Assembly (NCBI GenBank): GCA_018027755.1
Contig: GCA_018027755.1_4098.1
DNA: 64,000 nucleotides
DNA from: a phage
Strand: one strand, 5' to 3'
Part shown: one piece after another, positions 1 to 64,000 of the stretch
Layout: each line of letters starts with the position of its first letter
How positions within the stretch are numbered: position 1 is the first letter of the stretch
The notes under the pieces: generated by a model
Told to the model about the DNA's origin: nothing
What the model saw: the letters and a program-made list of their open reading frames with translations, nothing else
Databases searched by the model: none
Program-made: the position numbers and the translations under genes

Positions 1-2
1 AA

Positions 3-344
3 CTACAAGCAAATAAAGCGGCAGAAATTGAAGCGGCAAAGGCGGCCCGTGAAGCAGAACTACAAGCAACAATTGAAAGTATTCAGGCGGCAGTAGTTGG
101 ATTGGATCTGGAAGTAGTTACAGAGATGGCACAAAAAGCCCTGGCGAAAAAGTACGGTGAAGATAAGCCAGAAGTAAAAGCTAAAAAATGGATTCAAGAA
201 CGTGTAGCGGTAGTACTTGATAACGGGGAAGAATATCTGATTCCGGTGCGTGGTAACTGCATTGCGGTAGTACTGGATGCGATTAACTCCAGTGGTATGA
301 CTCGCGAGGAATGGATCGAAGCTCATCGCAAAGTTGAAGCATAA
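3..344 (+). CDS. hypothetical protein, 5' end outside window
   Basis: frame open from window edge to stop at 342-344; terminator follows. Confidence 0.55.
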   Translation, partial: LQANKAAEIEAAKAAREAELQATIESIQAAVVGLDLEVVTEMAQKALAKKYGEDKPEVKAKKWIQERVAVVLDNGEEYLIPVRGNCIAVVLDAINSSGMTREEWIEAHRKVEA

Positions 345-365
345 CAATTAAAGTACTGAATCACT

Positions 366-392
366 AGCCCACCTTAAACAGTGGGCTTTTTT
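366..392 (+). terminator. rho-independent terminator
   Basis: stem AGCCCAC/GTGGGCT, 8-nt loop, T-run. Confidence 0.8.
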
Positions 393-545
393 GTGTCTAT
401 CGTTTACCAGGCCACCAGCACCGCCTAGAAACGATTCTAACGCATTAAACTGATTATCTGATGCATTGCCCTAGCTGGTGGCGTTAAAGTCGTTAGAATG
501 CGATTGAGAGCGTTTAAAGTATTTTGCAAAAAGTAATAAAAAGTA

Positions 546-574
546 CTTGCACGATTAAGAGATTAGCGTATAAT
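546..574 (+). promoter_or_regulatory. sigma70-like promoter
   Basis: CTTGCA, 17-nt spacer, TATAAT. Confidence 0.6.
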
Positions 575-619
575 TAATTACATCAAGGTAAGACACCTTA
601 ACTAACTGAGGATATAAAG

Positions 620-772
620 ATGAATACTTATGACCTGGATTGTTTTACTTTACAAGTAATGTCAGTATGCAGTAAGAAAGATTGGTCATCAAAGGAATTT
701 AAAGCAGTTATCGCGTGTGCAAAACACGGCAAGACTATCAATGAAACGGCATCAATCATTGATAAACTTTAA
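620..772 (+). CDS. hypothetical small protein (50 aa)
   Basis: ATG 8 nt after GAGGAT SD, downstream of promoter; below ORF-track cutoff. Confidence 0.5.
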   Translation: MNTYDLDCFTLQVMSVCSKKDWSSKEFKAVIACAKHGKTINETASIIDKL

Positions 773-780
773 AAAATAGT

Positions 781-809
781 TTGACAATAGTTTTAAGTAC
801 TGGCATAAT
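781..809 (+). promoter_or_regulatory. sigma70-like promoter
   Basis: TTGACA, 17-nt spacer with AGTACTGG, CATAAT. Confidence 0.65.
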
Positions 810-842
810 ACATACATCAACTACTGAATAGGAATCAAAACA

Positions 843-1070
843 ATGGCTATCGTAATCGCTTATGTAACTGGTACTACTGGCACTTCTTCTACTGTTGCTG
901 TAATTACCAACAAGAAAGGTGCGGAATTACATTCTGCAATGGATACCTGGGCGGTAAATGAGTTCGGTCAGTGGGCAAGTGTAGCATATGTTGAAACCTA
1001 TCAAGTGCCAACCATTAGCTTAACGGATCTCGGTGTAGATCGTATCCTTTGCCTGGATGAATTAAATTAA
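843..1070 (+). CDS. hypothetical protein (75 aa)
   Basis: track ORF; promoter upstream; SD AGGAA. Confidence 0.65.
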   Translation: MAIVIAYVTGTTGTSSTVAVITNKKGAELHSAMDTWAVNEFGQWASVAYVETYQVPTISLTDLGVDRILCLDELN

Positions 1071-1077
1071 AAAAGTA

Positions 1078-1139
1078 CTTGCAAAGTAAGTTGGATAAAG
1101 TATAATACATTACATCAAGGGGAGAAAATGGTTCTCCCC
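1078..1139 (+). promoter_or_regulatory. promoter plus conserved 5' leader hairpin
   Basis: CTTGCA-17-TATAAT, then GGGGAGAA-loop-TTCTCCCC hairpin at 1119-1139. Confidence 0.65.
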
Positions 1140-1157
1140 ACTAAGAGGAAACTAAAA

Positions 1158-1301
1158 ATGAAAACTTGTCAATGTGGTAAAAAATCTATTACTGGTTTGA
1201 AACGGGGCGTTGCTCTTTGTCAGTATCACTATAACGCTCAGGTATGGGGTAAAGAGTGGGCCGACCAGGTGGAAGCAGTAAAGAAAGCAAAAAGTAAGTA
1301 A
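1158..1301 (+). CDS. hypothetical small Cys-rich protein (47 aa)
   Basis: ATG after AAGAGGAA SD; CxC...C pattern; below track cutoff. Confidence 0.5.
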   Translation: MKTCQCGKKSITGLKRGVALCQYHYNAQVWGKEWADQVEAVKKAKSK

Positions 1302-1320
1302 AATTATTATCACAGTACTA

Positions 1321-1349
1321 TTGACATAGATTGATAGTACTGGCATAAT
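1321..1349 (+). promoter_or_regulatory. sigma70-like promoter (repeated promoter type)
   Basis: TTGACA-17-CATAAT with AGTACTGG; near-identical copies at 1615, 4474, 12669. Confidence 0.65.
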
Positions 1350-1382
1350 AGATTTTATCAAGACAACTAAGAGGAAACAATA

Positions 1383-1595
1383 ATGGCTATCATCACAAAA
1401 ATCAAAGTAAACAAATCACTGGTTAAGCTGGAAGAAGTGAAAGAAGGTTATAAAGTATCGTGGTGCGGCATGTATCGGATTTTTACAGATGTTGACGATG
1501 CAATCAATTACTACACTGACACGGTAAAAAACTTTGTTCGTGCTGATGTGGTTATGGCAGTGGCAACACACAAAGCATCGAAAGAAAGTAAGTAA
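1383..1595 (+). CDS. hypothetical protein (70 aa), MAII-start paralog
   Basis: track ORF; SD AAGAGGAA; N-terminus resembles 4530 gene. Confidence 0.7.
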   Translation: MAIITKIKVNKSLVKLEEVKEGYKVSWCGMYRIFTDVDDAINYYTDTVKNFVRADVVMAVATHKASKESK

Positions 1596-1614
1596 AAATA
1601 TTATCACAGTACTA

Positions 1615-1643
1615 TTGACATAGTTTGATAGTACTGGCATAAT
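1615..1643 (+). promoter_or_regulatory. sigma70-like promoter
   Basis: TTGACA-17-CATAAT, AGTACTGG before -10. Confidence 0.65.
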
Positions 1644-1676
1644 AGATTTTATCAAGACAACTAAGAGGAAATTAAA

Positions 1677-2021
1677 ATGGCTAATATCAACACTATCGCA
1701 AAACAAAATATCAACCTGTCTTCTGTTGAAGTTGTACATATTGCCGCTCGGCGTTGGTTCCAGGCTTCATATGGTAACACTTATTTCTCTTTAAGTGTAG
1801 ACGTAGAAATTGATGGTAATTTTATTGAAGTAGTAAACGTGCCGTTCCAATATGGATACGGGGATCACTTTGACACTGTAGCAATGGAAGAATTTAGCAA
1901 GGTTATTAATATGGAAGATAAAGAGTTTTTACGCGGTTCTTATCTTTCCCGTTTTTGCCGTGACAATAATATCACTGTTTACAGTTCGGTAACTGATGTT
2001 AAACGCAAAAAAGATCTTTAA
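1677..2021 (+). CDS. hypothetical protein (114 aa), paralog of 8202 gene
   Basis: track ORF; SD AAGAGGAA; shares GNTY...YGYG and C-terminal DVKRKKD with 8202-8525. Confidence 0.7.
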   Translation: MANINTIAKQNINLSSVEVVHIAARRWFQASYGNTYFSLSVDVEIDGNFIEVVNVPFQYGYGDHFDTVAMEEFSKVINMEDKEFLRGSYLSRFCRDNNITVYSSVTDVKRKKDL

Positions 2022-2101
2022 TTAGCTTTACTTTATGCAGATACTTTGATATAGTGTCTGCATAGGGGAAAGAAATTAAATTAACTTAAGAGGATCGTAT
2101 A

Positions 2102-2371
2102 ATGAAAAATATCAGTACTTTAATCGATGCAGGTACTCATGTTCGTCGGTCTATGGTTGCAACCAGTACTACAAAACAAGTAGCGAGCGGTTATCTTGTA
2201 TTTGTGCACGATGGTAAACTCCTGGAACGTTCAATCAATTTTGATGTTAAAAACAATTGCCGTTTTATTATCTTTCGCCGTGAACAATATAAGATCGACA
2301 TTCCAGCGAAGCCCATTAGCGGTGCGTACAACGTGCAATCATTGTTTGAACGTCAACCATACACCTATTAA
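2102..2371 (+). CDS. hypothetical protein (89 aa)
   Basis: track ORF; SD AAGAGGA. Confidence 0.65.
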   Translation: MKNISTLIDAGTHVRRSMVATSTTKQVASGYLVFVHDGKLLERSINFDVKNNCRFIIFRREQYKIDIPAKPISGAYNVQSLFERQPYTY

Positions 2372-2422
2372 TCAAAACATCGTTAGCGGTCGATTTAGGC
2401 CGCTTATATTGGGGATTATACC

Positions 2423-2695
2423 ATGAACGTTAATCAAGTACTGAATGAGATCGAAAGCATCATTAAACCGATGAAGCGTACTGATGCTATGTTAACACCG
2501 GAAGAATGCCGCCTTTATGAGCGTTACAGCGTCGAACAAGTCCAGGCAATGGCTATGGCTACCCCAGCCGTTAAACAGCCTGAGAACGCGTTACAGGACG
2601 TTACAGGGGATTATATCATCAATCCAGTACTAGGGAAGATGGCTGCAATCACCGAAGATCAACAAGACTACTTAAGCCAGTACTTAAAAGGTTAA
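2423..2695 (+). CDS. hypothetical protein (90 aa)
   Basis: track ORF; weak SD. Confidence 0.55.
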   Translation: MNVNQVLNEIESIIKPMKRTDAMLTPEECRLYERYSVEQVQAMAMATPAVKQPENALQDVTGDYIINPVLGKMAAITEDQQDYLSQYLKG

Positions 2696-2700
2696 TTAAT

Positions 2701-2910
2701 ATGCTTACTGTACAGGATAAGATCGACATCTTAAAGGTTAATATGTATGTGATTGATGCAGTACCTGGTAAAGTATTTGCATACGATGACAGTACTGTAA
2801 GCGATTTCTACTATAGCCAGGACGTGGGGGATCTTTCTGTACAGTCGGTTATTGAAAACGTAGTTAATGCAGCGTATGAGCATTTACTTTCAAATAGTAC
2901 TTGCAATTAG
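2701..2910 (+). CDS. hypothetical protein (69 aa)
   Basis: track ORF; 5 nt after upstream stop. Confidence 0.55.
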   Translation: MLTVQDKIDILKVNMYVIDAVPGKVFAYDDSTVSDFYYSQDVGDLSVQSVIENVVNAAYEHLLSNSTCN

Positions 2911-2960
2911 TTTTTAAACGCGTATAATGTTTTACATGAAGGGGAGAAATGATTCTCCCC
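2900..2960 (+). promoter_or_regulatory. promoter plus 5' leader hairpin
   Basis: CTTGCA-17-TATAAT; GGGGAGAAATGATTCTCCCC hairpin. Confidence 0.65.
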
Positions 2961-2979
2961 ACTAATTAAGGAATATGAA

Positions 2980-3126
2980 ATGAAAGCATCAAAAAAGAGT
3001 AATACTAAGAAAGCACGTTCAACCTTAGATGGGGTATTCCCTTTACGTTTCGTTGATGAAGTAGTTTCCTACCCGCCGGGCCTTACTCCTGAGATGGTAG
3101 AAAGTTTGCGTAAATCTAAAAAATAG
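2980..3126 (+). CDS. hypothetical small basic protein (48 aa)
   Basis: ATG after AAGGAA SD downstream of hairpin; below track cutoff. Confidence 0.5.
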   Translation: MKASKKSNTKKARSTLDGVFPLRFVDEVVSYPPGLTPEMVESLRKSKK

Positions 3127-3128
3127 TA

Positions 3129-3189
3129 CTTGCAATTAGTTTTCAGTACTGTATAATAGTTTACATGAAGGGGAGAAATGATTCTCCCC
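3129..3189 (+). promoter_or_regulatory. promoter plus 5' leader hairpin
   Basis: CTTGCA-17-TATAAT; GGGGAGAAATGATTCTCCCC hairpin. Confidence 0.65.
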
Positions 3190-3207
3190 AATAACAGGAG
3201 AAACAAA

Positions 3208-3360
3208 ATGAAACAATACAACGCTCGGTTTGATGTTACTATCGGTAACGGCAAAGGTCAATTCTCTTTCAGTACTCGCCGCAGTTATACAGAAAACTTC
3301 CTGCGTAATTGTGCACTGACCGCCGCACAAATTAAACATTACTTCCAGGCTAAAAAATGA
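3208..3360 (+). CDS. hypothetical protein (50 aa)
   Basis: ATG 7 nt after AGGAGA SD; track ORF 3178-3360 trimmed because its 5' part runs through the hairpin. Confidence 0.6.
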   Translation: MKQYNARFDVTIGNGKGQFSFSTRRSYTENFLRNCALTAAQIKHYFQAKK

Positions 3361-3446
3361 AATCATTAGCTTATTACAGTTCAGCGGTGATCGGTGCATT
3401 GATCGCGGCATTGTTAGTAACCTATCTATTCTTTATGGTGATTTAA
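3357..3446 (+). CDS. small hydrophobic peptide (29 aa), single predicted TM helix
   Basis: ATGA overlap with upstream stop; hydrophobic sequence. Confidence 0.4.
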   Translation: MKSLAYYSSAVIGALIAALLVTYLFFMVI

Positions 3447-3581
3447 ATGAATCCTAACGGTTTAATTTACAGTACTCCTAAAACGAAAGCAGATAAAGCG
3501 AAAGCACGTAAAGCGAAAGTAAAGGAGTACATTAAGCAAGGCATGACGCGAAAGGCGGCAGTACTGAAAGCTAAAAAATAA
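3447..3581 (+). CDS. hypothetical small basic protein (44 aa)
   Basis: ATG immediately after upstream stop; Lys/Ala-rich. Confidence 0.4.
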   Translation: MNPNGLIYSTPKTKADKAKARKAKVKEYIKQGMTRKAAVLKAKK

Positions 3582-3589
3582 ATGAAAAA

Positions 3590-3676
3590 AGTGGTTGACT
3601 TCGGTCAGCCATTTTGCTATTATATATTCATTGAGAGATAGCTCACTAGCCCACCGGGTGCATAAGTGTATCTATT
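3590..3676 (+). repeat. repeated intergenic element, copy 1 (embedded promoter)
   Basis: TTGACT-17-TATTAT, then conserved core AGCCCACCGGGTGCATAAGTGTATC. Confidence 0.6.
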
Positions 3677-3795
3677 ATATAAGTATTGAGTACTGAAAAC
3701 TATTTTTAAAAAGTACTTGCAAACTATCTCAATTGGCGTATAATGTTTTACATCGCAAGGGGAAACGGTTTCCCCTGGTAATAAGGAAACAAATC

Positions 3796-4137
3796 ATGAC
3801 TATCTCAATTGCTCAATCTAACTTTGAAAATGAAATCATCGCCCAGGCACTGCGTTTAAATGATGGTCGGGCCGAAATTAATTACGGTTTCAATTCAGGC
3901 GGTTGTGAAAACTATCAGTACTTTGTAACGGCTGATGGCGGTGTCCTGGGTATCAATACAGTTATTGTAAACATCCAAAAAATTAATTTCAATGATCCAG
4001 ACGATAGCCAGTTTTACATTGTAGGCGTAGACGTGAACTATGAGGATGACTCACTAACTGATGATCACACTGGCGAGCGGTTAGAAAGTGCATACGGTGA
4101 AGATGATTATCAGTCCGGTCCAGAAGATTTCGAATAA
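3796..4137 (+). CDS. hypothetical acidic protein (113 aa)
   Basis: ATG after AAGGAAA SD downstream of hairpin; track ORF trimmed. Confidence 0.65.
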   Translation: MTISIAQSNFENEIIAQALRLNDGRAEINYGFNSGGCENYQYFVTADGGVLGINTVIVNIQKINFNDPDDSQFYIVGVDVNYEDDSLTDDHTGERLESAYGEDDYQSGPEDFE

Positions 4138-4151
4138 TATAAAAAAATAGT

Positions 4152-4211
4152 TTGACAATAGATTATAGTACTGTATAATAGTTTACATCAAGGGGAGAAA
4201 AACTTCTCCCC
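4152..4211 (+). promoter_or_regulatory. promoter plus 5' leader hairpin
   Basis: TTGACA-16-TATAAT; GGGGAGAA...TTCTCCCC hairpin. Confidence 0.65.
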
Positions 4212-4233
4212 ACTAACAGAGAGAGAAAACAAA

Positions 4234-4446
4234 ATGGCTAATATCCGGTCGAAATTAAAAAATGCAAAACAAGTTTTATTTTCAGATCATGAATACTTTA
4301 ATAAAGATATTACAGGAGTTACAAGTATCAAGGAAGTAAAAGAAAAAACCGGTGTTTTGTGTGATGTGCGATTAGTTGGGACATTTGGGAATAACGTGCT
4401 ATATCGCTGCGGTGATTACAATTTTACACTGACTATCATTAACTAA
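4234..4446 (+). CDS. hypothetical protein (70 aa)
   Basis: track ORF; purine-rich SD. Confidence 0.65.
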   Translation: MANIRSKLKNAKQVLFSDHEYFNKDITGVTSIKEVKEKTGVLCDVRLVGTFGNNVLYRCGDYNFTLTIIN

Positions 4447-4529
4447 AAATATTATCACAGTACTATTGACATAGTTTGATAGTACTGACATAATAACTTT
4501 TATCAACTACACTACTAAGGAATTAAAAA

Positions 4530-4709
4530 ATGGCTATCATCGCAAAAACTGAAATCGTTGGTCTGGATTCTATCATCATGACGTTTGAAGATCAAAAAGG
4601 TATGTATGTAGTTTCCTATGGTGATTATGTTCGGGAGTATGAAACGGTAGACGAAGCCTTTGAAAGTTATATTCGCCAGGTGAATAAAGCATACGACGAC
4701 TACCGCTAA
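4530..4709 (+). CDS. hypothetical protein (59 aa), MAII-start paralog
   Basis: ATG after TAAGGAA SD; promoter repeat upstream; resembles 1383 gene; below track cutoff. Confidence 0.55.
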   Translation: MAIIAKTEIVGLDSIIMTFEDQKGMYVVSYGDYVREYETVDEAFESYIRQVNKAYDDYR

Positions 4710-4801
4710 AATATATTACCAGTACTATTAAATCTATTGACAACGTTTGATAGTACTGTATAATAAGTTTTATAAACAGTAATTAACTTAACCTAAGAGA
4801 G

Positions 4802-4954
4802 AGAAACAAAATGATCGCACTGGATTCATTCATCGACGCAGTACTGGCAAAAACTGGCGAGGATCTGACCGCAGAACAATACGCGATGATCGAGCAATGT
4901 CAGCAAAACGGTAAATCGGTGAAAGATACTGTTAAGATTATCCGCAAGATGTAA
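4802..4954 (+). CDS. hypothetical protein (50 aa)
   Basis: ATG after AGAGAGAGAAA; promoter upstream; E. coli-like codons. Confidence 0.5.
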   Translation, partial: RNKMIALDSFIDAVLAKTGEDLTAEQYAMIEQCQQNGKSVKDTVKIIRKM

Positions 4955-4960
4955 TATTAT

Positions 4961-4988
4961 AGCCCACTGGTTAACGCTGGTGGGCTTT
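4961..4988 (+). terminator. terminator-like hairpin
   Basis: stem AGCCCAC/GTGGGCT then short T-run. Confidence 0.45.
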
Positions 4989-5059
4989 AATCATTTACCC
5001 TATACAATGCCAGTACTAAACCGTTTATCTCGTTAGAATGCGTTACAGGACGTTTAACA

Positions 5060-5257
5060 ATGATTAGCATGAAATCAGTACAAAAACAAATAGAAACATT
5101 ATCAAAAATTAAACGTAAACAGTACTCCTTAGAATATACAATCAATGGTAACTATCATCTAATGAAAGAAAATAATTTTATAGTCATTGATGAATCATTG
5201 CAAATCATTAGTATAGTACTGAAAGCATTAATCAATGACAGAAAAAAATTAAAATAA
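5060..5257 (+). CDS. hypothetical protein (65 aa), doubtful
   Basis: track ORF; no clear SD; AT-rich. Confidence 0.3.
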   Translation: MISMKSVQKQIETLSKIKRKQYSLEYTINGNYHLMKENNFIVIDESLQIISIVLKALINDRKKLK

Positions 5258-5363
5258 TCTATTGACAATATCATCCAGTACTGGCATAATACTTACATCA
5301 AGACGAGAACGTCACTAACCCATAGGGTGCACAAATGTAACTATATAATATCGTTCAATAAAT

Positions 5364-5423
5364 GATCAAAAAAGTACTGGATCAATTTAACATAAGGAGT
5401 ATAATTCTGATCAATTCTTGATC
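5364..5423 (+). promoter_or_regulatory. cluster of four GATC sites in TGATCAA context
   Basis: GATC at 5364, 5380, 5409, 5420; upstream of TraR-like gene. Confidence 0.4.
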
Positions 5424-5586
5424 AAAGGCAATATACGCAGTTGAATTTATATAGACAATACAAAGGCGTTACTATCCGTGGTAATGCTGGTGGATATGTA
5501 GTATCATATGGTTTGAATAAGATTAGCACTAGTAGTATTATTGTAGCATTACAGTACTATAGTATTTTTATAATGAGGTTAAAATA

Positions 5587-5844
5587 ATGGCAGTAGGATA
5601 CGCGAAAGACGGGGCCGAACAAGACGAGATTCACGCAGTGATTCAGGCCGCCGTTAACCACGCTAGAAAGCAAATTAACGCACAAAGAGAATCACTGGTA
5701 CATTGCCTCGACTGCGGCGATAAAATCCCTGAGAATCGACGCCAGGCCGTTATAGGGTGCATGTATTGTATTACTTGCCAGGAGGATCATGATAGTACTT
5801 TTAAAAGAGATCCGCGTAATTGTTGGCATAGATCTATGAGATAA
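5587..5844 (+). CDS. TraR/DksA-family C4 zinc-finger protein
   Basis: CLDCGDKIPENRR...CMYCITCQ matches TraR/DksA zinc-finger signature. Confidence 0.7.
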   Translation: MAVGYAKDGAEQDEIHAVIQAAVNHARKQINAQRESLVHCLDCGDKIPENRRQAVIGCMYCITCQEDHDSTFKRDPRNCWHRSMR

Positions 5845-5907
5845 AAAGTATTGACAGTACTGAAAGATAGTGTATAATGTTTTATATCTTAACTGAGGAT
5901 AGTAATC

Positions 5908-6264
5908 ATGGGAATACAACATATCACGCGTACTACTGACAATGGAGAGATCACTGGTTATCAGGTACAGGGCAAAGTAGCACAATTGCAGTACTGGTTT
6001 GTTAAACGTGGAATCATTGCACCGGATCTTGATTATGACCGTGTAGCGTTTATTGATTCTCTTTATGTTGATCCTGATAGTCGGGGCAATGGTGAAGGTA
6101 ACGAATTAATGAATGCCTTTATTGATGCCGCCGGTGATTCAGATTGTATCATCTTAGAATGCGATACGGGAGAAGATAACGCCTTTAATCTTAAAGAATG
6201 GTACGAAGGTTTCGGATTCGAGGTATTGATAGATAGTGAATATCCTATCATGATTTTATCATAG
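5908..6264 (+). CDS. small GNAT-like acetyltransferase (tentative)
   Basis: LYVDPDSRGNGEGNELM resembles GNAT motif A; SD GAGGA. Confidence 0.45.
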   Translation: MGIQHITRTTDNGEITGYQVQGKVAQLQYWFVKRGIIAPDLDYDRVAFIDSLYVDPDSRGNGEGNELMNAFIDAAGDSDCIILECDTGEDNAFNLKEWYEGFGFEVLIDSEYPIMILS

Positions 6265-6342
6265 TACTTGCATTTAGTTTTCAGTACTGTTATAGTACTT
6301 ACATCAAGGGGAAACGTCTTCCCCTACTAAGAGGAAATGAAA

Positions 6343-6531
6343 ATGGAAAACTTATCAAGTATTTTAGTACAAGATGATTTTGGCAATCCTGGTAGTGCTA
6401 TCATTGTTCGGGGTAATAAAGCAACGTTTGTTATTGCTGGTGGGCCAGTACAGCGTAGCATTAAAAATAATGCTGTTACCATTAATAATGTACGCTATCG
6501 CTTAGATAAAGAATTGATTCATAAACTTTAA
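6343..6531 (+). CDS. hypothetical protein (62 aa)
   Basis: second ATG chosen for SD spacing (track start 6337). Confidence 0.6.
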   Translation: MENLSSILVQDDFGNPGSAIIVRGNKATFVIAGGPVQRSIKNNAVTINNVRYRLDKELIHKL

Positions 6532-6538
6532 AAAGTAT

Positions 6539-6598
6539 TTGACAATAGATTATAGTGCTGTATAATAAGTTACATGAAGGGGTGAAATGATTCTCCCC
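6539..6598 (+). promoter_or_regulatory. promoter plus 5' leader hairpin
   Basis: TTGACA-16-TATAAT; GGGGTGAAATGATTCTCCCC hairpin. Confidence 0.65.
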
Positions 6599-6615
6599 AC
6601 TAAGAGGAAAGAAAA

Positions 6616-6828
6616 ATGCAAGGTCAACTAATCGTTCGTAAATGGTCTGATACTAACGAAAAACCGTGGGATGTACAATACATCGGACCGGATGGGGTAT
6701 CACGTTATCAGCCTGGCGTAACGCATAGTACTGAGCAATTCGCAAACGCTCACCGCGAACGCCTGTTAGAATCCATGAAACAGGGATTCTGTGAAAAATT
6801 CATTCAAGATCATTGGCTGAAAGATTAA
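6616..6828 (+). CDS. hypothetical protein (70 aa)
   Basis: track ORF; SD AAGAGGAAA. Confidence 0.7.
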   Translation: MQGQLIVRKWSDTNEKPWDVQYIGPDGVSRYQPGVTHSTEQFANAHRERLLESMKQGFCEKFIQDHWLKD

Positions 6829-6845
6829 TATAAGGAGTACAGCTT

Positions 6846-6938
6846 ATGCAAATGAATCCGATGATTATTGTTTTAGCTGTACTTATGATCATTCATGCAA
6901 TAGTAGAAGTATTAACGCAATCAGGAGTAATAAAATGA
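6846..6938 (+). CDS. small hydrophobic peptide (30 aa)
   Basis: ATG after TAAGGAG SD; hydrophobic; first of three coupled small ORFs. Confidence 0.45.
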   Translation: MQMNPMIIVLAVLMIIHAIVEVLTQSGVIK

Positions 6939-7108
6939 TTCAAGTAGAATTATCAGTACTGAAAGATCTGTTTTATCGGTTAGGTACTACTGGCGAGTAT
7001 CCTAAAAGTGATACCGCAAAACTTTTTGTATCACTCGACTTATGGCAACGCGAACAATTAGTAATGTCCTGGCGTAAAGGTAAAGCAGATAGCGAGGTGA
7101 AAGCATGA
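6935..7108 (+). CDS. hypothetical protein (57 aa)
   Basis: ATGA overlap with upstream ORF. Confidence 0.45.
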   Translation: MIQVELSVLKDLFYRLGTTGEYPKSDTAKLFVSLDLWQREQLVMSWRKGKADSEVKA

Positions 7109-7254
7109 AAGAATTCTTATTCGAAGTAGTGTTTCAAGGTGTCGGTAGTAACCAACTGATTCGCTCAAGTGGTTACAATGTTAACCAGGCATGGAATAAC
7201 ATTAAACAAATGTACCCGAACGCTATCACCTATCGCAACCCGAAACAAGTTTAA
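7105..7254 (+). CDS. hypothetical protein (49 aa)
   Basis: ATGA overlap with upstream ORF. Confidence 0.45.
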   Translation: MKEFLFEVVFQGVGSNQLIRSSGYNVNQAWNNIKQMYPNAITYRNPKQV

Positions 7255-7261
7255 AAATAAT

Positions 7262-7346
7262 TGAAAAAGGGATTGACACCGGTCAGTCCCTTTGCTATTA
7301 TATACGCATAGAAACAAATCAGCCCACAGGGTGCATAAATGTATCT
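7262..7346 (+). repeat. repeated intergenic element, copy 2
   Basis: TTGACA-17-TATTAT plus core AGCCCACAGGGTGCATAAATGTATC. Confidence 0.6.
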
Positions 7347-7569
7347 ATTGTTTGCTGGTGGCTAGTACTGAAAACTATTTTTAAAAAAGTACTTGCATTG
7401 TACTTAGAATCAAGTATAATGTTTTACATCAGGACGGGGAACGAAACAAGTAACCCCGTTAAGTAGTCCAGGAGTAAGACATACGAAAAACTCCCCTGAT
7501 AAAATAGTTTGACAATAGAAATTAAACGAGTATAATACTTACATCAACCACTGATAAGGAAACATAAAA

Positions 7570-7845
7570 ATGCGGATTCTACTGACAGCTAACGAAATCG
7601 AACAAGTACTGACTACTAACCTGGAAGACTGGAAACGTGAAGCAGATATCCAGGCGGTTCAATGGCTTAACGATAAGTTAACGCCGGATGACTTAAGCAA
7701 GATTGTAGATCCTCAATTCTACGAAGATATTCACGACACCGCGTTAAGCGTCGAGGATGTACTTGATAAGCACTACATTGATACTGATTTACATGTTTAC
7801 GGTCGTAAAAACTTTATCACTATTCACGACATTTACAATACTTAA
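7570..7845 (+). CDS. hypothetical protein (91 aa)
   Basis: track ORF; SD TAAGGAAA; promoter upstream. Confidence 0.7.
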   Translation: MRILLTANEIEQVLTTNLEDWKREADIQAVQWLNDKLTPDDLSKIVDPQFYEDIHDTALSVEDVLDKHYIDTDLHVYGRKNFITIHDIYNT

Positions 7846-7932
7846 GTATTGACAAAGTATCTTAGTACTGTATAATAGTTTACATCAAGGCGGGGAAATG
7901 GTTCCCCTCCTAACTAAAAGAGAGAAATTAAA

Positions 7933-8115
7933 ATGGCTAAGTGCACTATCTGTAAGAAAGAAATCGTATTAGTTCCAAGTGCCCGTGAACGTGCCGCTCG
8001 GTTCGGTGGCAAAGCGTCAGACTATACAAAAATGTTTACTGCCCATGCAGATTGCCAGGTAGCAAAACGTTCACAAGAAAGCGTAGAATTAATGCGTAAA
8101 CTTTCCAAAAAATAA
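7933..8115 (+). CDS. hypothetical small Cys-containing protein (60 aa)
   Basis: track ORF; promoter and hairpin upstream. Confidence 0.65.
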   Translation: MAKCTICKKEIVLVPSARERAARFGGKASDYTKMFTAHADCQVAKRSQESVELMRKLSKK

Positions 8116-8201
8116 GTATTGACAAAGTATCTTAGTACTGTATAATAGTTTACATCAAGTGAGGGGAAACGGTTCCCCTCCTAACAGAGAGAGAAATAAA
8201 A

Positions 8202-8525
8202 ATGGCTATGATCCTTACCCAGAAAGTGGAATTGAAAATTGTAACCTCCTTTGACATTAAAGTTAATCGCTGGACTGATCGGAACGGCAATACTTACCAC
8301 TCTTGCTACGTGTCTGCATTGATTGGTGATCGTTGGGAAGACCTGGGACACGAAACTTTTACATACGGTTACGGTACGCAAGGCGAATACACGGGCTTGG
8401 AGATCATTAAAGAAACCGTTATAGGTTTCAACCCGAAAGAAAAAGTTATTCACCGCATCGAAAAAGAGATTAACAAAGAAATAACAGTTCGCTACTACGA
8501 TGTAAAACGTAAGAAAGACATGTAA
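8202..8525 (+). CDS. hypothetical protein (107 aa), paralog of 1677 gene
   Basis: track ORF; shares GNTY...YGYG and DVKRKKD with 1677-2021. Confidence 0.7.
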   Translation: MAMILTQKVELKIVTSFDIKVNRWTDRNGNTYHSCYVSALIGDRWEDLGHETFTYGYGTQGEYTGLEIIKETVIGFNPKEKVIHRIEKEINKEITVRYYDVKRKKDM

Positions 8526-8620
8526 TAGAATCCATTTAAAGTACTATTTGACATTACACAGATAGTACTTTATAATAGACTCTAACTTGTAGTACTAACT
8601 CAACTAATAGGATGTATACC

Positions 8621-9016
8621 ATGATTACTAAATTCTACGCTACCCGTGAAGCTGCCCGTATTGTTGCACGCGAGGAAGGAGCAGCATTTAAAGACATGGG
8701 AACGACAGCACCGAAAGGTCAACGCTGGGCCGTACAGTTCAAAGAAATCTCTGATATTGTGAATTCACCTGAGCCAGTACTGACAGCAGCAGAACTAAAA
8801 CGAGCGGATATGCTGGCGGCAATACTTGACGCTCAAGATGAATTTATCGCTGATTCTGATATCAAAGTACAGGTAAACCACACCGCATGGACTCACGCGG
8901 ATCACCTGGCAAACCTTAAGCGTCCAAGTGAACTGATTCGCAACCAGAAAGAGATCCGACACGACCGTAAGGGTAATCGTGTAACAGTATACAGTAAACG
9001 CCGCCAGGTTATCTAA
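8621..9016 (+). CDS. hypothetical protein (131 aa)
   Basis: ATG with AGGA 8 nt upstream; track start 8612 alternative. Confidence 0.65.
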   Translation: MITKFYATREAARIVAREEGAAFKDMGTTAPKGQRWAVQFKEISDIVNSPEPVLTAAELKRADMLAAILDAQDEFIADSDIKVQVNHTAWTHADHLANLKRPSELIRNQKEIRHDRKGNRVTVYSKRRQVI

Positions 9017-9038
9017 TAACTTGCAGTACTAACAACAC

Positions 9039-9063
9039 GGCGGGATCAGTTCCCGCCTTTTTT
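9039..9063 (+). terminator. rho-independent terminator
   Basis: stem GGCGGGA/TCCCGCC then T-run. Confidence 0.8.
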
Positions 9064-9077
9064 ATAGGACAAACAAA

Positions 9078-9332
9078 ATGATTAAGGTTCAACTATATAA
9101 AGATAACATCTTACGGGTACACTATAAAGCACCGAAGAGAATCATCACAAAGGCCGTACAGCTTGCTAATGAGTTTATTAATGGTAACCTATTACCAAGG
9201 AAGTTAAGCAACGGGAAACTGCGTGTAATCGACGTGGACACTAACAACAGGATAGTAATCGAGAACACAGGAAAAATAAACCTTTATGAACACCAACAAT
9301 ATAATAAGAAAATAAAACTAATATCACGTTGA
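9078..9332 (+). CDS. hypothetical basic protein (84 aa)
   Basis: track ORF; weak SD. Confidence 0.5.
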   Translation: MIKVQLYKDNILRVHYKAPKRIITKAVQLANEFINGNLLPRKLSNGKLRVIDVDTNNRIVIENTGKINLYEHQQYNKKIKLISR

Positions 9333-9385
9333 CAGTACTCAAATGTTTTAGTACTATGTACACATACCAACACGGGAGAAACAAA

Positions 9386-9604
9386 ATGAAATTATCTAAA
9401 ATCGAAAAAACAACTATTGATGTAGCAGTTAAGCACGGTTATACCTTTCGTAATGATTCACATTTTACCAATTTTCAACAAGGACAGAGAACTATTAAAA
9501 AACTAATTGACAAAGGCTTATTAGTTAAAGTAGATAACGGTAACGGTGTGGAGTATCAACCAACACAGGACGCATTTTATTTTAAGAAATATAATATTAT
9601 CTAA
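9386..9604 (+). CDS. hypothetical protein (72 aa)
   Basis: ATG after GGGAGAAACAAA; promoter TTGACA-17-TACTAT at 9331; track ORF trimmed. Confidence 0.6.
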   Translation: MKLSKIEKTTIDVAVKHGYTFRNDSHFTNFQQGQRTIKKLIDKGLLVKVDNGNGVEYQPTQDAFYFKKYNII

Positions 9605-9662
9605 TTGACAGTACTCAAATGTTTTAGTACTATATGTACATACCAACACGGGGAAAAACAAA

Positions 9663-9905
9663 ATGATTACTTTAGAAAAACGTATCAAAGAAACTACATC
9701 GCTGGTGGAATTGTTAACAGTACTCAAATGTAAAACAACACCATTCAGCACGCCGGACTTTATTAATATGGTTGATGTTAATGGTCGCTATCGTATCACG
9801 GTCGAACAAGGAGCGGCGAAAGTATTCAGTACTAAAAACACTAAGGAAGTGATCCACGCCGTTAATGTTAAAAAAGTAGTTGCCATTGATAGTAAAGTAC
9901 TGTAA
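9663..9905 (+). CDS. hypothetical protein (80 aa)
   Basis: track ORF; duplicated copy of the 9331 promoter at 9604. Confidence 0.6.
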   Translation: MITLEKRIKETTSLVELLTVLKCKTTPFSTPDFINMVDVNGRYRITVEQGAAKVFSTKNTKEVIHAVNVKKVVAIDSKVL

Positions 9906-9936
9906 GATAGTTTCATTAACTCAAGGAGTAAATGCA

Positions 9937-10521
9937 ATGCGTAATTATACTAAATTCATCCGTACACTGTCAGAAATGGAAACCAACAAAGAGATCCTTT
10001 CAGCTTGTCGGTTAGCTGGCCTGGAGATCATCGGTGCTGGTTCTTCCCGTATAGTATTCGCTTTAAATGATCGGTTAGTGATTAAGGTCGCGAATTGTGA
10101 TGCGGGTGTCGAACAAAATGAAACTGAATGTAAGGTATGGAATTTTTTAGACTATGACCGCCCTCAGTTGAAACAGTACTTTGCAAAGGTGCATATGCAT
10201 TTATGCGATCCTGATAATATGTTTATCGTTATGGATCGGTTGAGTACTGCAAGCAAAGGCAGTGTGAAGCACGTTAACGCGTGCAATGAATTAAAGTACA
10301 ATATTAAACGTAATGCAATCGAACGCCAGCACCGCTTTGCTGATGCACTACAACACGTTGATGATACATTATCAACACTAACGATAAGAGATATCAGAAA
10401 ACAGAATATCGGCCAGGATCGTAATGGCCTTATTAAAGTACTTGATTACGGTTTAACCCGCAATATCTGGAATCAGTACTATAAAAAGCGTGATGTGGCA
10501 GCAAGTAAGGTAACACGATAA
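9937..10521 (+). CDS. Ser/Thr protein-kinase-like protein
   Basis: IGAGSSRIVF Gly-loop, VIKVA lysine, IRDIRKQNIG catalytic loop, LDYG (DFG-like); SD AAGGAG. Confidence 0.55.
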   Translation: MRNYTKFIRTLSEMETNKEILSACRLAGLEIIGAGSSRIVFALNDRLVIKVANCDAGVEQNETECKVWNFLDYDRPQLKQYFAKVHMHLCDPDNMFIVMDRLSTASKGSVKHVNACNELKYNIKRNAIERQHRFADALQHVDDTLSTLTIRDIRKQNIGQDRNGLIKVLDYGLTRNIWNQYYKKRDVAASKVTR

Positions 10522-10529
10522 AAAAGATT

Positions 10530-10620
10530 AAAAAAGGGATTGACTCCGGTCAGTCCCTTTGCTATTATATATCCATTGAGAGATAACTCACTGACCCATA
10601 GGGTGCGGAAGTGTATCTAT
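10530..10620 (+). repeat. repeated intergenic element, copy 3
   Basis: TTGACT-17-TATTAT plus conserved core. Confidence 0.6.
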
Positions 10621-10742
10621 TATATAAGTATTCAGTACTGAAAACTATTTTTAAAAAAGTACTTGCATTGTACTTAGAATCAAGTATAATGTTTTATATC
10701 GAGAGGGGGAAATGGTTCTCCCTGGCAATAAGGAATAAAATC

Positions 10743-10964
10743 ATGACTACAATGACTTGCATTTACGCTTCCAATCGTCTGAATGATGCGGCCTTTAATG
10801 TTGATTCAGAATATCAATGTTATCGGGATGAAAATAAAAAAGTTTTTGTAGTTGATAATAATGGTTTCCATATTGAATTACAATCCGGCTTCACTGGTGT
10901 TGATGGTAAATCAGTATGGGGCGTACAGGATGATAAAGGTACATATCATTTTAAACGTAATTAA
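10743..10964 (+). CDS. hypothetical protein (73 aa)
   Basis: ATG after TAAGGAATAAAATC; track ORF trimmed past hairpin. Confidence 0.65.
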   Translation: MTTMTCIYASNRLNDAAFNVDSEYQCYRDENKKVFVVDNNGFHIELQSGFTGVDGKSVWGVQDDKGTYHFKRN

Positions 10965-11048
10965 GTATTTGACAAAGTATCTTAGTACTGTATAATAGTT
11001 TACATCAAGGGGAGAATAGTTCTCCCCGATACTAAAAGGAATAAAATC

Positions 11049-11456
11049 ATGACTACTACCAATCAAGCTCGGAACATCACCAACGATAAAAATCATGCTG
11101 CAATGGTCGCTGGTTACATTGAAGCTATGCAATTCAGTACTGTACACAATGAGAACGGCGAATACCTGGAAGATTATGAATTATCAGAGCAAGCCCATCA
11201 AGCGGCAGTGATTGCATGTTCACGTTTCCTTGCTGTACATGGTGAAGATATGGAAACAGTACAAAAACACCATAATCCTGATTATACTTATAGTCATGCA
11301 GGTCATGATCTCTTTCTTACTCGCGAAGGTCACGGCACTGGTTTTTGGGATCGTGATATCGGTCACTATGATGATATATTCACTAAGTACTGCGAAGAAA
11401 TCAACGTTTGCGATCCCTATGTAGGCGATGATAATCTAATCTATATGGGCGAATAA
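11049..11456 (+). CDS. hypothetical protein (135 aa)
   Basis: track ORF; SD AAAGGAA; promoter and hairpin upstream. Confidence 0.7.
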   Translation: MTTTNQARNITNDKNHAAMVAGYIEAMQFSTVHNENGEYLEDYELSEQAHQAAVIACSRFLAVHGEDMETVQKHHNPDYTYSHAGHDLFLTREGHGTGFWDRDIGHYDDIFTKYCEEINVCDPYVGDDNLIYMGE

Positions 11457-11544
11457 AAGTATTTGACAAAGTATATCAGTACTGTATAATAGTTTACATC
11501 AAGGGGAGAATAGTTCTCCCCCACCAATAAAAGGAAACAAAATT

Positions 11545-11817
11545 ATGTCCAGCTACTCCGCTACTATGATCATTAAAGATATGAACGGTAATCCTACTTC
11601 TGCTGGTGGATCATTTGGAAACATTAATTTAGATGGGCGGTTATCCATGCAATCAGCCATCGATACAGCGAAAGAAGTTTTTAAGAATGAATGTACTGTA
11701 AGCAAGCTGGATTATATGGGATTCGCTATCGAGAAAACTAATCGTTTTGTGAACTACAAAAATCCACTGATGATTGATACTAACCTGAAAGCTAACGAAG
11801 TGGAATACTTATTATGA
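11545..11817 (+). CDS. hypothetical protein (90 aa)
   Basis: track ORF; SD AAAGGAAA. Confidence 0.7.
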   Translation: MSSYSATMIIKDMNGNPTSAGGSFGNINLDGRLSMQSAIDTAKEVFKNECTVSKLDYMGFAIEKTNRFVNYKNPLMIDTNLKANEVEYLL

Positions 11818-12005
11818 CAGTTGAAGAAGTTAAAAAAGTACTGGCAGTACTACGCTATCATAATCATTGCAAGGTGAAGAATGATCCTGATTATCTCGAT
11901 TCATCCCTGGAAGAGGATACACTACAAGCAATAAGCCATATGCAAAAAATGCTTAAGCGTATGACCGAAAAGAATAGACCGGACTATATCGGAAATAAAA
12001 TTTAA
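11814..12005 (+). CDS. hypothetical protein (63 aa)
   Basis: track ORF; ATGA overlap with upstream gene. Confidence 0.6.
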   Translation: MTVEEVKKVLAVLRYHNHCKVKNDPDYLDSSLEEDTLQAISHMQKMLKRMTEKNRPDYIGNKI

Positions 12006-12091
12006 AAAGTACTTGCATTGTAGTTAGATTAACGTATAATGTTTTATATCGAGAGGGGAAATGGTTTCCCCTCAAGTCCAGGAGATACACC

Positions 12092-12355
12092 ATGAACACT
12101 ATCGAAATCACTATCAATGCACACGTATACGACAACGTAGTACTGCAAACTACTATGACCGCTAATGATACCAGTACTTTGCGGAATACTGTTATTAGTG
12201 CCGTATGTGCTGCAATCGGTGATGTTGCCCTGGAAAATGCAGAACATATCAACAACGGTTTCACTATGTGCAAACGTGATAACGCAAAACATATCATCGT
12301 GGAAGGTTACGGCGGTGTAGAATTTAATGTTTATATGAAAAAAGTATTTGCATAA
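12092..12355 (+). CDS. hypothetical protein (87 aa)
   Basis: track ORF; SD CAGGAGA. Confidence 0.7.
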   Translation: MNTIEITINAHVYDNVVLQTTMTANDTSTLRNTVISAVCAAIGDVALENAEHINNGFTMCKRDNAKHIIVEGYGGVEFNVYMKKVFA

Positions 12356-12422
12356 TAACTAAAACAAAGTATAATGTTTTGCATAGGGGGAGATATCCTC
12401 CCCCACTAAAAGGAGTAATAAA

Positions 12423-12647
12423 ATGGCTAACTTTGATGAACTGATGCGGGAAGTAGCTACCCTGGCAGAAGAGAAGAAATCATTCGATTCTATCTATAAC
12501 ACCTCTTACCGTGATTCAGTACTGGCATGTACTCAGGATCAAAAAGATGAACTAATCGCCACATATCATGAAGCATGGAAGTACTACCGCCAATGGGAGA
12601 AAGAAGAAAGCGAGTCTACCATCAACGGCATCAATAATCTAATCTAA
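12423..12647 (+). CDS. hypothetical protein (74 aa)
   Basis: track ORF; SD AAAGGAG. Confidence 0.7.
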   Translation: MANFDELMREVATLAEEKKSFDSIYNTSYRDSVLACTQDQKDELIATYHEAWKYYRQWEKEESESTINGINNLI

Positions 12648-12723
12648 AAGTTTTATTTCAGTACTATTGACATAGCTTGATAGTACTGATGTAATAACTT
12701 TACTAACTACAAGGGGAAACATA

Positions 12724-12981
12724 ATGGAACAGTTCACACAATATCGGGTAAATCCTCAAGCTATGGCCTACGTAGAAGACCATAAAACGTTACCAGTACT
12801 GCAACCAGTTAAAGGCCATATCTATCGTGCAATGTCGTGGAGTACGGCCCAGGATGGCTATAAAACCGTAGCTGTCGGTATGTACTGCGGTAATGGTGAA
12901 TGGTTTGATCCAAATAATCCGGTCGCCGTTGACAGTACTGAAAAAATGAAATGGGCCGACTACATCGAAGATATTTCATAA
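12724..12981 (+). CDS. hypothetical protein (85 aa)
   Basis: track ORF; repeated promoter type upstream. Confidence 0.65.
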   Translation: MEQFTQYRVNPQAMAYVEDHKTLPVLQPVKGHIYRAMSWSTAQDGYKTVAVGMYCGNGEWFDPNNPVAVDSTEKMKWADYIEDIS

Positions 12982-13071
12982 AAACTATTTGACAGTACTA
13001 ACCAGTAATGTATAATGTTTTACATAGAGCGGGGGAATAGTTCTCCCGCCAATAGTTTGGAGTAAAACATT

Positions 13072-13272
13072 ATGTCTATCGCTATCGCCCTGGTTGAAGT
13101 ACTGAAAGAAGCTAAAGCCAACCTTATCGATGTACAGATTAAGGAATTGCAAAACGGCTTAATCGGCTGCACTTGTACCGCTGGCGGTGCGGCAGACTAT
13201 CGAGAACACGAATCACTCGAATCACTGGTTCGGTATCTTACCATGATCGTTGATGATTGGAGAATCATCTAA
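13072..13272 (+). CDS. hypothetical protein (66 aa)
   Basis: track ORF; SD TGGAGT. Confidence 0.65.
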   Translation: MSIAIALVEVLKEAKANLIDVQIKELQNGLIGCTCTAGGAADYREHESLESLVRYLTMIVDDWRII

Positions 13273-13284
13273 CAAAAAAAGAAT

Positions 13285-13370
13285 AAAAAAAGGGATTGAC
13301 TCCGGTCAGTCCCTTTGCTATTATATACGCATAGACAAAAACTAGCCCACAGGGTGCATAAGTGTATCCA
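13285..13370 (+). repeat. repeated intergenic element, copy 4
   Basis: TTGACT-17-TATTAT plus core AGCCCACAGGGTGCATAAGTGTATC. Confidence 0.6.
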
Positions 13371-13519
13371 AAATATATAGTTAATAACGGTGAGTAACTA
13401 TCTGCTGGTGGAGTGAAAACTATTAATAAAAAAAGTATTGACAAAGTATATCAGTACTGCGATAATGTATCTCGTAGGGCGGCAATGGTGCGACGGCCCA
13501 CAAAGTTAGGAGATTCAAA

Positions 13520-13852
13520 ATGACTACTTCAATCGCTATCGTTAAAGCTTTCATCCGTACTAATGTTTCCTCTGTATTCATCGACGGCCTCGACCGTAAC
13601 GTAGAATACTCAATCATTATCGCACAAACGGCAAACGGTTCTCGGTACATCCTTAATGATAGTGAAGCAAATCACTACTACTTCACTAAAGCCACTGGCT
13701 TTAAACGCATCGATGCTGATGTAGTATACGCTAAGATGAATAAGCTGGTAGATAAGATTAACGCTAAAGGTACTATAGATTTACAGTACTGGACCGAAAC
13801 CGATCCAGAATATGGATCTCACCGCTACCTGAATCCAGGTATTAAAATGTAA
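13520..13852 (+). CDS. hypothetical protein (110 aa)
   Basis: track ORF; SD TAGGAGA. Confidence 0.7.
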   Translation: MTTSIAIVKAFIRTNVSSVFIDGLDRNVEYSIIIAQTANGSRYILNDSEANHYYFTKATGFKRIDADVVYAKMNKLVDKINAKGTIDLQYWTETDPEYGSHRYLNPGIKM

Positions 13853-13941
13853 AAAGTACTTGCATAGTACTTAGAATCAAGTATAATGTTTTACATAGAG
13901 AGGGGGAAATGGTTCTCCCTCCTAAATTAAGGAGTTTTATC

Positions 13942-14343
13942 ATGACCTTCTCAATCAATTCCTTCGCTGACGTTTTAGTACTGGCTCGGACTTTCGGTAA
14001 AGATGCACTGGAGTACGCTGTAAGTAATGGTACTATCCAACCGGAACAGTGCCGCATCATTGGAAACTGCAAACGTTGGGCGGTATCCAATACTATTGCA
14101 CTGGAAAACTTCCACGATGGCAACAATGAATATTCTGTTGATGTAGTATTCGAAGCCGTTGATCTCGGCGGTATCTATAATACTAACCTGAATGATGTGC
14201 GTATCGTTCGCACGGGGTTCGGTGCTTATGATGTATCTATTCGTGAAGCTATGAACACCGGATACATTAGCAAGGACTTACTTGCTCACATCATGCAGCT
14301 GTGTACGGAACGTAACGAAGCACGTACTATCTTAGGGCTGTAA
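13942..14343 (+). CDS. hypothetical protein (133 aa)
   Basis: ATG after TAAGGAG SD; track ORF trimmed. Confidence 0.7.
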   Translation: MTFSINSFADVLVLARTFGKDALEYAVSNGTIQPEQCRIIGNCKRWAVSNTIALENFHDGNNEYSVDVVFEAVDLGGIYNTNLNDVRIVRTGFGAYDVSIREAMNTGYISKDLLAHIMQLCTERNEARTILGL

Positions 14344-14368
14344 GCAATACACATCACCAAACATCATA

Positions 14369-14388
14369 GGCCGCTCTCTAGCGGCCTT
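14369..14388 (+). terminator. terminator-like hairpin
   Basis: stem GGCCGC/GCGGCC; weak U-tract. Confidence 0.4.
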
Positions 14389-14411
14389 AACTATATCAGG
14401 AGGGCATACAT

Positions 14412-14621
14412 ATGTTCTATACAGTATACAGCGTTCTAGGCACTATTGCAGGCGTACATGATAACGTCAATGATGCTATGCGTACAGTACTGCAACAGGT
14501 TCCACTAAAGCCTAAGACCATTAAGCAGATGACAGCACGACTAACCAGGGCGACCGATGGCGTGGAAGTATGGCAGGACTACGGGGATACACAGATAATC
14601 GTAAGCGTAACGAAGGATTAA
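14412..14621 (+). CDS. hypothetical protein (69 aa)
   Basis: track ORF; SD AGGAGG. Confidence 0.7.
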   Translation: MFYTVYSVLGTIAGVHDNVNDAMRTVLQQVPLKPKTIKQMTARLTRATDGVEVWQDYGDTQIIVSVTKD

Positions 14622-14655
14622 TGCGTAAAGGGATCTAGTACTGATTCAGAAAAAA

Positions 14656-14721
14656 GTCAAGGCGTTTTTAAAATTATGCGTTAAAAAAATGCATAGGTAA
14701 TCCCTTGACTTTTTTGAAATA
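14656..14721. repeat. 13-bp inverted repeat with 40-nt loop at module boundary
   Basis: AAAAAAGTCAAGG...CCTTGACTTTTTT; lies at compositional shift. Confidence 0.5.
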
Positions 14722-14871
14722 AAAGGGATTGGACTATGGCAAAATGCGTAGGGGGCTAAAGGGCGGGTAACCTTAGCGACTTCGATAAAGGGGTATTACG
14801 AATAAAATGTTATTGATTTTTTATACGAATCGTATATTATAGGATTGATATTATTTTTTAATGGAGTCCCT

Positions 14872-15069
14872 ATGCGTATTTTAACTAAAGAACAGCACCA
14901 CGAAAGACTTATCAATAACATGGCTATGATAATGTATAAGTCCCATGACCGTGGTATTGCCTATAAGCGTGAATTAATTATGGCACTATTCATTGGAACT
15001 AACTTTCAGGAAAGGTATGTCAACGATTGGATTTGGTATTTAATTGAAGATATAACGAGTAAACTATGA
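14872..15069 (+). CDS. Fam-A paralog 1
   Basis: C-terminal IGTNFQERYV motif; SD GGAG; first gene of array. Confidence 0.65.
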   Translation: MRILTKEQHHERLINNMAMIMYKSHDRGIAYKRELIMALFIGTNFQERYVNDWIWYLIEDITSKL

Positions 15070-15266
15070 AAATGCGTATTTTAAATAAAGAAGAATATCA
15101 ATCACTGTTACGTAAAAACTTCACAAAGATTTATAATACAGACACACACGTAGAACGAATGGAGTTATACCTTTTGATTACTTTGGGAACTAACTATCAG
15201 GAAAGATGGGTGATTCAATATATGGATACATTGAAAAATAAAATATTGTCCACGAGGAAACAATGA
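15066..15266 (+). CDS. Fam-A paralog 2
   Basis: LGTNYQERWV motif; ATGA overlap. Confidence 0.65.
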   Translation: MKMRILNKEEYQSLLRKNFTKIYNTDTHVERMELYLLITLGTNYQERWVIQYMDTLKNKILSTRKQ

Positions 15267-15472
15267 AAACTATAACACGAACCCAATCATACGGTCTTAT
15301 CTTGAAATACATGGACTTAATGGTGGATATCAGCAAAGACCTTCCTAAAACTGAAATTGAAGTTGCAAGAGCAGAGATCCGCATGTTGGCTGTACTGAAC
15401 ACAAACCATCAGGAAGATTATGTTGAAGAATGGATTCGATTTTTAATTCAAGATATAAAGAGTAAATTATGA
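15263..15472 (+). CDS. Fam-A paralog 3
   Basis: LNTNHQEDYV motif; ATGA overlap. Confidence 0.65.
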   Translation: MKTITRTQSYGLILKYMDLMVDISKDLPKTEIEVARAEIRMLAVLNTNHQEDYVEEWIRFLIQDIKSKL

Positions 15473-15684
15473 TTATTATAGAAAACTCATATCAATATAC
15501 TGAACGCATCGCTGCCAGACAACTTGAAATCCTCATAATATACGAAGAGACTTCTGATTTAAACTTAGCCGAGGTATTGGAAAATGATATACTATTGGGT
15601 GCATTCTTAGGAACAGACTATCAGAAGTATTATGAGGAAAAGTATTTGTCATCTCTTGAGAAATATATCAGGAGCAAATTATGA
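15469..15684 (+). CDS. Fam-A paralog 4
   Basis: LGTDYQKYYE motif; ATGA overlap. Confidence 0.65.
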   Translation: MIIIENSYQYTERIAARQLEILIIYEETSDLNLAEVLENDILLGAFLGTDYQKYYEEKYLSSLEKYIRSKL

Positions 15685-15893
15685 TTTTTTTAACACCAGA
15701 AGAATATAAGAAACGTTTCAATTCCGCACAGGGTGAAATCTTACTTATATACCTTTCAAATGCAGACCTTAACTTATCAAGGGTATTAGAAAAAGATTTA
15801 CTTATGGGTGCATTCCTTGATACAGACTTTCAGGTGTATTATGTAGGGGAATACTTAATTGCACTTCAGAATTATATCAGGAGTAAACTATGA
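15681..15893 (+). CDS. Fam-A paralog 5
   Basis: LDTDFQVYYV motif; ATGA overlap. Confidence 0.65.
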   Translation: MIFLTPEEYKKRFNSAQGEILLIYLSNADLNLSRVLEKDLLMGAFLDTDFQVYYVGEYLIALQNYIRSKL

Positions 15894-16117
15894 AACATTT
15901 AAGTAACTCCGAGAAGAATAAAATTATCGTTGCTGCAATAAACAAATATTTTACACTTCCTCACAAAGAAGGTTTATGTGTAAGGGAACACAGGATAAAC
16001 ACCACCGATAAACGCATGATGGCTGTACTGGGGACGAACTTCCAGGAAGAGTATGTTATTGCACACATAGTTGCACTCAAGAATTACATTATGGACAAAT
16101 GTAATGAACATCATTAA
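15890..16117 (+). CDS. Fam-A paralog 6
   Basis: LGTNFQEEYV motif; ATGA overlap. Confidence 0.65.
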   Translation: MKHLSNSEKNKIIVAAINKYFTLPHKEGLCVREHRINTTDKRMMAVLGTNFQEEYVIAHIVALKNYIMDKCNEHH

Positions 16118-16328
16118 TAACTTTGAATACGAGGCCCGTGCTAAGAGTGCCAGAAAAAAAGAGAACACCATTTACTTCACTATGATGTACTTACAATGGA
16201 CTGAAATTGAAGAAAAGGTTGCTGAAGTATGGATGTTGGAATTCATGGGGACGCAGTATCAGAATAGGTTTGCGGGTGAGTATATCAATGTTCTTATGAA
16301 ACAAATAGAAAGAAAGGAAAAGAACTAA
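16104..16328 (+). CDS. Fam-A paralog 7
   Basis: MGTQYQNRFA motif; internal ATG chosen (track start 16071). Confidence 0.6.
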   Translation: MNIINNFEYEARAKSARKKENTIYFTMMYLQWTEIEEKVAEVWMLEFMGTQYQNRFAGEYINVLMKQIERKEKN

Positions 16329-16486
16329 TGGTTTTCATTAACATATCTGACCAACTCGATACTAAACTAGAAGTCGAGCAGAGTGAGGGAGGGATGTTGT
16401 ACTTTCTTGGAACTTCTCATCAGAATTTTTATATCCATGAACACATAGTTGCACTCACAAATCTAATAAGGGATAAATGTAAATGA
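16328..16486 (+). CDS. Fam-A paralog 8 (52 aa)
   Basis: LGTSHQNFYI motif; below track cutoff; overlaps neighbours by 1 and 4 nt. Confidence 0.55.
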   Translation: MVFINISDQLDTKLEVEQSEGGMLYFLGTSHQNFYIHEHIVALTNLIRDKCK

Positions 16487-16740
16487 AACACTTGACGAAC
16501 GATGAATATTCACTTAGAATTCGAAAGCTCACCCCAGAAGCAAGAGTAATCTACGATGACGATGCACTTTCATGGAACGAGATGAAAGTTAAAGTTCATG
16601 AGCTATGGTTGCTGTACTTTGTGGGAACCCAATATCAAGAGAAATATTGTACCGATTATCTTGAACAACTAATGGATCTTATACAGATAAAACTAAATGA
16701 ACGAATTGTGGAAAAATATGAAAACTTTATCAAGCACTGA
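16483..16740 (+). CDS. Fam-A paralog 9
   Basis: VGTQYQEKYC motif; ATGA overlap. Confidence 0.65.
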   Translation: MKHLTNDEYSLRIRKLTPEARVIYDDDALSWNEMKVKVHELWLLYFVGTQYQEKYCTDYLEQLMDLIQIKLNERIVEKYENFIKH

Positions 16741-16969
16741 GTATCAAACTGCCCTCTTCTCCCTTCTAAACACCCTCCGCACGAACAATAAACTTTATAA
16801 TTCCCGTGAAGCTGATATCGTCAACGCTGATGTATATCTTAATAAATTCATAGGGACTAACTATCAAGAACTGTTCACTCTACGATATATCGCTGCATTG
16901 AGAAACGAAATATCAGATAAAACCCGTCAAGCCAGAAGAGAATGGAATAAACAATGCGACACAGACTAA
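16718..16969 (+). CDS. Fam-A paralog 10
   Basis: IGTNYQELFT motif; internal ATG chosen (track 16697). Confidence 0.6.
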   Translation: MKTLSSTEYQTALFSLLNTLRTNNKLYNSREADIVNADVYLNKFIGTNYQELFTLRYIAALRNEISDKTRQARREWNKQCDTD

Positions 16970-17205
16970 ATCACAAAATGTATTGTAAACTATTACAGAC
17001 ACTGGCACAGAAACACTATGACACGGTATCTGGAATATTACCCTATGATATCATGCGTTTACTTCACTGTGAGGCCGAGATGCTTGTACTGATGACTGGC
17101 ACAGATAAAAACGCAATTGCCAAATCTATAGATATGTTCATCGATGCACACTGCCAACACATTAGAACCGAGATATGGAGACGTGAGAATGAAAATCCTG
17201 ACTGA
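16954..17205 (+). CDS. Fam-A paralog 11 (divergent)
   Basis: MTGTDKNAIA in motif position; overlaps neighbour. Confidence 0.55.
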   Translation: MRHRLNHKMYCKLLQTLAQKHYDTVSGILPYDIMRLLHCEAEMLVLMTGTDKNAIAKSIDMFIDAHCQHIRTEIWRRENENPD

Positions 17206-17404
17206 GCATGAGTATTACAATAGGTTAAGAACTATACAAGGAAAAGTCTCGTGGACTTTTTTAGATAATTCTATTGCAGAAGCGGACCGATGTGTTATAA
17301 TAGCTGAAATGAAGCTATTACTCTTCATTGGGACAAACTATCAAAGTATCTACATAGACGCATGGTTAAGCAGCTTACGTCTGAAGTCGGTGAGTTTAAA
17401 ATGA
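17189..17404 (+). CDS. Fam-A paralog 12
   Basis: IGTNYQSIYI motif; internal ATG chosen (track 17144). Confidence 0.6.
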   Translation: MKILTEHEYYNRLRTIQGKVSWTFLDNSIAEADRCVIIAEMKLLLFIGTNYQSIYIDAWLSSLRLKSVSLK

Positions 17405-17619
17405 GAAAATTAATAGGTTTCGAATATGTTAAGCTTCTACAAACCTGTGGAATCAGAAGGAGAATGATTCAAAAGGATAAAAAAATTGCCGAAGAACGAA
17501 AGTATATAATGATAACTGAACTTTATGTCTTAACACTCTTAGGCACAAACTATCAACACACTTATGTAGACCTATGGATCGATGCACTACAGAAAGAGGT
17601 TAAAAGTAAATGCAAATGA
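17401..17619 (+). CDS. Fam-A paralog 13
   Basis: LGTNYQHTYV motif; ATGA overlap (track 17362). Confidence 0.6.
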   Translation: MRKLIGFEYVKLLQTCGIRRRMIQKDKKIAEERKYIMITELYVLTLLGTNYQHTYVDLWIDALQKEVKSKCK

Positions 17620-17828
17620 TTAATTTAAGTAAAGATGAATATTATGAACGTCTTGCAAAAACTTATCCAGCACGTAACGCCGTTTATAATAGTAACATTA
17701 TTGAACGCTCAAAGAAGTTGATTGTAGTAAATGAGATTAAGATGCTTTCAGTCTTAGGAACAAACTATCAAGAGAATGCTGTACTGTTGTTAATTGATGC
17801 CCTCCAGAGAGAGATACAAAGTAAATGA
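17610..17828 (+). CDS. Fam-A paralog 14
   Basis: LGTNYQENAV motif; N-terminus MQMINLSKDEY. Confidence 0.65.
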   Translation: MQMINLSKDEYYERLAKTYPARNAVYNSNIIERSKKLIVVNEIKMLSVLGTNYQENAVLLLIDALQREIQSK

Positions 17829-18073
17829 TTCATTTATCTTACCATGATTATCAAAAACGTTTAAATGCATCAAGGGATATAAGGATTCAAATCTTCAATA
17901 ACAAAAAATTGAAACCTGACACCAGAAGAATCAAAATGATAGAAGCAGAGTTATGCAACTTCCTGGGGACGAACTATCAGGCAGGTAAGGTAAAAAACTA
18001 TCTTAGAGAACTAATGATTTGTATCGAAAATAAATGTGAGGTTGATGAACATGCAAATGATCAATTTAAGTAA
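17825..18073 (+). CDS. Fam-A paralog 15
   Basis: LGTNYQAGKV motif; ATGA overlap. Confidence 0.65.
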   Translation: MIHLSYHDYQKRLNASRDIRIQIFNNKKLKPDTRRIKMIEAELCNFLGTNYQAGKVKNYLRELMICIENKCEVDEHANDQFK

Positions 18074-18314
18074 AGATGAATATACCGAGCGTATGACAAA
18101 AATTACGCACAAACGTAATACAATCTATCACAACCCAGAAATCCAACACAGTAAGAAAATGATTATGATGCGTGAGTTAAAGATGGGTGTATTCTTAGGA
18201 ACAAACTATCAAGATACAGAAGTAAATCGCTTAATCGCGGAGTTACTACTGGAAATCAGAGGTAAGCTGTACTTTCATCAAATGACCCAACCACTGAGGT
18301 GTACTGATCGATGA
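18051..18314 (+). CDS. Fam-A paralog 16
   Basis: LGTNYQDTEV motif; N-terminus MQMINLSKDEY; start uncertain (track 18036). Confidence 0.6.
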   Translation: MQMINLSKDEYTERMTKITHKRNTIYHNPEIQHSKKMIMMRELKMGVFLGTNYQDTEVNRLIAELLLEIRGKLYFHQMTQPLRCTDR

Positions 18315-18562
18315 ATGCGATGAATATTGTGAATAACATCAGATTAGCAGAAAGATTTGATAGAATTGGGGAAGCACTGAGAAGATACGATAAAGAATAT
18401 GGTCATTTGAGCTTTTCTATAGAAAAGAGATATGAACTTGAAGCAGAGTTTAAAATGCAGAGTCTCTTAGGCACACAGTATCAAAACCAATATATTCAAA
18501 CTTGGATTGATTGTTTAATCCAGACAATTTACGTAAGAAACATTAAATGCAAAATGAAATGA
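18311..18562 (+). CDS. Fam-A paralog 17
   Basis: LGTQYQNQYI motif; ATGA overlap. Confidence 0.65.
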   Translation: MNAMNIVNNIRLAERFDRIGEALRRYDKEYGHLSFSIEKRYELEAEFKMQSLLGTQYQNQYIQTWIDCLIQTIYVRNIKCKMK

Positions 18563-18807
18563 TATACTTAACCTATAATGAATACGTCGAGAGATTAGTT
18601 CGTGCCAAGAGATATACCAATAAACGTCCAATTGACCTAAACCAAACCCCAGCAGAAAGGAGTGCAGAAGTATTATTCCAATCACTACCATATCTTCTGG
18701 GAACTGATAGACAAGAGGAATATGTTGCACGTATGATTAGATATCTTAAAATCACTATTAAGGAAAAAGTAAATGCAAATGCAAATGAAATACTTAACAG
18801 ACGATGA
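18559..18807 (+). CDS. Fam-A paralog 18
   Basis: LGTDRQEEYV motif; ATGA overlap (track 18547). Confidence 0.6.
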   Translation: MIYLTYNEYVERLVRAKRYTNKRPIDLNQTPAERSAEVLFQSLPYLLGTDRQEEYVARMIRYLKITIKEKVNANANEILNRR

Positions 18808-19030
18808 GTTAAAAGAACGACTAATTAAATCCAGAAAACTTACAAATCAACTTCCAAACGACACAAACAAGTCACATGCCGAAAGGAGTGCAGAAGTTTT
18901 ATACATTCAACTCATGTACTTTCTTGGAACTGACAGACAAGAGTATTACATTGAAAGTATGCTTCGATATCTTAAATTCTCTATAAAGGAAAAGATACAT
19001 GCTCAAGAATTTAAAAATCCTAACAGTTAA
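18785..19030 (+). CDS. Fam-A paralog 19
   Basis: LGTDRQEYYI motif; start uncertain (track 18773). Confidence 0.6.
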   Translation: MKYLTDDELKERLIKSRKLTNQLPNDTNKSHAERSAEVLYIQLMYFLGTDRQEYYIESMLRYLKFSIKEKIHAQEFKNPNS

Positions 19031-19256
19031 TGAATATCATACGATTGTAATGAAAACTAATAGTGAAATTTCTAAAAAATCAAACCCAAAGTACATACTG
19101 GAACACACATTCGAAGAACGCCAATTAGCTCTAGTTGAAGCAAAACTTCTTGCACTCCTAGGAACAAACTATCAGGAAGAATACATCAGAAAACTAATAT
19201 ACCTTTTAACTAAACACATCAGGAAAAGAAAAAAGCATGAAGCACTTGACAGATGA
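18999..19256 (+). CDS. Fam-A paralog 20
   Basis: LGTNYQEEYI motif; overlaps upstream gene. Confidence 0.6.
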   Translation: MLKNLKILTVNEYHTIVMKTNSEISKKSNPKYILEHTFEERQLALVEAKLLALLGTNYQEEYIRKLIYLLTKHIRKRKKHEALDR

Positions 19257-19467
19257 TGAACATGGGCTTATAGTAATGGATGTAATCAACATCGAATACA
19301 AAAAGTTGATACGCTACCGTTGTTATGAAGATAAGCAACTCGTTCTAGCAGAACAGAAGTTGTTTCGACTCTTAAACACAAACTTCCAAGCACAATACGA
19401 AGAATCGTATATGTACCTTTTGGCGAGGAAAGCAAAAAGAGATTATGAAAATTTTAAGCAAAGGTGA
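19237..19467 (+). CDS. Fam-A paralog 21
   Basis: LNTNFQAQYE motif; overlaps upstream gene. Confidence 0.6.
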   Translation: MKHLTDDEHGLIVMDVINIEYKKLIRYRCYEDKQLVLAEQKLFRLLNTNFQAQYEESYMYLLARKAKRDYENFKQR

Positions 19468-19660
19468 TTCAGTAATATTACTTATAGAGAGTTCAAGTAA
19501 ATTCTTAAACATAACACTGTCTGATATAGATGAAGATGACAAAGAAGTACTGAGAGCAGATTTAAGAGTACTGTTACATATCGGAACAAACCTACAAGAA
19601 GAATATGTAGAGTGCTACATCAATGAACTTAAAGAATTAGTACTGAGAAAATGCAAATGA
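19445..19660 (+). CDS. Fam-A paralog 22
   Basis: IGTNLQEEYV motif; overlaps upstream gene. Confidence 0.6.
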   Translation: MKILSKGDSVILLIESSSKFLNITLSDIDEDDKEVLRADLRVLLHIGTNLQEEYVECYINELKELVLRKCK

Positions 19661-19878
19661 AAATCATTACCGATGCAGAATACCTAACAATCATAAATGG
19701 ACTGTTTTTGAAGCTCTTCGTCATTAACACATCAGATATACCAGATATGGATAAAATTATTAAGAGAAATGAAGTCTATGTTCTAGCTACCCTTGGAACG
19801 AACTATCAAGAACACGACATTAAAGATTATATTAATACACTTAAACGAGCGATTGAACTAAAATGCCAAAACCACTAG
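19657..19878 (+). CDS. Fam-A paralog 23
   Basis: LGTNYQEHDI motif; ATGA overlap (track 19651). Confidence 0.6.
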   Translation: MKIITDAEYLTIINGLFLKLFVINTSDIPDMDKIIKRNEVYVLATLGTNYQEHDIKDYINTLKRAIELKCQNH

Positions 19879-20078
19879 GAACAGCAGAATACATTGAACT
19901 AATGGGATTACACTTCTCATCCTTTCAGAAACTTATGCGAGAATCAAAGAATGATTTAGAATATACCATCAGAGGTTCCGATTTAAGAATGCTTCTCACC
20001 CTAGACACAGATTCCCAAGAGCGATTTGTCAATGAGCATATTAGAGCACTTTTAATGGAAATTCAAAGTAAACTATGA
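19863..20078 (+). CDS. Fam-A paralog 24
   Basis: LDTDSQERFV motif; overlaps upstream gene. Confidence 0.6.
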   Translation: MPKPLGTAEYIELMGLHFSSFQKLMRESKNDLEYTIRGSDLRMLLTLDTDSQERFVNEHIRALLMEIQSKL

Positions 20079-20290
20079 AGGTAATATCAAATCAAGAGTA
20101 CTTGGCACTATTCAGGAAGAATAATCACAAATATATGGCACTTGATTCAAGAACTGATATAAGTGAACTTGAAAAAAATCTTTTGCGTTCAGATATGATA
20201 GTACTGACACTCTTAGGAACACAGCATCAAGAGAGAACTGTTAATTCACACATAGAAATACTTAAGAAGCTTATACAGGAAAAGTTATGA
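20075..20290 (+). CDS. Fam-A paralog 25
   Basis: LGTQHQERTV motif; ATGA overlap. Confidence 0.65.
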   Translation: MKVISNQEYLALFRKNNHKYMALDSRTDISELEKNLLRSDMIVLTLLGTQHQERTVNSHIEILKKLIQEKL

Positions 20291-20508
20291 GAATCATAAC
20301 ACAACAAGATATTCTTAAGTTCACAAGGGTTCATGCATCTGAATTTGATGCTATATTATCAAAAAGTTACAACAACCCTTATACACAAGATGTACACTAC
20401 AATGAATTATGGGTGTATATACTTTTAGGTACAGATCATCAAGAGCAAGCAGTACAGAAGTATTTGTTAGCTTTACGTGATGCTACTGCTAATGGAGTAC
20501 GTGTTTAA
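20287..20508 (+). CDS. Fam-A paralog 26
   Basis: LGTDHQEQAV motif; ATGA overlap. Confidence 0.65.
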   Translation: MRIITQQDILKFTRVHASEFDAILSKSYNNPYTQDVHYNELWVYILLGTDHQEQAVQKYLLALRDATANGVRV

Positions 20509-20509
20509 T

Positions 20510-20752
20510 ATGAAAGTACTGACAGAACTAGAAATGTATCATAGATTTAATAAGTACTATCATTTACTTAAGCCTATACAGAGGATTAAATGTCCATTTG
20601 AAGAGAAACAGGTTTTAATCTATGAGCACAAGTTCTTTGTATCATTAGGTACAGATCAACAAGAGTACTATTTGACGTTGTACTTGATTACATTAATAGA
20701 TTTAATTTACTATAAAACCAAACAAGCTAATAAAGAGAAATATGAAAACTAA
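20510..20752 (+). CDS. Fam-A paralog 27
   Basis: LGTDQQEYYL motif; ATG 2 nt after upstream stop (track 20477). Confidence 0.6.
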   Translation: MKVLTELEMYHRFNKYYHLLKPIQRIKCPFEEKQVLIYEHKFFVSLGTDQQEYYLTLYLITLIDLIYYKTKQANKEKYEN

Positions 20753-21086
20753 TATACAACTCAAGGTATATAAATCATTTGAACATACATATATCAAAAG
20801 TAGTCTATGTAGAGATGTAATGGATTACAAGGGTAAGCCATTCACAATTACTTATGATTCTTATGTTGATGATTTATATATATCATTTGTTAATTACGAA
20901 AATAAAATATACAAGCACGTTGATATTAAAGATTTAAGTACTTTATCTGAAGAGGAATACTTTCAGGAATCATTAGTATGGGATTTAGAGTTTCCTATGC
21001 CATTAGTACATAAGATGATAGTACTAATGAAAGAATCTAAACAGGAGCCTAATGGTGATTATGAAGAACACACAGTTGAGTATTAA
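20742..21086 (+). CDS. Fam-B paralog
   Basis: motif EEEYFQESLVWD; overlaps upstream gene. Confidence 0.65.
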   Translation: MKTNIQLKVYKSFEHTYIKSSLCRDVMDYKGKPFTITYDSYVDDLYISFVNYENKIYKHVDIKDLSTLSEEEYFQESLVWDLEFPMPLVHKMIVLMKESKQEPNGDYEEHTVEY

Positions 21087-21456
21087 AAGTACTGATAATA
21101 TTAAGAGTTATACAAGCTCAAGTACTGTGACAATCGAAGTGAATTCTATTAATGCTGGTAATGCAGTAGATAAGTTCTTTATTGCTCAAGGGTACAGGAA
21201 AGATATTCATCAATATTGTTCAGTATATGGGGAGTACAATAGTACTGAAGATATAATTTATTGGTCAACACATCAAGATTATCTAACTAAAATTGGAGTC
21301 CCAGATGTTAGTACTTTATCTGAAGAAGAATACTTTCAGTACAGCTTAATATGTGATGTACCTATACCTTTAGGGTTAATCAAGGGTATACAGGAAGAGG
21401 TTCATAAGCTTAAATCCATGAGTAAAGGTACTTTCATTAGAACAGTGCAATACTAG
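21061..21456 (+). CDS. Fam-B paralog
   Basis: motif EEEYFQYSLICD; start approximate (track 21052). Confidence 0.6.
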   Translation: MKNTQLSIKSTDNIKSYTSSSTVTIEVNSINAGNAVDKFFIAQGYRKDIHQYCSVYGEYNSTEDIIYWSTHQDYLTKIGVPDVSTLSEEEYFQYSLICDVPIPLGLIKGIQEEVHKLKSMSKGTFIRTVQY

Positions 21457-21515
21457 CTTGACAGTACTTTTCATTACTGATATAGTACACTAACGTTAAT
21501 CATAGGGTAAAAATT

Positions 21516-21761
21516 ATGTTAAATTTTTTAAATTTCCTTATCGTTTTGTGTATTGTTCTTGGGATTGCACCATTTGTATTGTATTTCATGGATTCAGATG
21601 AAATGCAGAAGATGAATTGCACAAGGACAGGACAGAGTAGAGAAGAGACGATTCTTATGCCTGTTACGGTTATTGTTAACAACATGCCCATTACAAACAT
21701 GGTCCCTACCCTAACGACAACGTACCAGTACTCTTGTGCTGACGGAGAGAGGTGGAGATGA
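21516..21761 (+). CDS. hypothetical protein with N-terminal TM helix (81 aa)
   Basis: track ORF; TTGACA-17-TATAGT promoter upstream. Confidence 0.5.
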   Translation: MLNFLNFLIVLCIVLGIAPFVLYFMDSDEMQKMNCTRTGQSREETILMPVTVIVNNMPITNMVPTLTTTYQYSCADGERWR

Positions 21762-22078
21762 AATTTAATATAGCAAAAACATCGAGTATATGTATTTTTG
21801 GTTATGCAGAAGAGTTAGGTGATATTGACATTCTTTTGTACAAAAAGGATGGTGTTATGCATTTCAAGTACCAGGATGAAGAGGCAGACAATTATCTTTT
21901 ACCTAATTTAGTACAAATGCAGGAAGAGGAATTATTCCAGTACAGCTTAGTATACGACATTGATATTTGCACGATGCCAGTACTAATTAGTATTCAAAAA
22001 GTGATGCTCGATATGTATGATAAGCTAATACAAGGTACATCAGGGAGAATCATTGAAATCGATATACAAGACAATTAA
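21752..22078 (+). CDS. Fam-B paralog
   Basis: motif EEELFQYSLVYD. Confidence 0.6.
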   Translation: MEMKFNIAKTSSICIFGYAEELGDIDILLYKKDGVMHFKYQDEEADNYLLPNLVQMQEEELFQYSLVYDIDICTMPVLISIQKVMLDMYDKLIQGTSGRIIEIDIQDN

Positions 22079-22271
22079 TCAAGAATGGAAGACCCAAAAG
22101 TACAGGGAATTCAACAGGAATTTTACAAAAGATGCATTGAATTTAAAAACAACAGAGTTTGATATGTTTATTTTTCTTGGAACACGTTCACAAGAACAAT
22201 TTGTTCATTATTATATAAATTCGTTGCGAACGGAGATAGTATGCAAAACACAGGGTATTATAAAAAGGTAA
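22053..22271 (+). CDS. Fam-A-like gene inside Fam-B array
   Basis: FLGTRSQEQFV motif; track start is TTG, start uncertain. Confidence 0.5.
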   Translation: MKSIYKTINQEWKTQKYREFNRNFTKDALNLKTTEFDMFIFLGTRSQEQFVHYYINSLRTEIVCKTQGIIKR

Positions 22272-22507
22272 ACCAATATTTGTACGCTACAAAGTACAGG
22301 GATTTTTGTTTAAAGGGTGGTGATGAAGATTTTTCTTTGCGATTATCAGAATTTAATCTGTTATTTTATCTTGGTACAAAAGAACAAGAAGAAATGGCAC
22401 AGAAATTTATCAAGCACCTTTTACAAAAAATTAATATGCAAATTTTGATGCTTAAGTTACAGAATGAGATAAATGAATATGAATCCAGAAATAGTTCAGG
22501 ATCTTAA
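22241..22507 (+). CDS. Fam-A-like gene inside Fam-B array
   Basis: YLGTKEQEEMA motif; ATG start. Confidence 0.55.
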   Translation: MQNTGYYKKVNQYLYATKYRDFCLKGGDEDFSLRLSEFNLLFYLGTKEQEEMAQKFIKHLLQKINMQILMLKLQNEINEYESRNSSGS

Positions 22508-22865
22508 AAAAGTAATATTTCTTTTGAATACCAGAAGTGAATTGTATACAGAGTTAAAAGAGATTAATGCATTTTATCAGAATTTTGTAATCCAAGAGTT
22601 CAGTGATTTAATTACAGATGCATTATTTGAATTCTCGGAGAAATACAAAGGAACAGAGTTCAGTGTTAAGAATGTTATTCGTCCAAGTACAAGGAAAATT
22701 ATATTATCACATTTTACATTTGACAATAAAGATTTATTCAGTCATAATCCAAGTACAGCTTTATATTTTATTCCTGATTCAGACAAAAATCATCCTATTC
22801 ATTACGGATGGATTTTGTCATATATAGTACAAGGAAAGGAGTATCCTATTAAATGGAAAGATTAG
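22473..22865 (+). CDS. hypothetical protein (130 aa)
   Basis: track ORF; no clear family motif. Confidence 0.5.
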   Translation: MNMNPEIVQDLKKVIFLLNTRSELYTELKEINAFYQNFVIQEFSDLITDALFEFSEKYKGTEFSVKNVIRPSTRKIILSHFTFDNKDLFSHNPSTALYFIPDSDKNHPIHYGWILSYIVQGKEYPIKWKD

Positions 22866-23013
22866 GGCGATTAGATTATTACACAATTAATACAAATTAT
22901 TTGTTGAGTAATATAAAATCCGATTACAAAATATGGATAAAGAACAGAGATAGCATGTGTTATGAATTTTATTTAGATTATGCTATCAAACGATTTTTAA
23001 GAGAAGAACATTA

Positions 23014-23217
23014 ATGCAAAAGATTAATACGATAACATTAAATGCATTACAGGATTCATTATTAGATAGTATTAAGATGTATTACAATATACATTTGAAG
23101 GGTGGTATTGATAATTACGATTATTATTTGAGTTTAATTACATTTGAGCACCTTTCAGTACAGGACAGGATTATACATCCTACAAATCCTAGGTATCCAT
23201 CGATAGGTAAATTATGA
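23014..23217 (+). CDS. hypothetical protein (67 aa)
   Basis: track ORF; ATGA overlap with next gene. Confidence 0.5.
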   Translation: MQKINTITLNALQDSLLDSIKMYYNIHLKGGIDNYDYYLSLITFEHLSVQDRIIHPTNPRYPSIGKL

Positions 23218-23762
23218 ATGAGATAGATTTATTAGCACACAAGATAAGTACAATAATGCTTATCCTCAATAACAACCATCCTATATCGCAGATAGATGGA
23301 ATCCTGAGTCAGAGGACAGGTGGTAGTTTATATTTGTCCATAAACGCAGATATCGCAAGGAAATACATTGATATTGATGTTGAAATCGAATATGATACAA
23401 CGGGGATTGTTGATGTAGGAGCATTAATCAGTTCAAATCCAGTATCAGCATCCCCATTGACCAAAGATGTTAGTACAGGATTCGAAGGATATTTGTGGTA
23501 CAATACCAATGATGATTATTTTATATATCAGCATTCCAATACAAATTATGATGAAGACAAATTTCAGTTCATAGACCCTTATGATGAAGCTGAAGTATTT
23601 CAAAAATCATTAATCACAAAACCGCATGAGATGATGTATCTAATGTTATTCAGTACAATGCATTTGAATCCATTAATTAAAGGTTTAAAATTTTATATTC
23701 AATTAAATTTAGTCCATGTAGTTTATGATTTATTAATGCAAGGATATAGTTATGAAGTATAA
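23214..23762 (+). CDS. Fam-B paralog
   Basis: motif EAEVFQKSLITK; ATGA overlap. Confidence 0.6.
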   Translation: MNEIDLLAHKISTIMLILNNNHPISQIDGILSQRTGGSLYLSINADIARKYIDIDVEIEYDTTGIVDVGALISSNPVSASPLTKDVSTGFEGYLWYNTNDDYFIYQHSNTNYDEDKFQFIDPYDEAEVFQKSLITKPHEMMYLMLFSTMHLNPLIKGLKFYIQLNLVHVVYDLLMQGYSYEV

Positions 23763-24063
23763 AATGATGTATACCCCAGATATGATTTATGTTGAATTAG
23801 AAGATGATGACGATGGGTGGAATTTGATTTATTCAAGAAGTTCAGGTTGGTACATGGCACATTTAAATGATTCGATAGTTACAGATTATTTTGTAGATTT
23901 CAATACATTATCCGATGAAGAATTGTTCCAACAGCAATTAGTGATTGACACGGGTGGTTATGATGTCTTATTATTAAAAAAGATACAAAAAGCTGTTATT
24001 GATTTTAAGCCCATGATATGGCAAAGGAAATATTATGACCTCGAAGTACCATACCAGCAATGA
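23752..24063 (+). CDS. Fam-B paralog
   Basis: motif DEELFQQQLVID. Confidence 0.6.
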   Translation: MKYKMMYTPDMIYVELEDDDDGWNLIYSRSSGWYMAHLNDSIVTDYFVDFNTLSDEELFQQQLVIDTGGYDVLLLKKIQKAVIDFKPMIWQRKYYDLEVPYQQ

Positions 24064-24601
24064 AATTCAGTACACCTACGCTAATGCAATCCTTATGGGA
24101 CAAAAGTTAGCTTGTATTGTTGCAGCCTTATATAATGCCCAGAAAGATTACAAGCGTCATATCCACAAATGTATTGGTATTATTCCATCGAAGTACAATA
24201 CATATATTGCGTGCACGAGTCATTTTGATAAACGATTCAATACACCTGATACCCCAAATGCCAGTAGTGTTATTGGTCTTTTGGATTTCGCACCTGGTGC
24301 TGTTATTGGAAAGAATGATTTAGAGTACACATGGTATAATAAAAATGCCCCGTTAGTAATGGGAAAATATGATACAGAAACGAATAAAACAATAGAGTAC
24401 AATACATATAAATCAGAGGAAGAATTTTTCCAAGGTTCATTGCTTGTACCAGTGCGTTTGTTGTTTTATAATGTCCTTATTAGTACAGTACACAATAGTC
24501 CATTACACAAGAATCACAAAATTAATTTCAATTTTTGTGCTTATGCGATTGATGGTGTGTATGAGTGTTTAATGGAGGTATTGAGTTATGAAGCTGAATA
24601 A
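24035..24601 (+). CDS. Fam-B paralog
   Basis: motif EEEFFQGSLLVP. Confidence 0.6.
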   Translation: MTSKYHTSNEIQYTYANAILMGQKLACIVAALYNAQKDYKRHIHKCIGIIPSKYNTYIACTSHFDKRFNTPDTPNASSVIGLLDFAPGAVIGKNDLEYTWYNKNAPLVMGKYDTETNKTIEYNTYKSEEEFFQGSLLVPVRLLFYNVLISTVHNSPLHKNHKINFNFCAYAIDGVYECLMEVLSYEAE

Positions 24602-24929
24602 TACATTTGATATTAATAAGTTAAGAGAATGGTTTTATAGTATTGAAATTGAAGCCATCCCGTATCATAGATATGAACAATATAATTTAACCAGTATTGA
24701 TATCCGTGAGTTGTACGCGTATTATCAAAGTGCATTAGAGATGCATAAGTTATTTTTGAGTACAGATTTTGTTATAAATTACAATTTTGAGGAATTTAAT
24801 AATTATAATTTAGTACAGAAATATGTAGTAGCAAAGTACATGTACCTTCAAGGAATTACAAGTAATTTGGAATTCAATACAGTCCTGGCTTTAGTTGAGG
24901 TAATTTTATGCAGTACATGTATGATTTAG
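24588..24929 (+). CDS. Fam-B-like paralog (divergent)
   Basis: degenerate motif ELYAYYQSALEM. Confidence 0.5.
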   Translation: MKLNNTFDINKLREWFYSIEIEAIPYHRYEQYNLTSIDIRELYAYYQSALEMHKLFLSTDFVINYNFEEFNNYNLVQKYVVAKYMYLQGITSNLEFNTVLALVEVILCSTCMI

Positions 24930-25414
24930 AGTTTAGTTTAGATGCTGCCTTTAAATTTGTTCACAAGATAGAAACAATATACAGTACATTATGTGCAATA
25001 CAATCAGTATCATCTGAGTTTGATGTTGGTGAAAAATATCAGGTATGGAATAATACATTTCTAAACAAAGAACGTTGCTCTACGGGGTTTAATATTTTAA
25101 CATTTAATCCCAGCAATTGTTACCCAGAGAAGCATGAACGTTATCCGAATGACGACATGTGGTTTGATTACACAAAAGATGGTGATATGTCATCCCTTGT
25201 AGTTCCTGATGATTTTAATGCCGAAGATTTAACGAAAGAGTGGTGGTTTCAACAGAATTTAGTACACGATGATATTGATTTATTTTTTTATGTAGTATTT
25301 AAAATGCTTTACCACAACAATATATTAAAAGATAGTGTGTTTTTTTCATGTCTATATATTGATGATTTGTACAATGAAATCCAAATCAACATGCCCAGAA
25401 CGCCTGTATCGTAA
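24908..25414 (+). CDS. Fam-B paralog
   Basis: motif KEWWFQQNLVHD. Confidence 0.6.
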   Translation: MQYMYDLEFSLDAAFKFVHKIETIYSTLCAIQSVSSEFDVGEKYQVWNNTFLNKERCSTGFNILTFNPSNCYPEKHERYPNDDMWFDYTKDGDMSSLVVPDDFNAEDLTKEWWFQQNLVHDDIDLFFYVVFKMLYHNNILKDSVFFSCLYIDDLYNEIQINMPRTPVS

Positions 25415-25439
25415 GATATGGGCTTTTTTCGTTTTGGTA

Positions 25440-25468
25440 TTGACAAAGAAGTGCAAAGCTGTTATCAT
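25440..25468 (+). promoter_or_regulatory. internal sigma70-like promoter within array
   Basis: TTGACA-17-TATCAT, then AAAGGAG SD and GTG start. Confidence 0.5.
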
Positions 25469-25496
25469 GTGTAATCATTTTAAAGGAGAACATATA

Positions 25497-26009
25497 GTGA
25501 GTTTCATAATCCCTAGTACATACGAAGATGCATCAAGTGCAGTTCATAAGATTCATTATATTTTTAATTTAATTATTAGATCTGCAAAAATTAAAATGTA
25601 TGCACCTCTTGTGACAAATAATCGAAATGAAGAAATTTTTATTAGCACAGACAAAATTATTTTTCCATATTTCAATGAAGATATATTGTGGTTCATACAT
25701 TTAGCTGCATTACAAAAATATAAAATGTCAATTCGTAATAATTTGGATATACCGTTATATCATCCTGATATTGGAGAGGATGAATATTTTCAGTACAGTA
25801 CAGTACACCGCCATGAAGATATCTTTGTTGCTATGCTTATTGCTAAATTGAACACCGTTGATTTGGAGTACCACAAATACAATAATAAATCATGTAAGAT
25901 CATAATCCCTGCATTCATAGCTCTTTATGATTATGTGGTGCATAACAAAAAAGATGATACATATGCTTTCAATGAAGAGTATTTGAATTTTTTTAAGGAG
26001 AACATATGA
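25497..26009 (+). CDS. Fam-B paralog
   Basis: motif EDEYFQYSTVHR; GTG start after AAAGGAG (track 25335). Confidence 0.55.
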   Translation: MSFIIPSTYEDASSAVHKIHYIFNLIIRSAKIKMYAPLVTNNRNEEIFISTDKIIFPYFNEDILWFIHLAALQKYKMSIRNNLDIPLYHPDIGEDEYFQYSTVHRHEDIFVAMLIAKLNTVDLEYHKYNNKSCKIIIPAFIALYDYVVHNKKDDTYAFNEEYLNFFKENI

Positions 26010-26533
26010 GCAGTGAAGTGCAGAAATCAATGACATTCAATGAAATTGGTGCATTTAAAGATAAGATCATTGATTGCATTGAATACATGATTTGTAGTAA
26101 TATCGAAAGTATCGAGATATTTAACAAGACAAATCGCTCTTACCATATGATGTACATTGCAAACAATAATGGTATCATTCCATTTATTTCGGATAGTACA
26201 ATATGGTACGCATGTGATACGAAAAAAACCACAATAGGTTTACATTCATTTGAGACACATTATGATCTAATTATTCCTGAACATTGTATGCAAGAAGAAG
26301 AATATTTTCAAATGCAATGTATACATTCACCATTAGTGTTGTTTAGTTTATATATTATACCTTATATCACCAAATGTGTTCATGAGAATAAAGCTCCGTG
26401 GAATCATGAATTTGTATCGTTGAAGTTATTGTATAATGTATTAGTAGAATATTATGATTACAGGCACAATGGTACAATCAGTGATGTATGGGATTTTGAA
26501 TCGCTAAGGGTGAAAACATACACAGGTGAATGA
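26006..26533 (+). CDS. Fam-B paralog
   Basis: motif EEEYFQMQCIHS; ATGA overlap. Confidence 0.6.
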   Translation: MSSEVQKSMTFNEIGAFKDKIIDCIEYMICSNIESIEIFNKTNRSYHMMYIANNNGIIPFISDSTIWYACDTKKTTIGLHSFETHYDLIIPEHCMQEEEYFQMQCIHSPLVLFSLYIIPYITKCVHENKAPWNHEFVSLKLLYNVLVEYYDYRHNGTISDVWDFESLRVKTYTGE

Positions 26534-26534
26534 T

Positions 26535-27149
26535 ATGACCAGAATTAAAATGTATGATTTGATGCAGTACAGTAAAATTGCCATTCCAGTGCTTAATAAA
26601 GTGCTGGATGCATTCATTGCCAAATACCCTGAGAATTCAGTGTTATGTATTCCATTTAGTGTTCCAGATAAAGATGATATATTCCAAGTGAATGTCAGTA
26701 CACGTGGTATTACATTGCAGCAGAAATATATGGATACGGAATATTATGGAATAAAGTTGGATTCAGTACAGGGTTCTAAATCAGCCTATGATTTTTTTGT
26801 TCCTAATAACATCGAGTCATGGGAAACAAACATTTCAAAGAAAGATGAAAATGATGTTCCTATTAGTGGTGTGTTCAACAATAAAGTTTTTTATTATTAC
26901 GAAACCGACAAATTCCCTGAAGAGTTATATTACAATTCAGAAATGAATGAAGATGTAGATGCATTCATGTTTCAATTATCTTTAGTACATGATATCATTG
27001 ATGTTCAAGAGTTAAGAGCAGAAATCAATTTAGCTAAAGAGTTATCGGACATGCTGCCACCGTTTAGTATGCTTTTTTGTGAAGGAGGTTATTTTTCAAA
27101 AGAAGTGTTTGAACATTTCGTAGATGTTGTAAAAGGGTTGGATATATAG
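26535..27149 (+). CDS. Fam-B paralog
   Basis: motif DAFMFQLSLVHD; first ATG (track GTG at 26526). Confidence 0.6.
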   Translation: MTRIKMYDLMQYSKIAIPVLNKVLDAFIAKYPENSVLCIPFSVPDKDDIFQVNVSTRGITLQQKYMDTEYYGIKLDSVQGSKSAYDFFVPNNIESWETNISKKDENDVPISGVFNNKVFYYYETDKFPEELYYNSEMNEDVDAFMFQLSLVHDIIDVQELRAEINLAKELSDMLPPFSMLFCEGGYFSKEVFEHFVDVVKGLDI

Positions 27150-27150
27150 T

Positions 27151-27345
27151 ATGCTTATAATTGATATTAAACAAAAATACCGTAAGTTTGATTGGTTCAC
27201 CGATAGTTTCCAGCTTGAATTATTACATATGAATATCAGTGAAACATTATGTGCAGAAACACAAGATGAATTTGATGATAGAGTGATGAACATAGTAATG
27301 CTTTCTTGCTTTAAACATTTTGGTTATTTTTTCGGACAGAATTGA
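27151..27345 (+). CDS. hypothetical protein (64 aa)
   Basis: track ORF; no clear family motif. Confidence 0.45.
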   Translation: MLIIDIKQKYRKFDWFTDSFQLELLHMNISETLCAETQDEFDDRVMNIVMLSCFKHFGYFFGQN

Positions 27346-27353
27346 GGTAAAAA

Positions 27354-27872
27354 ATGCATCAACACAAGCATCATTCATATGATTTTGCAATTAACATTAT
27401 GAAGTTTATTCGAGCGTTGGAGGATGGGAAGCTTAGTCATAAGTACACCAAAGTAGGTGACAATTGGTTCAGAAATGATGATGATGAGTTCAGAAGTCAT
27501 AAGATTGTTTACAGCAATAATTACAGTGCCAATTACCTACAAGATGTAGTGATGTGTTTTGAATACGTGTTGCAGTTCAGGGGTTCAATCCAAGATGAGT
27601 TGATGGAGAACATGTACATCCGATACCTTCCAATGCTCAAAGATGAAAATGTATTATTAAATTCAATATACCAACGAGTTCGTGAAATTGAGTGCAGGGA
27701 TATATTAGATACAGAAGAATCGTATTTCCAGCAATCCCTGATTTATGCACCTGATTTATTACAGGTACATAATTTGTTTAATACATTACGTCAGAACATC
27801 AGTACAGACATATTTTTGTCATTATCGGATTATGATACATTTGTCAAAGATTTAGAGGAAATAGGTTTATGA
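27354..27872 (+). CDS. Fam-B paralog
   Basis: motif EESYFQQSLIYA. Confidence 0.6.
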   Translation: MHQHKHHSYDFAINIMKFIRALEDGKLSHKYTKVGDNWFRNDDDEFRSHKIVYSNNYSANYLQDVVMCFEYVLQFRGSIQDELMENMYIRYLPMLKDENVLLNSIYQRVREIECRDILDTEESYFQQSLIYAPDLLQVHNLFNTLRQNISTDIFLSLSDYDTFVKDLEEIGL

Positions 27873-28213
27873 GTCGATTTTCGGTTTATATAGTAAACGT
27901 CAGTAAAGATGGTAGTTTAATTGAATTTGATGTAGTTGATAACAATGATAATTCATATGGTATTAAGGTACAGGACAATAATGTACAGTTCAGTACAAGG
28001 ACAAATTTTGAGAATCCAGTCCAAGTTCCGAATTTCATAGAAGATGAAGCTGCACGATTCCAATACGAAACGGCCTTTGATAATATGCATATGCATATTA
28101 TTATGCAACAAAGTTTAGTTCAATTGCTTCAGGTATTCAGACAAAATATATATGTACATGAAGTGTCGATTAATGGCATTCAAAGTTCCGTTTTGTTCGG
28201 TACAAATATGTAA
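27869..28213 (+). CDS. Fam-B-like paralog (divergent)
   Basis: degenerate motif EAARFQYETAFD; ATGA overlap. Confidence 0.5.
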   Translation: MSRFSVYIVNVSKDGSLIEFDVVDNNDNSYGIKVQDNNVQFSTRTNFENPVQVPNFIEDEAARFQYETAFDNMHMHIIMQQSLVQLLQVFRQNIYVHEVSINGIQSSVLFGTNM

Positions 28214-28223
28214 GGAAAGTACA

Positions 28224-28775
28224 ATGAGTTCAATGAGTTTATTAGATACATTAGAAAAAGACAGAAGTGCAATTAAGCGTTTAAAAGAGCAAGTACAAAA
28301 GATTGTATACAACGTTGATAAGTTTGAGGTTCCCGGAAGATTTGGTGATATTTCCCATACGGAGATCAAATCCCTTAAGTCAGATTTGTTGATTAAAAAT
28401 AAAAATGGGTTGATTTTAGTTTTGAGTTCAGATATGATGGGGGCAACACATAGTTATAATGCCGTATCGGTGCGTTCCGAGTGTGAAGGTATATATCTAT
28501 CACAGGGTTTCAATAGCGAGACACAGGTTTGTTTTTGTGATGCAGTACATGACCCTATGAAGTTCACGAGAAGTGAAGCCCAAGCGTTATTAGAGCTATC
28601 AGACGAGAGTTTGTTTCAGTACAGTACAATGTATGACAATGATAAGCTTCGTTGTATGTACGCTGTAAAGCATTATACACAGGAGTTTTCTGGATTTGCA
28701 TACCTTTTAGTTAGAACCAATACCAGATATATTGATATGTTAGAAGATTACATCGATAAAGTTGTTAATGTATGA
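28224..28775 (+). CDS. Fam-B paralog
   Basis: motif DESLFQYSTMYD; internal ATG (track 28152). Confidence 0.6.
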   Translation: MSSMSLLDTLEKDRSAIKRLKEQVQKIVYNVDKFEVPGRFGDISHTEIKSLKSDLLIKNKNGLILVLSSDMMGATHSYNAVSVRSECEGIYLSQGFNSETQVCFCDAVHDPMKFTRSEAQALLELSDESLFQYSTMYDNDKLRCMYAVKHYTQEFSGFAYLLVRTNTRYIDMLEDYIDKVVNV

Positions 28776-28965
28776 TGTATTATTATGTGATGGGATAATG
28801 CTGATGAAAGAGTTATTTGAAGATCAGTTCAATACATATGTGGATAATATTCTTTATTCCAGCCGTGCTAGTCAACGAGGAAATCGTGCTTACAATATTG
28901 ATTACCTATTAGTGGTGCTGAGTTCACAGTACACCTACGCTGTACAGAGGACATATTATGAATAA
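28762..28965 (+). CDS. hypothetical protein (67 aa)
   Basis: track ORF; start uncertain. Confidence 0.45.
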   Translation: MLMYDVLLCDGIMLMKELFEDQFNTYVDNILYSSRASQRGNRAYNIDYLLVVLSSQYTYAVQRTYYE

Positions 28966-29161
28966 TTTTAGAGATGTTGCTAAGGAGAAGTTCAAGTGCA
29001 GTTTAGATTTTGGGTTAAATGATTTTCTGACATGCACAATGTACAGGAATGATGATTATGAGCAATCCGTAATTTCGTTGCACAGATATTTCGAAATAAT
29101 TTACGCAAGATATCTTAGAAGGTTAGAGGGAATAGGGGATTGGTATAATGATTACGTTTGA
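28958..29161 (+). CDS. hypothetical protein (67 aa)
   Basis: track ORF. Confidence 0.45.
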   Translation: MNNFRDVAKEKFKCSLDFGLNDFLTCTMYRNDDYEQSVISLHRYFEIIYARYLRRLEGIGDWYNDYV

Positions 29162-29384
29162 AGAACCAGAAACAATGAGTCCATATACGATGAAAGGTTT
29201 TGAATTCATGATGGATTCAATTTTGAAGAGTTCGTGTTTAGTACACAATCCTGAGCGTGCAACAGTGAGGGAATATCAGGACAATGCATTACAGCGTGTA
29301 ATGAATATGTACAGGAATACGAGTCGCAAGCTTTGTGCGTTGAAAAGGATTGAAGAAATCAAGGTTTCTAGGCTGAATAAATAG
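29148..29384 (+). CDS. hypothetical protein (78 aa)
   Basis: track ORF. Confidence 0.45.
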   Translation: MITFEEPETMSPYTMKGFEFMMDSILKSSCLVHNPERATVREYQDNALQRVMNMYRNTSRKLCALKRIEEIKVSRLNK

Positions 29385-29581
29385 AGACGTTTCATTTTGA
29401 CAGGCCGCAGGGGGGGTCAAAAAAATTTCCGCTGAAAAACATGCTAAGGTATATGTTTAATATAAAGTTTTATATTGTGTTTTTCAGAGTACAGTTCATG
29501 TTTCCTGAAACAAAAAATACCCCGCCGCCGAACGTTCTCCTTATATTGGAGTTTACCTTATTAATTATAGTAGAGATTAAG

Positions 29582-29959
29582 ATGGAAATAAAATATAATG
29601 AATTTTGTGCAAGGACATGGATGTACACTGGTGAGTTAGTTACGCACTCTAACTTATACAAGGGTGATTTAAACTACGCTAGGGACAAGATTTTAAAGTA
29701 CTGGAATGCTGACTTTTATTTGATGGATTTTAGTACTGGGTTTAGGGGTAAAGCAACCGAGATGTTGGACTATACAGTACTTGATGATGCTGCACTGTTT
29801 CAGGAGGCATTAGTATTTGATAAGAAGTACATCTGTACATTAGAAGAGATGATTGAATTACAGCGTAGTATTAAATGTATTCACAGGGAATGTATAGATA
29901 TCTGGTGCAGTACTGGTGAAGATAATTTTTGTAATCATTTCAATCTAGGGGAAGTGTGA
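29582..29959 (+). CDS. Fam-B paralog (three-copy sub-cluster)
   Basis: motif DAALFQEALVFDKKY; internal ATG (track 29441). Confidence 0.6.
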   Translation: MEIKYNEFCARTWMYTGELVTHSNLYKGDLNYARDKILKYWNADFYLMDFSTGFRGKATEMLDYTVLDDAALFQEALVFDKKYICTLEEMIELQRSIKCIHRECIDIWCSTGEDNFCNHFNLGEV

Positions 29960-30315
29960 TGGAATTTGATTTTTTAATATCAGTACATACTTTCAAGCAC
30001 AGTTATCAGTACTTTTGTAATTTAAACAAAGGTGATTTAATGCACAGTGCAAATGAGTATATTCATTACACTCAGGGTAAATTTACATTCATTGATTACA
30101 GTTCATTACAGTATCCACACCAAGATATGCCGGACTATACATTAATGGATACCGCAGAACTATTCCAAGAATCATTAGTATTTGATAAGAAGTACTTGTG
30201 TACATTTGAAGAAGTTATTGCAATACAAAATGAAATGAAAGAGTATGCTGCTTTGCATAAACCCAATGCAAGTATTAATCAAGAATACAAATTCAATTTA
30301 GGAATTCAAGAATGA
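29959..30315 (+). CDS. Fam-B paralog (three-copy sub-cluster)
   Basis: motif TAELFQESLVFDKKY; ATG overlaps upstream stop. Confidence 0.6.
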   Translation: MEFDFLISVHTFKHSYQYFCNLNKGDLMHSANEYIHYTQGKFTFIDYSSLQYPHQDMPDYTLMDTAELFQESLVFDKKYLCTFEEVIAIQNEMKEYAALHKPNASINQEYKFNLGIQE

Positions 30316-30671
30316 CATATGATTATTCTATGTACTATTATAAGTTACCTAAAGGATGGGACTTGTGCTGTAATCTTATTAAGGGCGACTCGGAACATGA
30401 GTTGAGTTTATATATGCATTACAAAGATTCTTGTTTTAAATTTATTCATGTATCACATGACGACTATGACTATGAATCTGAGAGTCTTATAGATTATACA
30501 GTACTGGACGATGGTGAACTATTTCAGGCTGCATTAGTGTTTGATAAGAATAAGTACTCCTGTACATTTGAAGAAATGGTTTCTTTGCAAAATGAAATGA
30601 AGAGATTTGAAAAAGAAAACGTATTTAATCCATCCCCATCAAGAACGAATAATTATTATTTCAATATATGA
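30312..30671 (+). CDS. Fam-B paralog (three-copy sub-cluster)
   Basis: motif DGELFQAALVFDKNKY; ATGA overlap. Confidence 0.6.
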   Translation: MTYDYSMYYYKLPKGWDLCCNLIKGDSEHELSLYMHYKDSCFKFIHVSHDDYDYESESLIDYTVLDDGELFQAALVFDKNKYSCTFEEMVSLQNEMKRFEKENVFNPSPSRTNNYYFNI

Positions 30672-30680
30672 GATTATAAA

Positions 30681-31175
30681 ATGACATTACAGAGTTCATT
30701 GGAAAAAGCAAAGAAGATTCATGAGTACATGAATATGGCAAAAGAAGGTTCAGTTTACGGTGTTTTCAAAGACACAAGTACTCAATATTATGTGCCAGAT
30801 AACCTCCTTTATAATGACTGCTCAGATACAGAAACGTGCGTACTGGATACAGAAACGTGCATACTAGATACCGACCCTAATGATTATGAATGTTTCATTG
30901 ATATGCATAATGAGTACATGGTCTATATTAATGATGCAGATATTACCATATACAGTACTGACTGCGATTCCGATGACATTATAATTCCGAGTGAAGTACT
31001 AGAAGGTCAGTGGGATAGTGAAGAGTATTACTTCCAACAAAGTACTGTATACGATGATGAAGTACTTGAAGTATTAGTTATTATGTGGTACTTTAAAAGT
31101 ATTGGTTCTGGGAACTTCTATTTCGATTACAGATACGTAACGAAAACTGTAGATAACGGTATTAACAGGGGTTGA
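30681..31175 (+). CDS. Fam-B paralog (MSLQS sub-cluster, copy 1)
   Basis: motif EEYYFQQSTVYD; N-terminus MTLQSSLEKAKKIHEY. Confidence 0.65.
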   Translation: MTLQSSLEKAKKIHEYMNMAKEGSVYGVFKDTSTQYYVPDNLLYNDCSDTETCVLDTETCILDTDPNDYECFIDMHNEYMVYINDADITIYSTDCDSDDIIIPSEVLEGQWDSEEYYFQQSTVYDDEVLEVLVIMWYFKSIGSGNFYFDYRYVTKTVDNGINRG

Positions 31176-31176
31176 A

Positions 31177-31647
31177 ATGAGTTTAGAAAGAGCATTAGAG
31201 ATTGCGAAGTTAATTGATTTATGCAGCAAAGAAATTGTAGCAAATTGTCTTAATGGATATCTATTCAAGGAAGGTAAATCATATTGTCGAATGAGATACG
31301 ATGACAGTAGTGAGTACATTCACATGTATGAAGAAAACTTAGATTCTTCTGAAACAACACTCAATGGGTGTGATGTTAATTTGGAAGATAATTACATGTA
31401 CTTCTGTCGTGATGCTGATATTTTAATACAAGATTCTGACATTATATCTGGTGCAGCAGAGAAACATCTTCCGTATTCAGTACTGGATAATGACTGGGGA
31501 AGTGAAGAGTACTACTTCCAGCAGAATACTATCTACGAGGAAGATGTACTTGACAAGCTTGTCATTCTGTGGTACTTTAATAATACAGATTGTCCTAGCT
31601 TCTATTTGGACTTGGATCTACTACGAGTTATTAAAGAGGATATATGA
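31177..31647 (+). CDS. Fam-B paralog (MSLQS sub-cluster, copy 2)
   Basis: motif EEYYFQQNTIYE. Confidence 0.65.
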   Translation: MSLERALEIAKLIDLCSKEIVANCLNGYLFKEGKSYCRMRYDDSSEYIHMYEENLDSSETTLNGCDVNLEDNYMYFCRDADILIQDSDIISGAAEKHLPYSVLDNDWGSEEYYFQQNTIYEEDVLDKLVILWYFNNTDCPSFYLDLDLLRVIKEDI

Positions 31648-32087
31648 GTTTAGCAAGTGCACTTGAACTAGCACACAGAATACATCACTTCCACGATAAC
31701 ATAAAAAGTGGGTTCTATGGTGATAAAGTAAGTGCATTTGGTGATGAGTATTATCTATCAGGTATAAAGACATACTCTGATGATATTTTACTTATGGGAC
31801 AGGATAAAGACAATACTATACAGTACTCTTCATGTAGTCAATATACTAATTTTTTTGTATATATTCCAGGTACTAAGATTACTTTTGACACAACAAATAC
31901 ACCTGTTGACTTCGGGGTACTTGATGGCCCGTGGGGTACTGAAGAGTATTACTTCCAACAGAGTCTCATTTTTAACCAAGAAATTCTTGATTCCTTGGTT
32001 GTGTTGTGGTACTTTAAGGAATTGAATTTTGAACCATTCTTTCTTGACTGGGGAGCATGTGAATATTTAAGTACAGGGGATTTGTAA
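31644..32087 (+). CDS. Fam-B paralog (MSLQS sub-cluster, copy 3)
   Basis: motif EEYYFQQSLIFN; ATGA overlap. Confidence 0.65.
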   Translation: MSLASALELAHRIHHFHDNIKSGFYGDKVSAFGDEYYLSGIKTYSDDILLMGQDKDNTIQYSSCSQYTNFFVYIPGTKITFDTTNTPVDFGVLDGPWGTEEYYFQQSLIFNQEILDSLVVLWYFKELNFEPFFLDWGACEYLSTGDL

Positions 32088-32575
32088 TGTCATTACAAAG
32101 TGCATTGAAAGAAGCAAAGAAGATTCATGAGTACATGATTATGGTACAGGAAGGTTCAGTACCAGGTGTATATAAAACATCTGATACTGAATTTTTTGTA
32201 AAAGACCGTGACGATTATGACGAGTCCGAGATATGTGCAGAAACATTAGTACTGCACACTGATACTGGTGACAGTGATAACTGTGAATATCATATGTACA
32301 ATCAGTACATTAGTTATTGTCGTAATGAAGATATTACCATCTACAACACAGATAGTGATGCTGATGACACTATCATTCCTTATTCAGTACTGGAAGGTCA
32401 GTGGGATAGTGAAGAATATTACTTCCAGAATAGTACTATCTACAATGAAGAAGAACTGGATGTTATTGTGATTATGTGGTATTTCAAAAGTATTGACTCC
32501 AGTAGTTTCTATTTTGATTATGAATATGTAGAGAATACAGTAGGAGAAGGTAATGTCATTACAAAGTGCTCTTGA
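32087..32575 (+). CDS. Fam-B paralog (MSLQS sub-cluster, copy 4)
   Basis: motif EEYYFQNSTIYN; N-terminus close to copy 1. Confidence 0.65.
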   Translation: MSLQSALKEAKKIHEYMIMVQEGSVPGVYKTSDTEFFVKDRDDYDESEICAETLVLHTDTGDSDNCEYHMYNQYISYCRNEDITIYNTDSDADDTIIPYSVLEGQWDSEEYYFQNSTIYNEEELDVIVIMWYFKSIDSSSFYFDYEYVENTVGEGNVITKCS

Positions 32576-33005
32576 AAAAGCAAAAGAACTACATGGATAC
32601 TTTGAAGATATAAAGGCCGGAAAGTTCAAAGAAGTGTACAAAGCCGAGAACGGTAACTACTACAAAGATGAAATGTATAATAACTCCGTTGGTGTAAGGG
32701 TTATTCTTGGGTTGAATTCCAATAGCCCAGTGTCGTATTCGGAATACAATAGAGATGCAGAATTCATTAGTTATGTTGAAAATGGTAGCATTCGTTTTAT
32801 TAATAGACAAAAACCATTAATTTTGAATTATGAAGTGCTGGATGGTCCGTGGGATAGTAAAGAGTATTACTTCCAAAACAGTACTGTATACGATGATGAA
32901 GTACTTGAAGCATTAGTTATTATGTGGTACTTCAAGAGTGTTAGCTGCCCTCGATTTTATTTGGATTTCGAAGAACTTCGTAAAGATCCAGAAGGTATAG
33001 AATGA
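32553..33005 (+). CDS. Fam-B paralog (MSLQS sub-cluster, copy 5)
   Basis: motif KEYYFQNSTVYD. Confidence 0.65.
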   Translation: MSLQSALEKAKELHGYFEDIKAGKFKEVYKAENGNYYKDEMYNNSVGVRVILGLNSNSPVSYSEYNRDAEFISYVENGSIRFINRQKPLILNYEVLDGPWDSKEYYFQNSTVYDDEVLEALVIMWYFKSVSCPRFYLDFEELRKDPEGIE

Positions 33006-33316
33006 AAAACTTATTCAGTGTTCAGTACGTTCCTGGTGAAATTGGTTTATTGTATCTATTTGACCATGATAATTCATTATTACTAGTAGTGAAGAAATGC
33101 CAAGCTAGTTCGTTTGTTGAATACATTCACGATAGTGAATACATTCCTGATTTCCTAGAGTGTGATTATCACGATGAACATGAATCATTTATTTTTCAGG
33201 AATCACTCGTTTGGGATAAGTCTATTAACTTCTTTACGTTAATTGAATTACAAAAGCAGGTGAAGTATCATTGGGATTACTTAATTACACAGGATTACAT
33301 TGAGATAGAAATATAA
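33002..33316 (+). CDS. Fam-B paralog
   Basis: motif ESFIFQESLVWD; ATGA overlap. Confidence 0.6.
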   Translation: MKNLFSVQYVPGEIGLLYLFDHDNSLLLVVKKCQASSFVEYIHDSEYIPDFLECDYHDEHESFIFQESLVWDKSINFFTLIELQKQVKYHWDYLITQDYIEIEI

Positions 33317-33624
33317 TGACTAAAAATGAATTTGATTCACTTTGTACGGTTTATAATTCATTGACAGAAATACCTGACTTTATTAATTACATTTCAGCTT
33401 TAAATCAAATTATGCATAGTTTTGAACAATCGTTTGAAGAGAAATATGCAGGTAGAAAAGTTCTATGTCATATGTCAATGTACTTGGGAGATGGTGAGCC
33501 TTACACTACCAGTACTACATGTGAAATAAAAAAATATAATATATTATTGGGCACAATAGAATTCACAGTATCCAATGGTGGTAGTTATATGTACTTTAGA
33601 GATGGAGTGGTTGAATTATTATGA
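33316..33624 (+). CDS. hypothetical protein (102 aa)
   Basis: track ORF; no clear family motif. Confidence 0.5.
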   Translation: MTKNEFDSLCTVYNSLTEIPDFINYISALNQIMHSFEQSFEEKYAGRKVLCHMSMYLGDGEPYTTSTTCEIKKYNILLGTIEFTVSNGGSYMYFRDGVVELL

Positions 33625-34070
33625 GTTACGAAAGTGCAATCAAGAAAGCAAATGATATTCTAAAAGTTGTTCAGTTCTTCAAAGAAAATCCTGAATACTT
33701 AGCTGATGAAAACCATGATCACGATGAGAGATTGAGACGAAAAATTGTCGCTTTATTTGACACTAATGCGGATAATTATAGTCTAATTGAGTTAGCATAC
33801 GATTATATTTCATTGAACCGAAACGGACATTTAGTTAATATAGAAAGACATGCGACTGAAGAATCTTTTAAAATTTCAGACATTTTATCCCTGAGTACTG
33901 AAGAAGGGTACTTCCAGGGTAGTACTGTTTATGAACAAGGAACGCTTGACAATCTATGCACATTCAGTGTAATATATCAGAAATCAGTACTGGATGTATT
34001 TTATCTTGACACTGCTGAACTGGATACACTAACCAATTTTGTTACTACTGAAGAGGCCACATTCGAGTGA
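33621..34070 (+). CDS. Fam-B paralog
   Basis: motif EEGYFQGSTVYE; ATGA overlap. Confidence 0.6.
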   Translation: MSYESAIKKANDILKVVQFFKENPEYLADENHDHDERLRRKIVALFDTNADNYSLIELAYDYISLNRNGHLVNIERHATEESFKISDILSLSTEEGYFQGSTVYEQGTLDNLCTFSVIYQKSVLDVFYLDTAELDTLTNFVTTEEATFE

Positions 34071-34603
34071 TGAAAGTTAACATCAATGACTTTGATGCAT
34101 TACAAGATTTATCAAAAAAGATTCGTATCATCGTACCAGTACTAAAAAAATGCAGTACTGGTTTAATTGATCCTAGTACTGTTGTTAATGAGAAGTACAA
34201 TTTTCATCGTGTATTACAGGGTACAGGTGCATTTCAGAAGTGTGATGTACGTGAGACACACGTAATTGATACATCATTGTTTTCTATTGGTGCACCTGTG
34301 TCGAATAATTCTATTTTCCTGGATAACGCAGGAAATATTCAACAATTAACATTTAAGAAAAGGAAAAAGAACAATAACATTGGTGTGTACGCGATGAAGT
34401 GGGGGCAACCTGATTTGAAGCGTGAAATTCACATCCCTAAGTACAATTACAATGCATTCGACGAACAGTGTTTTCAACTATCGTGTACTGACCCTGACTA
34501 TGCAATCATTCAGTTCTATATGGAATTGCAGATAGCATTTAACAGTAATTTGTATATTAACTTATTGGCAATGAACATCGATGAAGTATTCAAAAACATT
34601 TAA
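34070..34603 (+). CDS. Fam-B paralog
   Basis: motif DEQCFQLSCTDP; first ATG (track GTG at 34067). Confidence 0.55.
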   Translation: MKVNINDFDALQDLSKKIRIIVPVLKKCSTGLIDPSTVVNEKYNFHRVLQGTGAFQKCDVRETHVIDTSLFSIGAPVSNNSIFLDNAGNIQQLTFKKRKKNNNIGVYAMKWGQPDLKREIHIPKYNYNAFDEQCFQLSCTDPDYAIIQFYMELQIAFNSNLYINLLAMNIDEVFKNI

Positions 34604-34799
34604 TCGAATTGAATACATGAGAACTGTGAGTGCAGTGTGGGACATATGGTTCACTACTAAACCAAAAATGGATTACCATGACTTTAAGCTCTTGTTCTTC
34701 GTTGGCTCTAACAAACAGGATGTTGCAATGAAGGGTTATATTCAGCACTTACAGGAACTAATACAGAAGAGGGTTAATGAAAATAATAGACCAAGATGA
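34581..34799 (+). CDS. Fam-A-like gene inside Fam-B array
   Basis: FVGSNKQDVAM in motif position; start uncertain. Confidence 0.5.
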   Translation: MKYSKTFNRIEYMRTVSAVWDIWFTTKPKMDYHDFKLLFFVGSNKQDVAMKGYIQHLQELIQKRVNENNRPR

Positions 34800-34968
34800 T
34801 ATTGCTAAACTATTCAATATATATTCTACTAGAATGATGCAAACAGACTCATATAGTACTGAATTCAAAGAGTTGAAAGTACTGATGTACTTGGGAACCC
34901 AATATCAGGAACAAGTTATTTTGGAATATATTAATTCGTTGAAGAAGGATATCCGTTATGTACGATGA
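34777..34968 (+). CDS. Fam-A-like gene inside Fam-B array
   Basis: LGTQYQEQVI motif. Confidence 0.55.
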   Translation: MKIIDQDDIAKLFNIYSTRMMQTDSYSTEFKELKVLMYLGTQYQEQVILEYINSLKKDIRYVR

Positions 34969-35518
34969 TTTAGATCTTGCGTTTGAACGTATGGTAATTT
35001 TAATGCAATGTGCAGAAATGCATGAAACAATCCGTCGCACCAAAGGGATTGAATATACAAGTAAACTATTCTCATACGAAAGTCGTCGAGGGATGGATCA
35101 TTTTTACTGCACTGATTGTTCAAAGTTTTCAGTACTGAAATATTATCATCCTACTGTTTCCAATAATAGTTTAATATCCACATATGACGGTGATCTGTTT
35201 AGTGTAATGTATGACACATTACATCCATCAATTTCAATCTATAAAGATTGCGATAGTAGTTTATCGTATATAATTGAAGATTACTTATCTCCTAATACTG
35301 AAGAGAATATTTTTCAGAACAGTGTGTTGCATGATGAATTAAGTATAAAATGCATCTATATGTTCAATAAGTTAAAACAGTACGCCGATAATAATTACTT
35401 AATTGATAAGTTAGCAGTATTGTCTGTTTCCGTTTTTATTACAAATGACATTGATATGAAATACTATAATGAGATTTGTAAAGTACATCATATGTATAAG
35501 GAACTATTATGTCAATAA
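34958..35518 (+). CDS. Fam-B paralog
   Basis: motif EENIFQNSVLHD. Confidence 0.6.
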   Translation: MYDDLDLAFERMVILMQCAEMHETIRRTKGIEYTSKLFSYESRRGMDHFYCTDCSKFSVLKYYHPTVSNNSLISTYDGDLFSVMYDTLHPSISIYKDCDSSLSYIIEDYLSPNTEENIFQNSVLHDELSIKCIYMFNKLKQYADNNYLIDKLAVLSVSVFITNDIDMKYYNEICKVHHMYKELLCQ

Positions 35519-36111
35519 ATGCAAATAAATGTTGTAGTGCAGATGTGCATTTGTTTTTTAAGAAATTAGCAAATGATATTATATATATGCAGGAAATGAT
35601 TTATCACAAACGAGCGGATTTAGAAAAAGCATTAGTACAGTTCTCATTTATGCTTGATGGTGATATATTTCTAGAGAGTGATGCATTGCGAATAGTATTA
35701 GACAAAAATGCTAAAAGATTTTTATTTCATATAGATAATAAATTATGTTCCTCCGTATGTCGTACTTTTTATAATCGTGATTCGGACTTATATCAATTCC
35801 TTTATTCCAAAGGTGCAGTAGAAGCATCATATGGTGATGGTTATGCCCTAGGAAAGAGTATTCCATTTATGAAATCATTTAAAATAGAACACATCAGTAC
35901 TGATGAAGATGCAATGTTCACAAATGATATAACTATGGGACGTGAAGATGCAATGCGATATATTACAAATTCTATGCATACATTCTTTCAACGAACAGAA
36001 TTTGATAATGTATATATATCAAATGTAAATATTTTCAATGACCTGTGTCAGTACTTGAGAAGTGTTTGTGACTTCGATGAAAGTTATTGTAAGCTATACA
36101 CTGAGGTATAA
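35509..36111 (+). CDS. hypothetical protein (200 aa), possible divergent Fam-B
   Basis: weak motif HTFFQRTEFD. Confidence 0.5.
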   Translation: MSINANKCCSADVHLFFKKLANDIIYMQEMIYHKRADLEKALVQFSFMLDGDIFLESDALRIVLDKNAKRFLFHIDNKLCSSVCRTFYNRDSDLYQFLYSKGAVEASYGDGYALGKSIPFMKSFKIEHISTDEDAMFTNDITMGREDAMRYITNSMHTFFQRTEFDNVYISNVNIFNDLCQYLRSVCDFDESYCKLYTEV

Positions 36112-36116
36112 AACAA

Positions 36117-36479
36117 ATGAACACATTAAGTATTACATACTATACAACTAAAAAATTAGTTACTTGTTTAATATCTTTGAAGACAAACCATGATGATATG
36201 TTTGATATGGCTGCATATGAATTAGAATTATCAGAAGATGGCTTCAAGAGCTATGAAGTATATAGCTATGTCCGTGAAGATGTAATTGACACTACACTAA
36301 TGCAAGAGGATGAGTTATTCCAAGAAAGTTTAGTATGGGATAATAAGTACGATTGTAACTTTGATTTCTTATGTTTAATCCAGAAAGAAATGAAAAGAAT
36401 CTTTGATAATTATCCAATCAAACGTTTCAGTACTGCACCTGAGCAATATAAAAGGATTATATTCACCTATGAAGATTGA
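36117..36479 (+). CDS. Fam-B paralog
   Basis: motif EDELFQESLVWD. Confidence 0.6.
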   Translation: MNTLSITYYTTKKLVTCLISLKTNHDDMFDMAAYELELSEDGFKSYEVYSYVREDVIDTTLMQEDELFQESLVWDNKYDCNFDFLCLIQKEMKRIFDNYPIKRFSTAPEQYKRIIFTYED

Positions 36480-36846
36480 ATTTGAAGTTATTACATATAG
36501 TATAGGTGATGGTATCCGTTGCTATGTACAAGCAAGGCATATGGTTCCTGATGATAAACTGTCACCCAAAAGCTTCTGTATCACACAAGATCTCTTAGAT
36601 ATCAACGGAGAGTACAAGTACATATATTATCTTACTAAGGGTTATTGTAGTACACGTGGTTTTAATATTGTAGCTGTTTCTAGAGATGAAATTGACGATT
36701 TAACTGAGTACGGGGAAGAAGAGATGTTCCAGTACAGTACTGTTTTTAATGAACTGGATGTGTTTCTGTTACGAAAAATACAACACATTATGCAAGAATG
36801 TTTGCATCATAAGAGAGGTATTGTATGCGACGTGAATCTGAATTAG
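36469..36846 (+). CDS. Fam-B paralog
   Basis: motif EEEMFQYSTVFN; internal ATG (track 36403). Confidence 0.6.
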   Translation: MKIEFEVITYSIGDGIRCYVQARHMVPDDKLSPKSFCITQDLLDINGEYKYIYYLTKGYCSTRGFNIVAVSRDEIDDLTEYGEEEMFQYSTVFNELDVFLLRKIQHIMQECLHHKRGIVCDVNLN

Positions 36847-37166
36847 TTAAAGTAATGTACGCTACTCATATTAAACTACTACTTGTTAAATTTGATTATA
36901 ATAAAAAACATAATGATTTCTATACTTTAATTCGTGATGAAAATACATTCTCCTTGCGATGCAACAATATACCCTTGAAGATAAATGATTTTACTTCACT
37001 TGACGAGGGGGAATTATTTCAAGAATCATTAGTTTTTAATAGTAATATAAAAATTGATATAGAAGTTATTAAAAAATACCAGATTCTATTGAACAAAATT
37101 ATGAATTGTTATCCATGTGAAATAGGTGGTCATATGCAGTTCAAATCAAAAATGTATGAATTATGA
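36825..37166 (+). CDS. Fam-B paralog
   Basis: motif EGELFQESLVFN. Confidence 0.6.
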   Translation: MRRESELVKVMYATHIKLLLVKFDYNKKHNDFYTLIRDENTFSLRCNNIPLKINDFTSLDEGELFQESLVFNSNIKIDIEVIKKYQILLNKIMNCYPCEIGGHMQFKSKMYEL

Positions 37167-37173
37167 GGTTTAT

Positions 37174-37710
37174 ATGTTAGATAAAAAAATGAACTCTGGA
37201 ACCCAATATAATCATCTTAAGTTGGATACATTCGAATCAGCTATCAGTACAGCACAAGATATAATTGATATTATCAAGTTCATTAAAGAAGATAAGTTCA
37301 AATGTTTGAAAATACTAAATCGTTCAATGTACCGTGATAAAAATATTCATGTATCAGTACGTAGACCGAAAGATCAAGAAAGTGGGAGAGATTTCTATAA
37401 CAACAGTGAGCAGTTCGAATGTGAATATGATCCAGAATTTAGAGGTGGTTTCATGTGTTACAGTATGAAGGATACCTCACACATTGAGATACGTTCATCG
37501 AAAGGTGGCATACGTACATTAGAGTTTATTGATATAGTTTTAAATCAGGAATACTACTTTCAACTATCATTATTGTTTCCTGCATACGATTTAGGAGTTC
37601 TATTCATGTATAAGTACTTTCATGAGCACTGGAATGAAGACTTCTATCTGGACTTAGAAGATTACCAATTAGTTTGGGAAGAAATGGTAGAACTTCGCAA
37701 CCACTCTTGA
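37174..37710 (+). CDS. Fam-B paralog
   Basis: motif NQEYYFQLSLLF; internal ATG (track 37126). Confidence 0.6.
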   Translation: MLDKKMNSGTQYNHLKLDTFESAISTAQDIIDIIKFIKEDKFKCLKILNRSMYRDKNIHVSVRRPKDQESGRDFYNNSEQFECEYDPEFRGGFMCYSMKDTSHIEIRSSKGGIRTLEFIDIVLNQEYYFQLSLLFPAYDLGVLFMYKYFHEHWNEDFYLDLEDYQLVWEEMVELRNHS

Positions 37711-37736
37711 CACCCACCGATTTTTTGTGATATAAT
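37707..37736 (+). promoter_or_regulatory. internal promoter with extended -10
   Basis: TTGACA-18-TGaTATAAT; stem-loop CCCTTTA/TAAAGGG follows. Confidence 0.5.
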
Positions 37737-37769
37737 CCCTTTATATTAATTGTAAAGGGTTATAACACA

Positions 37770-38246
37770 ATGTCCAAAGACCTATCATTTAGCAATGCAC
37801 AAAAAATAGCAAAAGACATTATCAGGGTTTATAAATTCCTTGCGAATGTTACTGAAGATTTTTCCGTGGGCAAACATACAGTCAAAAAACGAAATGGATA
37901 CCTTTCCTTTATGGATGGGTTACTCTATAGTTCAGATGAATCAACTTGTAGTATTAGAGTGCTTGATGAAGTACCAAGTGGTGATTTTATTTCATACCAT
38001 TTCCCAAGTTCAGATAATTTCAAATACTACAATCATCTTCTTATAAATGAAGCATTTGATACGATTGTAATTAACACTGAAGAAGAGTTCTTCCAGTACA
38101 ATACTGTGTATCCAGAGAGGATTGTTTTCAGTTCAGTGATTTTAACAGCCCTTAAAAATGAACTAAATTCCGATAGTGATCATTTCTACTTGGACCTGAA
38201 CAATGTCGATTGTATTATTGAGTACCTGGAGAAAAATGGTTTATGA
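37770..38246 (+). CDS. Fam-B paralog
   Basis: motif EEEFFQYNTVYP. Confidence 0.6.
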   Translation: MSKDLSFSNAQKIAKDIIRVYKFLANVTEDFSVGKHTVKKRNGYLSFMDGLLYSSDESTCSIRVLDEVPSGDFISYHFPSSDNFKYYNHLLINEAFDTIVINTEEEFFQYNTVYPERIVFSSVILTALKNELNSDSDHFYLDLNNVDCIIEYLEKNGL

Positions 38247-38737
38247 TTACTACAGAATATGATTACGATGGTGTTTTAGAATTTGCAGAAAATATCTATC
38301 GCATTGCAAAGGAGTTCAGAAGTCCTAAACCTTTTGGTGGTATGTTTCAATACGATGAGTTCAGTTCATCTAAAGGAAGACTAGCATTTACTAATGGTAG
38401 AGGTAATCAAATCTACGCGGAGTACTTTGATGATAATGACTTTCATTACAAAGCAGAATACATTTCATATTGCCCTGGGTCTGATTTGAAGATTAATATT
38501 GATACATTTAGAGAAGCAGTATTTGTTCCGTATAATGATTTAGTATTCATGTCAGAGGAAATGTACTTTCAGGGTTCTTGTATTCATGATGTAAAAGTAC
38601 TTAATGCTATGTTATTTTATGGTGCACTACTTCATCATTACAAATACAAACAACGATTCTTTTTAGATTTAGCAGTATACTATAAATGCGTGGATTATTT
38701 GAATGCAAAATACGACAACAATTCAGTACATGACTGA
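38243..38737 (+). CDS. Fam-B paralog
   Basis: motif EEMYFQGSCIHD; ATGA overlap. Confidence 0.6.
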   Translation: MITTEYDYDGVLEFAENIYRIAKEFRSPKPFGGMFQYDEFSSSKGRLAFTNGRGNQIYAEYFDDNDFHYKAEYISYCPGSDLKINIDTFREAVFVPYNDLVFMSEEMYFQGSCIHDVKVLNAMLFYGALLHHYKYKQRFFLDLAVYYKCVDYLNAKYDNNSVHD

Positions 38738-39065
38738 TGGTACTGAATACTTTGTTTCAAGATATGTAATCAACCACAACCATTATGTAACCTATATTCC
38801 AGAATACAATCAATTTTATATCCAGATTTATCAATATAATGGAAAGATAAATGATATATATTCAGAAATAAAAATCCCTGATTATAGTACTTTATCAGAA
38901 GAGGAATTATTTCAGGAGAGCACTATAAGTACTGAAGATGTGTACGAAATAATGGAATACCAGAAGGTACTTAAACATTTTCATGAAGCAAATGATATAC
39001 AAATCGATATTGTTAAACCGTGGTGTTACAATACATATGAGGTAAATTATGTTAGAAATGATTAA
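38703..39065 (+). CDS. Fam-B paralog
   Basis: motif EEELFQESTIST. Confidence 0.6.
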   Translation: MQNTTTIQYMTDGTEYFVSRYVINHNHYVTYIPEYNQFYIQIYQYNGKINDIYSEIKIPDYSTLSEEELFQESTISTEDVYEIMEYQKVLKHFHEANDIQIDIVKPWCYNTYEVNYVRND

Positions 39066-39462
39066 AATTATGCAACGTTGTGTTGTTGACCAACACGGGA
39101 TATATGGATATCGTTTAAGTGCTCCTATTGACAAAAATAAAACAACCTATGTAAGCTATAATGCTGTACAAGGATTTGATATATTCATTAGTACTAATTA
39201 TCAAATCAAACAAGCTAAAGATGTGTCTATAATGACCCCTGATGAGTTATTTCAGTACAGCTTAGTCTTTCCTACATGTATCGATTTACAACGTCTAGGA
39301 GCGATACAGAAGGTTTTACGCGAACATAAAGTACAACCCAATAAAGTCACACACATTCCAGAAACAATCTTCAAAACCATAGAAGTAGAAACTCCTGATT
39401 ATATGTTAAGTGATGATGAGTACTACGAGAAACACTTCCCTGGTAAAGTTTGGAGAGACTAA
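39049..39462 (+). CDS. Fam-B paralog
   Basis: motif PDELFQYSLVFP. Confidence 0.6.
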   Translation: MLEMIKIMQRCVVDQHGIYGYRLSAPIDKNKTTYVSYNAVQGFDIFISTNYQIKQAKDVSIMTPDELFQYSLVFPTCIDLQRLGAIQKVLREHKVQPNKVTHIPETIFKTIEVETPDYMLSDDEYYEKHFPGKVWRD

Positions 39463-39953
39463 TGAACCGAAAGTACAGAGAAACTATGAAGTTCGCTAGG
39501 GAGTGTTTAGAAGTGTTTGAGTTCATCAATGCTCATAAAGATTTACTCCATAGATACATTGCAATCAGTGAGACAGATGACCATAGGTACATATGTTCTC
39601 GAATTCAAGATAAGATATATAAGATTGTGTTCTCGGAAACATACACAGATACATCTAATTCACTATATGATTTTGCACGTACTGATTACGTTTCATACAA
39701 ATCTTGGTCTGATAGTATTAAAATTGTGCACAAGCAAAATACATTTTATTCTTTTCTTACGGACATTTCCGAAGAAAGTTACTTTCAAAACAGTTTAATT
39801 TATACAGAAAAAGAACTCAAAATGTTATATATTATGTCGTACTTTAAAAAGTACTGCAAATTTAATACATTATCTTTTGAGATTTCTGCAATGAAAGTAT
39901 TCATTAAAAATGTAAAAGAATTAAAGAGGGCTTTTAATGTACATAGAAAATGA
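39462..39953 (+). CDS. Fam-B paralog
   Basis: motif EESYFQNSLIYT; internal ATG (track 39450). Confidence 0.6.
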   Translation: MNRKYRETMKFARECLEVFEFINAHKDLLHRYIAISETDDHRYICSRIQDKIYKIVFSETYTDTSNSLYDFARTDYVSYKSWSDSIKIVHKQNTFYSFLTDISEESYFQNSLIYTEKELKMLYIMSYFKKYCKFNTLSFEISAMKVFIKNVKELKRAFNVHRK

Positions 39954-40479
39954 GAATGTAAAATGCATTACTGACATTTGTATAAAATTAATGAAAATTT
40001 TCATTAATCCAAAATACAAAAAACGTTCATTACATCATAATATTGATGAGCATTGTACCATTAATATACTAGGTAGTATTCTTGATGTAAAATATGATGG
40101 TAAAATGTTATTCGGTATAAGAGAAGAGAAAATAGATGATGCATTCTTTTCCTGTAAAGATAAATTTGAACCTTCTGATTATAAAGTAATTATTCGTGAT
40201 GATAGCATCTACATTAGTAGTGATTATTCAAATTACTTCGATAAAATATACACTGAAAACGTTGACTACCATTATGAAATGATAGATTTACCAGTAACAG
40301 ACATTGATATGGAGAGAATCAAATTTTCATTATCAGATAATGAGTACTTAGGTATACAAACATATTATTCACTACAAGGAAAGATTCCACCTGCTATGTA
40401 TATAAGGATTGAGATTGGTAATGTATTCAATGATAAGGTTATATCAATTGCTGATAAAATATTGAGGGTTGAATTATGA
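39937..40479 (+). CDS. hypothetical protein (180 aa)
   Basis: track ORF; no clear family motif. Confidence 0.5.
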   Translation: MYIENENVKCITDICIKLMKIFINPKYKKRSLHHNIDEHCTINILGSILDVKYDGKMLFGIREEKIDDAFFSCKDKFEPSDYKVIIRDDSIYISSDYSNYFDKIYTENVDYHYEMIDLPVTDIDMERIKFSLSDNEYLGIQTYYSLQGKIPPAMYIRIEIGNVFNDKVISIADKILRVEL

Positions 40480-41039
40480 ATATCAATGATTACCAATTTC
40501 ATAGGCTTGAATTTCGTCATTGTGTTGCATTTGCAAAAACATTGATGTGCATCATTGACACTCTTTCATCCAAACAATTTCGTAAGGATAATGATTTATT
40601 TCTGAAAAAAGGTCGTGTAACATCAACCGATATCGGTATTGAACTATTTGTTGATATCAGTGTTGATACCGGAGACAGTACAAGGGTTGGTTGTATAGGT
40701 CATATTGGTACACATTGCTTCACATGGAATCCAAATACAAGTCAAGTGCGAATTGATTATAGAAATTCACGTTGGGTTGATCTTAGTACTGAATCAGATT
40801 TAGAATCAGCTATGTTCCAGCTAAGTTTAATTCATAATCCTAATGAACTTCTTTACATTATTACTTTCAGTTATCTGTTACAAAACTACGATAATCCATC
40901 AGGGTTTTTCATGGAATCGGATATAGAAGAAATTATGGCAGTGTTTCCTAGTTTAAAGGATATTCTGGAAGAAAAAGATTTCTATGAAGACTTCAGAGAT
41001 TTATACGACATGCACTTGGAGTTATTTAAGAATGGATAA
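40476..41039 (+). CDS. Fam-B paralog
   Basis: motif ESAMFQLSLIHN; ATGA overlap. Confidence 0.6.
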   Translation: MNINDYQFHRLEFRHCVAFAKTLMCIIDTLSSKQFRKDNDLFLKKGRVTSTDIGIELFVDISVDTGDSTRVGCIGHIGTHCFTWNPNTSQVRIDYRNSRWVDLSTESDLESAMFQLSLIHNPNELLYIITFSYLLQNYDNPSGFFMESDIEEIMAVFPSLKDILEEKDFYEDFRDLYDMHLELFKNG

Positions 41040-41550
41040 AGATGATATTCTAATTAGACTAATTAATAGTTTAATAAAGTTCTCAAATAATGATGTCGAT
41101 ACATACAAAGTAGGGGATATTGAATTTAAATCATTTGGTATGTACGGTGAGGATAAAACATATTATGCGTCAATGAAATTTCAAGATTTTCACGAGATGT
41201 TAATATCGTTATCATATGAAGATGTTGATCCAAGATGGAGTTCCAGTATTTCACTATCGAGAATGGTAATTCGTAGTAAGCATCGTTATATTTCGTCAAA
41301 GAATACTCCTAACTTGATTAATATTGTGTTGAATGAAAATACAAATCCCCTATCTAAACATGATATCGTACCGTTAACCGATGAAGTTCTTTTTCAATTG
41401 AGTACCATTTGTGATGAAGATGTGATATCATGTATGAAAATTTATGAGAAGGTTGGGAGTGATATTCCCATGAACTATTACCTAACTATAGATGGAACGT
41501 ACCTTCGAGATGAGGTTCTAGCGTACATTGACAGTGTTTTACCCAAATAA
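41032..41550 (+). CDS. Fam-B paralog
   Basis: motif DEVLFQLSTICD; internal ATG (track 40984). Confidence 0.6.
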   Translation: MDKDDILIRLINSLIKFSNNDVDTYKVGDIEFKSFGMYGEDKTYYASMKFQDFHEMLISLSYEDVDPRWSSSISLSRMVIRSKHRYISSKNTPNLINIVLNENTNPLSKHDIVPLTDEVLFQLSTICDEDVISCMKIYEKVGSDIPMNYYLTIDGTYLRDEVLAYIDSVLPK

Positions 41551-41570
41551 AGACCCGTATGGGTCTTTTT
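41551..41570 (+). terminator. rho-independent terminator
   Basis: stem AGACCC/GGGTCT then T-run. Confidence 0.75.
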
Positions 41571-41637
41571 GTGTTTATGGCTTTACAAGAGCATTCAGGT
41601 GTGTTATACTTGATTTTAAATAGAGTTGGAGGAATCT

Positions 41638-42204
41638 ATGAGTACTGAATTAATTAAAGAAGTCACATTACTTCTGAAGCATTGTTTTAAGTTCATTCCT
41701 GATACTGGTTCCCGCCAGTACATTAAAGTTAATGAGAAATATAACATCAATATCCTTGTATCTGAAACTGCGAGCAGTTATGCTAACATTGAGTTGGATT
41801 CTGAAGAAAAATATACAGTATTACAAATCATAGCAGATGTACAACGTAAACAAGATTATCGTTCTTCATTTTACAACGATCATCTGTGTGTTTGCTCAAA
41901 CTTCAGTGAGAATAAAATTGTGTATAAGAATTTATACACACATGAAGTGATTGATACATATAATTATAAAATTTCATCTGATGAATACAATGTTCTAATG
42001 TTCAACGCAAACCTTTTGTATGATGCCAGTACTGTACGCTGTTTAGAGTTAGCATATAAAATTCCAAAGATCATGGAAAGAAAAGATTTGATTCACTTTA
42101 AAACTATTTTAAAATACAGTACAAAAGAATTAGAGGATTTAGTACAGGCTCTTAAGAATTTCATTAATGAACATGTACCTGTTAAATTCGAGGATGCACA
42201 ATGA
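41638..42204 (+). CDS. Fam-B-like paralog (divergent)
   Basis: SD GGAGG; degenerate motif region YNVLMFNANLLYD. Confidence 0.55.
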   Translation: MSTELIKEVTLLLKHCFKFIPDTGSRQYIKVNEKYNINILVSETASSYANIELDSEEKYTVLQIIADVQRKQDYRSSFYNDHLCVCSNFSENKIVYKNLYTHEVIDTYNYKISSDEYNVLMFNANLLYDASTVRCLELAYKIPKIMERKDLIHFKTILKYSTKELEDLVQALKNFINEHVPVKFEDAQ

Positions 42205-42785
42205 ACCATATCAGAACTAAAATTTTGAGACTCATGCATGACATTGCAGAACTTTCAGAGATTCATGACATTACGGAAATTGTTGAATTTGATAATTATC
42301 GACTGAAAATTGAAAACAAATCCAAACATCGTTTTGGTTCAGTTCAGTTGGATGTATATAAAACTTATGAATTTTCTAAAAAAATTAAAAGTTCATGGGA
42401 TACGATTACTATGTACATTCGCACATCCAGAAATCGTGAACGTATTGGTTCTATTTCTTATAATATGGTATTTGCGAATGCATTACATGAAAAAATGAAT
42501 AAAATTGTAGAATCTAATTTCAGTGAAGATGATGGTTTTATTGGGTTGGATGTTCCACCAGAATTAGACCAAAGTGAAGATATTCGAGATGCATTCATTT
42601 TCCAGAAATCATTGTTGGACAATTACAAAGAATTCGAGTACTTAATGCTTTGTTACGATACTGCAAAAGTTCTTGATTGTGGTGAACTAGTTATGTACAA
42701 TGATTTTATCAATTACAAGACTGATGTTCTGAATACACTACTTCAAAATATAGAATCGGTTAAGGAAAAATATGAACGCTTATAG
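42201..42785 (+). CDS. Fam-B paralog
   Basis: motif RDAFIFQKSLLD; ATGA overlap. Confidence 0.6.
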   Translation: MNHIRTKILRLMHDIAELSEIHDITEIVEFDNYRLKIENKSKHRFGSVQLDVYKTYEFSKKIKSSWDTITMYIRTSRNRERIGSISYNMVFANALHEKMNKIVESNFSEDDGFIGLDVPPELDQSEDIRDAFIFQKSLLDNYKEFEYLMLCYDTAKVLDCGELVMYNDFINYKTDVLNTLLQNIESVKEKYERL

Positions 42786-43350
42786 TTATATGACAGAACG
42801 CCATCAGTTATTATATGATATCAGTACAAAAATGTTATCAATTGTTAGTAGTGCAAAAGAAATTGAAAAACAATACCTCATCCGTGATGTAGCAATTTCA
42901 TCTAAATGTTGGTCCAATGAATATTACGATCACGGTATTCTTACTATTTCTGGGGCCAGAAATATTTGTATTGTAAAAAATAAAAGTAAAAGTAATGAAG
43001 AGTGTGAGATTAGAACCGATATACAAATTAAGGATGATGGAAGTTTTTCACATCACCCATTCCATATTAGTACTGTTGGTGTTTTATATAATATTAAAGT
43101 TCTATTCGGTGATGAAGAGTATGTGTTAAAAGCTATCAATCCAGATTCAAGTACAGTTGAAGAAGAACTGTTCCAGATGAGCACTGTTATACCTGAAGAG
43201 GTTCTTAGTACTGTTATTTTTTGTAGTTTAATTTATCATGAATACAAAAAGTACCAGTTCGATTTCCACATGTTAGGAACATACATCTTCAATAATTTGA
43301 ATGTAGATCGTTTAAAAGCATTAAATGCAGCAATGGATAAGGTGCTATAA
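42772..43350 (+). CDS. Fam-B paralog
   Basis: motif EEELFQMSTVIP. Confidence 0.6.
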   Translation: MNAYSYMTERHQLLYDISTKMLSIVSSAKEIEKQYLIRDVAISSKCWSNEYYDHGILTISGARNICIVKNKSKSNEECEIRTDIQIKDDGSFSHHPFHISTVGVLYNIKVLFGDEEYVLKAINPDSSTVEEELFQMSTVIPEEVLSTVIFCSLIYHEYKKYQFDFHMLGTYIFNNLNVDRLKALNAAMDKVL

Positions 43351-43778
43351 TGACAAGAGATGATTGTTTGTACATATGGGATATAATTGAAACTACACTT
43401 TCAAATCCAGAAAATTATAAAACAAAAAAAAGACAACGACACAAAATATGGATAGATTTGTTCGTTGAGGGCATACACGCAGTAACTATTTGGGATTCAC
43501 CGAGGGCATCATCATCTACTCTGTTGGACAATGAATGCATTGATTGCATTAATTCCACTTTTCATCTCCACGGTACTACAATTTTTGGTACATTTCTGGA
43601 TATTGAAAGTAAAGATGATATTGATTCACTTGCGTTACAATACCAAGTACTGTATAATACTAAATTAATTTACGATTTAGTACTAGCTTCTTATGTGTAT
43701 AAATTAATGATGAAATATAATCATATTTCTGTTTCAGTTTATACTAAGGATATTCTTTCATTAAGAGACAAAACATGA
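43350..43778 (+). CDS. Fam-B-like paralog (divergent)
   Basis: degenerate motif ALQYQVLYNT; ATG overlaps upstream stop. Confidence 0.5.
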   Translation: MTRDDCLYIWDIIETTLSNPENYKTKKRQRHKIWIDLFVEGIHAVTIWDSPRASSSTLLDNECIDCINSTFHLHGTTIFGTFLDIESKDDIDSLALQYQVLYNTKLIYDLVLASYVYKLMMKYNHISVSVYTKDILSLRDKT

Positions 43779-44284
43779 GTTTATTAAATGCACGCGAATT
43801 GGTTGAGATGTATGAGATTTTGTCTTCATATAAAAATTCTCATGGAGATGTGATTCTCGACAAAAAGTTCCATGTCAGTGTTGAACATATATCAAATATA
43901 GATATGATTTCTTTGGTGGAAAGTAATAAGTCAGGTCTTGAACGCGATATCATGCGTTTGATTTATATTCCCAAACCATCATATACTAATGATAGTTCAA
44001 TTAGTAATGAGACATTCATGTATAGTCCCGGTACGGATTCTACTATAGTATCGCTGTCCAATAAATCAATGGATACTTTCCAATTCATATATACCAGTAC
44101 TGATAACATTGAAGAAATTGAATTTCAAAACAATACATTAAGTCCATGTAGTAGTGTTATAACCTTTATGTCATATCTATGGTCAACTAAAACAAGTGCT
44201 GTTGTATATAGTTCAAATTATACACAAGATAGTATTGTTGAATCATATAAAGTTCTAAAGGAATACTATGAAAATAACAAATGA
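43775..44284 (+). CDS. Fam-B-like paralog (divergent)
   Basis: degenerate motif EEIEFQNNTLSP. Confidence 0.5.
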   Translation: MSLLNARELVEMYEILSSYKNSHGDVILDKKFHVSVEHISNIDMISLVESNKSGLERDIMRLIYIPKPSYTNDSSISNETFMYSPGTDSTIVSLSNKSMDTFQFIYTSTDNIEEIEFQNNTLSPCSSVITFMSYLWSTKTSAVVYSSNYTQDSIVESYKVLKEYYENNK

Positions 44285-44849
44285 TTTTATTAAAAGTGTA
44301 GTACACCCTATGCTTAGTATTATGAAAAAAATACAGAATCTACCGGAAGATAACGATTACAAGTTTAATCGTTTTGATTCAGATGTGTTTTGTATTGAAA
44401 TTGAAATTAATAACAATCGCAATTTACATTTAAAATTCAAAGAATCTTCGAGTCCGTACTACAACTTTGATATGAATTTTAAAATAGATACTGACATTGA
44501 AGAAAACATAATATCAAATCATACTAGCAAAAATGGTTTTATGCATAGAACTACTATGTACAATAATAAAAATAGTATTATATCTAAATGGAATCAACAA
44601 TTCACTAAAATTTGTGAAATTGAATATAATGATTTTGGTGAAGAGAATTACTTTCAGTTAAGTACAATTCATGAACTTCCACCGTATGATTATGTTAAAA
44701 CATGGTTTGATATTCATAATATAATTGATGATGCAATCAAACTTCCATTTGGTGTGTCAATATCATATACTGCTCCTAAAACATTTGTTTTTACTGAAGA
44801 TATGATTATGAAAAAGATATGGGCAATTATCCCACTTATGATGGATTAA
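44268..44849 (+). CDS. Fam-B paralog
   Basis: motif EENYFQLSTIHE. Confidence 0.6.
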   Translation: MKITNDFIKSVVHPMLSIMKKIQNLPEDNDYKFNRFDSDVFCIEIEINNNRNLHLKFKESSSPYYNFDMNFKIDTDIEENIISNHTSKNGFMHRTTMYNNKNSIISKWNQQFTKICEIEYNDFGEENYFQLSTIHELPPYDYVKTWFDIHNIIDDAIKLPFGVSISYTAPKTFVFTEDMIMKKIWAIIPLMMD

Positions 44850-44854
44850 ATTCG

Positions 44855-44880
44855 TACCAGGGGTTGACTCTGGTATTTTT
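44855..44880 (+). terminator. terminator-like hairpin
   Basis: stem TACCAG/CTGGTA then T-run. Confidence 0.5.
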
Positions 44881-44910
44881 GTATGATACATTGTCCTAAA
44901 GGAGAATTTT

Positions 44911-45462
44911 ATGAACTACAATCATGATCTTTTTACATTATGTGCATCCAAATGTGTTGATGGATGGACAGATAAAATCAATACCATAATTCATCGATAT
45001 CTGGTCTTTAGTTCTCGTGCACGAAGTGAGGGGGCTATGGATTTCAAATATACACTATCTATTGATGGTGTAACTATCCATGCAGACGAAGAACGTCTGA
45101 GCATTAATTTGTATGATTCCTGTGTATTTGCTATTCACCAAAAGATGGGGAAAGGATGGGGTTGTAATAACATTAACTCAAAAGCTATCTTTTGGGTTGG
45201 TCACCACCAGACAGTACTTGATCCTTCAATCAAATCTAATCTTTTATCCGATAATATGGTTTATGATTTATTGTACTCCGAAGAACAACATTTTCAGTTA
45301 AGTACATTACATGATCTGGCACAGTACGAGGATTGTTACAAAACTTTAGAACTATGCCATTCCCTTGAACTTAAAGATAAATTGATACAAGTTTACCCTT
45401 CATTCTTTCATGAAGAAGTACAAAGTACACTAGATCATATTTTATATGGATACGATAAATGA
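44911..45462 (+). CDS. Fam-B paralog
   Basis: motif EEQHFQLSTLHD; SD AAAGGAGA. Confidence 0.65.
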   Translation: MNYNHDLFTLCASKCVDGWTDKINTIIHRYLVFSSRARSEGAMDFKYTLSIDGVTIHADEERLSINLYDSCVFAIHQKMGKGWGCNNINSKAIFWVGHHQTVLDPSIKSNLLSDNMVYDLLYSEEQHFQLSTLHDLAQYEDCYKTLELCHSLELKDKLIQVYPSFFHEEVQSTLDHILYGYDK

Positions 45463-46061
45463 GAAAAAGTTATCAAGAAGCTATTGACTTAATTCGTGAA
45501 GTTATCAAGGTGGCTCCTGCTGCTATTGAGTTCAAGAAGTCCATATACAAGAAGTATGGTCCAATGTCGAGTATGTGCTTTCAAAAGAAACGTAGTGCAT
45601 ATACTACACAGTACTGGAATGATTCTATCATCCTGAGCAATGAGACTCAGCGTATTTTATCTCTAGAATCTGAACCTACTGATTACGGGGAAGGGAACAT
45701 TTGTGCACCTGATTATGATGAAATTAACTTCAACTGCGGTGATTTTGAAACAACATTATTACTTCATGAGGGTTATCCAGAAGGTGATGTATTAGCTGAG
45801 TACAATCCAAAAACTAAAATTCTCAAAAGAGGAATCCAGTTCACTATTAATAACAAAGATGATGTTCAAGCAGCACTGATGCAACTGAGTACAAGTGAAC
45901 CTATCACTATTAGTGTAGAAGAGTTATGGGGAATTATTTCAGTACTCAATGAGTGCTATAAAGTAAAATCATTGCGTAAACACAGCATTATATTACATAC
46001 CAATATGGCAAATATAAAATGTAAGCACATTCAAGAAATGGTGGTTCCAGATGGACTTTAA
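45459..46061 (+). CDS. Fam-B-like paralog (divergent)
   Basis: degenerate motif AALMQLSTSE; ATGA overlap. Confidence 0.5.
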   Translation: MRKSYQEAIDLIREVIKVAPAAIEFKKSIYKKYGPMSSMCFQKKRSAYTTQYWNDSIILSNETQRILSLESEPTDYGEGNICAPDYDEINFNCGDFETTLLLHEGYPEGDVLAEYNPKTKILKRGIQFTINNKDDVQAALMQLSTSEPITISVEELWGIISVLNECYKVKSLRKHSIILHTNMANIKCKHIQEMVVPDGL

Positions 46062-46635
46062 AGAAATTGAAAGTAAATTAAAGTACTTCAAAGATATCAA
46101 ACTTCTTTGGGAAAAGTATAAAGTTGATTACAATTTCAGTGATGATGACACTGTAAAAACAATTGAGATTAATATCAAAATCAAGTTCAAGAATAATAAT
46201 TATGGTGAAGTAACCTTAAATCATACTGGTATATCACTCAAGGACTATGATGGTTCAACACTCGCATATTTTGACTTCACACCAGAACCAGGTGAAACAC
46301 TACTTAGTGAGATAAATTCCTATGACATGGAAGTGTTCGGCGGGAATCCGTTACTGTTCCGACTTTCTGAAGATTGGAGTGAAGAATACTACACTTACAA
46401 AGATGGTGTAGTACTTGACATTAATGGTGAAGTTGTGAATGACTTGGAAGAACGCTTGTTCCAAGAATTGTGTGTTTCAAATACTTCATATGCATACAAT
46501 CATATCCTTGACATGTTTGATTTATATAGTAAAATAGATGCTGAAATGAATGCACATGGTATTCATTATCTTACAATCAACGACTATGCTCAACTTGAAA
46601 CTGTAGTGAAAGCATTGACTAAAGTACTGAAATAG
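46051..46635 (+). CDS. Fam-B paralog
   Basis: motif EERLFQELCVSN. Confidence 0.6.
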   Translation: MDFKEIESKLKYFKDIKLLWEKYKVDYNFSDDDTVKTIEINIKIKFKNNNYGEVTLNHTGISLKDYDGSTLAYFDFTPEPGETLLSEINSYDMEVFGGNPLLFRLSEDWSEEYYTYKDGVVLDINGEVVNDLEERLFQELCVSNTSYAYNHILDMFDLYSKIDAEMNAHGIHYLTINDYAQLETVVKALTKVLK

Positions 46636-46644
46636 GAATGAAAT

Positions 46645-47058
46645 ATGAAACTGTATCATGCGAGTACTGTAAAAATTGATAACTTTTATATCCCGTATGG
46701 TGGTCTTCATATGGGAGGTAAACACAGTGCTTTGGAAGCTGCATTACGCAAGCTGAGAAGCCCACTGAACGTAGTAGACGCATGTACAGTATACTTGCAT
46801 ACCTTAGAAGTTGATGTTGATAACGTGCTTCTGTGTGAAGATTTAGGCAGTGATGATGAGTGGCGTTCACTTATTGAGAATTGCACTGCTCAAGGTTATG
46901 ATGCTGTTCAGTACAAAAATGATTACGAGCCAGACAATGTTCCTAGCTTTATGATTTGGGATGCATCTAAAGTTCGCATCATTGAAGTTGATGCTATGCA
47001 TATGGATGAAGCTGAAATGATTATCGAAGATTTTCTTGATGAATATGAAGGTGTATAA
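46645..47058 (+). CDS. hypothetical protein (137 aa)
   Basis: track ORF; no family motif; higher GC than neighbours. Confidence 0.55.
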   Translation: MKLYHASTVKIDNFYIPYGGLHMGGKHSALEAALRKLRSPLNVVDACTVYLHTLEVDVDNVLLCEDLGSDDEWRSLIENCTAQGYDAVQYKNDYEPDNVPSFMIWDASKVRIIEVDAMHMDEAEMIIEDFLDEYEGV

Positions 47059-47594
47059 TGACTGACCCGATGGTAGCACTGGCACGTACTAAGTTACTAT
47101 TAAAGATTGGTGAGATTTTTACGGTTCTTCTGTCCAATAATATTGATATTACTGAGCTAGATATTAAGCAACCGTGGGAAGTGACTATGTTCTCGGCGTT
47201 CCACCGATTGTCATATAAAGGTGAAAGTGTTCTTGATTTTAACCCTAAAGCAAAATTCATAGATTATGCTGCGTTGTACAGAGAGTTGCACCGAAATATT
47301 TATTCCGGTTGTATAACCAATAACTTCAAAGAAATTAAAGTTCAAACTGCATCACATGAGTTCAATGATTTACTTTATCCAGAATTTAATCTAACGGAAG
47401 AATTACTCTTTCAGTACTCGTTAATTCTCACAAATCTCGAAACGCTAGAGTACTACAAAGAGTTAGTAGATATTTTTATGAATACACGACTTTCAAAAGA
47501 TATTGTGATATTCTGGTATACAGAGCATGTTACGGAGGAATTGCTTACTGAATTTCTTCTAAATATGACAGCTATAAAGGAGAAGTTATGTTAG
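47058..47594 (+). CDS. Fam-B paralog
   Basis: motif EELLFQYSLILT. Confidence 0.6.
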   Translation: MTDPMVALARTKLLLKIGEIFTVLLSNNIDITELDIKQPWEVTMFSAFHRLSYKGESVLDFNPKAKFIDYAALYRELHRNIYSGCITNNFKEIKVQTASHEFNDLLYPEFNLTEELLFQYSLILTNLETLEYYKELVDIFMNTRLSKDIVIFWYTEHVTEELLTEFLLNMTAIKEKLC

Positions 47595-48061
47595 ATATTT
47601 TAGGAAACATCGATACTGCAAATTATTTTATCCAGGACGCACTGTTCAATACAGTTCAACAAGGATTAGAAGTTCGTCATAACGTTTACCAAGGTGATGG
47701 TTATTTCGTTGATATTGTTGAGGCACGAAAGAATACGTTTAATGTTAACATTACAACACTGGGTAGACAGAACATTGCACGAATTTTAGTAAGTAAAGAT
47801 GAAATTGTATTGAGATACAGTGCTAAGTTTATGTTGACTTATAAGAAAAAAACTGATATGTTCAGTACTAATTTATTTGATGAGCCATTTGACCTTGAAG
47901 ATATTGAAGCTACTTTCTTTACTCAAAGTACTATGGTAAAATACACTGATGTTCAATTTTCATCAGACGTTATGTCTGAAACATTACAAATGATCAAGGT
48001 ATTATTTTATGCATTTGAGCAATTCAGAGAAGAAAGAAATAAGGTTAACAACCACAGATGA
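47588..48061 (+). CDS. Fam-B-like paralog (divergent)
   Basis: degenerate motif ATFFTQSTMV. Confidence 0.5.
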   Translation: MLDILGNIDTANYFIQDALFNTVQQGLEVRHNVYQGDGYFVDIVEARKNTFNVNITTLGRQNIARILVSKDEIVLRYSAKFMLTYKKKTDMFSTNLFDEPFDLEDIEATFFTQSTMVKYTDVQFSSDVMSETLQMIKVLFYAFEQFREERNKVNNHR

Positions 48062-48422
48062 ACTAATAGAGGCGATCACTAAGGATTCAAAATACCATAA
48101 AGGTATTCGTCTATACTTTATAGATACTGGTTCGATGGAAGGTACATACATTTATGGTTCACAATCGTTGTCTTATGATGCAATGCCAAATAAACATGTT
48201 AAAATCTTTTTAGGTTCAAGTAATAAAACTTTCTTGACAATTAATGATAACAGTGTTATTATGAATTCGTTGGGTCATGATAAGGTGGAAATTGATCTAA
48301 ACACGCTGGAGGATATTGATTTTTTTCAATACGAGTGTTTAGGTGTTGACTTACATGGCATTAGTAGCGATATGATAAAATCATTAATCAAATATTTCGA
48401 AGGTGTTCATAAATGTATCTAA
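48009..48422 (+). CDS. Fam-B paralog
   Basis: motif DIDFFQYECLGV; start uncertain, overlaps upstream gene. Confidence 0.5.
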   Translation: MHLSNSEKKEIRLTTTDELIEAITKDSKYHKGIRLYFIDTGSMEGTYIYGSQSLSYDAMPNKHVKIFLGSSNKTFLTINDNSVIMNSLGHDKVEIDLNTLEDIDFFQYECLGVDLHGISSDMIKSLIKYFEGVHKCI

Positions 48423-48910
48423 CTAAATCAATGAAAAATTCATTTGATAAAATCAAGAGTTGTCTTGATGGAGATAATATTACAAGTGTTACACAAACCG
48501 CTGACCAAATTCAAAGCAGTTCAAGTGATTGCACTGTTATTTTTGGTTTACATAGTCTGCGTTTATCAATAGTAAATAATATTGACAACACTGCTATTGT
48601 AATCACACCATGCAATATTCAAAATGAGAATGGTGTATATCTTCATCACATGGGAACAGTATTTCACATTTTCAATTCAAACGAAAACATTGTTAAGGAA
48701 TACAATACTCTTAATATTGATTCAGGTGAATTATTTCAAATGAGTACTTTGTACTCATGTAATTTTACAGATACTTCATGTATTTTGCCATTTTTCTTGG
48801 AAATTATTAAGAAAATGGAAAATTTAAAACGTGAATACAATAAAGAAATGGTTCCTGAAGCTATATTAAATATTACTAATGCTATAGAGAAGTATAATGC
48901 AGTGACTTAA
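48413..48910 (+). CDS. Fam-B paralog
   Basis: motif SGELFQMSTLYS. Confidence 0.6.
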   Translation: MYLTKSMKNSFDKIKSCLDGDNITSVTQTADQIQSSSSDCTVIFGLHSLRLSIVNNIDNTAIVITPCNIQNENGVYLHHMGTVFHIFNSNENIVKEYNTLNIDSGELFQMSTLYSCNFTDTSCILPFFLEIIKKMENLKREYNKEMVPEAILNITNAIEKYNAVT

Positions 48911-48952
48911 TAAAAACGCACATGGAGTGCATTAGAAGATCAAGGATAGATC

Positions 48953-49426
48953 ATGGAGATTAAAACTGTTGAAAATGGGAAAATTGATGACATTTTAGAG
49001 TTGGACGCATTCAAAGTTCATGATATAATGTTTAATGTGAAGGACATTATTCAATGTCTATTTTTGTGTAGCAAGACAATGCATGATTTTTTTCACAACC
49101 CAAATACTAACGTTTTTATACTAACAATCAGTACTGAAAACTCGTTTATCATGGGTATGCCTATGAGTACAAATGAACAATATATTGATTGTGTTATTCG
49201 TAATAACGATAGTATTACGCCACAATCTGAAGTACGTAAAAAGAAAAACACCTACACAATCAAAGATGATAAAATTATGATGTGCTGTAGTAAAGGGTTT
49301 ATATTAGATAATTTTATCGTAAAAGACAGTTATCACGACTTTAAAGTATCTGAAAATCAATCCAATGTAGTTCTTTATGCGAGTGACATAGAAAGTCTAA
49401 CAGTTAAAGATCCCAGTTTGGAGTAA
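48953..49426 (+). CDS. hypothetical protein (157 aa)
   Basis: track ORF; no family motif. Confidence 0.5.
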   Translation: MEIKTVENGKIDDILELDAFKVHDIMFNVKDIIQCLFLCSKTMHDFFHNPNTNVFILTISTENSFIMGMPMSTNEQYIDCVIRNNDSITPQSEVRKKKNTYTIKDDKIMMCCSKGFILDNFIVKDSYHDFKVSENQSNVVLYASDIESLTVKDPSLE

Positions 49427-49428
49427 GT

Positions 49429-49560
49429 ATGGCTAAGAAAGTAAACAATTTCGTACAGAAACACATGAATGAGTTTAACAAGCCTCAGACACATGTGGAT
49501 CGTAAAAAAGAAATGAAAAATGGTAAAGTAAAACACAAGTCGAGATTTATTCTCGACTAA
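49429..49560 (+). CDS. hypothetical small basic protein (43 aa)
   Basis: ATG 5 nt after GGAG; Lys-rich; below track cutoff. Confidence 0.35.
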   Translation: MAKKVNNFVQKHMNEFNKPQTHVDRKKEMKNGKVKHKSRFILD

Positions 49561-49589
49561 TTTTTTGTATAAATTTATGAGGATTGTAT

Positions 49590-50438
49590 ATGTTAGACAT
49601 TTCAGATTTTCTTAATTTTAAAAAGTATTCAGTACTTGAACATATCAACGAATTTCTGAATTCTACTACACCATTTGGTATCAGTACATCAAATGCATAC
49701 GATGGATATACAATCTTCCCATACAATGACTTTCAAATTTCCGTCAAAAAAGGTTTTACAAAAGAAGTTGCAATTCGTGATGTAGTAATGTATAGCGATT
49801 CTTCTATTTCTTACTGTCATGACGTGAACAAGTTTGAATCTCTTTCAACACCTAATTGTTCATACTACAAATCCCATGACACGATGATGTATAAAGAACA
49901 ACATATCAATGGTGTTTCGTTCTATAAAACTAGCAGTGATAAATCATATACATCTAGAGATGATTTTGGAAAATACACATGTACTATGCACACGGATAAT
50001 GAAAAAACAAATTACACTCATTCATTCGAGTCCAAATTCCAAGAGAGTGAAGTTTCAAATATCACTATACAAGAACAGGTTTCAGAAGGCATTGTATATC
50101 GTAGTACTGCATTCTTTCGCATGAAAGATATTGCCACAGGCAGACCAATGATGTACAATATTGACATATACATGAAAGGTGATATATCCGAAGTAGTGAT
50201 TAGTACTGGTTATCGTGAAAAATATACAGTTACAATGGAATCACCAGATGCATCATTAGTTCACCTCTTTAACAATTTATATACATTCCAATTCGAACTT
50301 AGTTTCGATCCAAATGAATATCAAATATTTGATATATTAAAAAGTAATATTATTAATAAGTTAGAATATTACTACAAGTTAGGTGGTAAGATGTGCATAG
50401 TTAATACTATGTTACATAACATAAAAGAAACATTATAA
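49590..50438 (+). CDS. hypothetical protein (282 aa), possible divergent Fam-B
   Basis: ATG after GAGGA SD (track TTG at 49584); C-terminal YTFQFELSFD. Confidence 0.55.
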   Translation: MLDISDFLNFKKYSVLEHINEFLNSTTPFGISTSNAYDGYTIFPYNDFQISVKKGFTKEVAIRDVVMYSDSSISYCHDVNKFESLSTPNCSYYKSHDTMMYKEQHINGVSFYKTSSDKSYTSRDDFGKYTCTMHTDNEKTNYTHSFESKFQESEVSNITIQEQVSEGIVYRSTAFFRMKDIATGRPMMYNIDIYMKGDISEVVISTGYREKYTVTMESPDASLVHLFNNLYTFQFELSFDPNEYQIFDILKSNIINKLEYYYKLGGKMCIVNTMLHNIKETL

Positions 50439-50454
50439 ATCTGGAGGATTTGGT

Positions 50455-50748
50455 ATGGATACTAAATTCAAAATTATTTTTAAAACTAAGCCGTATATTC
50501 CACATACAGCAGAACGTTTTATACCACATGGTGCTGAGGAAATTATTCACCAAGATGGTACTAAGTTATACCTTGTTCCTTGTTCTTATGAACGTGCAGT
50601 AGAAATGTTACTAATGAATGCTAGACTATGCAAAAACAAGTACATTAGTTACCTATACAATGAACATATTTTAGATTTCAATGATGAAAATATGTTCATT
50701 CTAGCAATTGAGGATTTTGATAACTGGTACAATATTATTAAAATCTAA
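50455..50748 (+). CDS. hypothetical protein (97 aa)
   Basis: track ORF; SD GGAGGA. Confidence 0.6.
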   Translation: MDTKFKIIFKTKPYIPHTAERFIPHGAEEIIHQDGTKLYLVPCSYERAVEMLLMNARLCKNKYISYLYNEHILDFNDENMFILAIEDFDNWYNIIKI

Positions 50749-50819
50749 TGAAAATAATGTGAACATATTAGATTCTTGTGATATAATGTTCACATCTTTT
50801 TTTGATAACGGAGATATAG

Positions 50820-51206
50820 ATGAATACAAGTTCAATCCTAAAAGCAATTGGTGGTGTTTTACTCATTGAAGTAAAAGGTGAGCCAAAGCTATGCTGTTTA
50901 GAAGATATGAAGAATACAAAACACTTCAGTACTGGTCAGATTTTCAATGCCATTCGTATTCTAAATGACAAATCCATTGCTGATTATGGAAAAGTTTGGC
51001 CTGTATATCAAAATGCTGATGGTGATATCAGTACTGATTGGAAAACAATTGAGGCGGTACGACAAAGTTGTGAGAGTGATTGGGACTTCATTGTTGAAGT
51101 TTGTGATCAACTACAAGAAGATGTTCCAGAAATTGTTGAACGAAAAGAAGTTCTAGCACGACTTGAAAAATTCCGTCACGGAACACTACAGTATGACACA
51201 ATCTAA
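50820..51206 (+). CDS. hypothetical protein (128 aa)
   Basis: track ORF; extended -10 promoter TGaTATAAT upstream. Confidence 0.6.
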   Translation: MNTSSILKAIGGVLLIEVKGEPKLCCLEDMKNTKHFSTGQIFNAIRILNDKSIADYGKVWPVYQNADGDISTDWKTIEAVRQSCESDWDFIVEVCDQLQEDVPEIVERKEVLARLEKFRHGTLQYDTI

Positions 51207-51255
51207 TCTGCTTATTAAAAATATCTAATTAACATTATATAAAAGGAATTTAAAA

Positions 51256-51561
51256 ATGGAAGACAATGGAATGAAATTTGATATGTTTGAAGGTGTACCA
51301 GAGTTCGATTTCAACAAACTTGAAGAAGGTGAGGAATCAGAACTAGTTAGTGTTACACTTAAAGCAGATTCTAAAAAGAAATATTCATCATCAGTACGTT
51401 CACGTTCACAAGAAGAATACGAAACATTTATTGAAAGTATTCATTATGAAACATTCCATCACGCAGATGGAACTCCATATGAAGTACGTGTAACAGTACT
51501 GAAGCCTGAAGTAAATCCAATGGAAAATCTACGTCCTGTTTACTGCTGGGCAAGTCACTAA
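51256..51561 (+). CDS. hypothetical acidic protein (101 aa)
   Basis: track ORF; SD AAAGGAA. Confidence 0.6.
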   Translation: MEDNGMKFDMFEGVPEFDFNKLEEGEESELVSVTLKADSKKKYSSSVRSRSQEEYETFIESIHYETFHHADGTPYEVRVTVLKPEVNPMENLRPVYCWASH

Positions 51562-51570
51562 TAAACCAAA

Positions 51571-51601
51571 GGACGGGATTTGTTATCTCGTCCTTTTTTT
51601 T
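51571..51601 (+). terminator. rho-independent terminator
   Basis: stem GGACGGGAT/ATCTCGTCC then 8-nt T-run. Confidence 0.8.
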
Positions 51602-51613
51602 GTCTGGAGATGT

Positions 51614-52468
51614 ATGAAACTTTATCTAATCGTTGACTACAATAAGGATTATGCTGGTAACTTCACCGAAGATTCGGATGGATATTGCACATCGACTAAT
51701 GTCAATGTACGTAGCAGTAGTGCTCATGAACATGAATCTTGTAAAAATCTAAAAGATTTTATCGCATACCGAGCATTTGAAAAGAACTTCTGCCGCAGTA
51801 GATATTCGAAGTTTGAGTACCCGTTAATTGATGTTCCTGATGATTTAATGTTCCAGTTAATGCTGACTGGAGTTCAAGATTATGATTACATAGCGTATAA
51901 TCATATTACTAAGAAAATTTATATTGGTACATCATCACATGACACTTCTATGTATGCATCATGCCCAGATGATCGAATGAATGATAGAAAATCATACTAT
52001 AGTGGGTCAGTTGGTTTAAATGATTCATTAAATAAAAATTCATTCTTTGAGTATGTTTATGATTACCATCATGAGAAAAAAGAACGTGAAGATTACTGTA
52101 TAGCAATTGATAGTACTAATGGTTATGAAGACGTGAAAGAAGCACTTATGCCGTACATTATTGAAAAGTACTACAAAGATTTTCAGTACTGTAGTAATTT
52201 TCTAATCAGAAATTCTATTATAATCGGTCGCCAATCTAGTGCATACTCTCAGTACTATAATGATTCACCAGTAGCATCGGCAAATGAAATGTGTGATATT
52301 TTACAAATTCCACGTGAAGATATGGCATTCATTTTTACATCTTTTATTGAAGATGATGAGTTGTATATTAAAAATAAACACCGTTTCATGCCAAGCAAGA
52401 TTGAGGTTATTCGAAGTTTTAGTGTTGATATACTAACAAATTTCACAGAAAAAACCGAATATAACTGA
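51614..52468 (+). CDS. hypothetical protein (284 aa), possible divergent Fam-B
   Basis: track ORF; N-terminal region DLMFQLMLTG. Confidence 0.55.
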   Translation: MKLYLIVDYNKDYAGNFTEDSDGYCTSTNVNVRSSSAHEHESCKNLKDFIAYRAFEKNFCRSRYSKFEYPLIDVPDDLMFQLMLTGVQDYDYIAYNHITKKIYIGTSSHDTSMYASCPDDRMNDRKSYYSGSVGLNDSLNKNSFFEYVYDYHHEKKEREDYCIAIDSTNGYEDVKEALMPYIIEKYYKDFQYCSNFLIRNSIIIGRQSSAYSQYYNDSPVASANEMCDILQIPREDMAFIFTSFIEDDELYIKNKHRFMPSKIEVIRSFSVDILTNFTEKTEYN

Positions 52469-52497
52469 GACAAATGATAAGTTAATGATATAATATA

Positions 52498-52530
52498 AGG
52501 TGACAACATAATATGTTAGTCACCTTTTTT
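52498..52530 (+). terminator. rho-independent terminator
   Basis: long stem AGGTGACAACATA/TATGTTAGTCACCT then T-run. Confidence 0.75.
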
Positions 52531-53070
52531 AATCCTGAAAGGTTCCCATAAGGAAATGATTAAAAGCCTAATCCACTCGAAAATGTAGAGGGTAGATGAG
52601 TAGTCCTTTCAGTACGAACAGCAGATGAAACCCGTTAGATGATGGCATAGTTTGAACCACTCACGGCAATGCGGCTGTATAAAGAACTCCAATAGGATAA
52701 AGAGAGTTCCTCGATAGACATATAAGGATCGCACCTTACCAATTATCTAAGGGAGATTTCATAAGAAATATGCGGTCGGAATTATACAATATAGTTGCGT
52801 CCAAATTTTGTGAAATCAAATACAAGTACTGGTCATATGGTATTTGTATTATGTGTCGGGATGTTTAAGACCGACGACCGTTGCTACAAGAACCGCGATA
52901 GAGAGAAACAGAGCAACCCGCTTTCGTCTCGTAAGAGAATTCGTGATATGAACTATGTGAAGGCCACCAGCGTCAAATTTTTTTGTTCTTTCCCCTGCGG
53001 GGGGATGAAATATGCTCAAGCAAACCCCGTCAATATTAATTAAAAGAAAATAGTACTTGTAGAATTAGAC

Positions 53071-53691
53071 ATGCGTAGCATGATAATTCTACTGATGTTG
53101 ATGCAATCAACGTCACGTATATTCATTGATGTTTCCATAGGAATAATGATGGCATTTATTAGAAAAGAAAAAACTGTTACTTATAAAACTTTGAATTTTG
53201 ATGATTGCATTAATCAATCACAAGACGAAGATATCTTTACTGGATATGTGGTTATTAAAGAAAAAGGATGCATTTCTTATATAAAGGAATTACAAAATGG
53301 AATTGAAGTGACTTCAGTTAAATTACTTCCTACTCAAAAACCAACAATATCAAAAGCCCAGTATGGTAATTATTTTGAAGAAAGATATAGTAATAATTCA
53401 ATAAGTGTTAAGGCTCATATTATTAAAGGAGAACTAGAAGGAGAATATAGAAAATACAACCCACAAGGAAAATGTGTTTGGGTTAAATACTTCAATTCAG
53501 GATATGATGTAACATCTGAAATTATAGAATTCTTGGGTTTAAAATGTACCCCTGAGACTATTCATGATTACAAGTTCAATACTGAAGAAGAGTTTAATCT
53601 GATGATGCGTTACGGTTCACATTTTAAATTTTTATATGAATATAACATTGACAGTAGTACTTTTGATAAGATAGTACACAACTGTCTCTAA
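53071..53691 (+). CDS. MORN/YwqK-like repeat protein (tentative)
   Basis: G-x-Y/W repeat units such as GEYRKYNPQGKCVWVKYFNSG; start uncertain. Confidence 0.4.
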   Translation: MRSMIILLMLMQSTSRIFIDVSIGIMMAFIRKEKTVTYKTLNFDDCINQSQDEDIFTGYVVIKEKGCISYIKELQNGIEVTSVKLLPTQKPTISKAQYGNYFEERYSNNSISVKAHIIKGELEGEYRKYNPQGKCVWVKYFNSGYDVTSEIIEFLGLKCTPETIHDYKFNTEEEFNLMMRYGSHFKFLYEYNIDSSTFDKIVHNCL

Positions 53692-53707
53692 CAAAAGGAA
53701 TTATATA

Positions 53708-54229
53708 ATGTCGAAGAAGGATGCTTCGAAAAAACATTCAGTACATTTCAGTACTGGAAAGGACAACTGGACAACTCCCAAAGATTTCTTTGAAGATTTG
53801 GATGAGTTATGGGGATTTACACTTGATGCTGCTTGTGTTGATGAGACTGCATTATGTGAGAATTATTTTACACCAAATGATGATTCTCTTTCACAGGATT
53901 GGGGAAAGAATATAGTTTGGTTGAACCCTCCATATAGTGATTTGAAAACATGGTTATCTAAAGCAGTAGATGCGTATAATAAAGGGGCAACTGTATTAAT
54001 TCTTGTACCATCAAGAACGGATACTATAGCCTTTCAGGATTATGCTGCGAAAGTTTGTGATTGTATTTGTTTTATTAAGGGAAGGTTACGATTTGGTATC
54101 CCAGAAGAACCAGAGAAGAAAACAGATTCAGCACCATTTCCTTCGTGTCTGATAGTACTGGATAAGTACTTAACCACTGCTAAAATCAATTATCTTAAAT
54201 CTCTTGGATTGGTGATGAAGAATTTATGA
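53708..54229 (+). CDS. dam: phage Dam-like DNA N6-adenine methyltransferase
   Basis: NWTTPKDFFEDLDELWGFTLDAACVD and LNPPYS motif; SD AAAGGAA. Confidence 0.85.
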   Translation: MSKKDASKKHSVHFSTGKDNWTTPKDFFEDLDELWGFTLDAACVDETALCENYFTPNDDSLSQDWGKNIVWLNPPYSDLKTWLSKAVDAYNKGATVLILVPSRTDTIAFQDYAAKVCDCICFIKGRLRFGIPEEPEKKTDSAPFPSCLIVLDKYLTTAKINYLKSLGLVMKNL

Positions 54230-55011
54230 CAAAATACATTGATATCAACACAGTTTCTATGATAGGAAAACCACCAAATGCTCTACACCCACGTGTTTAT
54301 GCTAGTAGAATAAATGATAAACTAAAAGCACCTAAGCTATCAAATATTAAATTTAATGGCTTTGTTGGTGAATGGAATGGACACGGAACTTATTGTGAAA
54401 TGGAATGTTCTGAACATGGGACATGGAAATGTACAATTGGTAATTTTACACATCAAACAGTCGGTTGTCCTGTATGTGTTGGCTGCAAAAAACATACCAA
54501 AGAATCAATAAGTGAAAATGTAAAATCAATTATCGCAAATGATTCAGAAAGAAATATGTATACATTTCATGGCATACATAAATTTTCTGGTAAAGATTCA
54601 ATACTATCATTGGAATGCCCAACACATGGTATATGGAACACTACCAGTTATAATAATTTCAAAGTTCATGGCTATGGTTGTCCAGAATGCTCAACCTATA
54701 ATTTAAAGCATGATGTTAAATCTGATGATGAGCTTTATTTTTATATCCTGAAAGCTGAAGACCATTTCAAATTAGGTGTTTCTAAAGATATCACTCGCAG
54801 AAAATATGATATTGAAAATACTTCCAAACAAAAGTATGAGTTATATCTTCATGAATATATTGGATATACTAATGAAATTGAAAAGTATATAAAAAGTATG
54901 GGTTATCATACATTCTTTACAAAAGAAGAATATGGTAGTGGATACACCGAAACTGTTGGGATTGATAAGCTGGATGAAGTTGTGAGAATTGTAAGAGAGT
55001 ACCTTAAATGA
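54226..55011 (+). CDS. Cys-repeat protein with GIY-YIG-like (T5orf172-type) C-terminal domain; possible endonuclease
   Basis: repeated CxxC zinc-ribbon-like units; C-terminal YFYILK...KLGVSKDITRR...GSGYTET. Confidence 0.4.
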   Translation: MTKYIDINTVSMIGKPPNALHPRVYASRINDKLKAPKLSNIKFNGFVGEWNGHGTYCEMECSEHGTWKCTIGNFTHQTVGCPVCVGCKKHTKESISENVKSIIANDSERNMYTFHGIHKFSGKDSILSLECPTHGIWNTTSYNNFKVHGYGCPECSTYNLKHDVKSDDELYFYILKAEDHFKLGVSKDITRRKYDIENTSKQKYELYLHEYIGYTNEIEKYIKSMGYHTFFTKEEYGSGYTETVGIDKLDEVVRIVREYLK

Positions 55012-55541
55012 AAGAAACATGTATACTATCATTCATGAGATGTAACCCAATACATAATGGACATGGGTTTGTATTCAACAGTGCATTGGAATTGAAAGAA
55101 CAGTACAATGCTGATTTAAAAATATATCTAAGCACCAGTACTGACAATATAAAAAACCCACTCCCACCTGAACTAAAAATGTATTATACAGAGGGATTCT
55201 ATCCTTCAGTGCAAGAGAACATCTACACAGAAGACAATCTATTTGATATAATGAGAGAACTGGATGGAAAGTACTTAGATGTTCTTTTCATTTGTGGTTC
55301 TGACCGTATTGATTCTTTTCAAAAAACTCTTGACATGTACAATGGTAAGTTGTATAATTTTTGTAGTATAAAAGCAATTCAGGCAGGTATTGACCGTAAT
55401 GTAAGTCAATATAGCTCAACACAAATGCGTAACTTCGCAAAAAATGAAGATTTTGATAGTTTTCGTGAGTTTTTACCTGGAAATGACGAGGACTTAAAAA
55501 TACAATTATTTGAAGACGTTATAAAATACATGAGGAAATAA
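55008..55541 (+). CDS. NMN-adenylyltransferase-like nucleotidyltransferase
   Basis: N-terminal FMRCNPIHNGH matches the nucleotidyltransferase H-x-G-H motif; C-terminal SSTQMR; ATGA overlap. Confidence 0.55.
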   Translation: MKETCILSFMRCNPIHNGHGFVFNSALELKEQYNADLKIYLSTSTDNIKNPLPPELKMYYTEGFYPSVQENIYTEDNLFDIMRELDGKYLDVLFICGSDRIDSFQKTLDMYNGKLYNFCSIKAIQAGIDRNVSQYSSTQMRNFAKNEDFDSFREFLPGNDEDLKIQLFEDVIKYMRK

Positions 55542-55543
55542 TT

Positions 55544-55837
55544 ATGTCAGTACTGTTCAAAACCAATCCAGTACTTTGGGATCAAAATGAGCAATCAGGA
55601 TTTCGTTCCATCCATGTTGAATACAAAGGTAATACTGTAGTTGCAATTATTGCTAACAAAACTCTAGGAAACTGGACTGCACAGGTTGTTCCTATGGGAT
55701 ATTCTTACACATCTGATGAGGTACAATTTCTGGCTGAACTATATCGCCAAGTGCCGTTTATCATTAATGTACTAGAAGGTAATGATACATTATCACATGC
55801 AGATGTGATTAATTTTCTTGGAAACTTGCATGTGTGA
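55544..55837 (+). CDS. hypothetical protein (97 aa)
   Basis: track ORF; 2 nt after upstream stop. Confidence 0.55.
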   Translation: MSVLFKTNPVLWDQNEQSGFRSIHVEYKGNTVVAIIANKTLGNWTAQVVPMGYSYTSDEVQFLAELYRQVPFIINVLEGNDTLSHADVINFLGNLHV

Positions 55838-56117
55838 TGAAATAAATCTTACAGGATATTTTTTACAAGAATCAATGATTAAATTTAGTGATAAATTTTC
55901 AGTACTGGATGGTATCGAAATGTGGCATGTCAAACCACTGTTCCACACTTTCAGTAAAGAGCACAAAATGTTATTGACTGAAGCCAGTAAATCAAATAAC
56001 ATATGTGAAATCAAAATTGGTGTAAATGTCTATAAAGGGATGGTTATCTTTTTTGACAATAACAGCAACTACTTTTATATTGTTAAGGAGCATTACGTTG
56101 ACAAATACAAATACTAA
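55830..56117 (+). CDS. hypothetical protein (95 aa)
   Basis: first ATG in frame (track TTG at 55818). Confidence 0.5.
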   Translation: MCDEINLTGYFLQESMIKFSDKFSVLDGIEMWHVKPLFHTFSKEHKMLLTEASKSNNICEIKIGVNVYKGMVIFFDNNSNYFYIVKEHYVDKYKY

Positions 56118-56712
56118 TACATATTTCCGTTATCTTCGCTTAGGTCTTTCCCTACGTCCGATCCGTGGAAAGTGCGATTCACTCGCTGACCTTGACTATG
56201 CATATGCATTACATCATGAAGGTGTACAGTATGTATTGGGTGATTATGGTGAATTTGAAGAAACAAATGACAGTACTGGAATTAATGCTGGTGTAGAAAA
56301 TCTTAACAACATTGCTAACAGTTCTCGCCATGACATTGTGTTACAGATTCAAAACTTTATTGAGCAGCACACAGGTAAACGTGTTTGGTGCTATGTCGGT
56401 ACTGATGCACAAATGTCAATTTCATTCGGTAACGATGAAGGATATGTTGCACAGCTTATTATGGATTTTGAATCTGAAGAGAAGTTTTTAGAATTCAAAG
56501 AAAAGATTATTCAGTCACTTGTTGATATGGGTATCCCCGAAGATAAAATGCCAGAAGTTCAAAACATTGATGAATTTGTTTTGATTCCATCTGATGAGAA
56601 ATATGATGCAATGTTTACTGCCCTTAATATTCCAGGAGTTATTGTGGAGTACTTTGATGATGGTGATGATAGTATCTATATCGATCTAGATGACGATGAC
56701 GACGATGAATAA
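56026..56712 (+). CDS. hypothetical protein with poly-Asp C-terminal tail
   Basis: track ORF; ends DLDDDDDDE; start uncertain (possible TTG at 56098 after AAGGAG). Confidence 0.5.
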   Translation: MSIKGWLSFLTITATTFILLRSITLTNTNTNTYFRYLRLGLSLRPIRGKCDSLADLDYAYALHHEGVQYVLGDYGEFEETNDSTGINAGVENLNNIANSSRHDIVLQIQNFIEQHTGKRVWCYVGTDAQMSISFGNDEGYVAQLIMDFESEEKFLEFKEKIIQSLVDMGIPEDKMPEVQNIDEFVLIPSDEKYDAMFTALNIPGVIVEYFDDGDDSIYIDLDDDDDDE

Positions 56713-56719
56713 TGTACAT

Positions 56720-56746
56720 AGCCCGACATAAGTTCGGGCTATTTTT
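56720..56746 (+). terminator. rho-independent terminator
   Basis: stem AGCCCGA/TCGGGCT then T-run. Confidence 0.75.
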
Positions 56747-56758
56747 GTAAGGGGATAT

Positions 56759-57034
56759 ATGAATTATAAAGTTCTACAATATACATACAGTGTTTTGTTT
56801 GATTTACATCACAATGGAAGATATCTCAATACAATACGAGAAAACACATTCACTCATACTATCTGGATTAATCACTTAATAATGATACGTGAATATTTTG
56901 TTAATAGTGAGATAATCATTCGTGGTAAAAAACAGAAGATAGAACAAGTTAATAGTTTTGGTGGTAAATTAGTACTATCATTTATAGATAGTAATACTAA
57001 TGAAAGATATAGTATAGATTTGGTGGACATATGA
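56759..57034 (+). CDS. Fam-D paralog 1
   Basis: N-terminus MNYKVLQYTYSVLFDL; SD AAGGGGA. Confidence 0.6.
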   Translation: MNYKVLQYTYSVLFDLHHNGRYLNTIRENTFTHTIWINHLIMIREYFVNSEIIIRGKKQKIEQVNSFGGKLVLSFIDSNTNERYSIDLVDI

Positions 57035-57297
57035 ATTATAAAGATTTCCTACTAACATACAAGATTATTCGAGATTTAGCACACGACAATGATAGCCCTA
57101 GTCTAGAAGACACATGCACTGAAATGATTCATACAATTCGTGGTAAGATTAAAAAAAAATTCAGTACTGTTATTATTGGTGATGACCATGCAGAATTTTC
57201 TGATATAATCATTAGACGTGATGGTAAAGTTGAGGTTCAGTACTACACTGATTTTGGATTTACCAGTATTCCGTTGGAGATATTCCCTTGGGATTAA
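57031..57297 (+). CDS. Fam-D paralog 2
   Basis: N-terminus MNYKDFLLTYKIIRDL; ATGA overlap. Confidence 0.6.
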   Translation: MNYKDFLLTYKIIRDLAHDNDSPSLEDTCTEMIHTIRGKIKKKFSTVIIGDDHAEFSDIIIRRDGKVEVQYYTDFGFTSIPLEIFPWD

Positions 57298-57599
57298 ATT
57301 TAAATGATATACAATTCACTTATAAGATCCTATATGATTTGTATGATGTATACCTTGTTAGTAACAAAATAGGTTCACATAACCCATACAAAGAACAACC
57401 ATTTATTGATTTATATATTGAGTACTTAGATTCAGTAGGTGAATATATAAAAAAGAATTACAGTACTTTTATCGACGGAAATGATATATTCGAGTTCTCT
57501 GGAGTTAAATCATACAATGGGATTATCCATGTTGAATTTCTTGAAATAACCGATAGGGGATTTATCGAGATTAAAGTTGTGAAGTTGGTGAATTTATAA
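57288..57599 (+). CDS. Fam-D paralog 3
   Basis: LNDIQFTYKILYDL; non-ATG (TTG) start, uncertain. Confidence 0.5.
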   Translation: MGLNLNDIQFTYKILYDLYDVYLVSNKIGSHNPYKEQPFIDLYIEYLDSVGEYIKKNYSTFIDGNDIFEFSGVKSYNGIIHVEFLEITDRGFIEIKVVKLVNL

Positions 57600-57609
57600 G
57601 AGGTTACAT

Positions 57610-57921
57610 ATGTTATTAAATGATATACAATTCACATACAAATTTTTGTATATCCAATACGCTACGGTTGATGCTGGAGAATATCTCTACGGTGAAATCT
57701 ATCGTTCGGTATGGATAAAGTTTTTGGATGAATTACATGAATATTACCATGATTTGTGTATAGTTCGTGATAATAAAATATACAAATTCCGCGATATTGT
57801 TAGTCATAGCGGTAAGCTACGATTGGAATTAAGTACTGATAGTGATGTTGATTGGATTGGTGTAAATTTACTGGAGTTGGAGAATGAAAAACAACTTAAA
57901 GGAAATACAAGTATTTTATAA
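57610..57921 (+). CDS. Fam-D paralog 4
   Basis: LNDIQFTYKFLYIQ; SD AAGAGG. Confidence 0.65.
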   Translation: MLLNDIQFTYKFLYIQYATVDAGEYLYGEIYRSVWIKFLDELHEYYHDLCIVRDNKIYKFRDIVSHSGKLRLELSTDSDVDWIGVNLLELENEKQLKGNTSIL

Positions 57922-58168
57922 ATTCTTATACTTGTCATATGTAAAAGATGAGTACTATGAAAGTGTGTATTATTTTTTATGGCAACATTACCGTACTATA
58001 GTAAGAGATTTATATATAGGAAAATCTATCATATCCAATGGTGAAAAATGTATATGTACTGATGTTGTTAGTTTTAATGGTTCTTTAACACTGTGTTTCA
58101 GATGCGATAATAATAATGGGTCATTTTCATTAAACGTATATCAGTTAGAAGGAATAAATTTTGAATAA
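57884..58168 (+). CDS. Fam-D paralog 5
   Basis: LKEIQVFYKFLYLS; overlaps upstream gene. Confidence 0.55.
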   Translation: MKNNLKEIQVFYKFLYLSYVKDEYYESVYYFLWQHYRTIVRDLYIGKSIISNGEKCICTDVVSFNGSLTLCFRCDNNNGSFSLNVYQLEGINFE

Positions 58169-58361
58169 ATGTCCATATTGTAACAGTACTCAATTAGCTC
58201 GTTTCCGTTTAGATTCAGACTGGGCGACTGGTGCTGGTGATTTCTTCCCTATTAATGATGATGCAGAATACACCGAAGAACAGCACAAAGATTTTGATAA
58301 ATCATGGCGACCTGACATTGAGTGCATTTATTGCCTTAATTGTGAGCGTGTTCATGACTAA
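58161..58361 (+). CDS. small zinc-ribbon-like protein (66 aa)
   Basis: CPYC ... CIYCLNC Cys pairs. Confidence 0.55.
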   Translation: MNKCPYCNSTQLARFRLDSDWATGAGDFFPINDDAEYTEEQHKDFDKSWRPDIECIYCLNCERVHD

Positions 58362-58617
58362 AGCTGAACTAATAGTTCATACATATAAAATGATATCAAG
58401 TACTGAGTTATCATATAGTGCAGATAATCCAGTACTGGATTATTTTGTTGAATTATTGAAAGAGCATTATATTGGTAAATCACTGATTCTTAATAATATT
58501 AATTTCACGGTAAAGGATGTAGCACCTGGAAAAAACGTACTAATAGTATGTGTTACTTCATCTGATAACCCAGTATACCCAATATCAATAATTTTTGAGA
58601 TATTAGGAGATTTATGA
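58354..58617 (+). CDS. Fam-D paralog 6
   Basis: internal ATG with ATGA overlap (track 58231); same size class as Fam-D. Confidence 0.5.
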   Translation: MTKAELIVHTYKMISSTELSYSADNPVLDYFVELLKEHYIGKSLILNNINFTVKDVAPGKNVLIVCVTSSDNPVYPISIIFEILGDL

Positions 58618-58904
58618 ATATCATTTTAATGCAGAAAACATATGCTATATTGGTGAAAGATTATTCCATTACTTTCGATTCACAAGAAAGTGCTCTACAT
58701 AACCTATACAAAAACGTAACACAAGAATACAGAAATATGTTTTCTGACTTAGTAGTAGGAAGGTATTTCAGTACTAGAAAATACCCAAAACTTCAAATAG
58801 TTGATGTTTCTTTTTATTTCAATGGTCATATTACTATTCATAGTTTAGACCAAGATTCAACAACGTACTTAAACTTTTCATTTGATGAGGTAACATTTTT
58901 ATGA
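58614..58904 (+). CDS. Fam-D paralog 7
   Basis: N-terminus MNIILMQKTYAILVKDY; ATGA overlap. Confidence 0.55.
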   Translation: MNIILMQKTYAILVKDYSITFDSQESALHNLYKNVTQEYRNMFSDLVVGRYFSTRKYPKLQIVDVSFYFNGHITIHSLDQDSTTYLNFSFDEVTFL

Positions 58905-59074
58905 GAACAGTATTTTTTATCTGGAGTCTTTTTTCATTGGCAGTACTGACAGTATGTGGGATTTGTTTACTTTCGACAATGAATGTCTGGTACATTAATT
59001 TACTATTCCCATTCGTAGGTGTAGGTTTAGGATTTACTTTACATAGTGTTTGTAAGGATTTTAATGGCAAATAA
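58901..59074 (+). CDS. small membrane protein (57 aa), two predicted TM helices
   Basis: ATGA overlap; hydrophobic; below track cutoff. Confidence 0.45.
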   Translation: MRTVFFIWSLFSLAVLTVCGICLLSTMNVWYINLLFPFVGVGLGFTLHSVCKDFNGK

Positions 59075-59348
59075 ATCGAATGAAGTACTTGTTGCTGAAA
59101 CAATGAAGATGGTTTATGCCATAACAACTAGTAATGATTTGTCTTACCCAATTAAGTCCAAGTTGAGGGATATAACTCTTCAGGTTATACAGCAGTACTA
59201 CAAATCTAAACACAAAAGTATTATTAATGTTTATCGTGACTATGAAAGGATTCGCATTTTGTTCTGGAACAAGAATCGAGTTCGTTCGGAATGTGATATA
59301 GAAAACTTTAAATTTGAGAATCTTTATTGTTACAAAGCGGGACAATAG
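59064..59348 (+). CDS. hypothetical protein (94 aa)
   Basis: internal ATG (track 59046); overlaps upstream small ORF. Confidence 0.5.
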   Translation: MANKSNEVLVAETMKMVYAITTSNDLSYPIKSKLRDITLQVIQQYYKSKHKSIINVYRDYERIRILFWNKNRVRSECDIENFKFENLYCYKAGQ

Positions 59349-59397
59349 CTCAAGTAGTGATATAATATTGGATGAGGAACAATAACTAACACAAGGA

Positions 59398-60330
59398 GTG
59401 TGTAAAGTGCCAAGTAAAAAGCCAGATTCTGAAGTATTCAGACTGGTTGATGAAAAATTGAGTTCAATTGGTTCATCGGTAAAAATGGATAGAACAACAT
59501 ACACTACTATATCAAACAAATCAACTTTTTTCTGTGATGAATGTGGGTTTAGTAAAAATATCATAGTTAGGAATGTGTACAAAAATGGAATATTTTGTCA
59601 CTGTCCCACATTTAAAACTTTATATAATAAATTGGGTGAAATTAATTCAAAATTAAAATTAGATATTTCCACATTCACAACTACAAAAAACAAATCTAGA
59701 TTTTATTGTGACGATTGTGCGTTTGAAAGATATATGACGGTGCATGATGTTAAGTCTAGAGGTTCATATTGTAAATGTCATTCATCATATTGTATGCCGT
59801 TAGATATCGACGAAGCATATAACACTATTATGAATAAAATAAAAGATTACTCAAATACAATATATATGGATAAATCTACATACCGTGGTACACAATATAA
59901 GGTTAGATTTTATTGTACAGCGTGTAATTTTGACAAATATATTAATTATAGTAGAGTTAAATGTGGATCTCTTAACTGCAATTGTATCAGACCAATCCCA
60001 GAAGAAAGTAAATTATATATTTTAGGAATATATGAACAAAATATTTTAATAAAATATAAAGTTGGTATTTCTACAAAGATTGATAAATCAAGACTAATTA
60101 GTATTAGGTCAAAAACTAATTTTATAGTAGAGGAATTATATTATTTTACTGGAAATACCGAAGTTATTAAAAGTGTAGAATATAATATTTTAAATCTGCT
60201 TAAAAATAGTAGTAAATTGCCAAAGGATTATTTTGGTGATGGGTATACTGAAACATTTGATTTACAAGACATAAATCTTGTTATTGATTATGTATGTAAA
60301 TGTTTACTCGAAAATAAATTAAAAATATGA
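59398..60330 (+). CDS. Cys-repeat protein with GIY-YIG-like (T5orf172-type) C-terminal domain; paralog of 54226 gene
   Basis: three FxCDxCxF...CxC repeats; C-terminal KLYILGIY...KVGISTKIDKSR...DGYTET; SD AAGGAG; GTG start. Confidence 0.4.
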   Translation: MCKVPSKKPDSEVFRLVDEKLSSIGSSVKMDRTTYTTISNKSTFFCDECGFSKNIIVRNVYKNGIFCHCPTFKTLYNKLGEINSKLKLDISTFTTTKNKSRFYCDDCAFERYMTVHDVKSRGSYCKCHSSYCMPLDIDEAYNTIMNKIKDYSNTIYMDKSTYRGTQYKVRFYCTACNFDKYINYSRVKCGSLNCNCIRPIPEESKLYILGIYEQNILIKYKVGISTKIDKSRLISIRSKTNFIVEELYYFTGNTEVIKSVEYNILNLLKNSSKLPKDYFGDGYTETFDLQDINLVIDYVCKCLLENKLKI

Positions 60331-60355
60331 AAATCATAAACACAAGGAATGTGAA

Positions 60356-61084
60356 ATGATAGATAATATAAAATTTGCAACAGAAATGGCGAATCAACTC
60401 AATATTGCAAATTTCCAAATGTTAACATCTGTTATGGCTGAACATGCTGCGGCATATTCATCTAGCGGTATACAATGTGGACAAGCTAACATGTTAGCTG
60501 ATGTTTATAGTGAAGTTCAAAGCAAACAATATAGCGTAAAGACATACAAGGATAAGTTCGTAAGTCTTTATATGAATGAAGATATTTCAGAAGACCGCAA
60601 ATTCACCGATTTTATTATTGAACGCCGTATTAGTGGGGTTTCAGACCCAAATGCAGCAAGTGATATTGTATTCGATGAGGTATTAAAAGATATATATGAA
60701 AATGAATTGAAAAGTAAGAATCATTACAATGTACGTGAAACTAACACAGTGCTAGTTGGATATGATGAAGACGACCAATATTTCTATTTTCGTATAACAG
60801 AAGTTCCATTTGAATATAAAAAACCATCCACTACATCGGTAAAAGAATTCACTGAGAAGAGTAAAAACTTCAAGAAACACGAAGGAAACCGTTGTAGTAT
60901 TAATGGTTATGATGAAAATGGTGTTCATGTTTATGAATGGGTTTCACCTAATTGCCAAACATACACTCGTTGCTTGAAAAAACGTTATAATTTAGAAGAG
61001 CATGAATCATTCTATTTTAAAGTTAAGAAGCAAGGTTACACTCGCCCCGCCGATTCTGAATTGATGGGTATGATATATTTCTAA
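60356..61084 (+). CDS. hypothetical protein (242 aa)
   Basis: track ORF; SD AAGGAA. Confidence 0.6.
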   Translation: MIDNIKFATEMANQLNIANFQMLTSVMAEHAAAYSSSGIQCGQANMLADVYSEVQSKQYSVKTYKDKFVSLYMNEDISEDRKFTDFIIERRISGVSDPNAASDIVFDEVLKDIYENELKSKNHYNVRETNTVLVGYDEDDQYFYFRITEVPFEYKKPSTTSVKEFTEKSKNFKKHEGNRCSINGYDENGVHVYEWVSPNCQTYTRCLKKRYNLEEHESFYFKVKKQGYTRPADSELMGMIYF

Positions 61085-61094
61085 GGAAACTTCT

Positions 61095-61376
61095 ATGGAT
61101 TTTTATCTACACACATGGACATACGAACAATATATTACATTATATCTTGAAATTATTAACACAGAACCTAGGTGTGGTTGTTGGTTCGCAGATATCATAA
61201 AAGAGTATGCTGACGAGTTCGAGTTTGTGTATCTTGGGTCTGATATATTTGTAAAAAGTGTAGGTAAAACCGGACGAATCACTGATATAGATTACGACAC
61301 TGTTAGTGTGAATTTCTATGTTGATTTTCCTGATGCTGGCGTTGATGGTGTATATTGTCTATATGAAATAATTTAA
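61095..61376 (+). CDS. hypothetical protein (93 aa)
   Basis: track ORF; terminator follows. Confidence 0.55.
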   Translation: MDFYLHTWTYEQYITLYLEIINTEPRCGCWFADIIKEYADEFEFVYLGSDIFVKSVGKTGRITDIDYDTVSVNFYVDFPDAGVDGVYCLYEII

Positions 61377-61384
61377 ATTTTAAG

Positions 61385-61407
61385 GCCAGCGTTTGCTGGT
61401 CTTTTTT
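61385..61407 (+). terminator. rho-independent terminator
   Basis: stem GCCAGC/GCTGGT then T-run. Confidence 0.6.
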
Positions 61408-61420
61408 CGCAGGTACAAAG

Positions 61421-61723
61421 ATGCTCAGTATAGATTTAATTAACAGTACTATCAAAATGTTGGCTGATTTGGTGAGACAATCAAATGGAACTTTATATTC
61501 TGCAATGTATAAAATGTTTGACCGATATATCAAGGATTGTAACATATCATTATATGGACTTGCTGTTGATATAGACGATTACTATGGAATTAATACTTCA
61601 TATAAAACAGGAATTTTAATTGGTATTAATATAAAGATGGGGTATTTCCCTTATTACTGTATAGGATTACCAGATAATACTTTGGTAGAATATCCAGCCA
61701 GTACTATTAAATTAAGAGGATAA
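61421..61723 (+). CDS. hypothetical protein (100 aa)
   Basis: track ORF. Confidence 0.55.
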   Translation: MLSIDLINSTIKMLADLVRQSNGTLYSAMYKMFDRYIKDCNISLYGLAVDIDDYYGINTSYKTGILIGINIKMGYFPYYCIGLPDNTLVEYPASTIKLRG

Positions 61724-61730
61724 AACTAAA

Positions 61731-62309
61731 ATGAATGTATTAGAATTAAGTACTAAGCTGATTAGTATGCGTAATGAGTGGTACGATTGGTTTTATAATG
61801 GTACTGATATGGATTTTTCAAAATATCCATTTATGGAATCAGGATGTGATGCAAGATACCGCTGGTTGAGCAAAGATTGTTCTGGTTTACATATTCTAGT
61901 TGACGATAGTGGTCAGGGAATTATAAAAGATTTACTTCAAGTTGAACAACTCGTCCATGATAATTGGTGTGATAACGATCCATACCTTGGAAATATGATT
62001 TATGTAAGTGAAGATGATTGCATATTCGTTATCCAGCGTCATGGTAATTCTATGTTTTATGTAGCAGACAGCAGTACTCCAGAAGGTGCAGCAGCCGATG
62101 GTCTTATGCCTAAGATTGATATATTGGAATTTGGATTACCTGAGCACTTCCAGATTAGTACTTTATACGATATTCCACCACTTGAGTTCTTTGAAGAATT
62201 TAAATTGTACTACAATGATCTTCAAAAATTGAGTACTGATCGACGCATTGAAATAACTGTTAAGTACATGGACGGAACGAAATTAACTGATACGGGGATA
62301 GAATTTTGA
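61731..62309 (+). CDS. Fam-B paralog
   Basis: motif LPEHFQISTLYD. Confidence 0.6.
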   Translation: MNVLELSTKLISMRNEWYDWFYNGTDMDFSKYPFMESGCDARYRWLSKDCSGLHILVDDSGQGIIKDLLQVEQLVHDNWCDNDPYLGNMIYVSEDDCIFVIQRHGNSMFYVADSSTPEGAAADGLMPKIDILEFGLPEHFQISTLYDIPPLEFFEEFKLYYNDLQKLSTDRRIEITVKYMDGTKLTDTGIEF

Positions 62310-62995
62310 TTAAAGATTTAGATAGAATTTTATATGTACTAAGGGGTGTAATTACATTACATCCACAAATCAATCGAATTGAAAGTACATTTCAGTTGGA
62401 GTCAAGAGAAACTCCATATTCACATATATCAAATGTAGTTGGTTCACTCAGTACTGAAGACTCGCCTTACGATATTTGTGTATGTGAAGTACAACCAAGT
62501 TCGGATCTTGGATTTGCTATTTTTGATAAAAATCAAAATCTCATTAGTATGTTTCAGTGCAATAATCCTTTTTGGAAAACATGCCTGTATCCAGAGTGGG
62601 CGATGCTTGATCCAACCAAGAGTACCATTAAAGTTTATGACTCTAAAAATGATGAAGTCGTTATTGATTTGGATGAGTCAATGTCAGAGGAAGAACACTT
62701 TCAGCTAATGATGATGCGTGCTATGCCTGAGTACAATGCAATGATTAACACTGTGCAATACATTAAGGATACTATGCCATCATTGCGTACACATGAGTTT
62801 TGTCATCCTGTATTGTATGAACATTTGGATTTAGATTTCAGTACTATTAAATTTAAAGATAGTGTTATTAGATATATCCAAGAGGTTACTAAATTTGATT
62901 TTATTAGTACTATGAACAATAATCCAAAAACTAATTTTAGGCATCAGTACAATGAATCTTTGTCCGGTGGACGCGATACAAGTTGGTGGAAATAA
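62306..62995 (+). CDS. Fam-B paralog
   Basis: motif EEEHFQLMMMRA; ATGA overlap. Confidence 0.6.
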   Translation: MIKDLDRILYVLRGVITLHPQINRIESTFQLESRETPYSHISNVVGSLSTEDSPYDICVCEVQPSSDLGFAIFDKNQNLISMFQCNNPFWKTCLYPEWAMLDPTKSTIKVYDSKNDEVVIDLDESMSEEEHFQLMMMRAMPEYNAMINTVQYIKDTMPSLRTHEFCHPVLYEHLDLDFSTIKFKDSVIRYIQEVTKFDFISTMNNNPKTNFRHQYNESLSGGRDTSWWK

Positions 62996-62996
62996 T

Positions 62997-63260
62997 ATGA
63001 ATATTAAAGATAGATTACAATTACTATACACTATTGAACAGGCTGCTTTTGAACTTGTTAATAAAATCTCCGAAGAACTTCCCAAAGGAACTATAGTTCG
63101 TGTAATTGAGAGGGATTATGAATCTGGAGAAATTGAAGAACTAGTACTAACCGTGAATAAAGTAACATACTATGAATCTGAGTTGGCTATCCAATGTATA
63201 TCGGAAGATGGTAAAATATACTATTATGACACTGGTGTAGATATAGAGGTAATAAAATGA
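62997..63260 (+). CDS. hypothetical protein (87 aa)
   Basis: internal ATG (track 62952); ATGA overlap with rnlA start. Confidence 0.55.
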   Translation: MNIKDRLQLLYTIEQAAFELVNKISEELPKGTIVRVIERDYESGEIEELVLTVNKVTYYESELAIQCISEDGKIYYYDTGVDIEVIK

Positions 63261-64000
63261 CCCTTTTACAAATATATGAAGATTTAATGCACTTATGTAA
63301 TACAAACGATGCGTTTTTTTATGTGGATCATAAAAGTCCTGCTGGTGGTACGTATCGTGTATTCAGTTATCGTCTAGCATCATACACTGATTTCATGCAA
63401 CCAAATGCGTTGGAAACCCGTGGCTCTATGTGGGAAATTGATGAAGAAGGTGACATGATACGTTGTGCAGCACGTACAATGAAAAAGTTCTTCAATGCTT
63501 ACGAGAATCCTGCTACAATGTTCCCTGCTAACACCACATGCGATGACATTGCGGTAGTGATGCCTAAGTTGGATGGTTCGATTATCAGTACTTATCGTGA
63601 TAATGATGGTGAGATTCGTTGTAAATCACATACTGCATTGTATTCTGACCATGCGATTAACAGTACTCGACTTATTAACGAGAACCAGAATTTGTACCAG
63701 TACATCGACGAAGCGGAACGTTTAGGTTACACAGTTAATATGGAGTATACAAGCCCAGAGTACCGAATTGTATTACCATATCAGGTAGAACAACTGTTTG
63801 TACTGAACGTTCGACATCGTGTGAGTGGTGAGTTGCTATGTGGTAAAGCACTACGTGATAAGTTTCCATGTCTTGCACAGTACAGTACTAATATGACTGG
63901 AAAAGATATTCATCACACTTTTCCGGTACGAAATACCTTCCGTGAAAGCGTGGAGGAAGTTCATAAAATGCTTGATATTGAGGGTTTTGTGTGCATCCTA
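63257..64000 (+). CDS. rnlA: RNA ligase 1 (T4 gp63/RnlA-like), 3' end outside window
   Basis: recalled similarity to T4 RnlA N-terminal domain: FFYVD...GGTYRVFSY, ALETRG, KFFN..ENP, lysine motif KLDGS. Confidence 0.85.
   Translation, partial: MTLLQIYEDLMHLCNTNDAFFYVDHKSPAGGTYRVFSYRLASYTDFMQPNALETRGSMWEIDEEGDMIRCAARTMKKFFNAYENPATMFPANTTCDDIAVVMPKLDGSIISTYRDNDGEIRCKSHTALYSDHAINSTRLINENQNLYQYIDEAERLGYTVNMEYTSPEYRIVLPYQVEQLFVLNVRHRVSGELLCGKALRDKFPCLAQYSTNMTGKDIHHTFPVRNTFRESVEEVHKMLDIEGFVCIL

Follow-up and report, generated by a model that had tools for sequence, protein, structure and literature searches.

The window analyzed here, a 64,000-nucleotide stretch of phage DNA (GenBank assembly GCA_018027755.1, contig GCA_018027755.1_4098.1), raises the question of what nearly the same hairpin is doing in the leaders of many small early genes. 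The window comes from a jumbo coliphage of the Asteriusvirus type (121Q/PBECO4 group). Its bases 1–14.4 kb form an array of approximately 34 sigma-70 promoters, each upstream of small genes; these promoter-leader modules and their small ORFs span 547–13887 on the + strand, and the hairpin is carried on these cassettes.

Distribution and architecture of the leader hairpins

A hairpin scan combined with a promoter scan, in which variant stems were allowed, revealed 16 canonical leader hairpins, all on the + strand, and two aberrant ones, which bears out the figure of about 18 given in the initial annotation; the coordinates reported there were correct to within 1–3 nt. The exact pattern GGGGAGAA-N3-12-TTCTCCCC matched six times in the window versus 0.00 expected from 100 shuffles, and a covariance-model search of the window from 14 to 64 kb found no copies. 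The hairpin is present at approximately half of the phage's strong early promoters. A TATAAT promoter with a 16-bp spacer precedes 14 of the 16 canonical copies; across 10 loci, the hairpin was present at 72 of 97 such promoters versus 10 of 70 promoters of other types, and the 17-bp TGnCATAAT promoters at 781, 1321, 1615, 4466 and 5262 are without it. This link may hint at a transcription-level connection.

The stem formed by GGGGAGAA and TTCTCCCC was found at 1119–1139 (loop aatgg; −35 box 1079–1084, −10 box 1101–1106, ATG 1158), where the RNA folds with −13.8 kcal/mol (z −2.5), as well as at 2941–2960 (atga; −10 box 2923–2928, ATG 2981), 3170–3189 (atga; −10 box 3152–3157, ATG 3208), 4192–4211 (aaac; −10 box 4174–4179, ATG 4234), 11009–11027 (tag; −10 box 10991–10996, ATG 11049) and 11503–11521 (tag; −10 box 11485–11490, ATG 11545). 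At 6579–6598, GGGGTGAA-atga-TTCTCCCC contains one U.U mismatch (−10 box 6561–6566, ATG 6616). The other canonical copies have variant stems: AGGGGAAA-cgg-TTTCCCCT at 3758–3776 (−10 box 3739–3744, ATG 3796); AGGGGAA-acgtc-TTCCCCT at 6307–6325 (−10 box TATAGT at 6291–6296, ATG 6343); GGCGGGGAA-atgg-TTCCCCTCC at 7889–7910, with its core at 7892–7907 (−10 box 7871–7876, ATG 7933); GAGGGGAA-acgg-TTCCCCTC at 8161–8180 (−10 box 8141–8146, ATG 8202); AGGGGGAA-atgg-TTCTCCCT with a G.U pair at 10704–10723 (−10 box 10685–10690, ATG 10743); GAGGGGAAA-tgg-TTTCCCCTC at 12053–12073 (−10 box 12035–12040, ATG 12092); and GGGGGAG-atatc-CTCCCCC at 12386–12404, only 10 nt past the −10 box (12370–12375, ATG 12423). 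Pair 2 is C-G in GCGGGGGAA-tag-TTCTCCCGC at 13029–13049 (−10 box 13011–13016, ATG 13072) and A-U in GAGGGGGAA-atgg-TTCTCCCTC at 13900–13921 (−10 box 13882–13887, ATG 13942); both contain a G.U pair, and the latter folds with −15.9 kcal/mol.

The two aberrant copies also lie on the + strand. GACGGGG-(14-nt loop)-CCCCGTT at 7433–7460 follows a promoter at 7393–7420 without a downstream ORF and is part of a candidate non-coding RNA of approximately 75 nt; this copy showed approximately 90% identity in the Vequintavirinae phage A73. The degenerate copy at approximately 13477–13499 (−10 box 13461–13466) has a second stem type, GGGCGGCA-atgg-TGC..., which is typical of Phapecoctavirus and Vequintavirinae leaders.

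In every copy, the hairpin starts 10–15 nt (mostly 12) past the TATAAT −10 hexamer and ends 18–23 nt upstream of the start codon. The structured element proposed in the initial annotation is real and occupies a fixed site ahead of the Shine-Dalgarno sequence and past the −10 box. With promoter geometry placing the transcription start at the A of CAT, 8 nt past the −10 box, the hairpin is predicted to lie at approximately +4 to +27. The stem of 7–10 bp consists of G-rich and C-rich arms with a G/C core and two A-U pairs adjoining the loop, and folds with approximately −12 to −16 kcal/mol. Arm polarity is constant, with the purine/G-rich arm 5' and the pyrimidine/C-rich arm 3', and the top of the stem, GAA/UUC, hardly varies; among 77 distinct copies, the loop-closing A-U pairs were found in 73 and 63, and the G/C core was conserved. 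The loop of 3–7 nt is variable in sequence (AUGG, UAG, ACGG, AUGA, ACAUC, AACAAC, GAUAUC, GUGUU, CAC), and the stem accommodates at least 12 different sequences. Leader folding energies for 182 promoters at 10 loci were bimodal, with 87 values no higher than −9 kcal/mol and 81 higher than −4 kcal/mol, and leaders with the hairpin were 17 nt longer than those without it (52 versus 35 nt).

Selection on pairing and descent of the cassette

We compared the pairing at 10 loci from three phage lineages and found that it was kept in the sense RNA. Compensatory changes were evident, with GC, AU, UA and CG at one position and an AU-GU-GC series at another, and the internal non-Watson-Crick positions comprised 14 G.T, no A.C and seven others. 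The covariance analysis of the copies suggested in the initial annotation gave a covariation score of 0.479 versus 0.189 after shuffling (reached by 0 of 500 shuffles), with 57 versus 18 double-change cells, and the covariance-model alignment of the 77 copies gave 0.377 versus 0.161 (0 of 500) and 0.05–0.13 for slid controls, although these statistics rest on related, non-independent copies and structure-anchored alignments. In the latter alignment, one pair was GC in 29 copies, AU in 24 and GU in 18, and the outer pairs used GC, AU, UA and CG. Where two arms differed at exactly two positions, these were base-pair partners in 7 of 35 cases versus 5.9% expected (p = 0.004), and all 90 of 90 covariance-model matches fell on the transcribed strand. 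The hairpin had no match among Rfam families. Selection acts on the pairing in the sense-strand RNA; the compensatory changes, the 14:0 ratio of G.U to A.C and a covariation above that of every shuffle together point to a post-transcriptional role, so that the interpretation in the initial annotation is supported in part.

The alignment of homologous leaders revealed a clean indel of approximately 21 nt; the hairpin forms a discrete insert, flanked on one side by the conserved start region (TACATCAA) and on the other by the Shine-Dalgarno region, in leaders that are otherwise homologous. In A73 and PBECO4, one gene is preceded by a leader with the hairpin, but in the window its leader lacks the hairpin. 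Since orthologous genes occur with or without the hairpin, it looks like a generic, optional module and not a gene-specific switch. The cassette is shared with Vequintavirinae phages of approximately 140 kb at 90–96% identity, several early genes are 70–86% identical to Vequintavirinae and Phapecoctavirus loci, and 40 of 52 mosaic breakpoints between relatives fell in promoter-leader modules versus 13 expected. Together, promoter, hairpin and Shine-Dalgarno sequence act like one mobile regulatory cassette, which is duplicated, moved from one gene to another and traded among Asteriusvirus-like jumbo phages, Vequintavirinae and Phapecoctavirus. The initial annotation had stressed conservation in many unrelated small genes; this holds for the genes themselves, but their promoter-leader modules are copies of a single cassette and homologous to one another. 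Part of the sequence similarity therefore reflects shared descent, and the likeness among copies is largely due to common descent of this mobile cassette.

Such descent raises the question of whether the hairpin is a passenger without function, its conservation due solely to recent duplication of the cassette. Many copies in the window are near-identical and their flanks (TACATCAA and ACTAA...AGGA) are conserved as well, but we regard this reading as disfavored and highly improbable: the diverged copies in Munch, EJP2, nepoznato and UPEC06 still pair even though most of their stem positions were replaced, covariation far exceeds the shuffled and slid controls, and the bimodal folding energies leave few intermediates. 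The enrichment of breakpoints, several of which map within the hairpin or next to it (query ends 2949–2960 and 11051), could instead mean that the element acts as DNA, serving as a hotspot for recombination or a target for a recombinase and thereby driving the shuffling of cassettes, with the RNA structure incidental; the authors who described the promoter-early stem-loop (PeSL) cassettes placed one crossover in the loop of a stem-loop and speculated that GGGG...CCCC was a protein target (PMC2839356). This is very unlikely here, as any repeated module of approximately 100 bp should collect breakpoints and hairpin-less modules have them too, one-strand pairing selection is not expected from duplex recognition or a cruciform, and the compensatory changes keep pairing and not sequence. 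The same G.T to A.C asymmetry, which singles out one strand, makes it scarcely credible that a dimeric repressor shuts off early transcription by binding the inverted repeat as a palindromic DNA operator that spans +5 to +25. A protein bound directly downstream of the promoter could form a roadblock, but the arms conserve complementarity and not half-site sequence, and their spacing ranges from 3 to 7 nt.

Possible functions of the hairpin in the transcript

Tentatively, we favor a reading in which the hairpin may well be a generic 5' stabilizer or insulator that acts in cis on the mRNA. As a structural barrier close to the 5' end, it would slow 5'-end-dependent decay of these AU-rich messages by hindering access or scanning by RppH/RNase E. 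It would also be a self-contained insulator that makes leader folding independent of whichever gene the cassette is joined to. Base pairing at the 5' end blocks the 5'-end-dependent pathway of RNase E (reviewed in PMC3997798, citing Emory 1992, Bouvet 1992 and Arnold 1998). The predicted accessibility of the Shine-Dalgarno sequence was 0.75 with the hairpin and 0.74 after its deletion. The predicted single-stranded tail ahead of the hairpin measures 3–7 nt, at or beyond the 2–4 nt reportedly optimal for 5'-terminal protection in work on ompA, which would argue against a stabilizer. Half of the early promoters have no hairpin and orthologues have either leader, so any benefit is quantitative. 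Simple stabilization also leaves the arm polarity and the near-invariant GAA/UUC stem top unexplained; both could reflect shared ancestry or recognition by a factor.

Recognition is central to the possibility, which we consider unlikely, that the hairpin is a regulon-wide RNA operator through which a phage or host RNA-binding protein or endoribonuclease coordinately shuts off, processes or stabilizes the early messages that bear it, in the manner of T4 RegB/RegA or lambda N-boxB, thereby creating two post-transcriptional classes of early genes. The fixed position, the constant 5' placement of the purine-rich arm, the conserved loop-closing pairs and G/C core, and the division of promoters into discrete classes with and without the hairpin are consistent with this reading, as is GGAG in the 5' arm, the target tetranucleotide of T4 RegB. 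However, the variable sequence and length of the loop argue against a sequence-specific regulator, many variants lack GGAG (such as AGGGGAAA, GCGGGAA and GGGCGGCA), the stem tolerates many sequences, one gene may have either leader type, and no candidate binding protein was identified. We rejected an intrinsic terminator, as no U-tract follows the hairpin (only 1–3 T in the 8 nt past the stem) and a terminator scan flagged none of the copies while flagging true terminators and separate −35 hairpin modules. It is also quite unlikely that the hairpin attenuates transcription or makes the polymerase pause, as has been suggested for PeSL stem-loops, and in this way cuts read-through from upstream cassettes and damps its own very strong promoter, with possible relief by a phage factor. 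RB49 PeSL stem-loops with GGGG...CCCC stems lowered lacZ as much as a strong terminator (PMC2839356), few canonical terminators lie between the cassettes in the window, and the hairpin accompanies the most consensus-like promoters; against this, besides the negative scan, termination within the transcript of its own promoter would defeat the cassette, and real composite terminator/promoter hairpins of the PeSL type, which enclose the −35 box, occur separately in the array (n = 4, at 3588, 7266, 10533 and 13289).

Comparison with known systems

The hairpin resembles lambdoid nut/boxB and the MS2, T4 gp43 and RegA operators in being a small hairpin close to the 5' end of early RNAs made from strong promoters. 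Those elements need a conserved loop and number one or two per genome, whereas the loop here is variable and approximately 16 copies occur per terminal repeat.

The 5'-terminal stabilizing stem-loops of E. coli and phage mRNAs include hairpin 1 of the ompA 5' UTR, papA and the T7 gene 10 leader GGGAGACCACAACGGUUUCCCUC. Like the present element, they are short, stable hairpins near the mRNA 5' end ahead of an unstructured Shine-Dalgarno region, act in cis and can be moved between genes, and in them pairing counts and not sequence; the likeness of the copy at 3758 (AGGGGAAACGGTTTCCCCT) to the T7 gene 10 stem was judged coincidental. In contrast, they are single-gene and experimentally proven, while our hairpin is a multi-copy family known from sequence; its predicted unpaired tail is longer than in ompA and T7, and T7 RNA polymerase transcribes gene 10 from a start inside the stem.

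The closest known system, and an already published precedent, is the PeSL promoter/stem-loop cassette of the T4-type phages RB49/phi1, PST and nt-1 (Arbiol et al. 2010, PMC2839356; Comeau et al. 2014, PMC4122927). Both designs combine a strong sigma-70 early promoter and an A/T-rich upstream region with a stable stem-loop whose arms consist of a G-run and a C-run, and both end 3' in the Shine-Dalgarno sequence and ATG of a small ORFan; the published PeSL stems also contain G-T pairs. Both are present in many copies in a hyperplastic early region with indel or replacement breakpoints at the elements, and the window additionally holds the four classic PeSL-type hairpins over the −35 box. No sequence similarity of the window to RB49 was found, and the present cassettes belong to Asteriusvirus-like jumbo phages, Vequintavirinae and Stephanstirmvirinae instead of Straboviridae. 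The RB49 stem-loop is placed upstream of the −35 and −10 boxes, over them or in the gap that separates them, which keeps it out of the cassette's own transcript, and was read as a terminator, whereas the present hairpin is fixed downstream of the predicted start, in its own 5' UTR and without a U-tract. The hairpin cassette is thus a variant of the T4-type PeSL design in which the stem-loop lies inside the cassette's own transcript.

Leader hairpins of the early promoter array

A megablast search with bases 1000-9000 of the window returned 93 phage records. The best matches were SHEFM2K, vB_Ec-M-J, phAPEC6, 121Q and PBECO4, all Asteriusvirus-type jumbo coliphages, which aligned at 90-96% identity in broken mosaic segments. 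In relatives with determined ends, the small-gene array sits inside a direct terminal repeat of ~20 kb, which is annotated at 1-19,736 in fENko-Kae01 and spans 20,668 bp in Sharanji (PMC11895373). Bases 1-14.4 kb of the window contain ~34 near-consensus sigma-70 promoters pointing in one direction, each of which has a small ORF behind a short leader. The cassette promoters carry TTGACA or TTGCAA, a spacer of 16-17 bp and TATAAT, with a AAAAAGTA tract upstream. Among the gene products, a DksA/TraR zinc-finger protein, a GNAT acetyltransferase and a weak kinase-like protein could be recognized, and the region is a typical host-takeover early region.

Some further features of the window were observed. 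The early ORF at 9937-10521 showed a weak, sub-threshold Pkinase match (E = 0.002), and its counterpart is annotated as "putative protein kinase" in Munch and fENko-Kae01. RNase E is modified by the T7 gp0.7 kinase, and by analogy a tie between this ORF and the control of mRNA stability is conceivable. The consensus promoter at 7393-7420 drives no ORF; its ~80-nt transcript (7426-7508, + strand) has a predicted closed two-hairpin fold (-21 kcal/mol, z = -3.2), is ~90% identical in the Vequintavirinae phage A73 and is a candidate early small RNA. Past the promoter array, tandem small paralogous ORFs without promoters of their own occupy 14860-16000, and ~30 back-to-back + strand ORFs of 150-207 aa at 23200-49400 probably form a multigene family.

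The leader hairpin is a small stem-loop with a G-rich and a C-rich arm, located between the -10 box and the Shine-Dalgarno sequence. The exact motif GGGGAGAA-N3-12-TTCTCCCC was present six times in the window and was absent from 100 shuffles. A hairpin scan and a promoter-anchored scan revealed 16 canonical and two aberrant copies (7433-7460 and ~13477-13499), all on the + strand from 1119 to 13921. The initial annotation had described about 18 such hairpins, with examples at 1119, 2941, 3170, 4192, 6579, 11008 and 13897, and the motif, hairpin and promoter scans agreed with its description, count and coordinates. In every copy, the hairpin started 10-15 nt (usually 12) after the -10 hexamer and ended 18-23 nt before the ATG; the stems were 7-10 bp long with a GGGG/CCCC core and folding energies of -12 to -16 kcal/mol. 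A covariance model trained on 27 hairpin copies was run on the window and nine related loci and gave 90 matches, 90/90 on the + strand, with none at 14-64 kb of the window.

Of the 16 canonical copies, 8 had an AUG in the loop, and the others had ACGG, ATAG or AAAC there. At 1119 and 3170, the loop AUG was in frame with the annotated start and would yield a 10-codon N-terminal extension (1128-1160 and 3178-3210), and at 2941 it opens a 6-codon mini-ORF (2949-2969). An upstream ORF or alternative start was rejected as a conserved feature because the AUG is swapped out in half of the copies; the loop AUG is probably incidental.

Selection on pairing and spread of an optional module

The 82 distinct leaders contained at least a dozen stem variants, among them GGGGAGAA/TTCTCCCC, AGGGGAAA/TTTCCCCT, GAGGGGAA/TTCCCCTC, GCGGGGGAA/TTCTCCCGC, GTGGGGAA/TTCCCCAC, GCGGGAA/TTCCCGC, GGGGGAG/CTCCCCC and GGGCGGCA/TGCCGCTC. 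Stems were scored with an equal penalty for all mismatches, so that G.U was not favored, and the non-Watson-Crick positions inside them comprised 14 G.T, no A.C and 7 others. As selection on duplex DNA alone predicts equal numbers of G.T and A.C from transitions, this asymmetry marks the sense strand, that is, the RNA.

MAFFT with RNAalifold on 76 leaders misaligned the unequal-length arms and gave a poor consensus (-1.95 kcal/mol); this alignment was replaced by loop-anchored arms and a covariance-model alignment, both fitted to the structure. The loop-anchored arms showed a covariation of 0.479, compared with 0.189 ± 0.018 after shuffling (reached by 0/500 shuffles), with 57 cells changed on both sides versus 18 in shuffled arms and values of 0.13-0.18 in slid controls, and the covariance-model alignment (77 distinct rows) gave 0.377 versus 0.161 (0/500), all of these statistics being drawn from copies related by descent and from structure-anchored alignments. 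One pair in the latter alignment, with GC29/AU24/GU18, followed the classic AU-GU-GC path, and the outer pairs occurred as GC, AU, UA and CG. Additionally, when arm sequences with exactly two differences were compared, these differences affected base-pair partners in 7/35 cases, where 5.9% was expected (p = 0.004).

The covariance analysis, which the initial annotation had named as a check, revealed compensatory changes, G.U intermediates and covariation above that of all 500 shuffles. These sequence comparisons indicate that the role of the hairpin depends on its pairing and not on its sequence. The annotation had read the similarity across leaders as conservation suggestive of a shared post-transcriptional control or processing site. 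The hairpin is real and is an RNA-level element whose pairing is selected in the sense strand, but the similarity is partly due to shared descent, and regulated control or processing found no support.

For 182 promoters from the window and nine related loci, chosen regardless of structure, the folding energy was calculated over the initial 40 nt of the transcript. The distribution was bimodal: 87 leaders folded at -9 kcal/mol or lower, 81 stayed above -4 kcal/mol and 14 fell in between. The distance from the -10 box to the ATG was 52 nt in hairpin leaders and 35 nt in hairpin-less leaders, a difference of 17 nt. The hairpin was present at 72/97 TATAAT promoters with a 16-bp spacer and was rare at 17-bp TGnCATAAT-type and other promoters (10/70). 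When homologous leaders were aligned, it stood out as an extra ~21 nt inserted cleanly between TACATCAA and C(C/T)ACT...AGGAA, and the gene MAIV... has a hairpin leader in A73 and PBECO4 and a hairpin-less leader at window position 781. Since the same gene can carry either leader type, and the insertion is clean, the hairpin is an optional, swappable module rather than a gene-specific signal.

The cassette, that is, the promoter with its leader and Shine-Dalgarno sequence, was found as a 93-bp unit at 90-96% identity in ~40 Asteriusvirus genomes and also in the ~140-kb Vequintavirinae phages A73, W70, UPEC06, LTH01 and A7_1; more distant matches were found in Salmonella phage Munch, Klebsiella phage fENko-Kae01 and Phapecoctavirus nepoznato. 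The loci of the Vequintavirinae, Munch, fENko-Kae01 and nepoznato carry diverged hairpin leaders of their own. When the window was compared with 121Q, PBECO4 and SD-6_S16, 40/52 ends of high-identity segments fell in promoter-leader modules, which make up 25% of the region, so that 13 were expected there. The bare palindrome occurred in at least 120 IMG/VR contigs, almost always as a single context-free match. Among the first 100 of these contigs, the covariance model recognized only 121Q, and the others showed no leader context; the bare palindrome is thus not diagnostic. Overall, the element is a pairing-selected, sense-strand stem-loop fixed between promoter and Shine-Dalgarno sequence, self-contained and optional, and borne on a mobile cassette.

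Beyond the promoters, whole early genes had counterparts of 70-86% nucleotide identity in ~140-kb Vequintavirinae and ~150-kb Phapecoctavirus phages (773-1297, 1707-2024, 3877-4103, 4217-4510, 7588-7846, 11494-11813 and 13939-14251), which suggests that one pool of early-gene cassettes is common to unrelated large coliphages. We also observed that the palindrome AGTACT was 10.5-fold over-represented in the window (225 observed vs 21 expected), with sites in the promoter spacers at 800-805, 1340-1345 and 4170-4175 among others; the next 6-bp palindrome reached only 2.1-fold. Munch, EJP2, 121Q, fENko-Kae01, PBECO4 and SD-6_S16 had a 15-20-fold excess in their early regions, and AGTACT was found in every codon phase as well as outside coding DNA. 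As the Vequintavirinae and Phapecoctavirus loci with the same cassettes showed no such enrichment (0.3-1.6-fold), AGTACT appears to be a lineage-specific DNA-level signal. Our literature search found no paper on this excess.

Possible roles of the hairpin

Judging from its sequence, the hairpin is unlikely to be an intrinsic (Rho-independent) terminator; it is G+C-rich but is followed by 1-3 T in the next 8 nt, and a terminator scan flagged none of the copies. The same scan flagged the real terminators at 366-387 and 9039-9057 together with four hairpins enclosing a -35 box. Predicted Shine-Dalgarno accessibility was 0.75 with the hairpin and 0.74 after its deletion. Removal of the 5' arm lowered it to 0.60, a drop equalled by a composition-preserving shuffled 3' arm (0.59), which indicates no specific complementarity to the Shine-Dalgarno sequence; an anti-Shine-Dalgarno or sequestering switch was accordingly rejected. 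RNase III sites need longer stems than 7-10 bp, and an RNase III site was rejected on this ground. Rfam gave no match at the gathering threshold across the 64 kb and, below threshold in bases 1-15000, four weak unrelated matches (E = 0.06-0.53), none on hairpins; a tRNA scan revealed nothing relevant.

From promoter geometry, transcription would start at the A of a conserved CAT, 8 nt past the -10 box. Such a start would place the stem 3-7 nt from the 5' end and the hairpin at about +4 to +27. The predicted 5' tail, a value that hangs on the predicted start, is 3 nt for a hairpin lying 10 nt after the -10 box and ~5-7 nt for hairpins at 12-14 nt, and the Shine-Dalgarno region, 3' of the hairpin, is predicted to be 75% unpaired. 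A 5'-proximal stem might hinder access of RppH and RNase E or scanning into AU-rich messages, and the hairpin might uncouple leader folding from the downstream gene. The 5' stem-loops of ompA, papA and T7 gene 10 are precedents for stabilizers, and hairpins of the ompA and T7 gene 10 type are characterized by a longer, RNase E- or RppH-dependent mRNA half-life. In addition, 5'-terminal base pairing acts against RNase E, as reviewed in PMC3997798. By this analogy, the hairpin may well be a 5' stabilizer or insulator, a reading that we tentatively favor. A tail of the predicted length is on the long side for classic protection of the 5' end, and a stabilizer does not account for the invariant purine-5'/pyrimidine-3' polarity of the arms or for the GAA/UUC top.

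The loops, which range from 3 to 7 nt with at least 10 sequences, argue against an operator of the boxB, MS2 or RegA type that is read by a loop-specific protein, and we regard a factor-binding RNA operator as possible but unlikely. A broader version is doubtful: the hairpin would be a shared RNA "address tag" dividing the early transcriptomes of three large enterobacterial phage families into two classes set apart post-transcriptionally, a dedicated factor from phage or host would recognize the G-rich helix near the 5' end and time the stabilization, processing or shut-off of about half of the host-takeover genes, and the tag would spread horizontally with the promoter as a mobile expression cassette. 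There is a small chance that the hairpin is an attenuator or pause element in the style of the promoter-early stem-loop (PeSL) cassettes of T4-type phages, a role to be set beside the negative terminator scan. The clustering of segment ends in the modules is what a DNA-level recombination site would offer, and the sense-strand asymmetry points to RNA; we give such a site a slim chance. Given the covariation, a non-functional passenger is very improbable, and a dimeric palindromic DNA operator is hardly credible, as there are at least 12 half-site variants, the spacing varies by 4 nt and G.T and A.C differ in a strand-specific manner. The function of the hairpin is most likely conventional.

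If the stabilizer or insulator reading holds, the cassette would be a natural "standard part" in which a strong promoter is combined with a 5' hairpin that folds by itself and with a ribosome-binding site, and it could be placed before any small host-takeover gene with expression still predictable; synthetic biologists have reached the same design with 5' hairpin insulators. The hairpin is a clean multi-family phage RNA motif and expression cassette. The motif is well defined, covaries clearly over at least 77 distinct sequences and is absent from Rfam; it could serve in the annotation of early promoters and 5' UTRs of these phages, whose genomes are poorly annotated. The finding would also show unrelated large coliphages using a common pool of early-gene cassettes, and would widen the PeSL mobile-cassette idea from T4-type phages to Asteriusvirus-like jumbo phages, Vequintavirinae and Stephanstirmvirinae.

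Comparison with PeSL cassettes

Our literature search turned up neither a description of the leader hairpin nor data on transcript start sites for Asteriusvirus, Vequintavirinae or Phapecoctavirus. Promoters are given for rV5, CBB, Sharanji and further Asteriusvirus phages, in papers that are silent on the leader hairpin. The nearest published system is the PeSL cassettes (PMC2839356, PMC4122927). In both kinds of cassette, an early sigma-70 promoter preceded by A/T-rich DNA is combined with a GGGG...CCCC stem-loop (published PeSL stems include G-T pairs) and with the Shine-Dalgarno sequence and ATG of a small ORF. Both cluster among ORFans in hyperplastic DNA, where recombination and the breakpoints of indels or replacements are located at the elements. 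Excised mini-circles, formed by recombination between neighboring elements, are a feature of PeSL.

The window also contains four copies of a hairpin with a 12-bp stem, AAAGGGATTGAC-tccg-GTCAGTCCCTTT (3588-3623, 7266-7301, 10533-10568 and 13289-13324). All four enclose a TTGAC(T/A) -35 box, are followed by GCTATTAT and were flagged by the terminator scan; after each come ~80-100 nt of conserved non-coding DNA with AGCCCAC.GGGTGCATAA and then a hairpin-bearing promoter. These -35-enclosing hairpins are composite terminator/promoter elements and are PeSL-like in the strict sense.

Direct inspection of RB49 revealed stems between or over the -35 and -10 boxes, outside the transcript of the cassette itself, and the authors read PeSL stems as terminators (PMC2839356, PMC4122927). 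In contrast, the leader hairpin of the window is invariably placed past the -10 box, at a distance of 10-15 nt. It lacks a U-tract, the terminator scan flagged no copy of it, and it showed no sequence similarity to RB49. By its position, its lack of terminator features and this absence of similarity, the leader hairpin is set apart from PeSL members and is best described as a variant of the PeSL kind.

Follow-up and report, generated by a model that had tools for sequence, protein, structure and literature searches.

The terminal repeat of an Asteriusvirus-like (121Q/PBECO4) jumbo coliphage carries five copies of a composite terminator–promoter cassette, each of which, in a reading to which we give about an even chance, would on its own direct the early transcription of a short non-coding RNA. 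The 64,000-nt stretch of DNA analysed here (the window) includes part of the ∼21-kb direct terminal repeat of this phage, which covers window bases 1 to about 14,770 and is dense with tiny early genes. The core of the element defines a previously undescribed family, of which RaK2/121Q-like jumbo phages carry 5–15 copies in their terminal repeats.

Five intergenic cassettes in the window

An earlier note on this DNA had described a repeated intergenic element in four copies plus a core-only copy near 5300, and the repeat is borne out, as five copies are found where none is expected by chance. Their core modules (YUAR-CCC-AYA-GGGUGC...UGUAUCUAU) start at 3646, 5315, 7319, 10591 and 13342. The sequence GCCCACAGGGTGCATAAGTGTATC, with at most one mismatch, matches at 3649, 7322 and 13345 (0.00 expected, 100 shuffles), and the looser CCCAYMGGGTGC recovers all five copies, at 3650, 5319, 7323, 10595 and 13346 (0.14 expected), every one on the + strand. 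A covariance model made from relatives' copies and run without filters over the 64 kb returns exactly five copies with E-values from 2e-15 to 9e-8, the next match having an E-value of about 1. The core is present in all five as claimed, although that of the 10530 copy differs at 4 positions (ACCCATAGGGTGCGGAAGTGTATC). Likeness among the copies stops at the borders of the intergenic cassette and the coding DNA between them is unrelated; the repeat is therefore a cassette and not a duplication.

In four of the five copies the upstream gene block is followed, right after its stop codon, by a 12-bp hairpin of the intrinsic-terminator type. The 5′ arm of this hairpin also provides the –35 box (TTGAC) for a sigma-70 promoter that is close to consensus and has an extended –10, in agreement with the proposed overlap of promoter and inverted repeat. 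These hairpins lie on the + strand at 3588–3615 (copy 1, AAAGTGGTTGAC-TTCG-GTCAGCCATTTT, after ORF 3447–3581), 7266–7293 (copy 3, AAAGGGATTGAC-ACCG-GTCAGTCCCTTT, after ORF 7105–7254), 10533–10560 (copy 4, after ORF 9880–10521) and 13289–13316 (copy 5, after ORF 13072–13272). Within them are the –35 boxes at 3595–3600 (TTGACT), 7273–7278 (TTGACA), 10540–10545 (TTGACT) and 13296–13301 (TTGACT), and the extended –10 boxes follow at 3618–3623 ((TGc)TATTAT), 7296–7301, 10563–10568 and 13319–13324 (all TATTAT), giving the expected TTGAC(T/A)-17-TATTAT with upstream TG at 3595–3623, 7273–7301, 10540–10568 and 13296–13324. A 40-mer (AAAAAGGGATTGACNCCGGTCAGTCCCTTTGCTATTATAT) recurs exactly at 7264, 10531 and 13287, and the copy at 3590 is a diverged version of it (AAAAAGTGGTTGACTTCGGTCAGCCATTTTGCTATTATAT) whose differences from the other copies are compensatory within the terminator stem. 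The homologous hairpins of phage G17 are annotated as terminators (by ARNOLD for copy 1), and on this sequence evidence we read the inverted repeat as an intrinsic terminator that closes the gene block before it, a role that the earlier note had not recognised.

The supposedly core-only copy 2 turns out to have a promoter of its own, of the ordinary early kind and without a terminator hairpin (TTGACA-17-(TGg)CATAAT, 5262–5290, + strand), followed by an RNA module at 5301–5346 (39 bits, E 4e-9) with the 5′ hairpin GACG-AGAA-CGTC and the core CTAACCCATAGGGTGCACAAATGTAACTAT (5315–5344). It sits in a 330-bp indel (5259–5588) that is missing from G17 and has a 10-bp direct repeat on its flanks. The other RNA modules, also on the + strand, are at 3632–3677 (58 bits, E 2e-14), 7309–7350 (35 bits, E 9e-8), 10577–10622 (62 bits, E 2e-15) and 13332–13373 (39 bits, E 6e-9). 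Copies 1 and 4 begin with the 5′ hairpins TGAG-AGATAG-CTCA (3632–3645) and TGAG-AGATAA-CTCA ahead of the cores CTAGCCCACCGGGTGCATAAGTGTATCTAT (3646–3675) and CTGACCCATAGGGTGCGGAAGTGTATCTAT (10591–10620), and copies 3 and 5 begin with the A-rich leaders AGAAACAAA, which forms no hairpin, and AGACAAAAA ahead of TCAGCCCACAGGGTGCATAAATGTATCTAT (7319–7348) and CTAGCCCACAGGGTGCATAAGTGTATCCAA (13342–13371).

In copy 1 an AU-rich tail (3676–3716), containing a cAGTACTg-type box (3689–3694) and CTATTTTT, reaches the promoter of the next gene (–35 at 3717, –10 at 3738–3744, + strand), and copies 3 and 4 share this tail type (7349–7392 and 10621–10662). No convincing intrinsic terminator was found in these three tails. 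A standard gene promoter follows each of the five copies, as had been noted, with –10 boxes at 3738, 5399, 7414, 10684 and 13460. Chi sites are located at 7354–7361 and 13404–13411, after the modules of copies 3 and 5.

To judge from its layout, the element is a composite terminator–promoter that resembles the promoter-early stem-loop (PeSL) cassettes of T4-type phages (Arbiol et al. 2010, PMC2839356; Comeau et al. 2014, PMC4122927). In both, a composite stem-loop terminator is joined to a strong sigma-70-type early promoter, the cassette is repeated in the intergenic spaces of a region rich in small ORFans, homology is limited to the cassette while the ORFs between copies are unrelated, and there is a tie to indels between close relatives. 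They differ in that the stem-loop overlaps the –35 box here but lies upstream of it in PeSLs, in that transcription from the promoter here runs into a conserved non-coding core and not into a Shine-Dalgarno sequence with a start codon, in that the present unit also occurs without a stem-loop, antisense or in convergent pairs, and in the setting, which here is the terminal repeat of RaK2-like jumbo phages.

If the cassette were purely of this regulatory and recombinational type, the core would be a mere part of the leader without a partner of its own, and terminator, promoter and leader would be kept to insulate transcription units and to offer homology patches for ORF shuffling, with a tandem promoter as the practical effect. 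The placement of a stem-loop terminator (e.g. A3-4G3-loop-C3T3-4) beside a sigma-70 early promoter among small ORFans, as described for PeSLs (PMC4122927), the end of homology at the cassette borders and the direct repeat around the copy 2 indel are all consistent with this. However, the core is nearly invariant across genera with only about 23–29% ANI (PMC13070987) whereas promoter spacers, 5′ hairpin stems and terminators have diverged freely, which argues for purifying selection on the core itself and not for recombination homogenisation. Moreover, these cassettes finish with a non-coding core, unlike described PeSLs, whose last elements are a Shine-Dalgarno sequence and a start codon, and many copies stand alone and have a terminator of their own, so we consider this explanation unlikely. 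Likewise, the tandem promoter suggested in the earlier note describes the window copies well but leaves the invariant core and the antisense copies of relatives unexplained.

Promoters, orientation and terminators in relatives

A search of relatives for the core, as the earlier note had proposed, yielded 84 distinct copies from nine RaK2-like phages. The core is restricted to RaK2-like jumbo phages of Enterobacterales (Asteriusvirus, Alcyoneusvirus, Mimasvirus, Eneladusvirus, CBB and Munch-like phages), where it occupies unannotated intergenic stretches within or close to the terminal repeats. The copies were gathered with a core-based weight matrix, so the conservation of the core is partly by construction, while neither the promoter nor the 5′ hairpin played a part in choosing them. 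All 84 copies have a sigma-70 promoter matching at least 8 of 12 positions, and 72 of them one matching at least 10 of 12, compared with 10.5% and 1.05% of random positions in the same regions, and the distance from the end of the –10 box to the CCC of the core is 20–29 nt throughout. As the promoter sequences themselves differ among copies, it is promoter function and spacing that are conserved, not promoter sequence.

The unit is also independent of gene orientation. In Klebsiella phage Muenster the copies at 14010 and 20988 of L017 are antisense to all flanking genes, the first ending at an annotated bidirectional terminator and the second at a terminator hairpin. Antisense copies that stop at such terminators would yield RNAs of about 100 nt. 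Some relatives' copies meet a second unit head-on. Strong intrinsic terminators with differing stem sequences close the stand-alone units of RaK2, Muenster, Munch, vB_Ec-M-J and two metagenomic jumbo contigs. They begin about 51–53 nt past the CCC, giving predicted RNAs of about 95–105 nt. By their architecture, these units look like small-RNA genes.

The same data bear on the possibility that the element is a cis-acting leader that modifies the transcribing polymerase, as do lambda nut and HK022 put. In such a model the nascent two-hairpin RNA would bind RNA polymerase, alone or with a phage factor, and make it resistant to pausing and termination across the next early gene block. Every window copy opens a gene block right after a terminator, is co-oriented with its genes and lacks a terminator of its own. 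The layout is also like that of putL (PMC9378689), with a short RNA of two small stem-loops within about 50–70 nt, immediately downstream of an early sigma-70 promoter, with -10-like TATNAT sequences inside the transcribed element and with several copies per genome. In contrast to put and nut, there are 5–15 copies rather than 2, nearly every downstream gene carries its own promoter, and relatives' units run antisense to genes into a strong terminator within about 50 nt of the core or occur as head-on pairs, which would make no sense for an antiterminator. No Rfam family matched the element, and it presumably also lacks boxA- or boxB-like sequences. We regard a polymerase-modifying leader as rather unlikely.

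Structure and conservation of the RNA module

The alignment and structure prediction that the earlier note had envisaged revealed a covarying 5′ hairpin and a CCC/GGG mini-hairpin in the core. The 5′ hairpin is found in 65 of 84 copies compared with 29 ± 4 in shuffled leaders, in 32 different stems in which all four base pairs change on both sides. Across 90 distinct sequences 93% of stem cells are paired, and the covariation score is 0.38 versus 0.13 in shuffles and ≤0.05 with the partner slid, which points to selection on this hairpin at the RNA level. The CCC/GGG stem shows zero variation and is hence uninformative for covariation either way. The core hairpin is closed by an A-U pair in 48 copies and by a G-U pair in 40, and the G-U pairs are strand-specific, as they function only in the sense RNA.

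These features also speak to the alternative that the core acts as double-stranded DNA, either as an operator or roadblock (about +15 to +45) for a regulator that shuts off the early promoter, or as an R-loop origin in which promoter and AT-rich tail form a transcription-primed origin like T4 oriF and oriG, convergent pairs then being bidirectional origins. An invariant CCC/GGG stem and GGGTGC are what base-specific recognition would predict, the 20–30 nt 3′ of the core are about 85–90% A+T, some relatives have convergent promoter pairs with an AT-rich centre and fixed spacings, and the clade is distantly T4-like (PMC5259590). However, a core loop of 3 or 4 nt over a retained stem and a closing pair that is A-U or G-U are RNA-like, and the covarying 5′ hairpin indicates selection on the transcript itself. 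Furthermore, 8–15 origins within 20 kb are implausible, many copies lead directly into a terminator, and paired cores are spaced (57, 68, 75 and 79 bp) out of helical phase. A DNA-level role is thus improbable, and the tight coupling to a transcription start, together with the strand-specific G-U pairs, likewise speaks against the recombination or regulator-binding site offered in the earlier note.

A further alternative is that ribosomes bind at the core to translate a tiny ORF or minigene (M-Y-L...), with GGGUG as Shine-Dalgarno sequence and the NUG five bases on as start codon. Of 83 copies, 79 indeed have A, G or T at position 10 past GGGTGC, and in 54 the next two bases are TG. The window copies would encode peptides of 0–11 residues, save copy 4, whose frame continues into the downstream ORF (10611–10964). 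Yet the conservation of TGTATCTAT has no 3-nt periodicity, third codon positions being as conserved as first and second, and in 29 of the 83 copies ATC, GTC or a similar triplet stands in place of a start codon. For these two reasons the core RNA is best read as non-coding. Neither length nor sequence of the peptides is conserved and the putative Shine-Dalgarno sequence is paired inside the CCC/GGG stem, which leaves a minigene highly improbable.

A candidate early small RNA

Among the roles suggested in the earlier note, a small RNA is best backed by the comparative evidence, namely a promoter at fixed distance in 84/84 copies, a covarying 5′ hairpin, orientation independence and terminators in relatives; the window copies, however, lack a terminator of their own. 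They share the orientation of the downstream genes. None of the five ends in a terminator that convinces, and they are predicted to fold no more stably than shuffled sequences, so that a discrete small RNA is no more than a candidate in this phage. Its 3′ end may arise by processing in the AU-rich tail, or the RNA may stay joined to the next early mRNA as an added 5′ segment.

Sequence similar or extensively antisense to the element was found neither in E. coli genomes nor in 185,579 bacterial species genomes, enriched antisense sites were not found in the window, and the core is no more complementary to rRNAs, tmRNA, RNase P RNA and GcvB than its shuffled versions are. The searchable literature yielded no expression data on any phage of this clade. 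Enterohaemorrhagic E. coli offers a precedent in AgvB and AsxR, multicopy small RNAs of about 50–100 nt that are borne by temperate lambdoid prophages and work in trans by mimicking or sponging regulatory RNAs of the host. Their targets are known, in contrast to the present unit, whose complementarity to GcvB or other tested host RNAs is not above chance. Another precedent is jumbo phage PA5oct of the same wider clade, whose long terminal repeat likewise encodes non-coding RNAs, without ORFs and highly transcribed throughout infection by RNA-seq (Lood et al. 2020, PMC7318152). These are longer (236 and 451 nt) and single-copy (PMC7318152) and have no sequence or motif similarity to the unit, and the first 30 kb of PA5oct contains neither CCC-N3-4-GGGTGC nor a covariance-model match.

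For an early small RNA, we propose that host RNA polymerase would initiate at the A in a conserved CAT, about 7 nt past the –10 box, with starts predicted from spacing near A3630, 5297, A7308, A10575 and A13331. The first ∼50 nt of RNA would then comprise a freely varying but paired stem with a purine-rich loop (GCGAAA, GAGAAA, AGAUAA, AGAACAA) or an unpaired A-rich leader, the invariant mini-hairpin R-CCC-AYA-GGG-U, and GC-N5-UGUAUCUAU with the AU-rich tail. Such an RNA would be made upon entry of the DNA into the cell, and from multiple copies (5 in the window, 8–15 per terminal repeat in relatives), and is therefore likely to be abundant. Its invariant core would present a recognition surface for a protein or RNA partner, of host or phage, through which it may regulate in trans, or serve as a decoy, while the phage takes over the host.

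A repeated element in the terminal repeats of RaK2-like phages

The earlier note had described four copies of an intergenic element with its own promoter and a conserved core, and the repetition itself is confirmed: a 24-nt core match with at most one mismatch occurs at 3649, 7322 and 13345 (0 in 100 shuffles), and the looser core CCCAYMGGGTGC is found at 3650, 5319, 7323, 10595 and 13346, all on the + strand, where 0.14 occurrences are expected. A 40-nt string covering hairpin and promoter is exact at 7264, 10531 and 13287; at 3590 the element is present as claimed but has diverged from this string, with stem differences that are compensatory (G-C to A-T, T-A to G-C). The supposedly core-only copy at 5300 turned out to have its own promoter (TTGACA-17-CATAAT, 5262–5290) and a 5′ hairpin in the usual relative position. 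A covariance model built from the relatives and run unfiltered finds these five copies, and no more, in 64 kb (copies 1 to 5, with cores at 3646, 5315, 7319, 10591 and 13342).

Between 3000 and 14000 the window is 92–96% identical to the Asteriusviruses vB_Ec-M-J, fEgEco12, G17, 121Q and PBECO4, jumbo coliphages of this genus having genomes of ~350–380 kb. The annotated direct terminal repeat of vB_Ec-M-J comprises its first 21,525 bp, and by homology with this phage window positions 1 to ~14,770 would lie inside such a repeat. The region holds dozens of ORFs of 40–130 codons, on the + strand nearly throughout, and those around the copies are nearly all hypothetical. In almost every case the early ORFs have their own sigma-70-type promoter followed by a GC-rich 5′-UTR hairpin.

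When the relatives were searched for the core, as the earlier note had proposed, it proved to be present clade-wide in RaK2-like phages. These make up 68 of the 69 records that contain it by blastn among 50,697 phage records, with hosts in Escherichia, Klebsiella, Salmonella, Erwinia, Yersinia, Cronobacter, Serratia and Pectobacterium, the exception being a borderline match (E = 4) in a 142-kb Vibrio phage. An exact-pattern scan of IMG/VR placed the core almost exclusively in ~350-kb jumbo contigs, with one match on a 32-kb contig; a looser pattern scan of viral contigs gave mostly chance matches and was discarded. Within the phage records the core lies mostly in unannotated DNA, and inside the terminal repeat where one is annotated. 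Scanned with a weight matrix, nine such phages gave 104 matches in their terminal-repeat regions, 84 of them distinct, and the covariance model gave 111 matches on the relatives and zero in Pseudomonas phage PA5oct. The clade's genome papers, within the readable literature, do not mention the element. We conclude that it is a real, clade-wide and undescribed element, probably a non-coding transcription unit, and ~100 unannotated intergenic sites in public genomes are now open to labelling.

Several other features of the window were recorded alongside. A second, gene-linked type of promoter and stem-loop cassette is common to nearly every small early gene between 538 and 13906 (e.g. 2892–2981, 4143–4232, 6530–6619 and 10960–11049), in the order A-tract, AGTACTTGCA or TTGACA, 16–17 nt, TATAAT, ACATCAAGGGGAGA-loop-TCTCCCC and Shine-Dalgarno, and its repeats fall into families D1–D7 with 12–14 copies each. 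At 7393–7508, copy 3 is followed by a gene-type promoter (–10 box 7414–7420) without an ORF behind it; ~85 nt containing a hairpin (GGACGGGG...CCCCGTT...) come next, ahead of another promoter (7509–7536), that of the gene at 7570. This stretch may give another short non-coding transcript. The segment 361–500 contains a terminator (366–387, AGCCCAC-CTTAAACA-GTGGGCT) that has 13 nt (TCACTAGCCCACC) in common with the core region of copy 1, and behind it lies an inverted repeat with a Chi site on each strand (412 and 474). Just past the inferred end of the terminal repeat, ~14,800–20,000 is a tandem array of overlapping ~70-codon ORFs with repeated DNA motifs in common (families D12–D20, e.g. ...TTAGGAACAAACTATCAAGA...), a paralogous small-gene family whose counterpart in vB_Ec-M-J is EcMJ_054-087.

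The E. coli Chi sequence (GCTGGTGG) occurs on the + strand at 474, 4976, 5486, 6436, 7354, 9701, 11602 and 13404, that is eight times within the first 13.4 kb and in a single orientation, where ~0.2 per strand is expected per 64 kb; three of these sites lie 10–140 nt downstream of a core. There are nine + strand sites in vB_Ec-M-J and 5–11 gene-sense sites per ~20–26 kb, versus ~0.1 expected, in the other enterobacterial relatives counted (the counts include the relatives' sequences L002, L017, L110, L111 and L112), and none was counted in PA5oct. This suggests RecBCD protection or RecBCD-driven recombination at the genome ends. The palindrome AGTACT, mostly as cAGTACTg, is present 225 times in the 64-kb window versus ~21 expected (e.g. 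3689, 3712, 5277, 7364, 10634 and 13453). It lies within ORFs as well as in promoters, there at around –38 and –16, without strand bias, and is almost missing from the bins 16–20 kb and 24–28 kb. Its core is also that of the E. coli SlmA-binding site, with different flanking bases.

Promoter, 5′ hairpin and core

All 84 distinct copies have a sigma-70 promoter ahead of them that scores 8/12 or better, and for 72 the score is 10/12 or better, with 20–29 nt from the end of the –10 box to the CCC of the core; at random positions in the same regions the corresponding rates are 10.5% and 1.05%. The promoters themselves vary in sequence, some lying inside terminator hairpins and others being ordinary early promoters; conservation concerns the existence of a predicted transcription start and its distance from the core. 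A 5′ hairpin of 3–5 bp ending 2–6 nt before CCC is found in 65 of the 84 copies, compared with 29 ± 4 in shuffled leaders. It is made from 32 different stems with purine-rich loops (GCGAAA, GAGAAA, AGAUAA, AGAACAA), and when 90 distinct sequences are aligned on the model, each of the four pairs varies on both sides, 93% of cells are paired and the covariation score is 0.38, as against 0.13 for shuffles and ≤0.05 for slid partners. In the copies without the hairpin, window copies 3 and 5 among them, the same A-rich motif is present but unpaired (AGAAACAAA). Structure prediction, which the earlier note had suggested, finds the whole predicted RNAs of the window unremarkable, their fold energies giving z-scores of –0.7 to +0.4. 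A pseudoknot between loop and tail (AGAUA with UAUCU) was rejected, as it is confined to the AGAUAA-loop subclass and shows no covariation with other loops.

The core follows with the consensus YUAR-CCC-AYA-GGG-U-GC-RGARN-U-G/C-U-A/G-UCUAU, where CCC, GGGUGC and a number of positions after them never vary, and 3′ of it come 20–30 nt at 85–90% A+T. Its hairpin has a loop of 3 or 4 nt, closed by A-U in 48 copies and by G-U in 40, and because the stem is invariant it is uninformative for covariation. The rival reading of the core as a DNA site, which would cover the recombination or regulator-binding site among the earlier note's options, can draw on this invariance; against it can be set the constant distance from a predicted transcription start and the covarying hairpin next to the core.

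In the window, the promoter is merged with a terminator. The inverted repeat reads AAAGGGATTGAC-NCCG-GTCAGTCCCTTT, then GCTATTATAT, and in four of the five copies forms a 12-bp stem with a 4-nt loop and a U-rich tail. The hairpin starts 7–17 nt past the preceding ORF's stop codon, and the scan accepts it as a terminator; the homologous hairpins of G17 are annotated ARNOLD terminators (–13.0 to –14.7 kcal/mol). Owing to a conserved U-G wobble, the hairpin is good on the sense strand only. TTGAC from its 5′ arm is also the –35 box, which 17 bp separate from an extended –10 box (TGcTATTAT), and the same dual use recurs, on other stem sequences, in RaK2, Muenster, GAP32, Serratia BF and Munch.

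This arrangement resembles the PeSL of T4-type phages, in which shuffled ORFans have composite stem-loop terminators with strong early promoters on their flanks (PMC4122927). The window cassettes likewise join a stem-loop terminator to a sigma-70-like early promoter and are repeated amid small ORFans in a hyperplastic region, with homology confined to the cassette: the copies are 75–83% similar over 110–230 nt, ending at the intergenic borders, which agrees with the PeSL design. As the coding DNA between the copies is unrelated, segmental duplication was rejected as the source of the repeats. The cassettes depart from a PeSL in one defining feature: a PeSL ends in the Shine-Dalgarno and start codon of the downstream gene whereas the end of the window cassette is not a gene's ribosome-binding site; behind its promoter lie the non-coding core and then a second, gene-type promoter before any ORF. 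The shell of terminator and promoter thus belongs to a known kind, and the conserved RNA core is new. The PeSL idea of mobile terminator-promoter cassettes is thereby extended to another phage group, with an RNA instead of a gene as the proposed cargo.

A further trait of PeSLs is a position at indels or replacements between close relatives. In the only indel case examined, a 330-bp segment (5259–5588) flanked by the 10-bp direct repeat TTAAAATAAT is precisely missing from G17, where the flanking genes abut. It holds the promoter and core of copy 2, which is without the stem-loop, together with a second promoter with hairpin, a Chi site and the Shine-Dalgarno of a DksA-like gene, and exists in two allelic versions among Asteriusviruses (about 97% and about 78% identical).

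Evidence for a transcription unit of its own

A small RNA was the first of the earlier note's options, and several marks of an RNA gene are found: each of the 84 copies has its own promoter at a fixed distance from the core, the 5′ hairpin supplies a structure backed by covariation, and no ORF is conserved. A tiny ORF or minigene (NUG-UAU-CUA...) is unlikely because the conservation shows no codon periodicity, and the candidate NUG start codon is missing in about a third of the copies (~35%).

A simple scan flagged a terminator 3′ of the unit in 23 of the 84 relatives' copies, about a dozen of which are convincing and GC-rich on folding. Strong intrinsic terminators stand behind copies in RaK2, Muenster, Munch, vB_Ec-M-J (5580, minus strand) and two metagenomic genomes; eight of them begin 51–53 nt past CCC, with differing stems (GGGAGAC/GTCTCCC, GGGGATC/GATCCCC, GGGGAGT/GCTCCCC, GGGGGC/GCCCCC, CAGTACTGG/CCAGTACTG), and the RNAs of the terminated units are predicted to be ~95–105 nt long. 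In Klebsiella phage Muenster (L017) all genes flanking the copies at 14010 and 20988 are on the opposite strand, and the former, which has the annotated gene 027 terminator on one side and the start of gene 028 on the other, runs into the 027 terminator. Of the 84 copies, 26 have a second unit converging on them, its offset fixed at 57, 68, 75 or 79 nt (pairs at L112 7403–7482; L003 8050–8136; L017 23513–23637; L111 740–826; L110 3789–3857 and 6618–6686; L002 3530–3598). These pairs form palindromic modules of ~200 bp, and those with longer spacers have a near-consensus Fur box at the dyad, e.g. GATAATGATAATCATTTAC in Munch; in Muenster, more Fur-like boxes are grouped close to the left end of the terminal repeat.

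Antisense, terminated and convergent arrangements are not expected of a downstream-gene leader, a tandem promoter or an antiterminator, and the tandem-promoter option of the earlier note does not fit them. A cis-acting polymerase modifier, i.e. an antitermination RNA of the nut or put type, would suit the window itself, as all five copies are upstream of genes and co-oriented with them, and the layout of HK022 putL is alike, with two stem-loops just past an early promoter and –10-like sequences within (PMC9378689); membership in the put class is nevertheless argued against by the antisense and terminated copies in relatives, and a nut/put role in general by the convergent pairs as well. Nor did Rfam (release 15) at gathering thresholds give any match in the window or in 125 kb of five relatives' terminal repeats. 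The core is not known to resemble boxA or boxB.

For the small-RNA reading, the window is the more difficult case. The terminator scan and folding gave a convincing terminator for none of its five copies, and it has neither a convergent pair nor a good Fur box. Since the copies are co-oriented with genes and without a convincing terminator, their RNA would be cut from a longer transcript or kept as the 5′ extension of the next mRNA, and this is where the small-RNA reading is weakest for this phage. No transcriptome of any 121Q/RaK2-like phage was found in the searchable literature.

Candidate partners and roles of the core RNA

Searches for a family, partner or target returned the following. 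With Rfam at E up to 10 across 3400–13600, no match overlaps a copy, and ARAGORN found no tRNA and no tmRNA. The 46-nt consensus has no similar or long antisense sequence in 5,426 E. coli genomes (blastn), and none turned up when 185,579 bacterial and archaeal species genomes (one per species) were scanned for the exact pattern. A partial complementarity to GcvB was not above shuffled controls, and shuffled cores reach the same longest Watson-Crick runs with 16S, 23S, 5S, tmRNA, RNase P RNA and GcvB. Antisense targets in the window were also rejected, 9-mer complements being at about chance and a single 13-mer at 45697, within an ORF, being judged chance. Compared by eye, the conserved positions do not fit a CRISPR-repeat mimic (type I-E, I-F), a ToxI-type antitoxin RNA, RfaH ops, a DnaA box, a CsrA GGA motif or a T4 RegA site. 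In the Pseudomonas relative PA5oct, the terminal repeat encodes two ncRNAs that are highly transcribed (PMC7318152); they have no motif in common with the core family.

The contrast between a freely covarying 5′ hairpin and an invariant core suggests that the hairpin is structural, perhaps a stabiliser of the 5′ end, and that the core may be read base by base, by a protein or by an invariant RNA. We therefore commit, with a confidence evenly balanced between right and wrong, to a trans-acting, high-dosage early RNA for host takeover; its rivals are a cis-acting polymerase modifier, a pure cassette and a DNA site. A more specific and clearly more doubtful proposal is that the core RNA represents a new jumbo-phage host-takeover class, an abundant multicopy early transcript whose invariant mini-hairpin would sequester or redirect a partner, either a host factor common to Enterobacterales or the transcribing polymerase, the convergent pairs, some of them Fur-boxed, being a regulated variant.

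The RNA module is nearly base-for-base conserved across the phages of eight host genera, with 5–15 promoter-driven copies per repeat, and so the core RNA would likely rank with the early products that these phages make in greatest amount. Expression starts with the ~20-kb terminal repeats of RaK2/121Q-like jumbo phages, whose genes are almost all of unknown function, and the core RNA offers a concrete, testable way into host takeover by these phages.

Follow-up and report, generated by a model that had tools for sequence, protein, structure and literature searches.

GATC-centred half-sites over a predicted early promoter of an Asteriusvirus-type jumbo phage as the possible core of a conserved two-part operator

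The DNA analysed here (the window, 64,000 nucleotides of contig GCA_018027755.1_4098.1) is assigned, on the basis of sequence identity, to a jumbo coliphage of the 121Q/PBECO4-like (Asteriusvirus) type, of which it represents the early region at the left end, since positions 4900-6300 share 98.5% identity with the Escherichia phages Ecwhy_1, JNE01 and fEgEco12 and 93% with 121Q. In vB_Ec-M-J and fEgEco12, a direct terminal repeat of approximately 21 kb includes the region of interest; in the window it takes up about the first 15 kb. This terminal repeat is crowded with small open reading frames that reside behind near-perfect predicted sigma-70 promoters, and a consensus scan returned seven perfect TTGACA-16-TATAAT promoters within positions 3000-8500 alone. 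To our knowledge, almost nothing is known about the regulation of the hundreds of small early genes in Rak2/121Q-like jumbo phages.

Several features of composition were noted. At the end of the terminal repeat there is a step (window positions ~1-15100 versus 15101-64000), with an observed/expected ratio for GATC of ~0.8-1.2 inside versus ~0.35-0.4 outside and a GC content of 0.36-0.38 inside versus 0.31-0.35 outside. The hexamer AGTACT is present in 225 copies in the whole window versus 16.4 +/- 3.8 expected (e.g. 3712-3717, 5856-5861 and 7388-7393). Within the terminal repeat it belongs to the early-promoter consensus (AAAAAGTAC-TTGCAW), just 5' of the -35 hexamer, and AGTACTG directly precedes TATAAT in the early promoters. 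A further ~130 copies lie outside the terminal repeat. The 4-bp palindrome GCGC is avoided totally, with no copy in the ~355 kb that result when the window is joined with fEgEco12 (~147 copies expected outside and ~40 inside the terminal repeat); the same genome encodes a C5-cytosine methyltransferase.

The locus itself, the elements of which are all given on the plus strand, ends with a gene for a TraR/DksA-like zinc-finger protein (5587..5844). This earlier assignment is borne out by a match to the C4 zinc-finger family PF01258 (E=3.7e-9, 36.9 bits versus a cut-off of 24.9); NCBIfam equivalogs stay below their cut-off (NF008243, 78.6 bits versus 96). The GATC cluster treated below had been placed just upstream of this gene. 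That has to be corrected, because a 48-aa open reading frame with a TTG start (5441..5587, g029 in fEgEco12) intervenes and the cluster is located 16-75 bp 5' of it. The stop codon of g029 overlaps the start codon of the TraR-like gene (TAATG). Judged by sequence, g029 is a real gene, as its amino acids are kept via synonymous changes between the two Asteriusvirus clades. The searches gave 11 protein clusters, and homologues with 31-40% identity occur in an Erwinia phage, Hallingskeid, as well as in metagenomes, where they were seen on ten contigs. A scan of IMG/VR with the g029 alignment retrieved 121Q itself only, and tblastn with an Erwinia-like homologue did not reveal further phage genera. 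By eye, g029 shares G-x-YVVSYG with a 59-aa open reading frame at 4530-4709 (GGYVVSYGLN and GMYVVSYGDY in the 4530 frame), so that these two small early proteins are possibly paralogues of a remote kind.

Together with two predicted promoters, P1 and P2, a leader and the candidate operator sites, g029 makes up a module of 330 bp between a 65-aa open reading frame (5060-5257) and the TraR-like gene. The module is bounded by a 10-bp direct repeat, TTAAAATAAT, found at 5249..5258 and again at 5579..5588. Phage phAPEC6 has a single copy (L008, 650-662) and lacks everything in between, which amounts to a clean insertion/deletion polymorphism. With the module missing, the 65-aa frame abuts the TraR-like gene in phAPEC6. 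For ph0011 and UE-S1, the same 77% coverage of the region suggests the same gap.

P1 is predicted at 5262..5290 (TTGACA-17-CATAAT with a TG element, 11/12 in the consensus scan) and is invariant in seven relatives. It is followed by the leader motif CCCATAGGGTGCACAAATGTA (5319..5339), which occurs five times in the window versus zero expected and is invariant in all lineages compared. P2 is predicted as AAAAAAGTAC-TGGATC-16-TATAAT (5378-5405), with the -35 hexamer at 5378..5383 containing the GATC at 5380 and the -10 hexamer at 5400..5405, which is invariant in the Asteriusvirus relatives. Alignment places TGGATC opposite TTGACA/TTGACT in relatives and TTGCAA/TTGCAT in four paralogous cassettes, with AAAAAGTAC preceding all of them. 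P2 is thus homologous to the TTGACW-17-AATAAT promoters of the relatives and to the four paralogous promoters. Its hexamers are of the sigma-70 kind with a spacing in the usual range of 16-18 bp, and it shares both spacing and the upstream element AAAAAGTAC with the perfect early promoters of the phage. A likely ribosome-binding site, AAAGG (5425..5429), is located 11 nt 5' of the g029 start codon and occurs in both Asteriusvirus clades. Promoter-like matches on the minus strand that use TTGATC as -35 were dismissed for lack of conservation in the PBECO4 clade.

The succession of P1, leader and a second promoter of the type AAAAAGTAC-TTGCAW-16-TATAAT is a repeated cassette present in five copies, of which only that at 5255-5410 carries GATC sites. 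Since the four paralogous P2-type promoters are free of GATC, the sites are an addition specific to this copy. All five tandem-promoter cassettes (3585-3745, 5255-5410, 7262-7420, 10530-10690 and 13285-13470) contain the leader motif CCCAYNGGGTGCAYAARTGTA, which holds a small CCC/GGG hairpin and has no match in Rfam. In four cassettes, the -35 hexamer (TTGACW) resides within a hairpin with a 12-bp stem, AAAGGGATTGACnCCGGTCAGTCCCTTT, followed by GCTATTAT (3588-3623, 7266-7301, ~10535-10568 and ~13291-13324), an arrangement that is terminator-like and promoter-like at once.

The cluster consists of four GATC sites within 60 bp, at 5364, 5380, 5409 and 5420. The sequence-only reading described all of them as TGATCAA; the number is right, the uniform form is not. 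TGATCAA is found at 5363, 5408 and 5419, while 5379-5385 reads GGATCAA, so that all four share GATCAA in one orientation. In P2 coordinates, 5364 falls at about -48, 5380 within the -35 hexamer, 5409 near +1 and 5420 near +10. Upstream of the promoter, the distal half-site 1b (TGATCAA, 5363..5369), whose TGATC is invariant in 10/10 aligned sequences, is preceded by 11 bp by a degenerate half-site 1a (CGTTCAA, 5352..5358), in which an A-to-T change at 5354 has removed the GATC. Half-site 1a reads CGATCAA in the 121Q clade (fEgEco12, 121Q, Turkey3 and vB_Ec-M-J) and TTGATCAA in PBECO4 and the Erwinia-like group. The 121Q clade consequently shows a fifth GATC 11 bp before 5364 that the window has lost through one substitution. 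The proximal pair, TGATCAA-TTC-TTGATCAA (5408..5425, GATC at 5409 and 5420), forms an inverted repeat that spans +1 to about +14 at the predicted start and is located immediately 5' of AAAGG. It aligns to the TGATCAATAATTGATC palindrome that brackets the -10 hexamer in the Erwinia-like group.

Whether GATC is unusually dense at this place, as had been supposed, depends on what is counted. In the window GATC falls short of expectation (119 observed versus 209 expected), and the ~355 kb of joined sequence show an about two-fold depletion (579 versus ~1150-1270; observed/expected 0.42 outside the terminal repeat). The first 15 kb with the early region of the terminal repeat show no depletion (62 versus 51-75). 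Four GATC in 60 bp have a probability of ~0.02 with a uniform distribution in the window, ~0.06 with a uniform distribution genome-wide and ~0.08-0.10 at local density, which makes the count by itself marginal evidence. The clustering of the 7-mer is unusual: TGATCAA/TTGATCA occurs seven times in the window versus 22 expected, with four of the seven in the cluster, and three such 7-mers within 65 bp are expected anywhere in 355 kb with p ~4e-4. Among the ~355 kb examined, this is the sole cluster of four GATC and holds the sole pair of TGATCA not more than 35 bp apart. A chance cluster without function would agree with the count at local density; it conflicts with the 7-mer statistics and with sites that stay invariant beside diverged sequence, in relatives whose g029 proteins are just 31-40% identical, and we consider its probability practically negligible. 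The claim that the cluster belongs to a regulatory region is supported; it overlaps a predicted promoter, is conserved and has a non-random make-up. As a separate observation, a looser group of GATC sites (5785, 5809 and 5831; 5785-5834) resides in the 3' end of the TraR/DksA-like gene and is one of only three clusters with three GATC in 70 bp in the ~355 kb.

Comparison of 14 lineages reveals what is conserved. Upstream of g029 homologues, we counted 53 GATC sites, and the spacing within pairs is always exactly 11 bp. Of the 53 sites, 50 carry T at -1, 47 carry A at +1 and 43 carry A at +2, counts that are not independent because the lineages are related and effectively represent 3-6 independent arrangements, and that in the proximal pair are partly forced by the -10 hexamer. 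The conserved unit is A-W-T-GATC-A-A, arranged in 11-bp-phased pairs that form palindromes; the 4-bp spacers, the stretch up to the -35 hexamer and the promoter spacer diverge freely among lineages. Every lineage has kept at least two intact GATC 11 bp apart. The usual layout is one distal pair plus a proximal palindromic pair, TTGATCAAT-A-ATTGATCA, centred on the -10 hexamer. In nearly all members of the Erwinia-like group, the order is leader, TTGATCAA-N3-TGATCAA(A), TTGACW, a 17-bp spacer and AATAAT bracketed by TGATC...GATC. Here the proximal palindrome is TTGATCAAT-A-ATTGATC(W), centred on the AATAAT of TTGACW-17-AATAAT, and the distal pair is located 31-33 bp further upstream, i.e. about three helical turns away on the same face. 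The PBECO4 clade, which is ~78% identical here versus at least 90% in the flanking genes, has four GATC that form two pairs with 11-bp spacing, located at a TTGATC -35 hexamer and 5' of it, and none 3' of the -10. The proximal pair always lies on the core promoter, be it over the -10 (Erwinia-like), over +1/+10 (121Q clade) or over the -35 (PBECO4 clade). In a MAFFT alignment, the downstream pair of the window coincides with the palindrome bracketing the -10. The two differ by 12 bp inserted in Asteriusvirus, with which a new TATAAT was brought in, so that both elements have persisted through a remodelling of the promoter around them.

Losses were seen as well. Some half-sites no longer contain GATC and have kept the rest of the motif (TTAATCAC in L016/L017 and TTGTTCCC in L031/L032), a common behaviour of operators. 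L029 and L030 have lost the whole distal pair, and no lineage has lost everything. In the Erwinia-like group, an unrelated 93-aa gene follows g029 and a TraR/DksA homologue is missing, while more distal neighbours are syntenic; conversely, phAPEC6 has the TraR-like gene and lacks the sites. The presence of the sites in Erwinia-like lineages without a TraR-like gene links them to g029 and P2 and not to the TraR-like gene. A further GATC was noted right after the -10 hexamer of P1 (TATTATAGATCC), at the predicted start site, in most Erwinia-like relatives (e.g. L010, 529-534, with the same position in L012, L014, L015, L017 and L018) and not in L027-L032.

Several readings of these sites can be weighed. 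One is a switch operated by Dam and SeqA without any dedicated phage regulator: SeqA would bind the hemimethylated pairs, or Dam methylation would alter recognition by RNA polymerase, and P2 would act differently on injected and on replicated phage DNA. The hosts, Escherichia and Erwinia, are Dam+/SeqA+ enterobacteria. The phage contributes an N6-adenine methyltransferase of its own (53708..54229, plus strand, NPPY motif), and the earlier label 'Dam-like' is supported by its clear membership in the 'Dam' family PF05869 (E=7.5e-32, 110.8 bits versus a cut-off of 28.1). The score for TIGR01712 is just under the cut-off (92.5 bits versus 97.05), identity to the Dam enzymes of Stx phages and T1-like phages is only 30-36%, and a search for a solved homologue did not find one. 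The second annotated methyltransferase, g455 of fEgEco12, was discarded as a GATC methylator, as it is a C5-cytosine enzyme and thus irrelevant to GATC. Another gene, g271 of fEgEco12 (116992-117336; L021, 47193-47537; outside the window), is annotated as 'SAM hydrolase' with no support from Pfam; if correct, the annotation would bear on any methylation model. Lambda DNA from Dam+ hosts is reported to be ~50% methylated, as cited in PMC3299994. Phage DNA can thus be under-methylated in Dam+ hosts, so that differing methylation states of the cluster during infection are conceivable.

The geometry, too, is what SeqA prefers, namely at least two GATC sites on the same DNA face and within about three turns (PMC2691817): the sites are 11 bp apart within pairs and the pairs 31-33 bp apart in the Erwinia-like group. 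Each lineage retains at least one intact 11-bp pair, one GATC resides inside the predicted -35 and one at the predicted +1, and the cluster stands out in a GATC-poor genome. The flanks tell against this reading. Neither Dam nor SeqA needs them, and still ~80-95% of the sites keep T at -1 and AA at +1/+2, with variation at neighbouring positions. Furthermore, the remaining motif persists in half-sites whose GATC is without its G or A, and SeqA binding does not involve the palindromic extension TTGATCAAT. A mechanism based purely on Dam and SeqA therefore fails to explain what is conserved, and we regard it as unlikely, though not negligibly so.

The sites are also located between P1 and the start codon and would be part of P1 transcripts. 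Any two TGATCAA are mutually complementary, and RNAalifold pairs 1a with 2b and 1b with 2a. One might hence think of TGAUCAA repeats forming hairpins that attenuate, process or stabilise the g029-traR mRNA. The folding energy of the region from P1 to the start is ordinary (z=-0.94), however, and covariation is uninformative, with one of 17 predicted pairs changed on both sides and sites that hardly vary. Neither do hairpin arms have to be palindromes or contain GATC, and the rearrangement in PBECO4 (11, 5 and 11 bp) destroys the predicted helices and keeps TGATCA. The Rfam scan of 3000-8500 gave just a sub-threshold match to the S15 leader elsewhere. An element acting at the RNA level is accordingly very improbable.

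Yet another function to consider is that of a replication origin, a packaging site or a recombination site, comparable to the GATC-rich oriC, P1 oriR or the TGATCA hexamers of P1 pac. The cluster is genome-unique, intergenic, AT-rich and promoter-associated, and its hexamers are repeated. Against this stands its absence, with the entire 330-bp module, from the viable phage phAPEC6 and apparently also from ph0011 and UE-S1, as well as its constant position on the promoter of one small gene. In addition, it lies ~11 kb inside the 21-kb terminal repeat, away from the genome end, and not in hexamer clusters flanking a cleavage site at a genome end as in a P1-type pac; PhageTerm and restriction data for fEgEco12 place the termini elsewhere. 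We deem this possibility more remote still than an RNA element.

What remains is a sequence-specific regulator. The conserved unit is longer than GATC, palindromic and phased, which points to a sequence-specific DNA-binding protein and not to Dam/SeqA alone. Inverted-repeat half-sites overlap the core promoter and are conserved against a diverging background, as is expected of a palindromic operator, and a single cluster of this kind in a GATC-poor genome of ~355 kb fits an autoregulatory operator acting at one locus. With a confidence somewhat above even, we propose on these comparative grounds that the cluster forms the centre of an operator in two parts, which is conserved and consists of TGATCA(A) palindromes in pairs spaced by exactly 11 bp. 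The distal pair would lie upstream of the -35 and the proximal pair over the core of the early promoter P2, which is predicted to drive a small accessory operon of g029 and, in this phage, the TraR/DksA-like RNA-polymerase regulator. A sequence-specific binder, probably dimeric or tetrameric, would occlude P2 when sitting on the pairs; the bound pairs could also stop read-through from P1 upstream, and expression of the operon would be limited or timed.

Within this operator model, g029 is a weak candidate for the binder, less likely than not to be the right one. It is the only gene that is always adjacent to the sites, which makes negative autoregulation, with g029 repressing its own operon, the leading guess. 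An AlphaFold2 model of the protein (pLDDT 88.6) shows four beta strands and a C-terminal helix. No signature of a helix-turn-helix or ribbon-helix-helix was seen in g029, Pfam had no match for g029 and its homologues, and the same was true for the g029 profile against PDB sequences, for hhalign against the AP2 domain of ERF1 (with an approximate query sequence) and for Foldseek of the model against the PDB. Foldseek against BFVD retrieved uncharacterised small phage proteins only. The sites were also compared by eye with FNR, IHF, DnaA and Pho-box-like consensus sequences without a convincing match. Our search for literature on TGATCAA in phages and on Asteriusvirus promoters found nothing relevant, and the fEgEco12 paper contains no methylation or promoter analysis.

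The operator reading does not leave methylation aside. As every half-site is centred on GATC, Dam from host or phage would put methyl groups into the recognised major groove, and by analogy with opvAB, agn43 and pap (PMC4856963) it is plausible that Dam methylation modulates binding. The TGATCA hexamers of P1 pac are another precedent. A more specific version, which we consider improbable, is that g029 and its homologues (48-62 aa, beta-sheet-plus-helix) read TGATCAA differently in the methylated, hemimethylated and unmethylated state and that the early operon is timed by the methylation state of the DNA. Injected parental DNA would then be distinguished from freshly replicated DNA, and the TraR-like modulator of host RNA polymerase would be timed accordingly. 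If true, this would represent a developmental timer in a lytic jumbo phage otherwise purged of GATC.

The locus offers a compact cis element, in which two phased palindromes, a defined promoter and an adjoining candidate regulator are combined and which is unique in the genome. Should g029 bind to it, this protein would establish a novel family of tiny phage proteins that bind DNA, and should Dam methylation modulate the binding, the locus would be one of the few known instances where a virulent phage controls genes through methylation. In addition, the element would control a TraR-like protein, i.e. a member of a class that reprograms host RNA polymerase, and would thus bear on the timing of host take-over.

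Among known systems, classical operators come close. As in the lac, gal, lambdoid and P2-type cases, a palindrome covers -10/+1, a second copy is located a few helical turns upstream and the nearest gene is small, suggestive of autoregulation. The phage cluster differs in that its candidate regulator lacks a helix-turn-helix or ribbon-helix-helix signature, and we know of no operator that matches the half-site TTGATCAAT. GATC inside a -35 or -10 hexamer is familiar from IS10 pIN, dnaA P2 and the P1 cre promoters, and the Asteriusvirus clades resemble these with a GATC in the predicted -35 (TGGATC or TTGATC). In the Erwinia-like lineages, in contrast, the -35 is a plain TTGACW and GATC flanks the -10, so that GATC within the hexamer is not a conserved feature. 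P1 pac consists of clustered TGATCA/G hexamers at which Dam methylation controls cleavage. It shares with our cluster the hexamer TGATCA in four to five repeats within a short stretch of phage DNA; unlike P1 pac, the cluster lies off the packaging end, overlaps a promoter and belongs to a module that is missing in some viable relatives. SeqA-bound clusters such as oriC and the dnaA promoter likewise feature closely spaced GATC on the same face, but SeqA sites do not need conserved flanks, and the four to five sites of the phage cluster are tied to one accessory gene and dispensable. In opvAB, GATC sites and OxyR half-sites number four each (PMC4856963). Together with agn43 (OxyR) and pap (Lrp), it exemplifies several GATC in phased half-sites directly 5' of or over a promoter and on one helix face. 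In these systems the binder is a known host protein, to whose consensus GATC is incidental, and heritable phase variation is the outcome, whereas in the lytic jumbo phage GATC forms the centre of every half-site and there is a candidate binder only. All in all, the cluster adds a further case to a well-known type of regulatory design, and an ordinary one if it just serves the autoregulation of an accessory gene.
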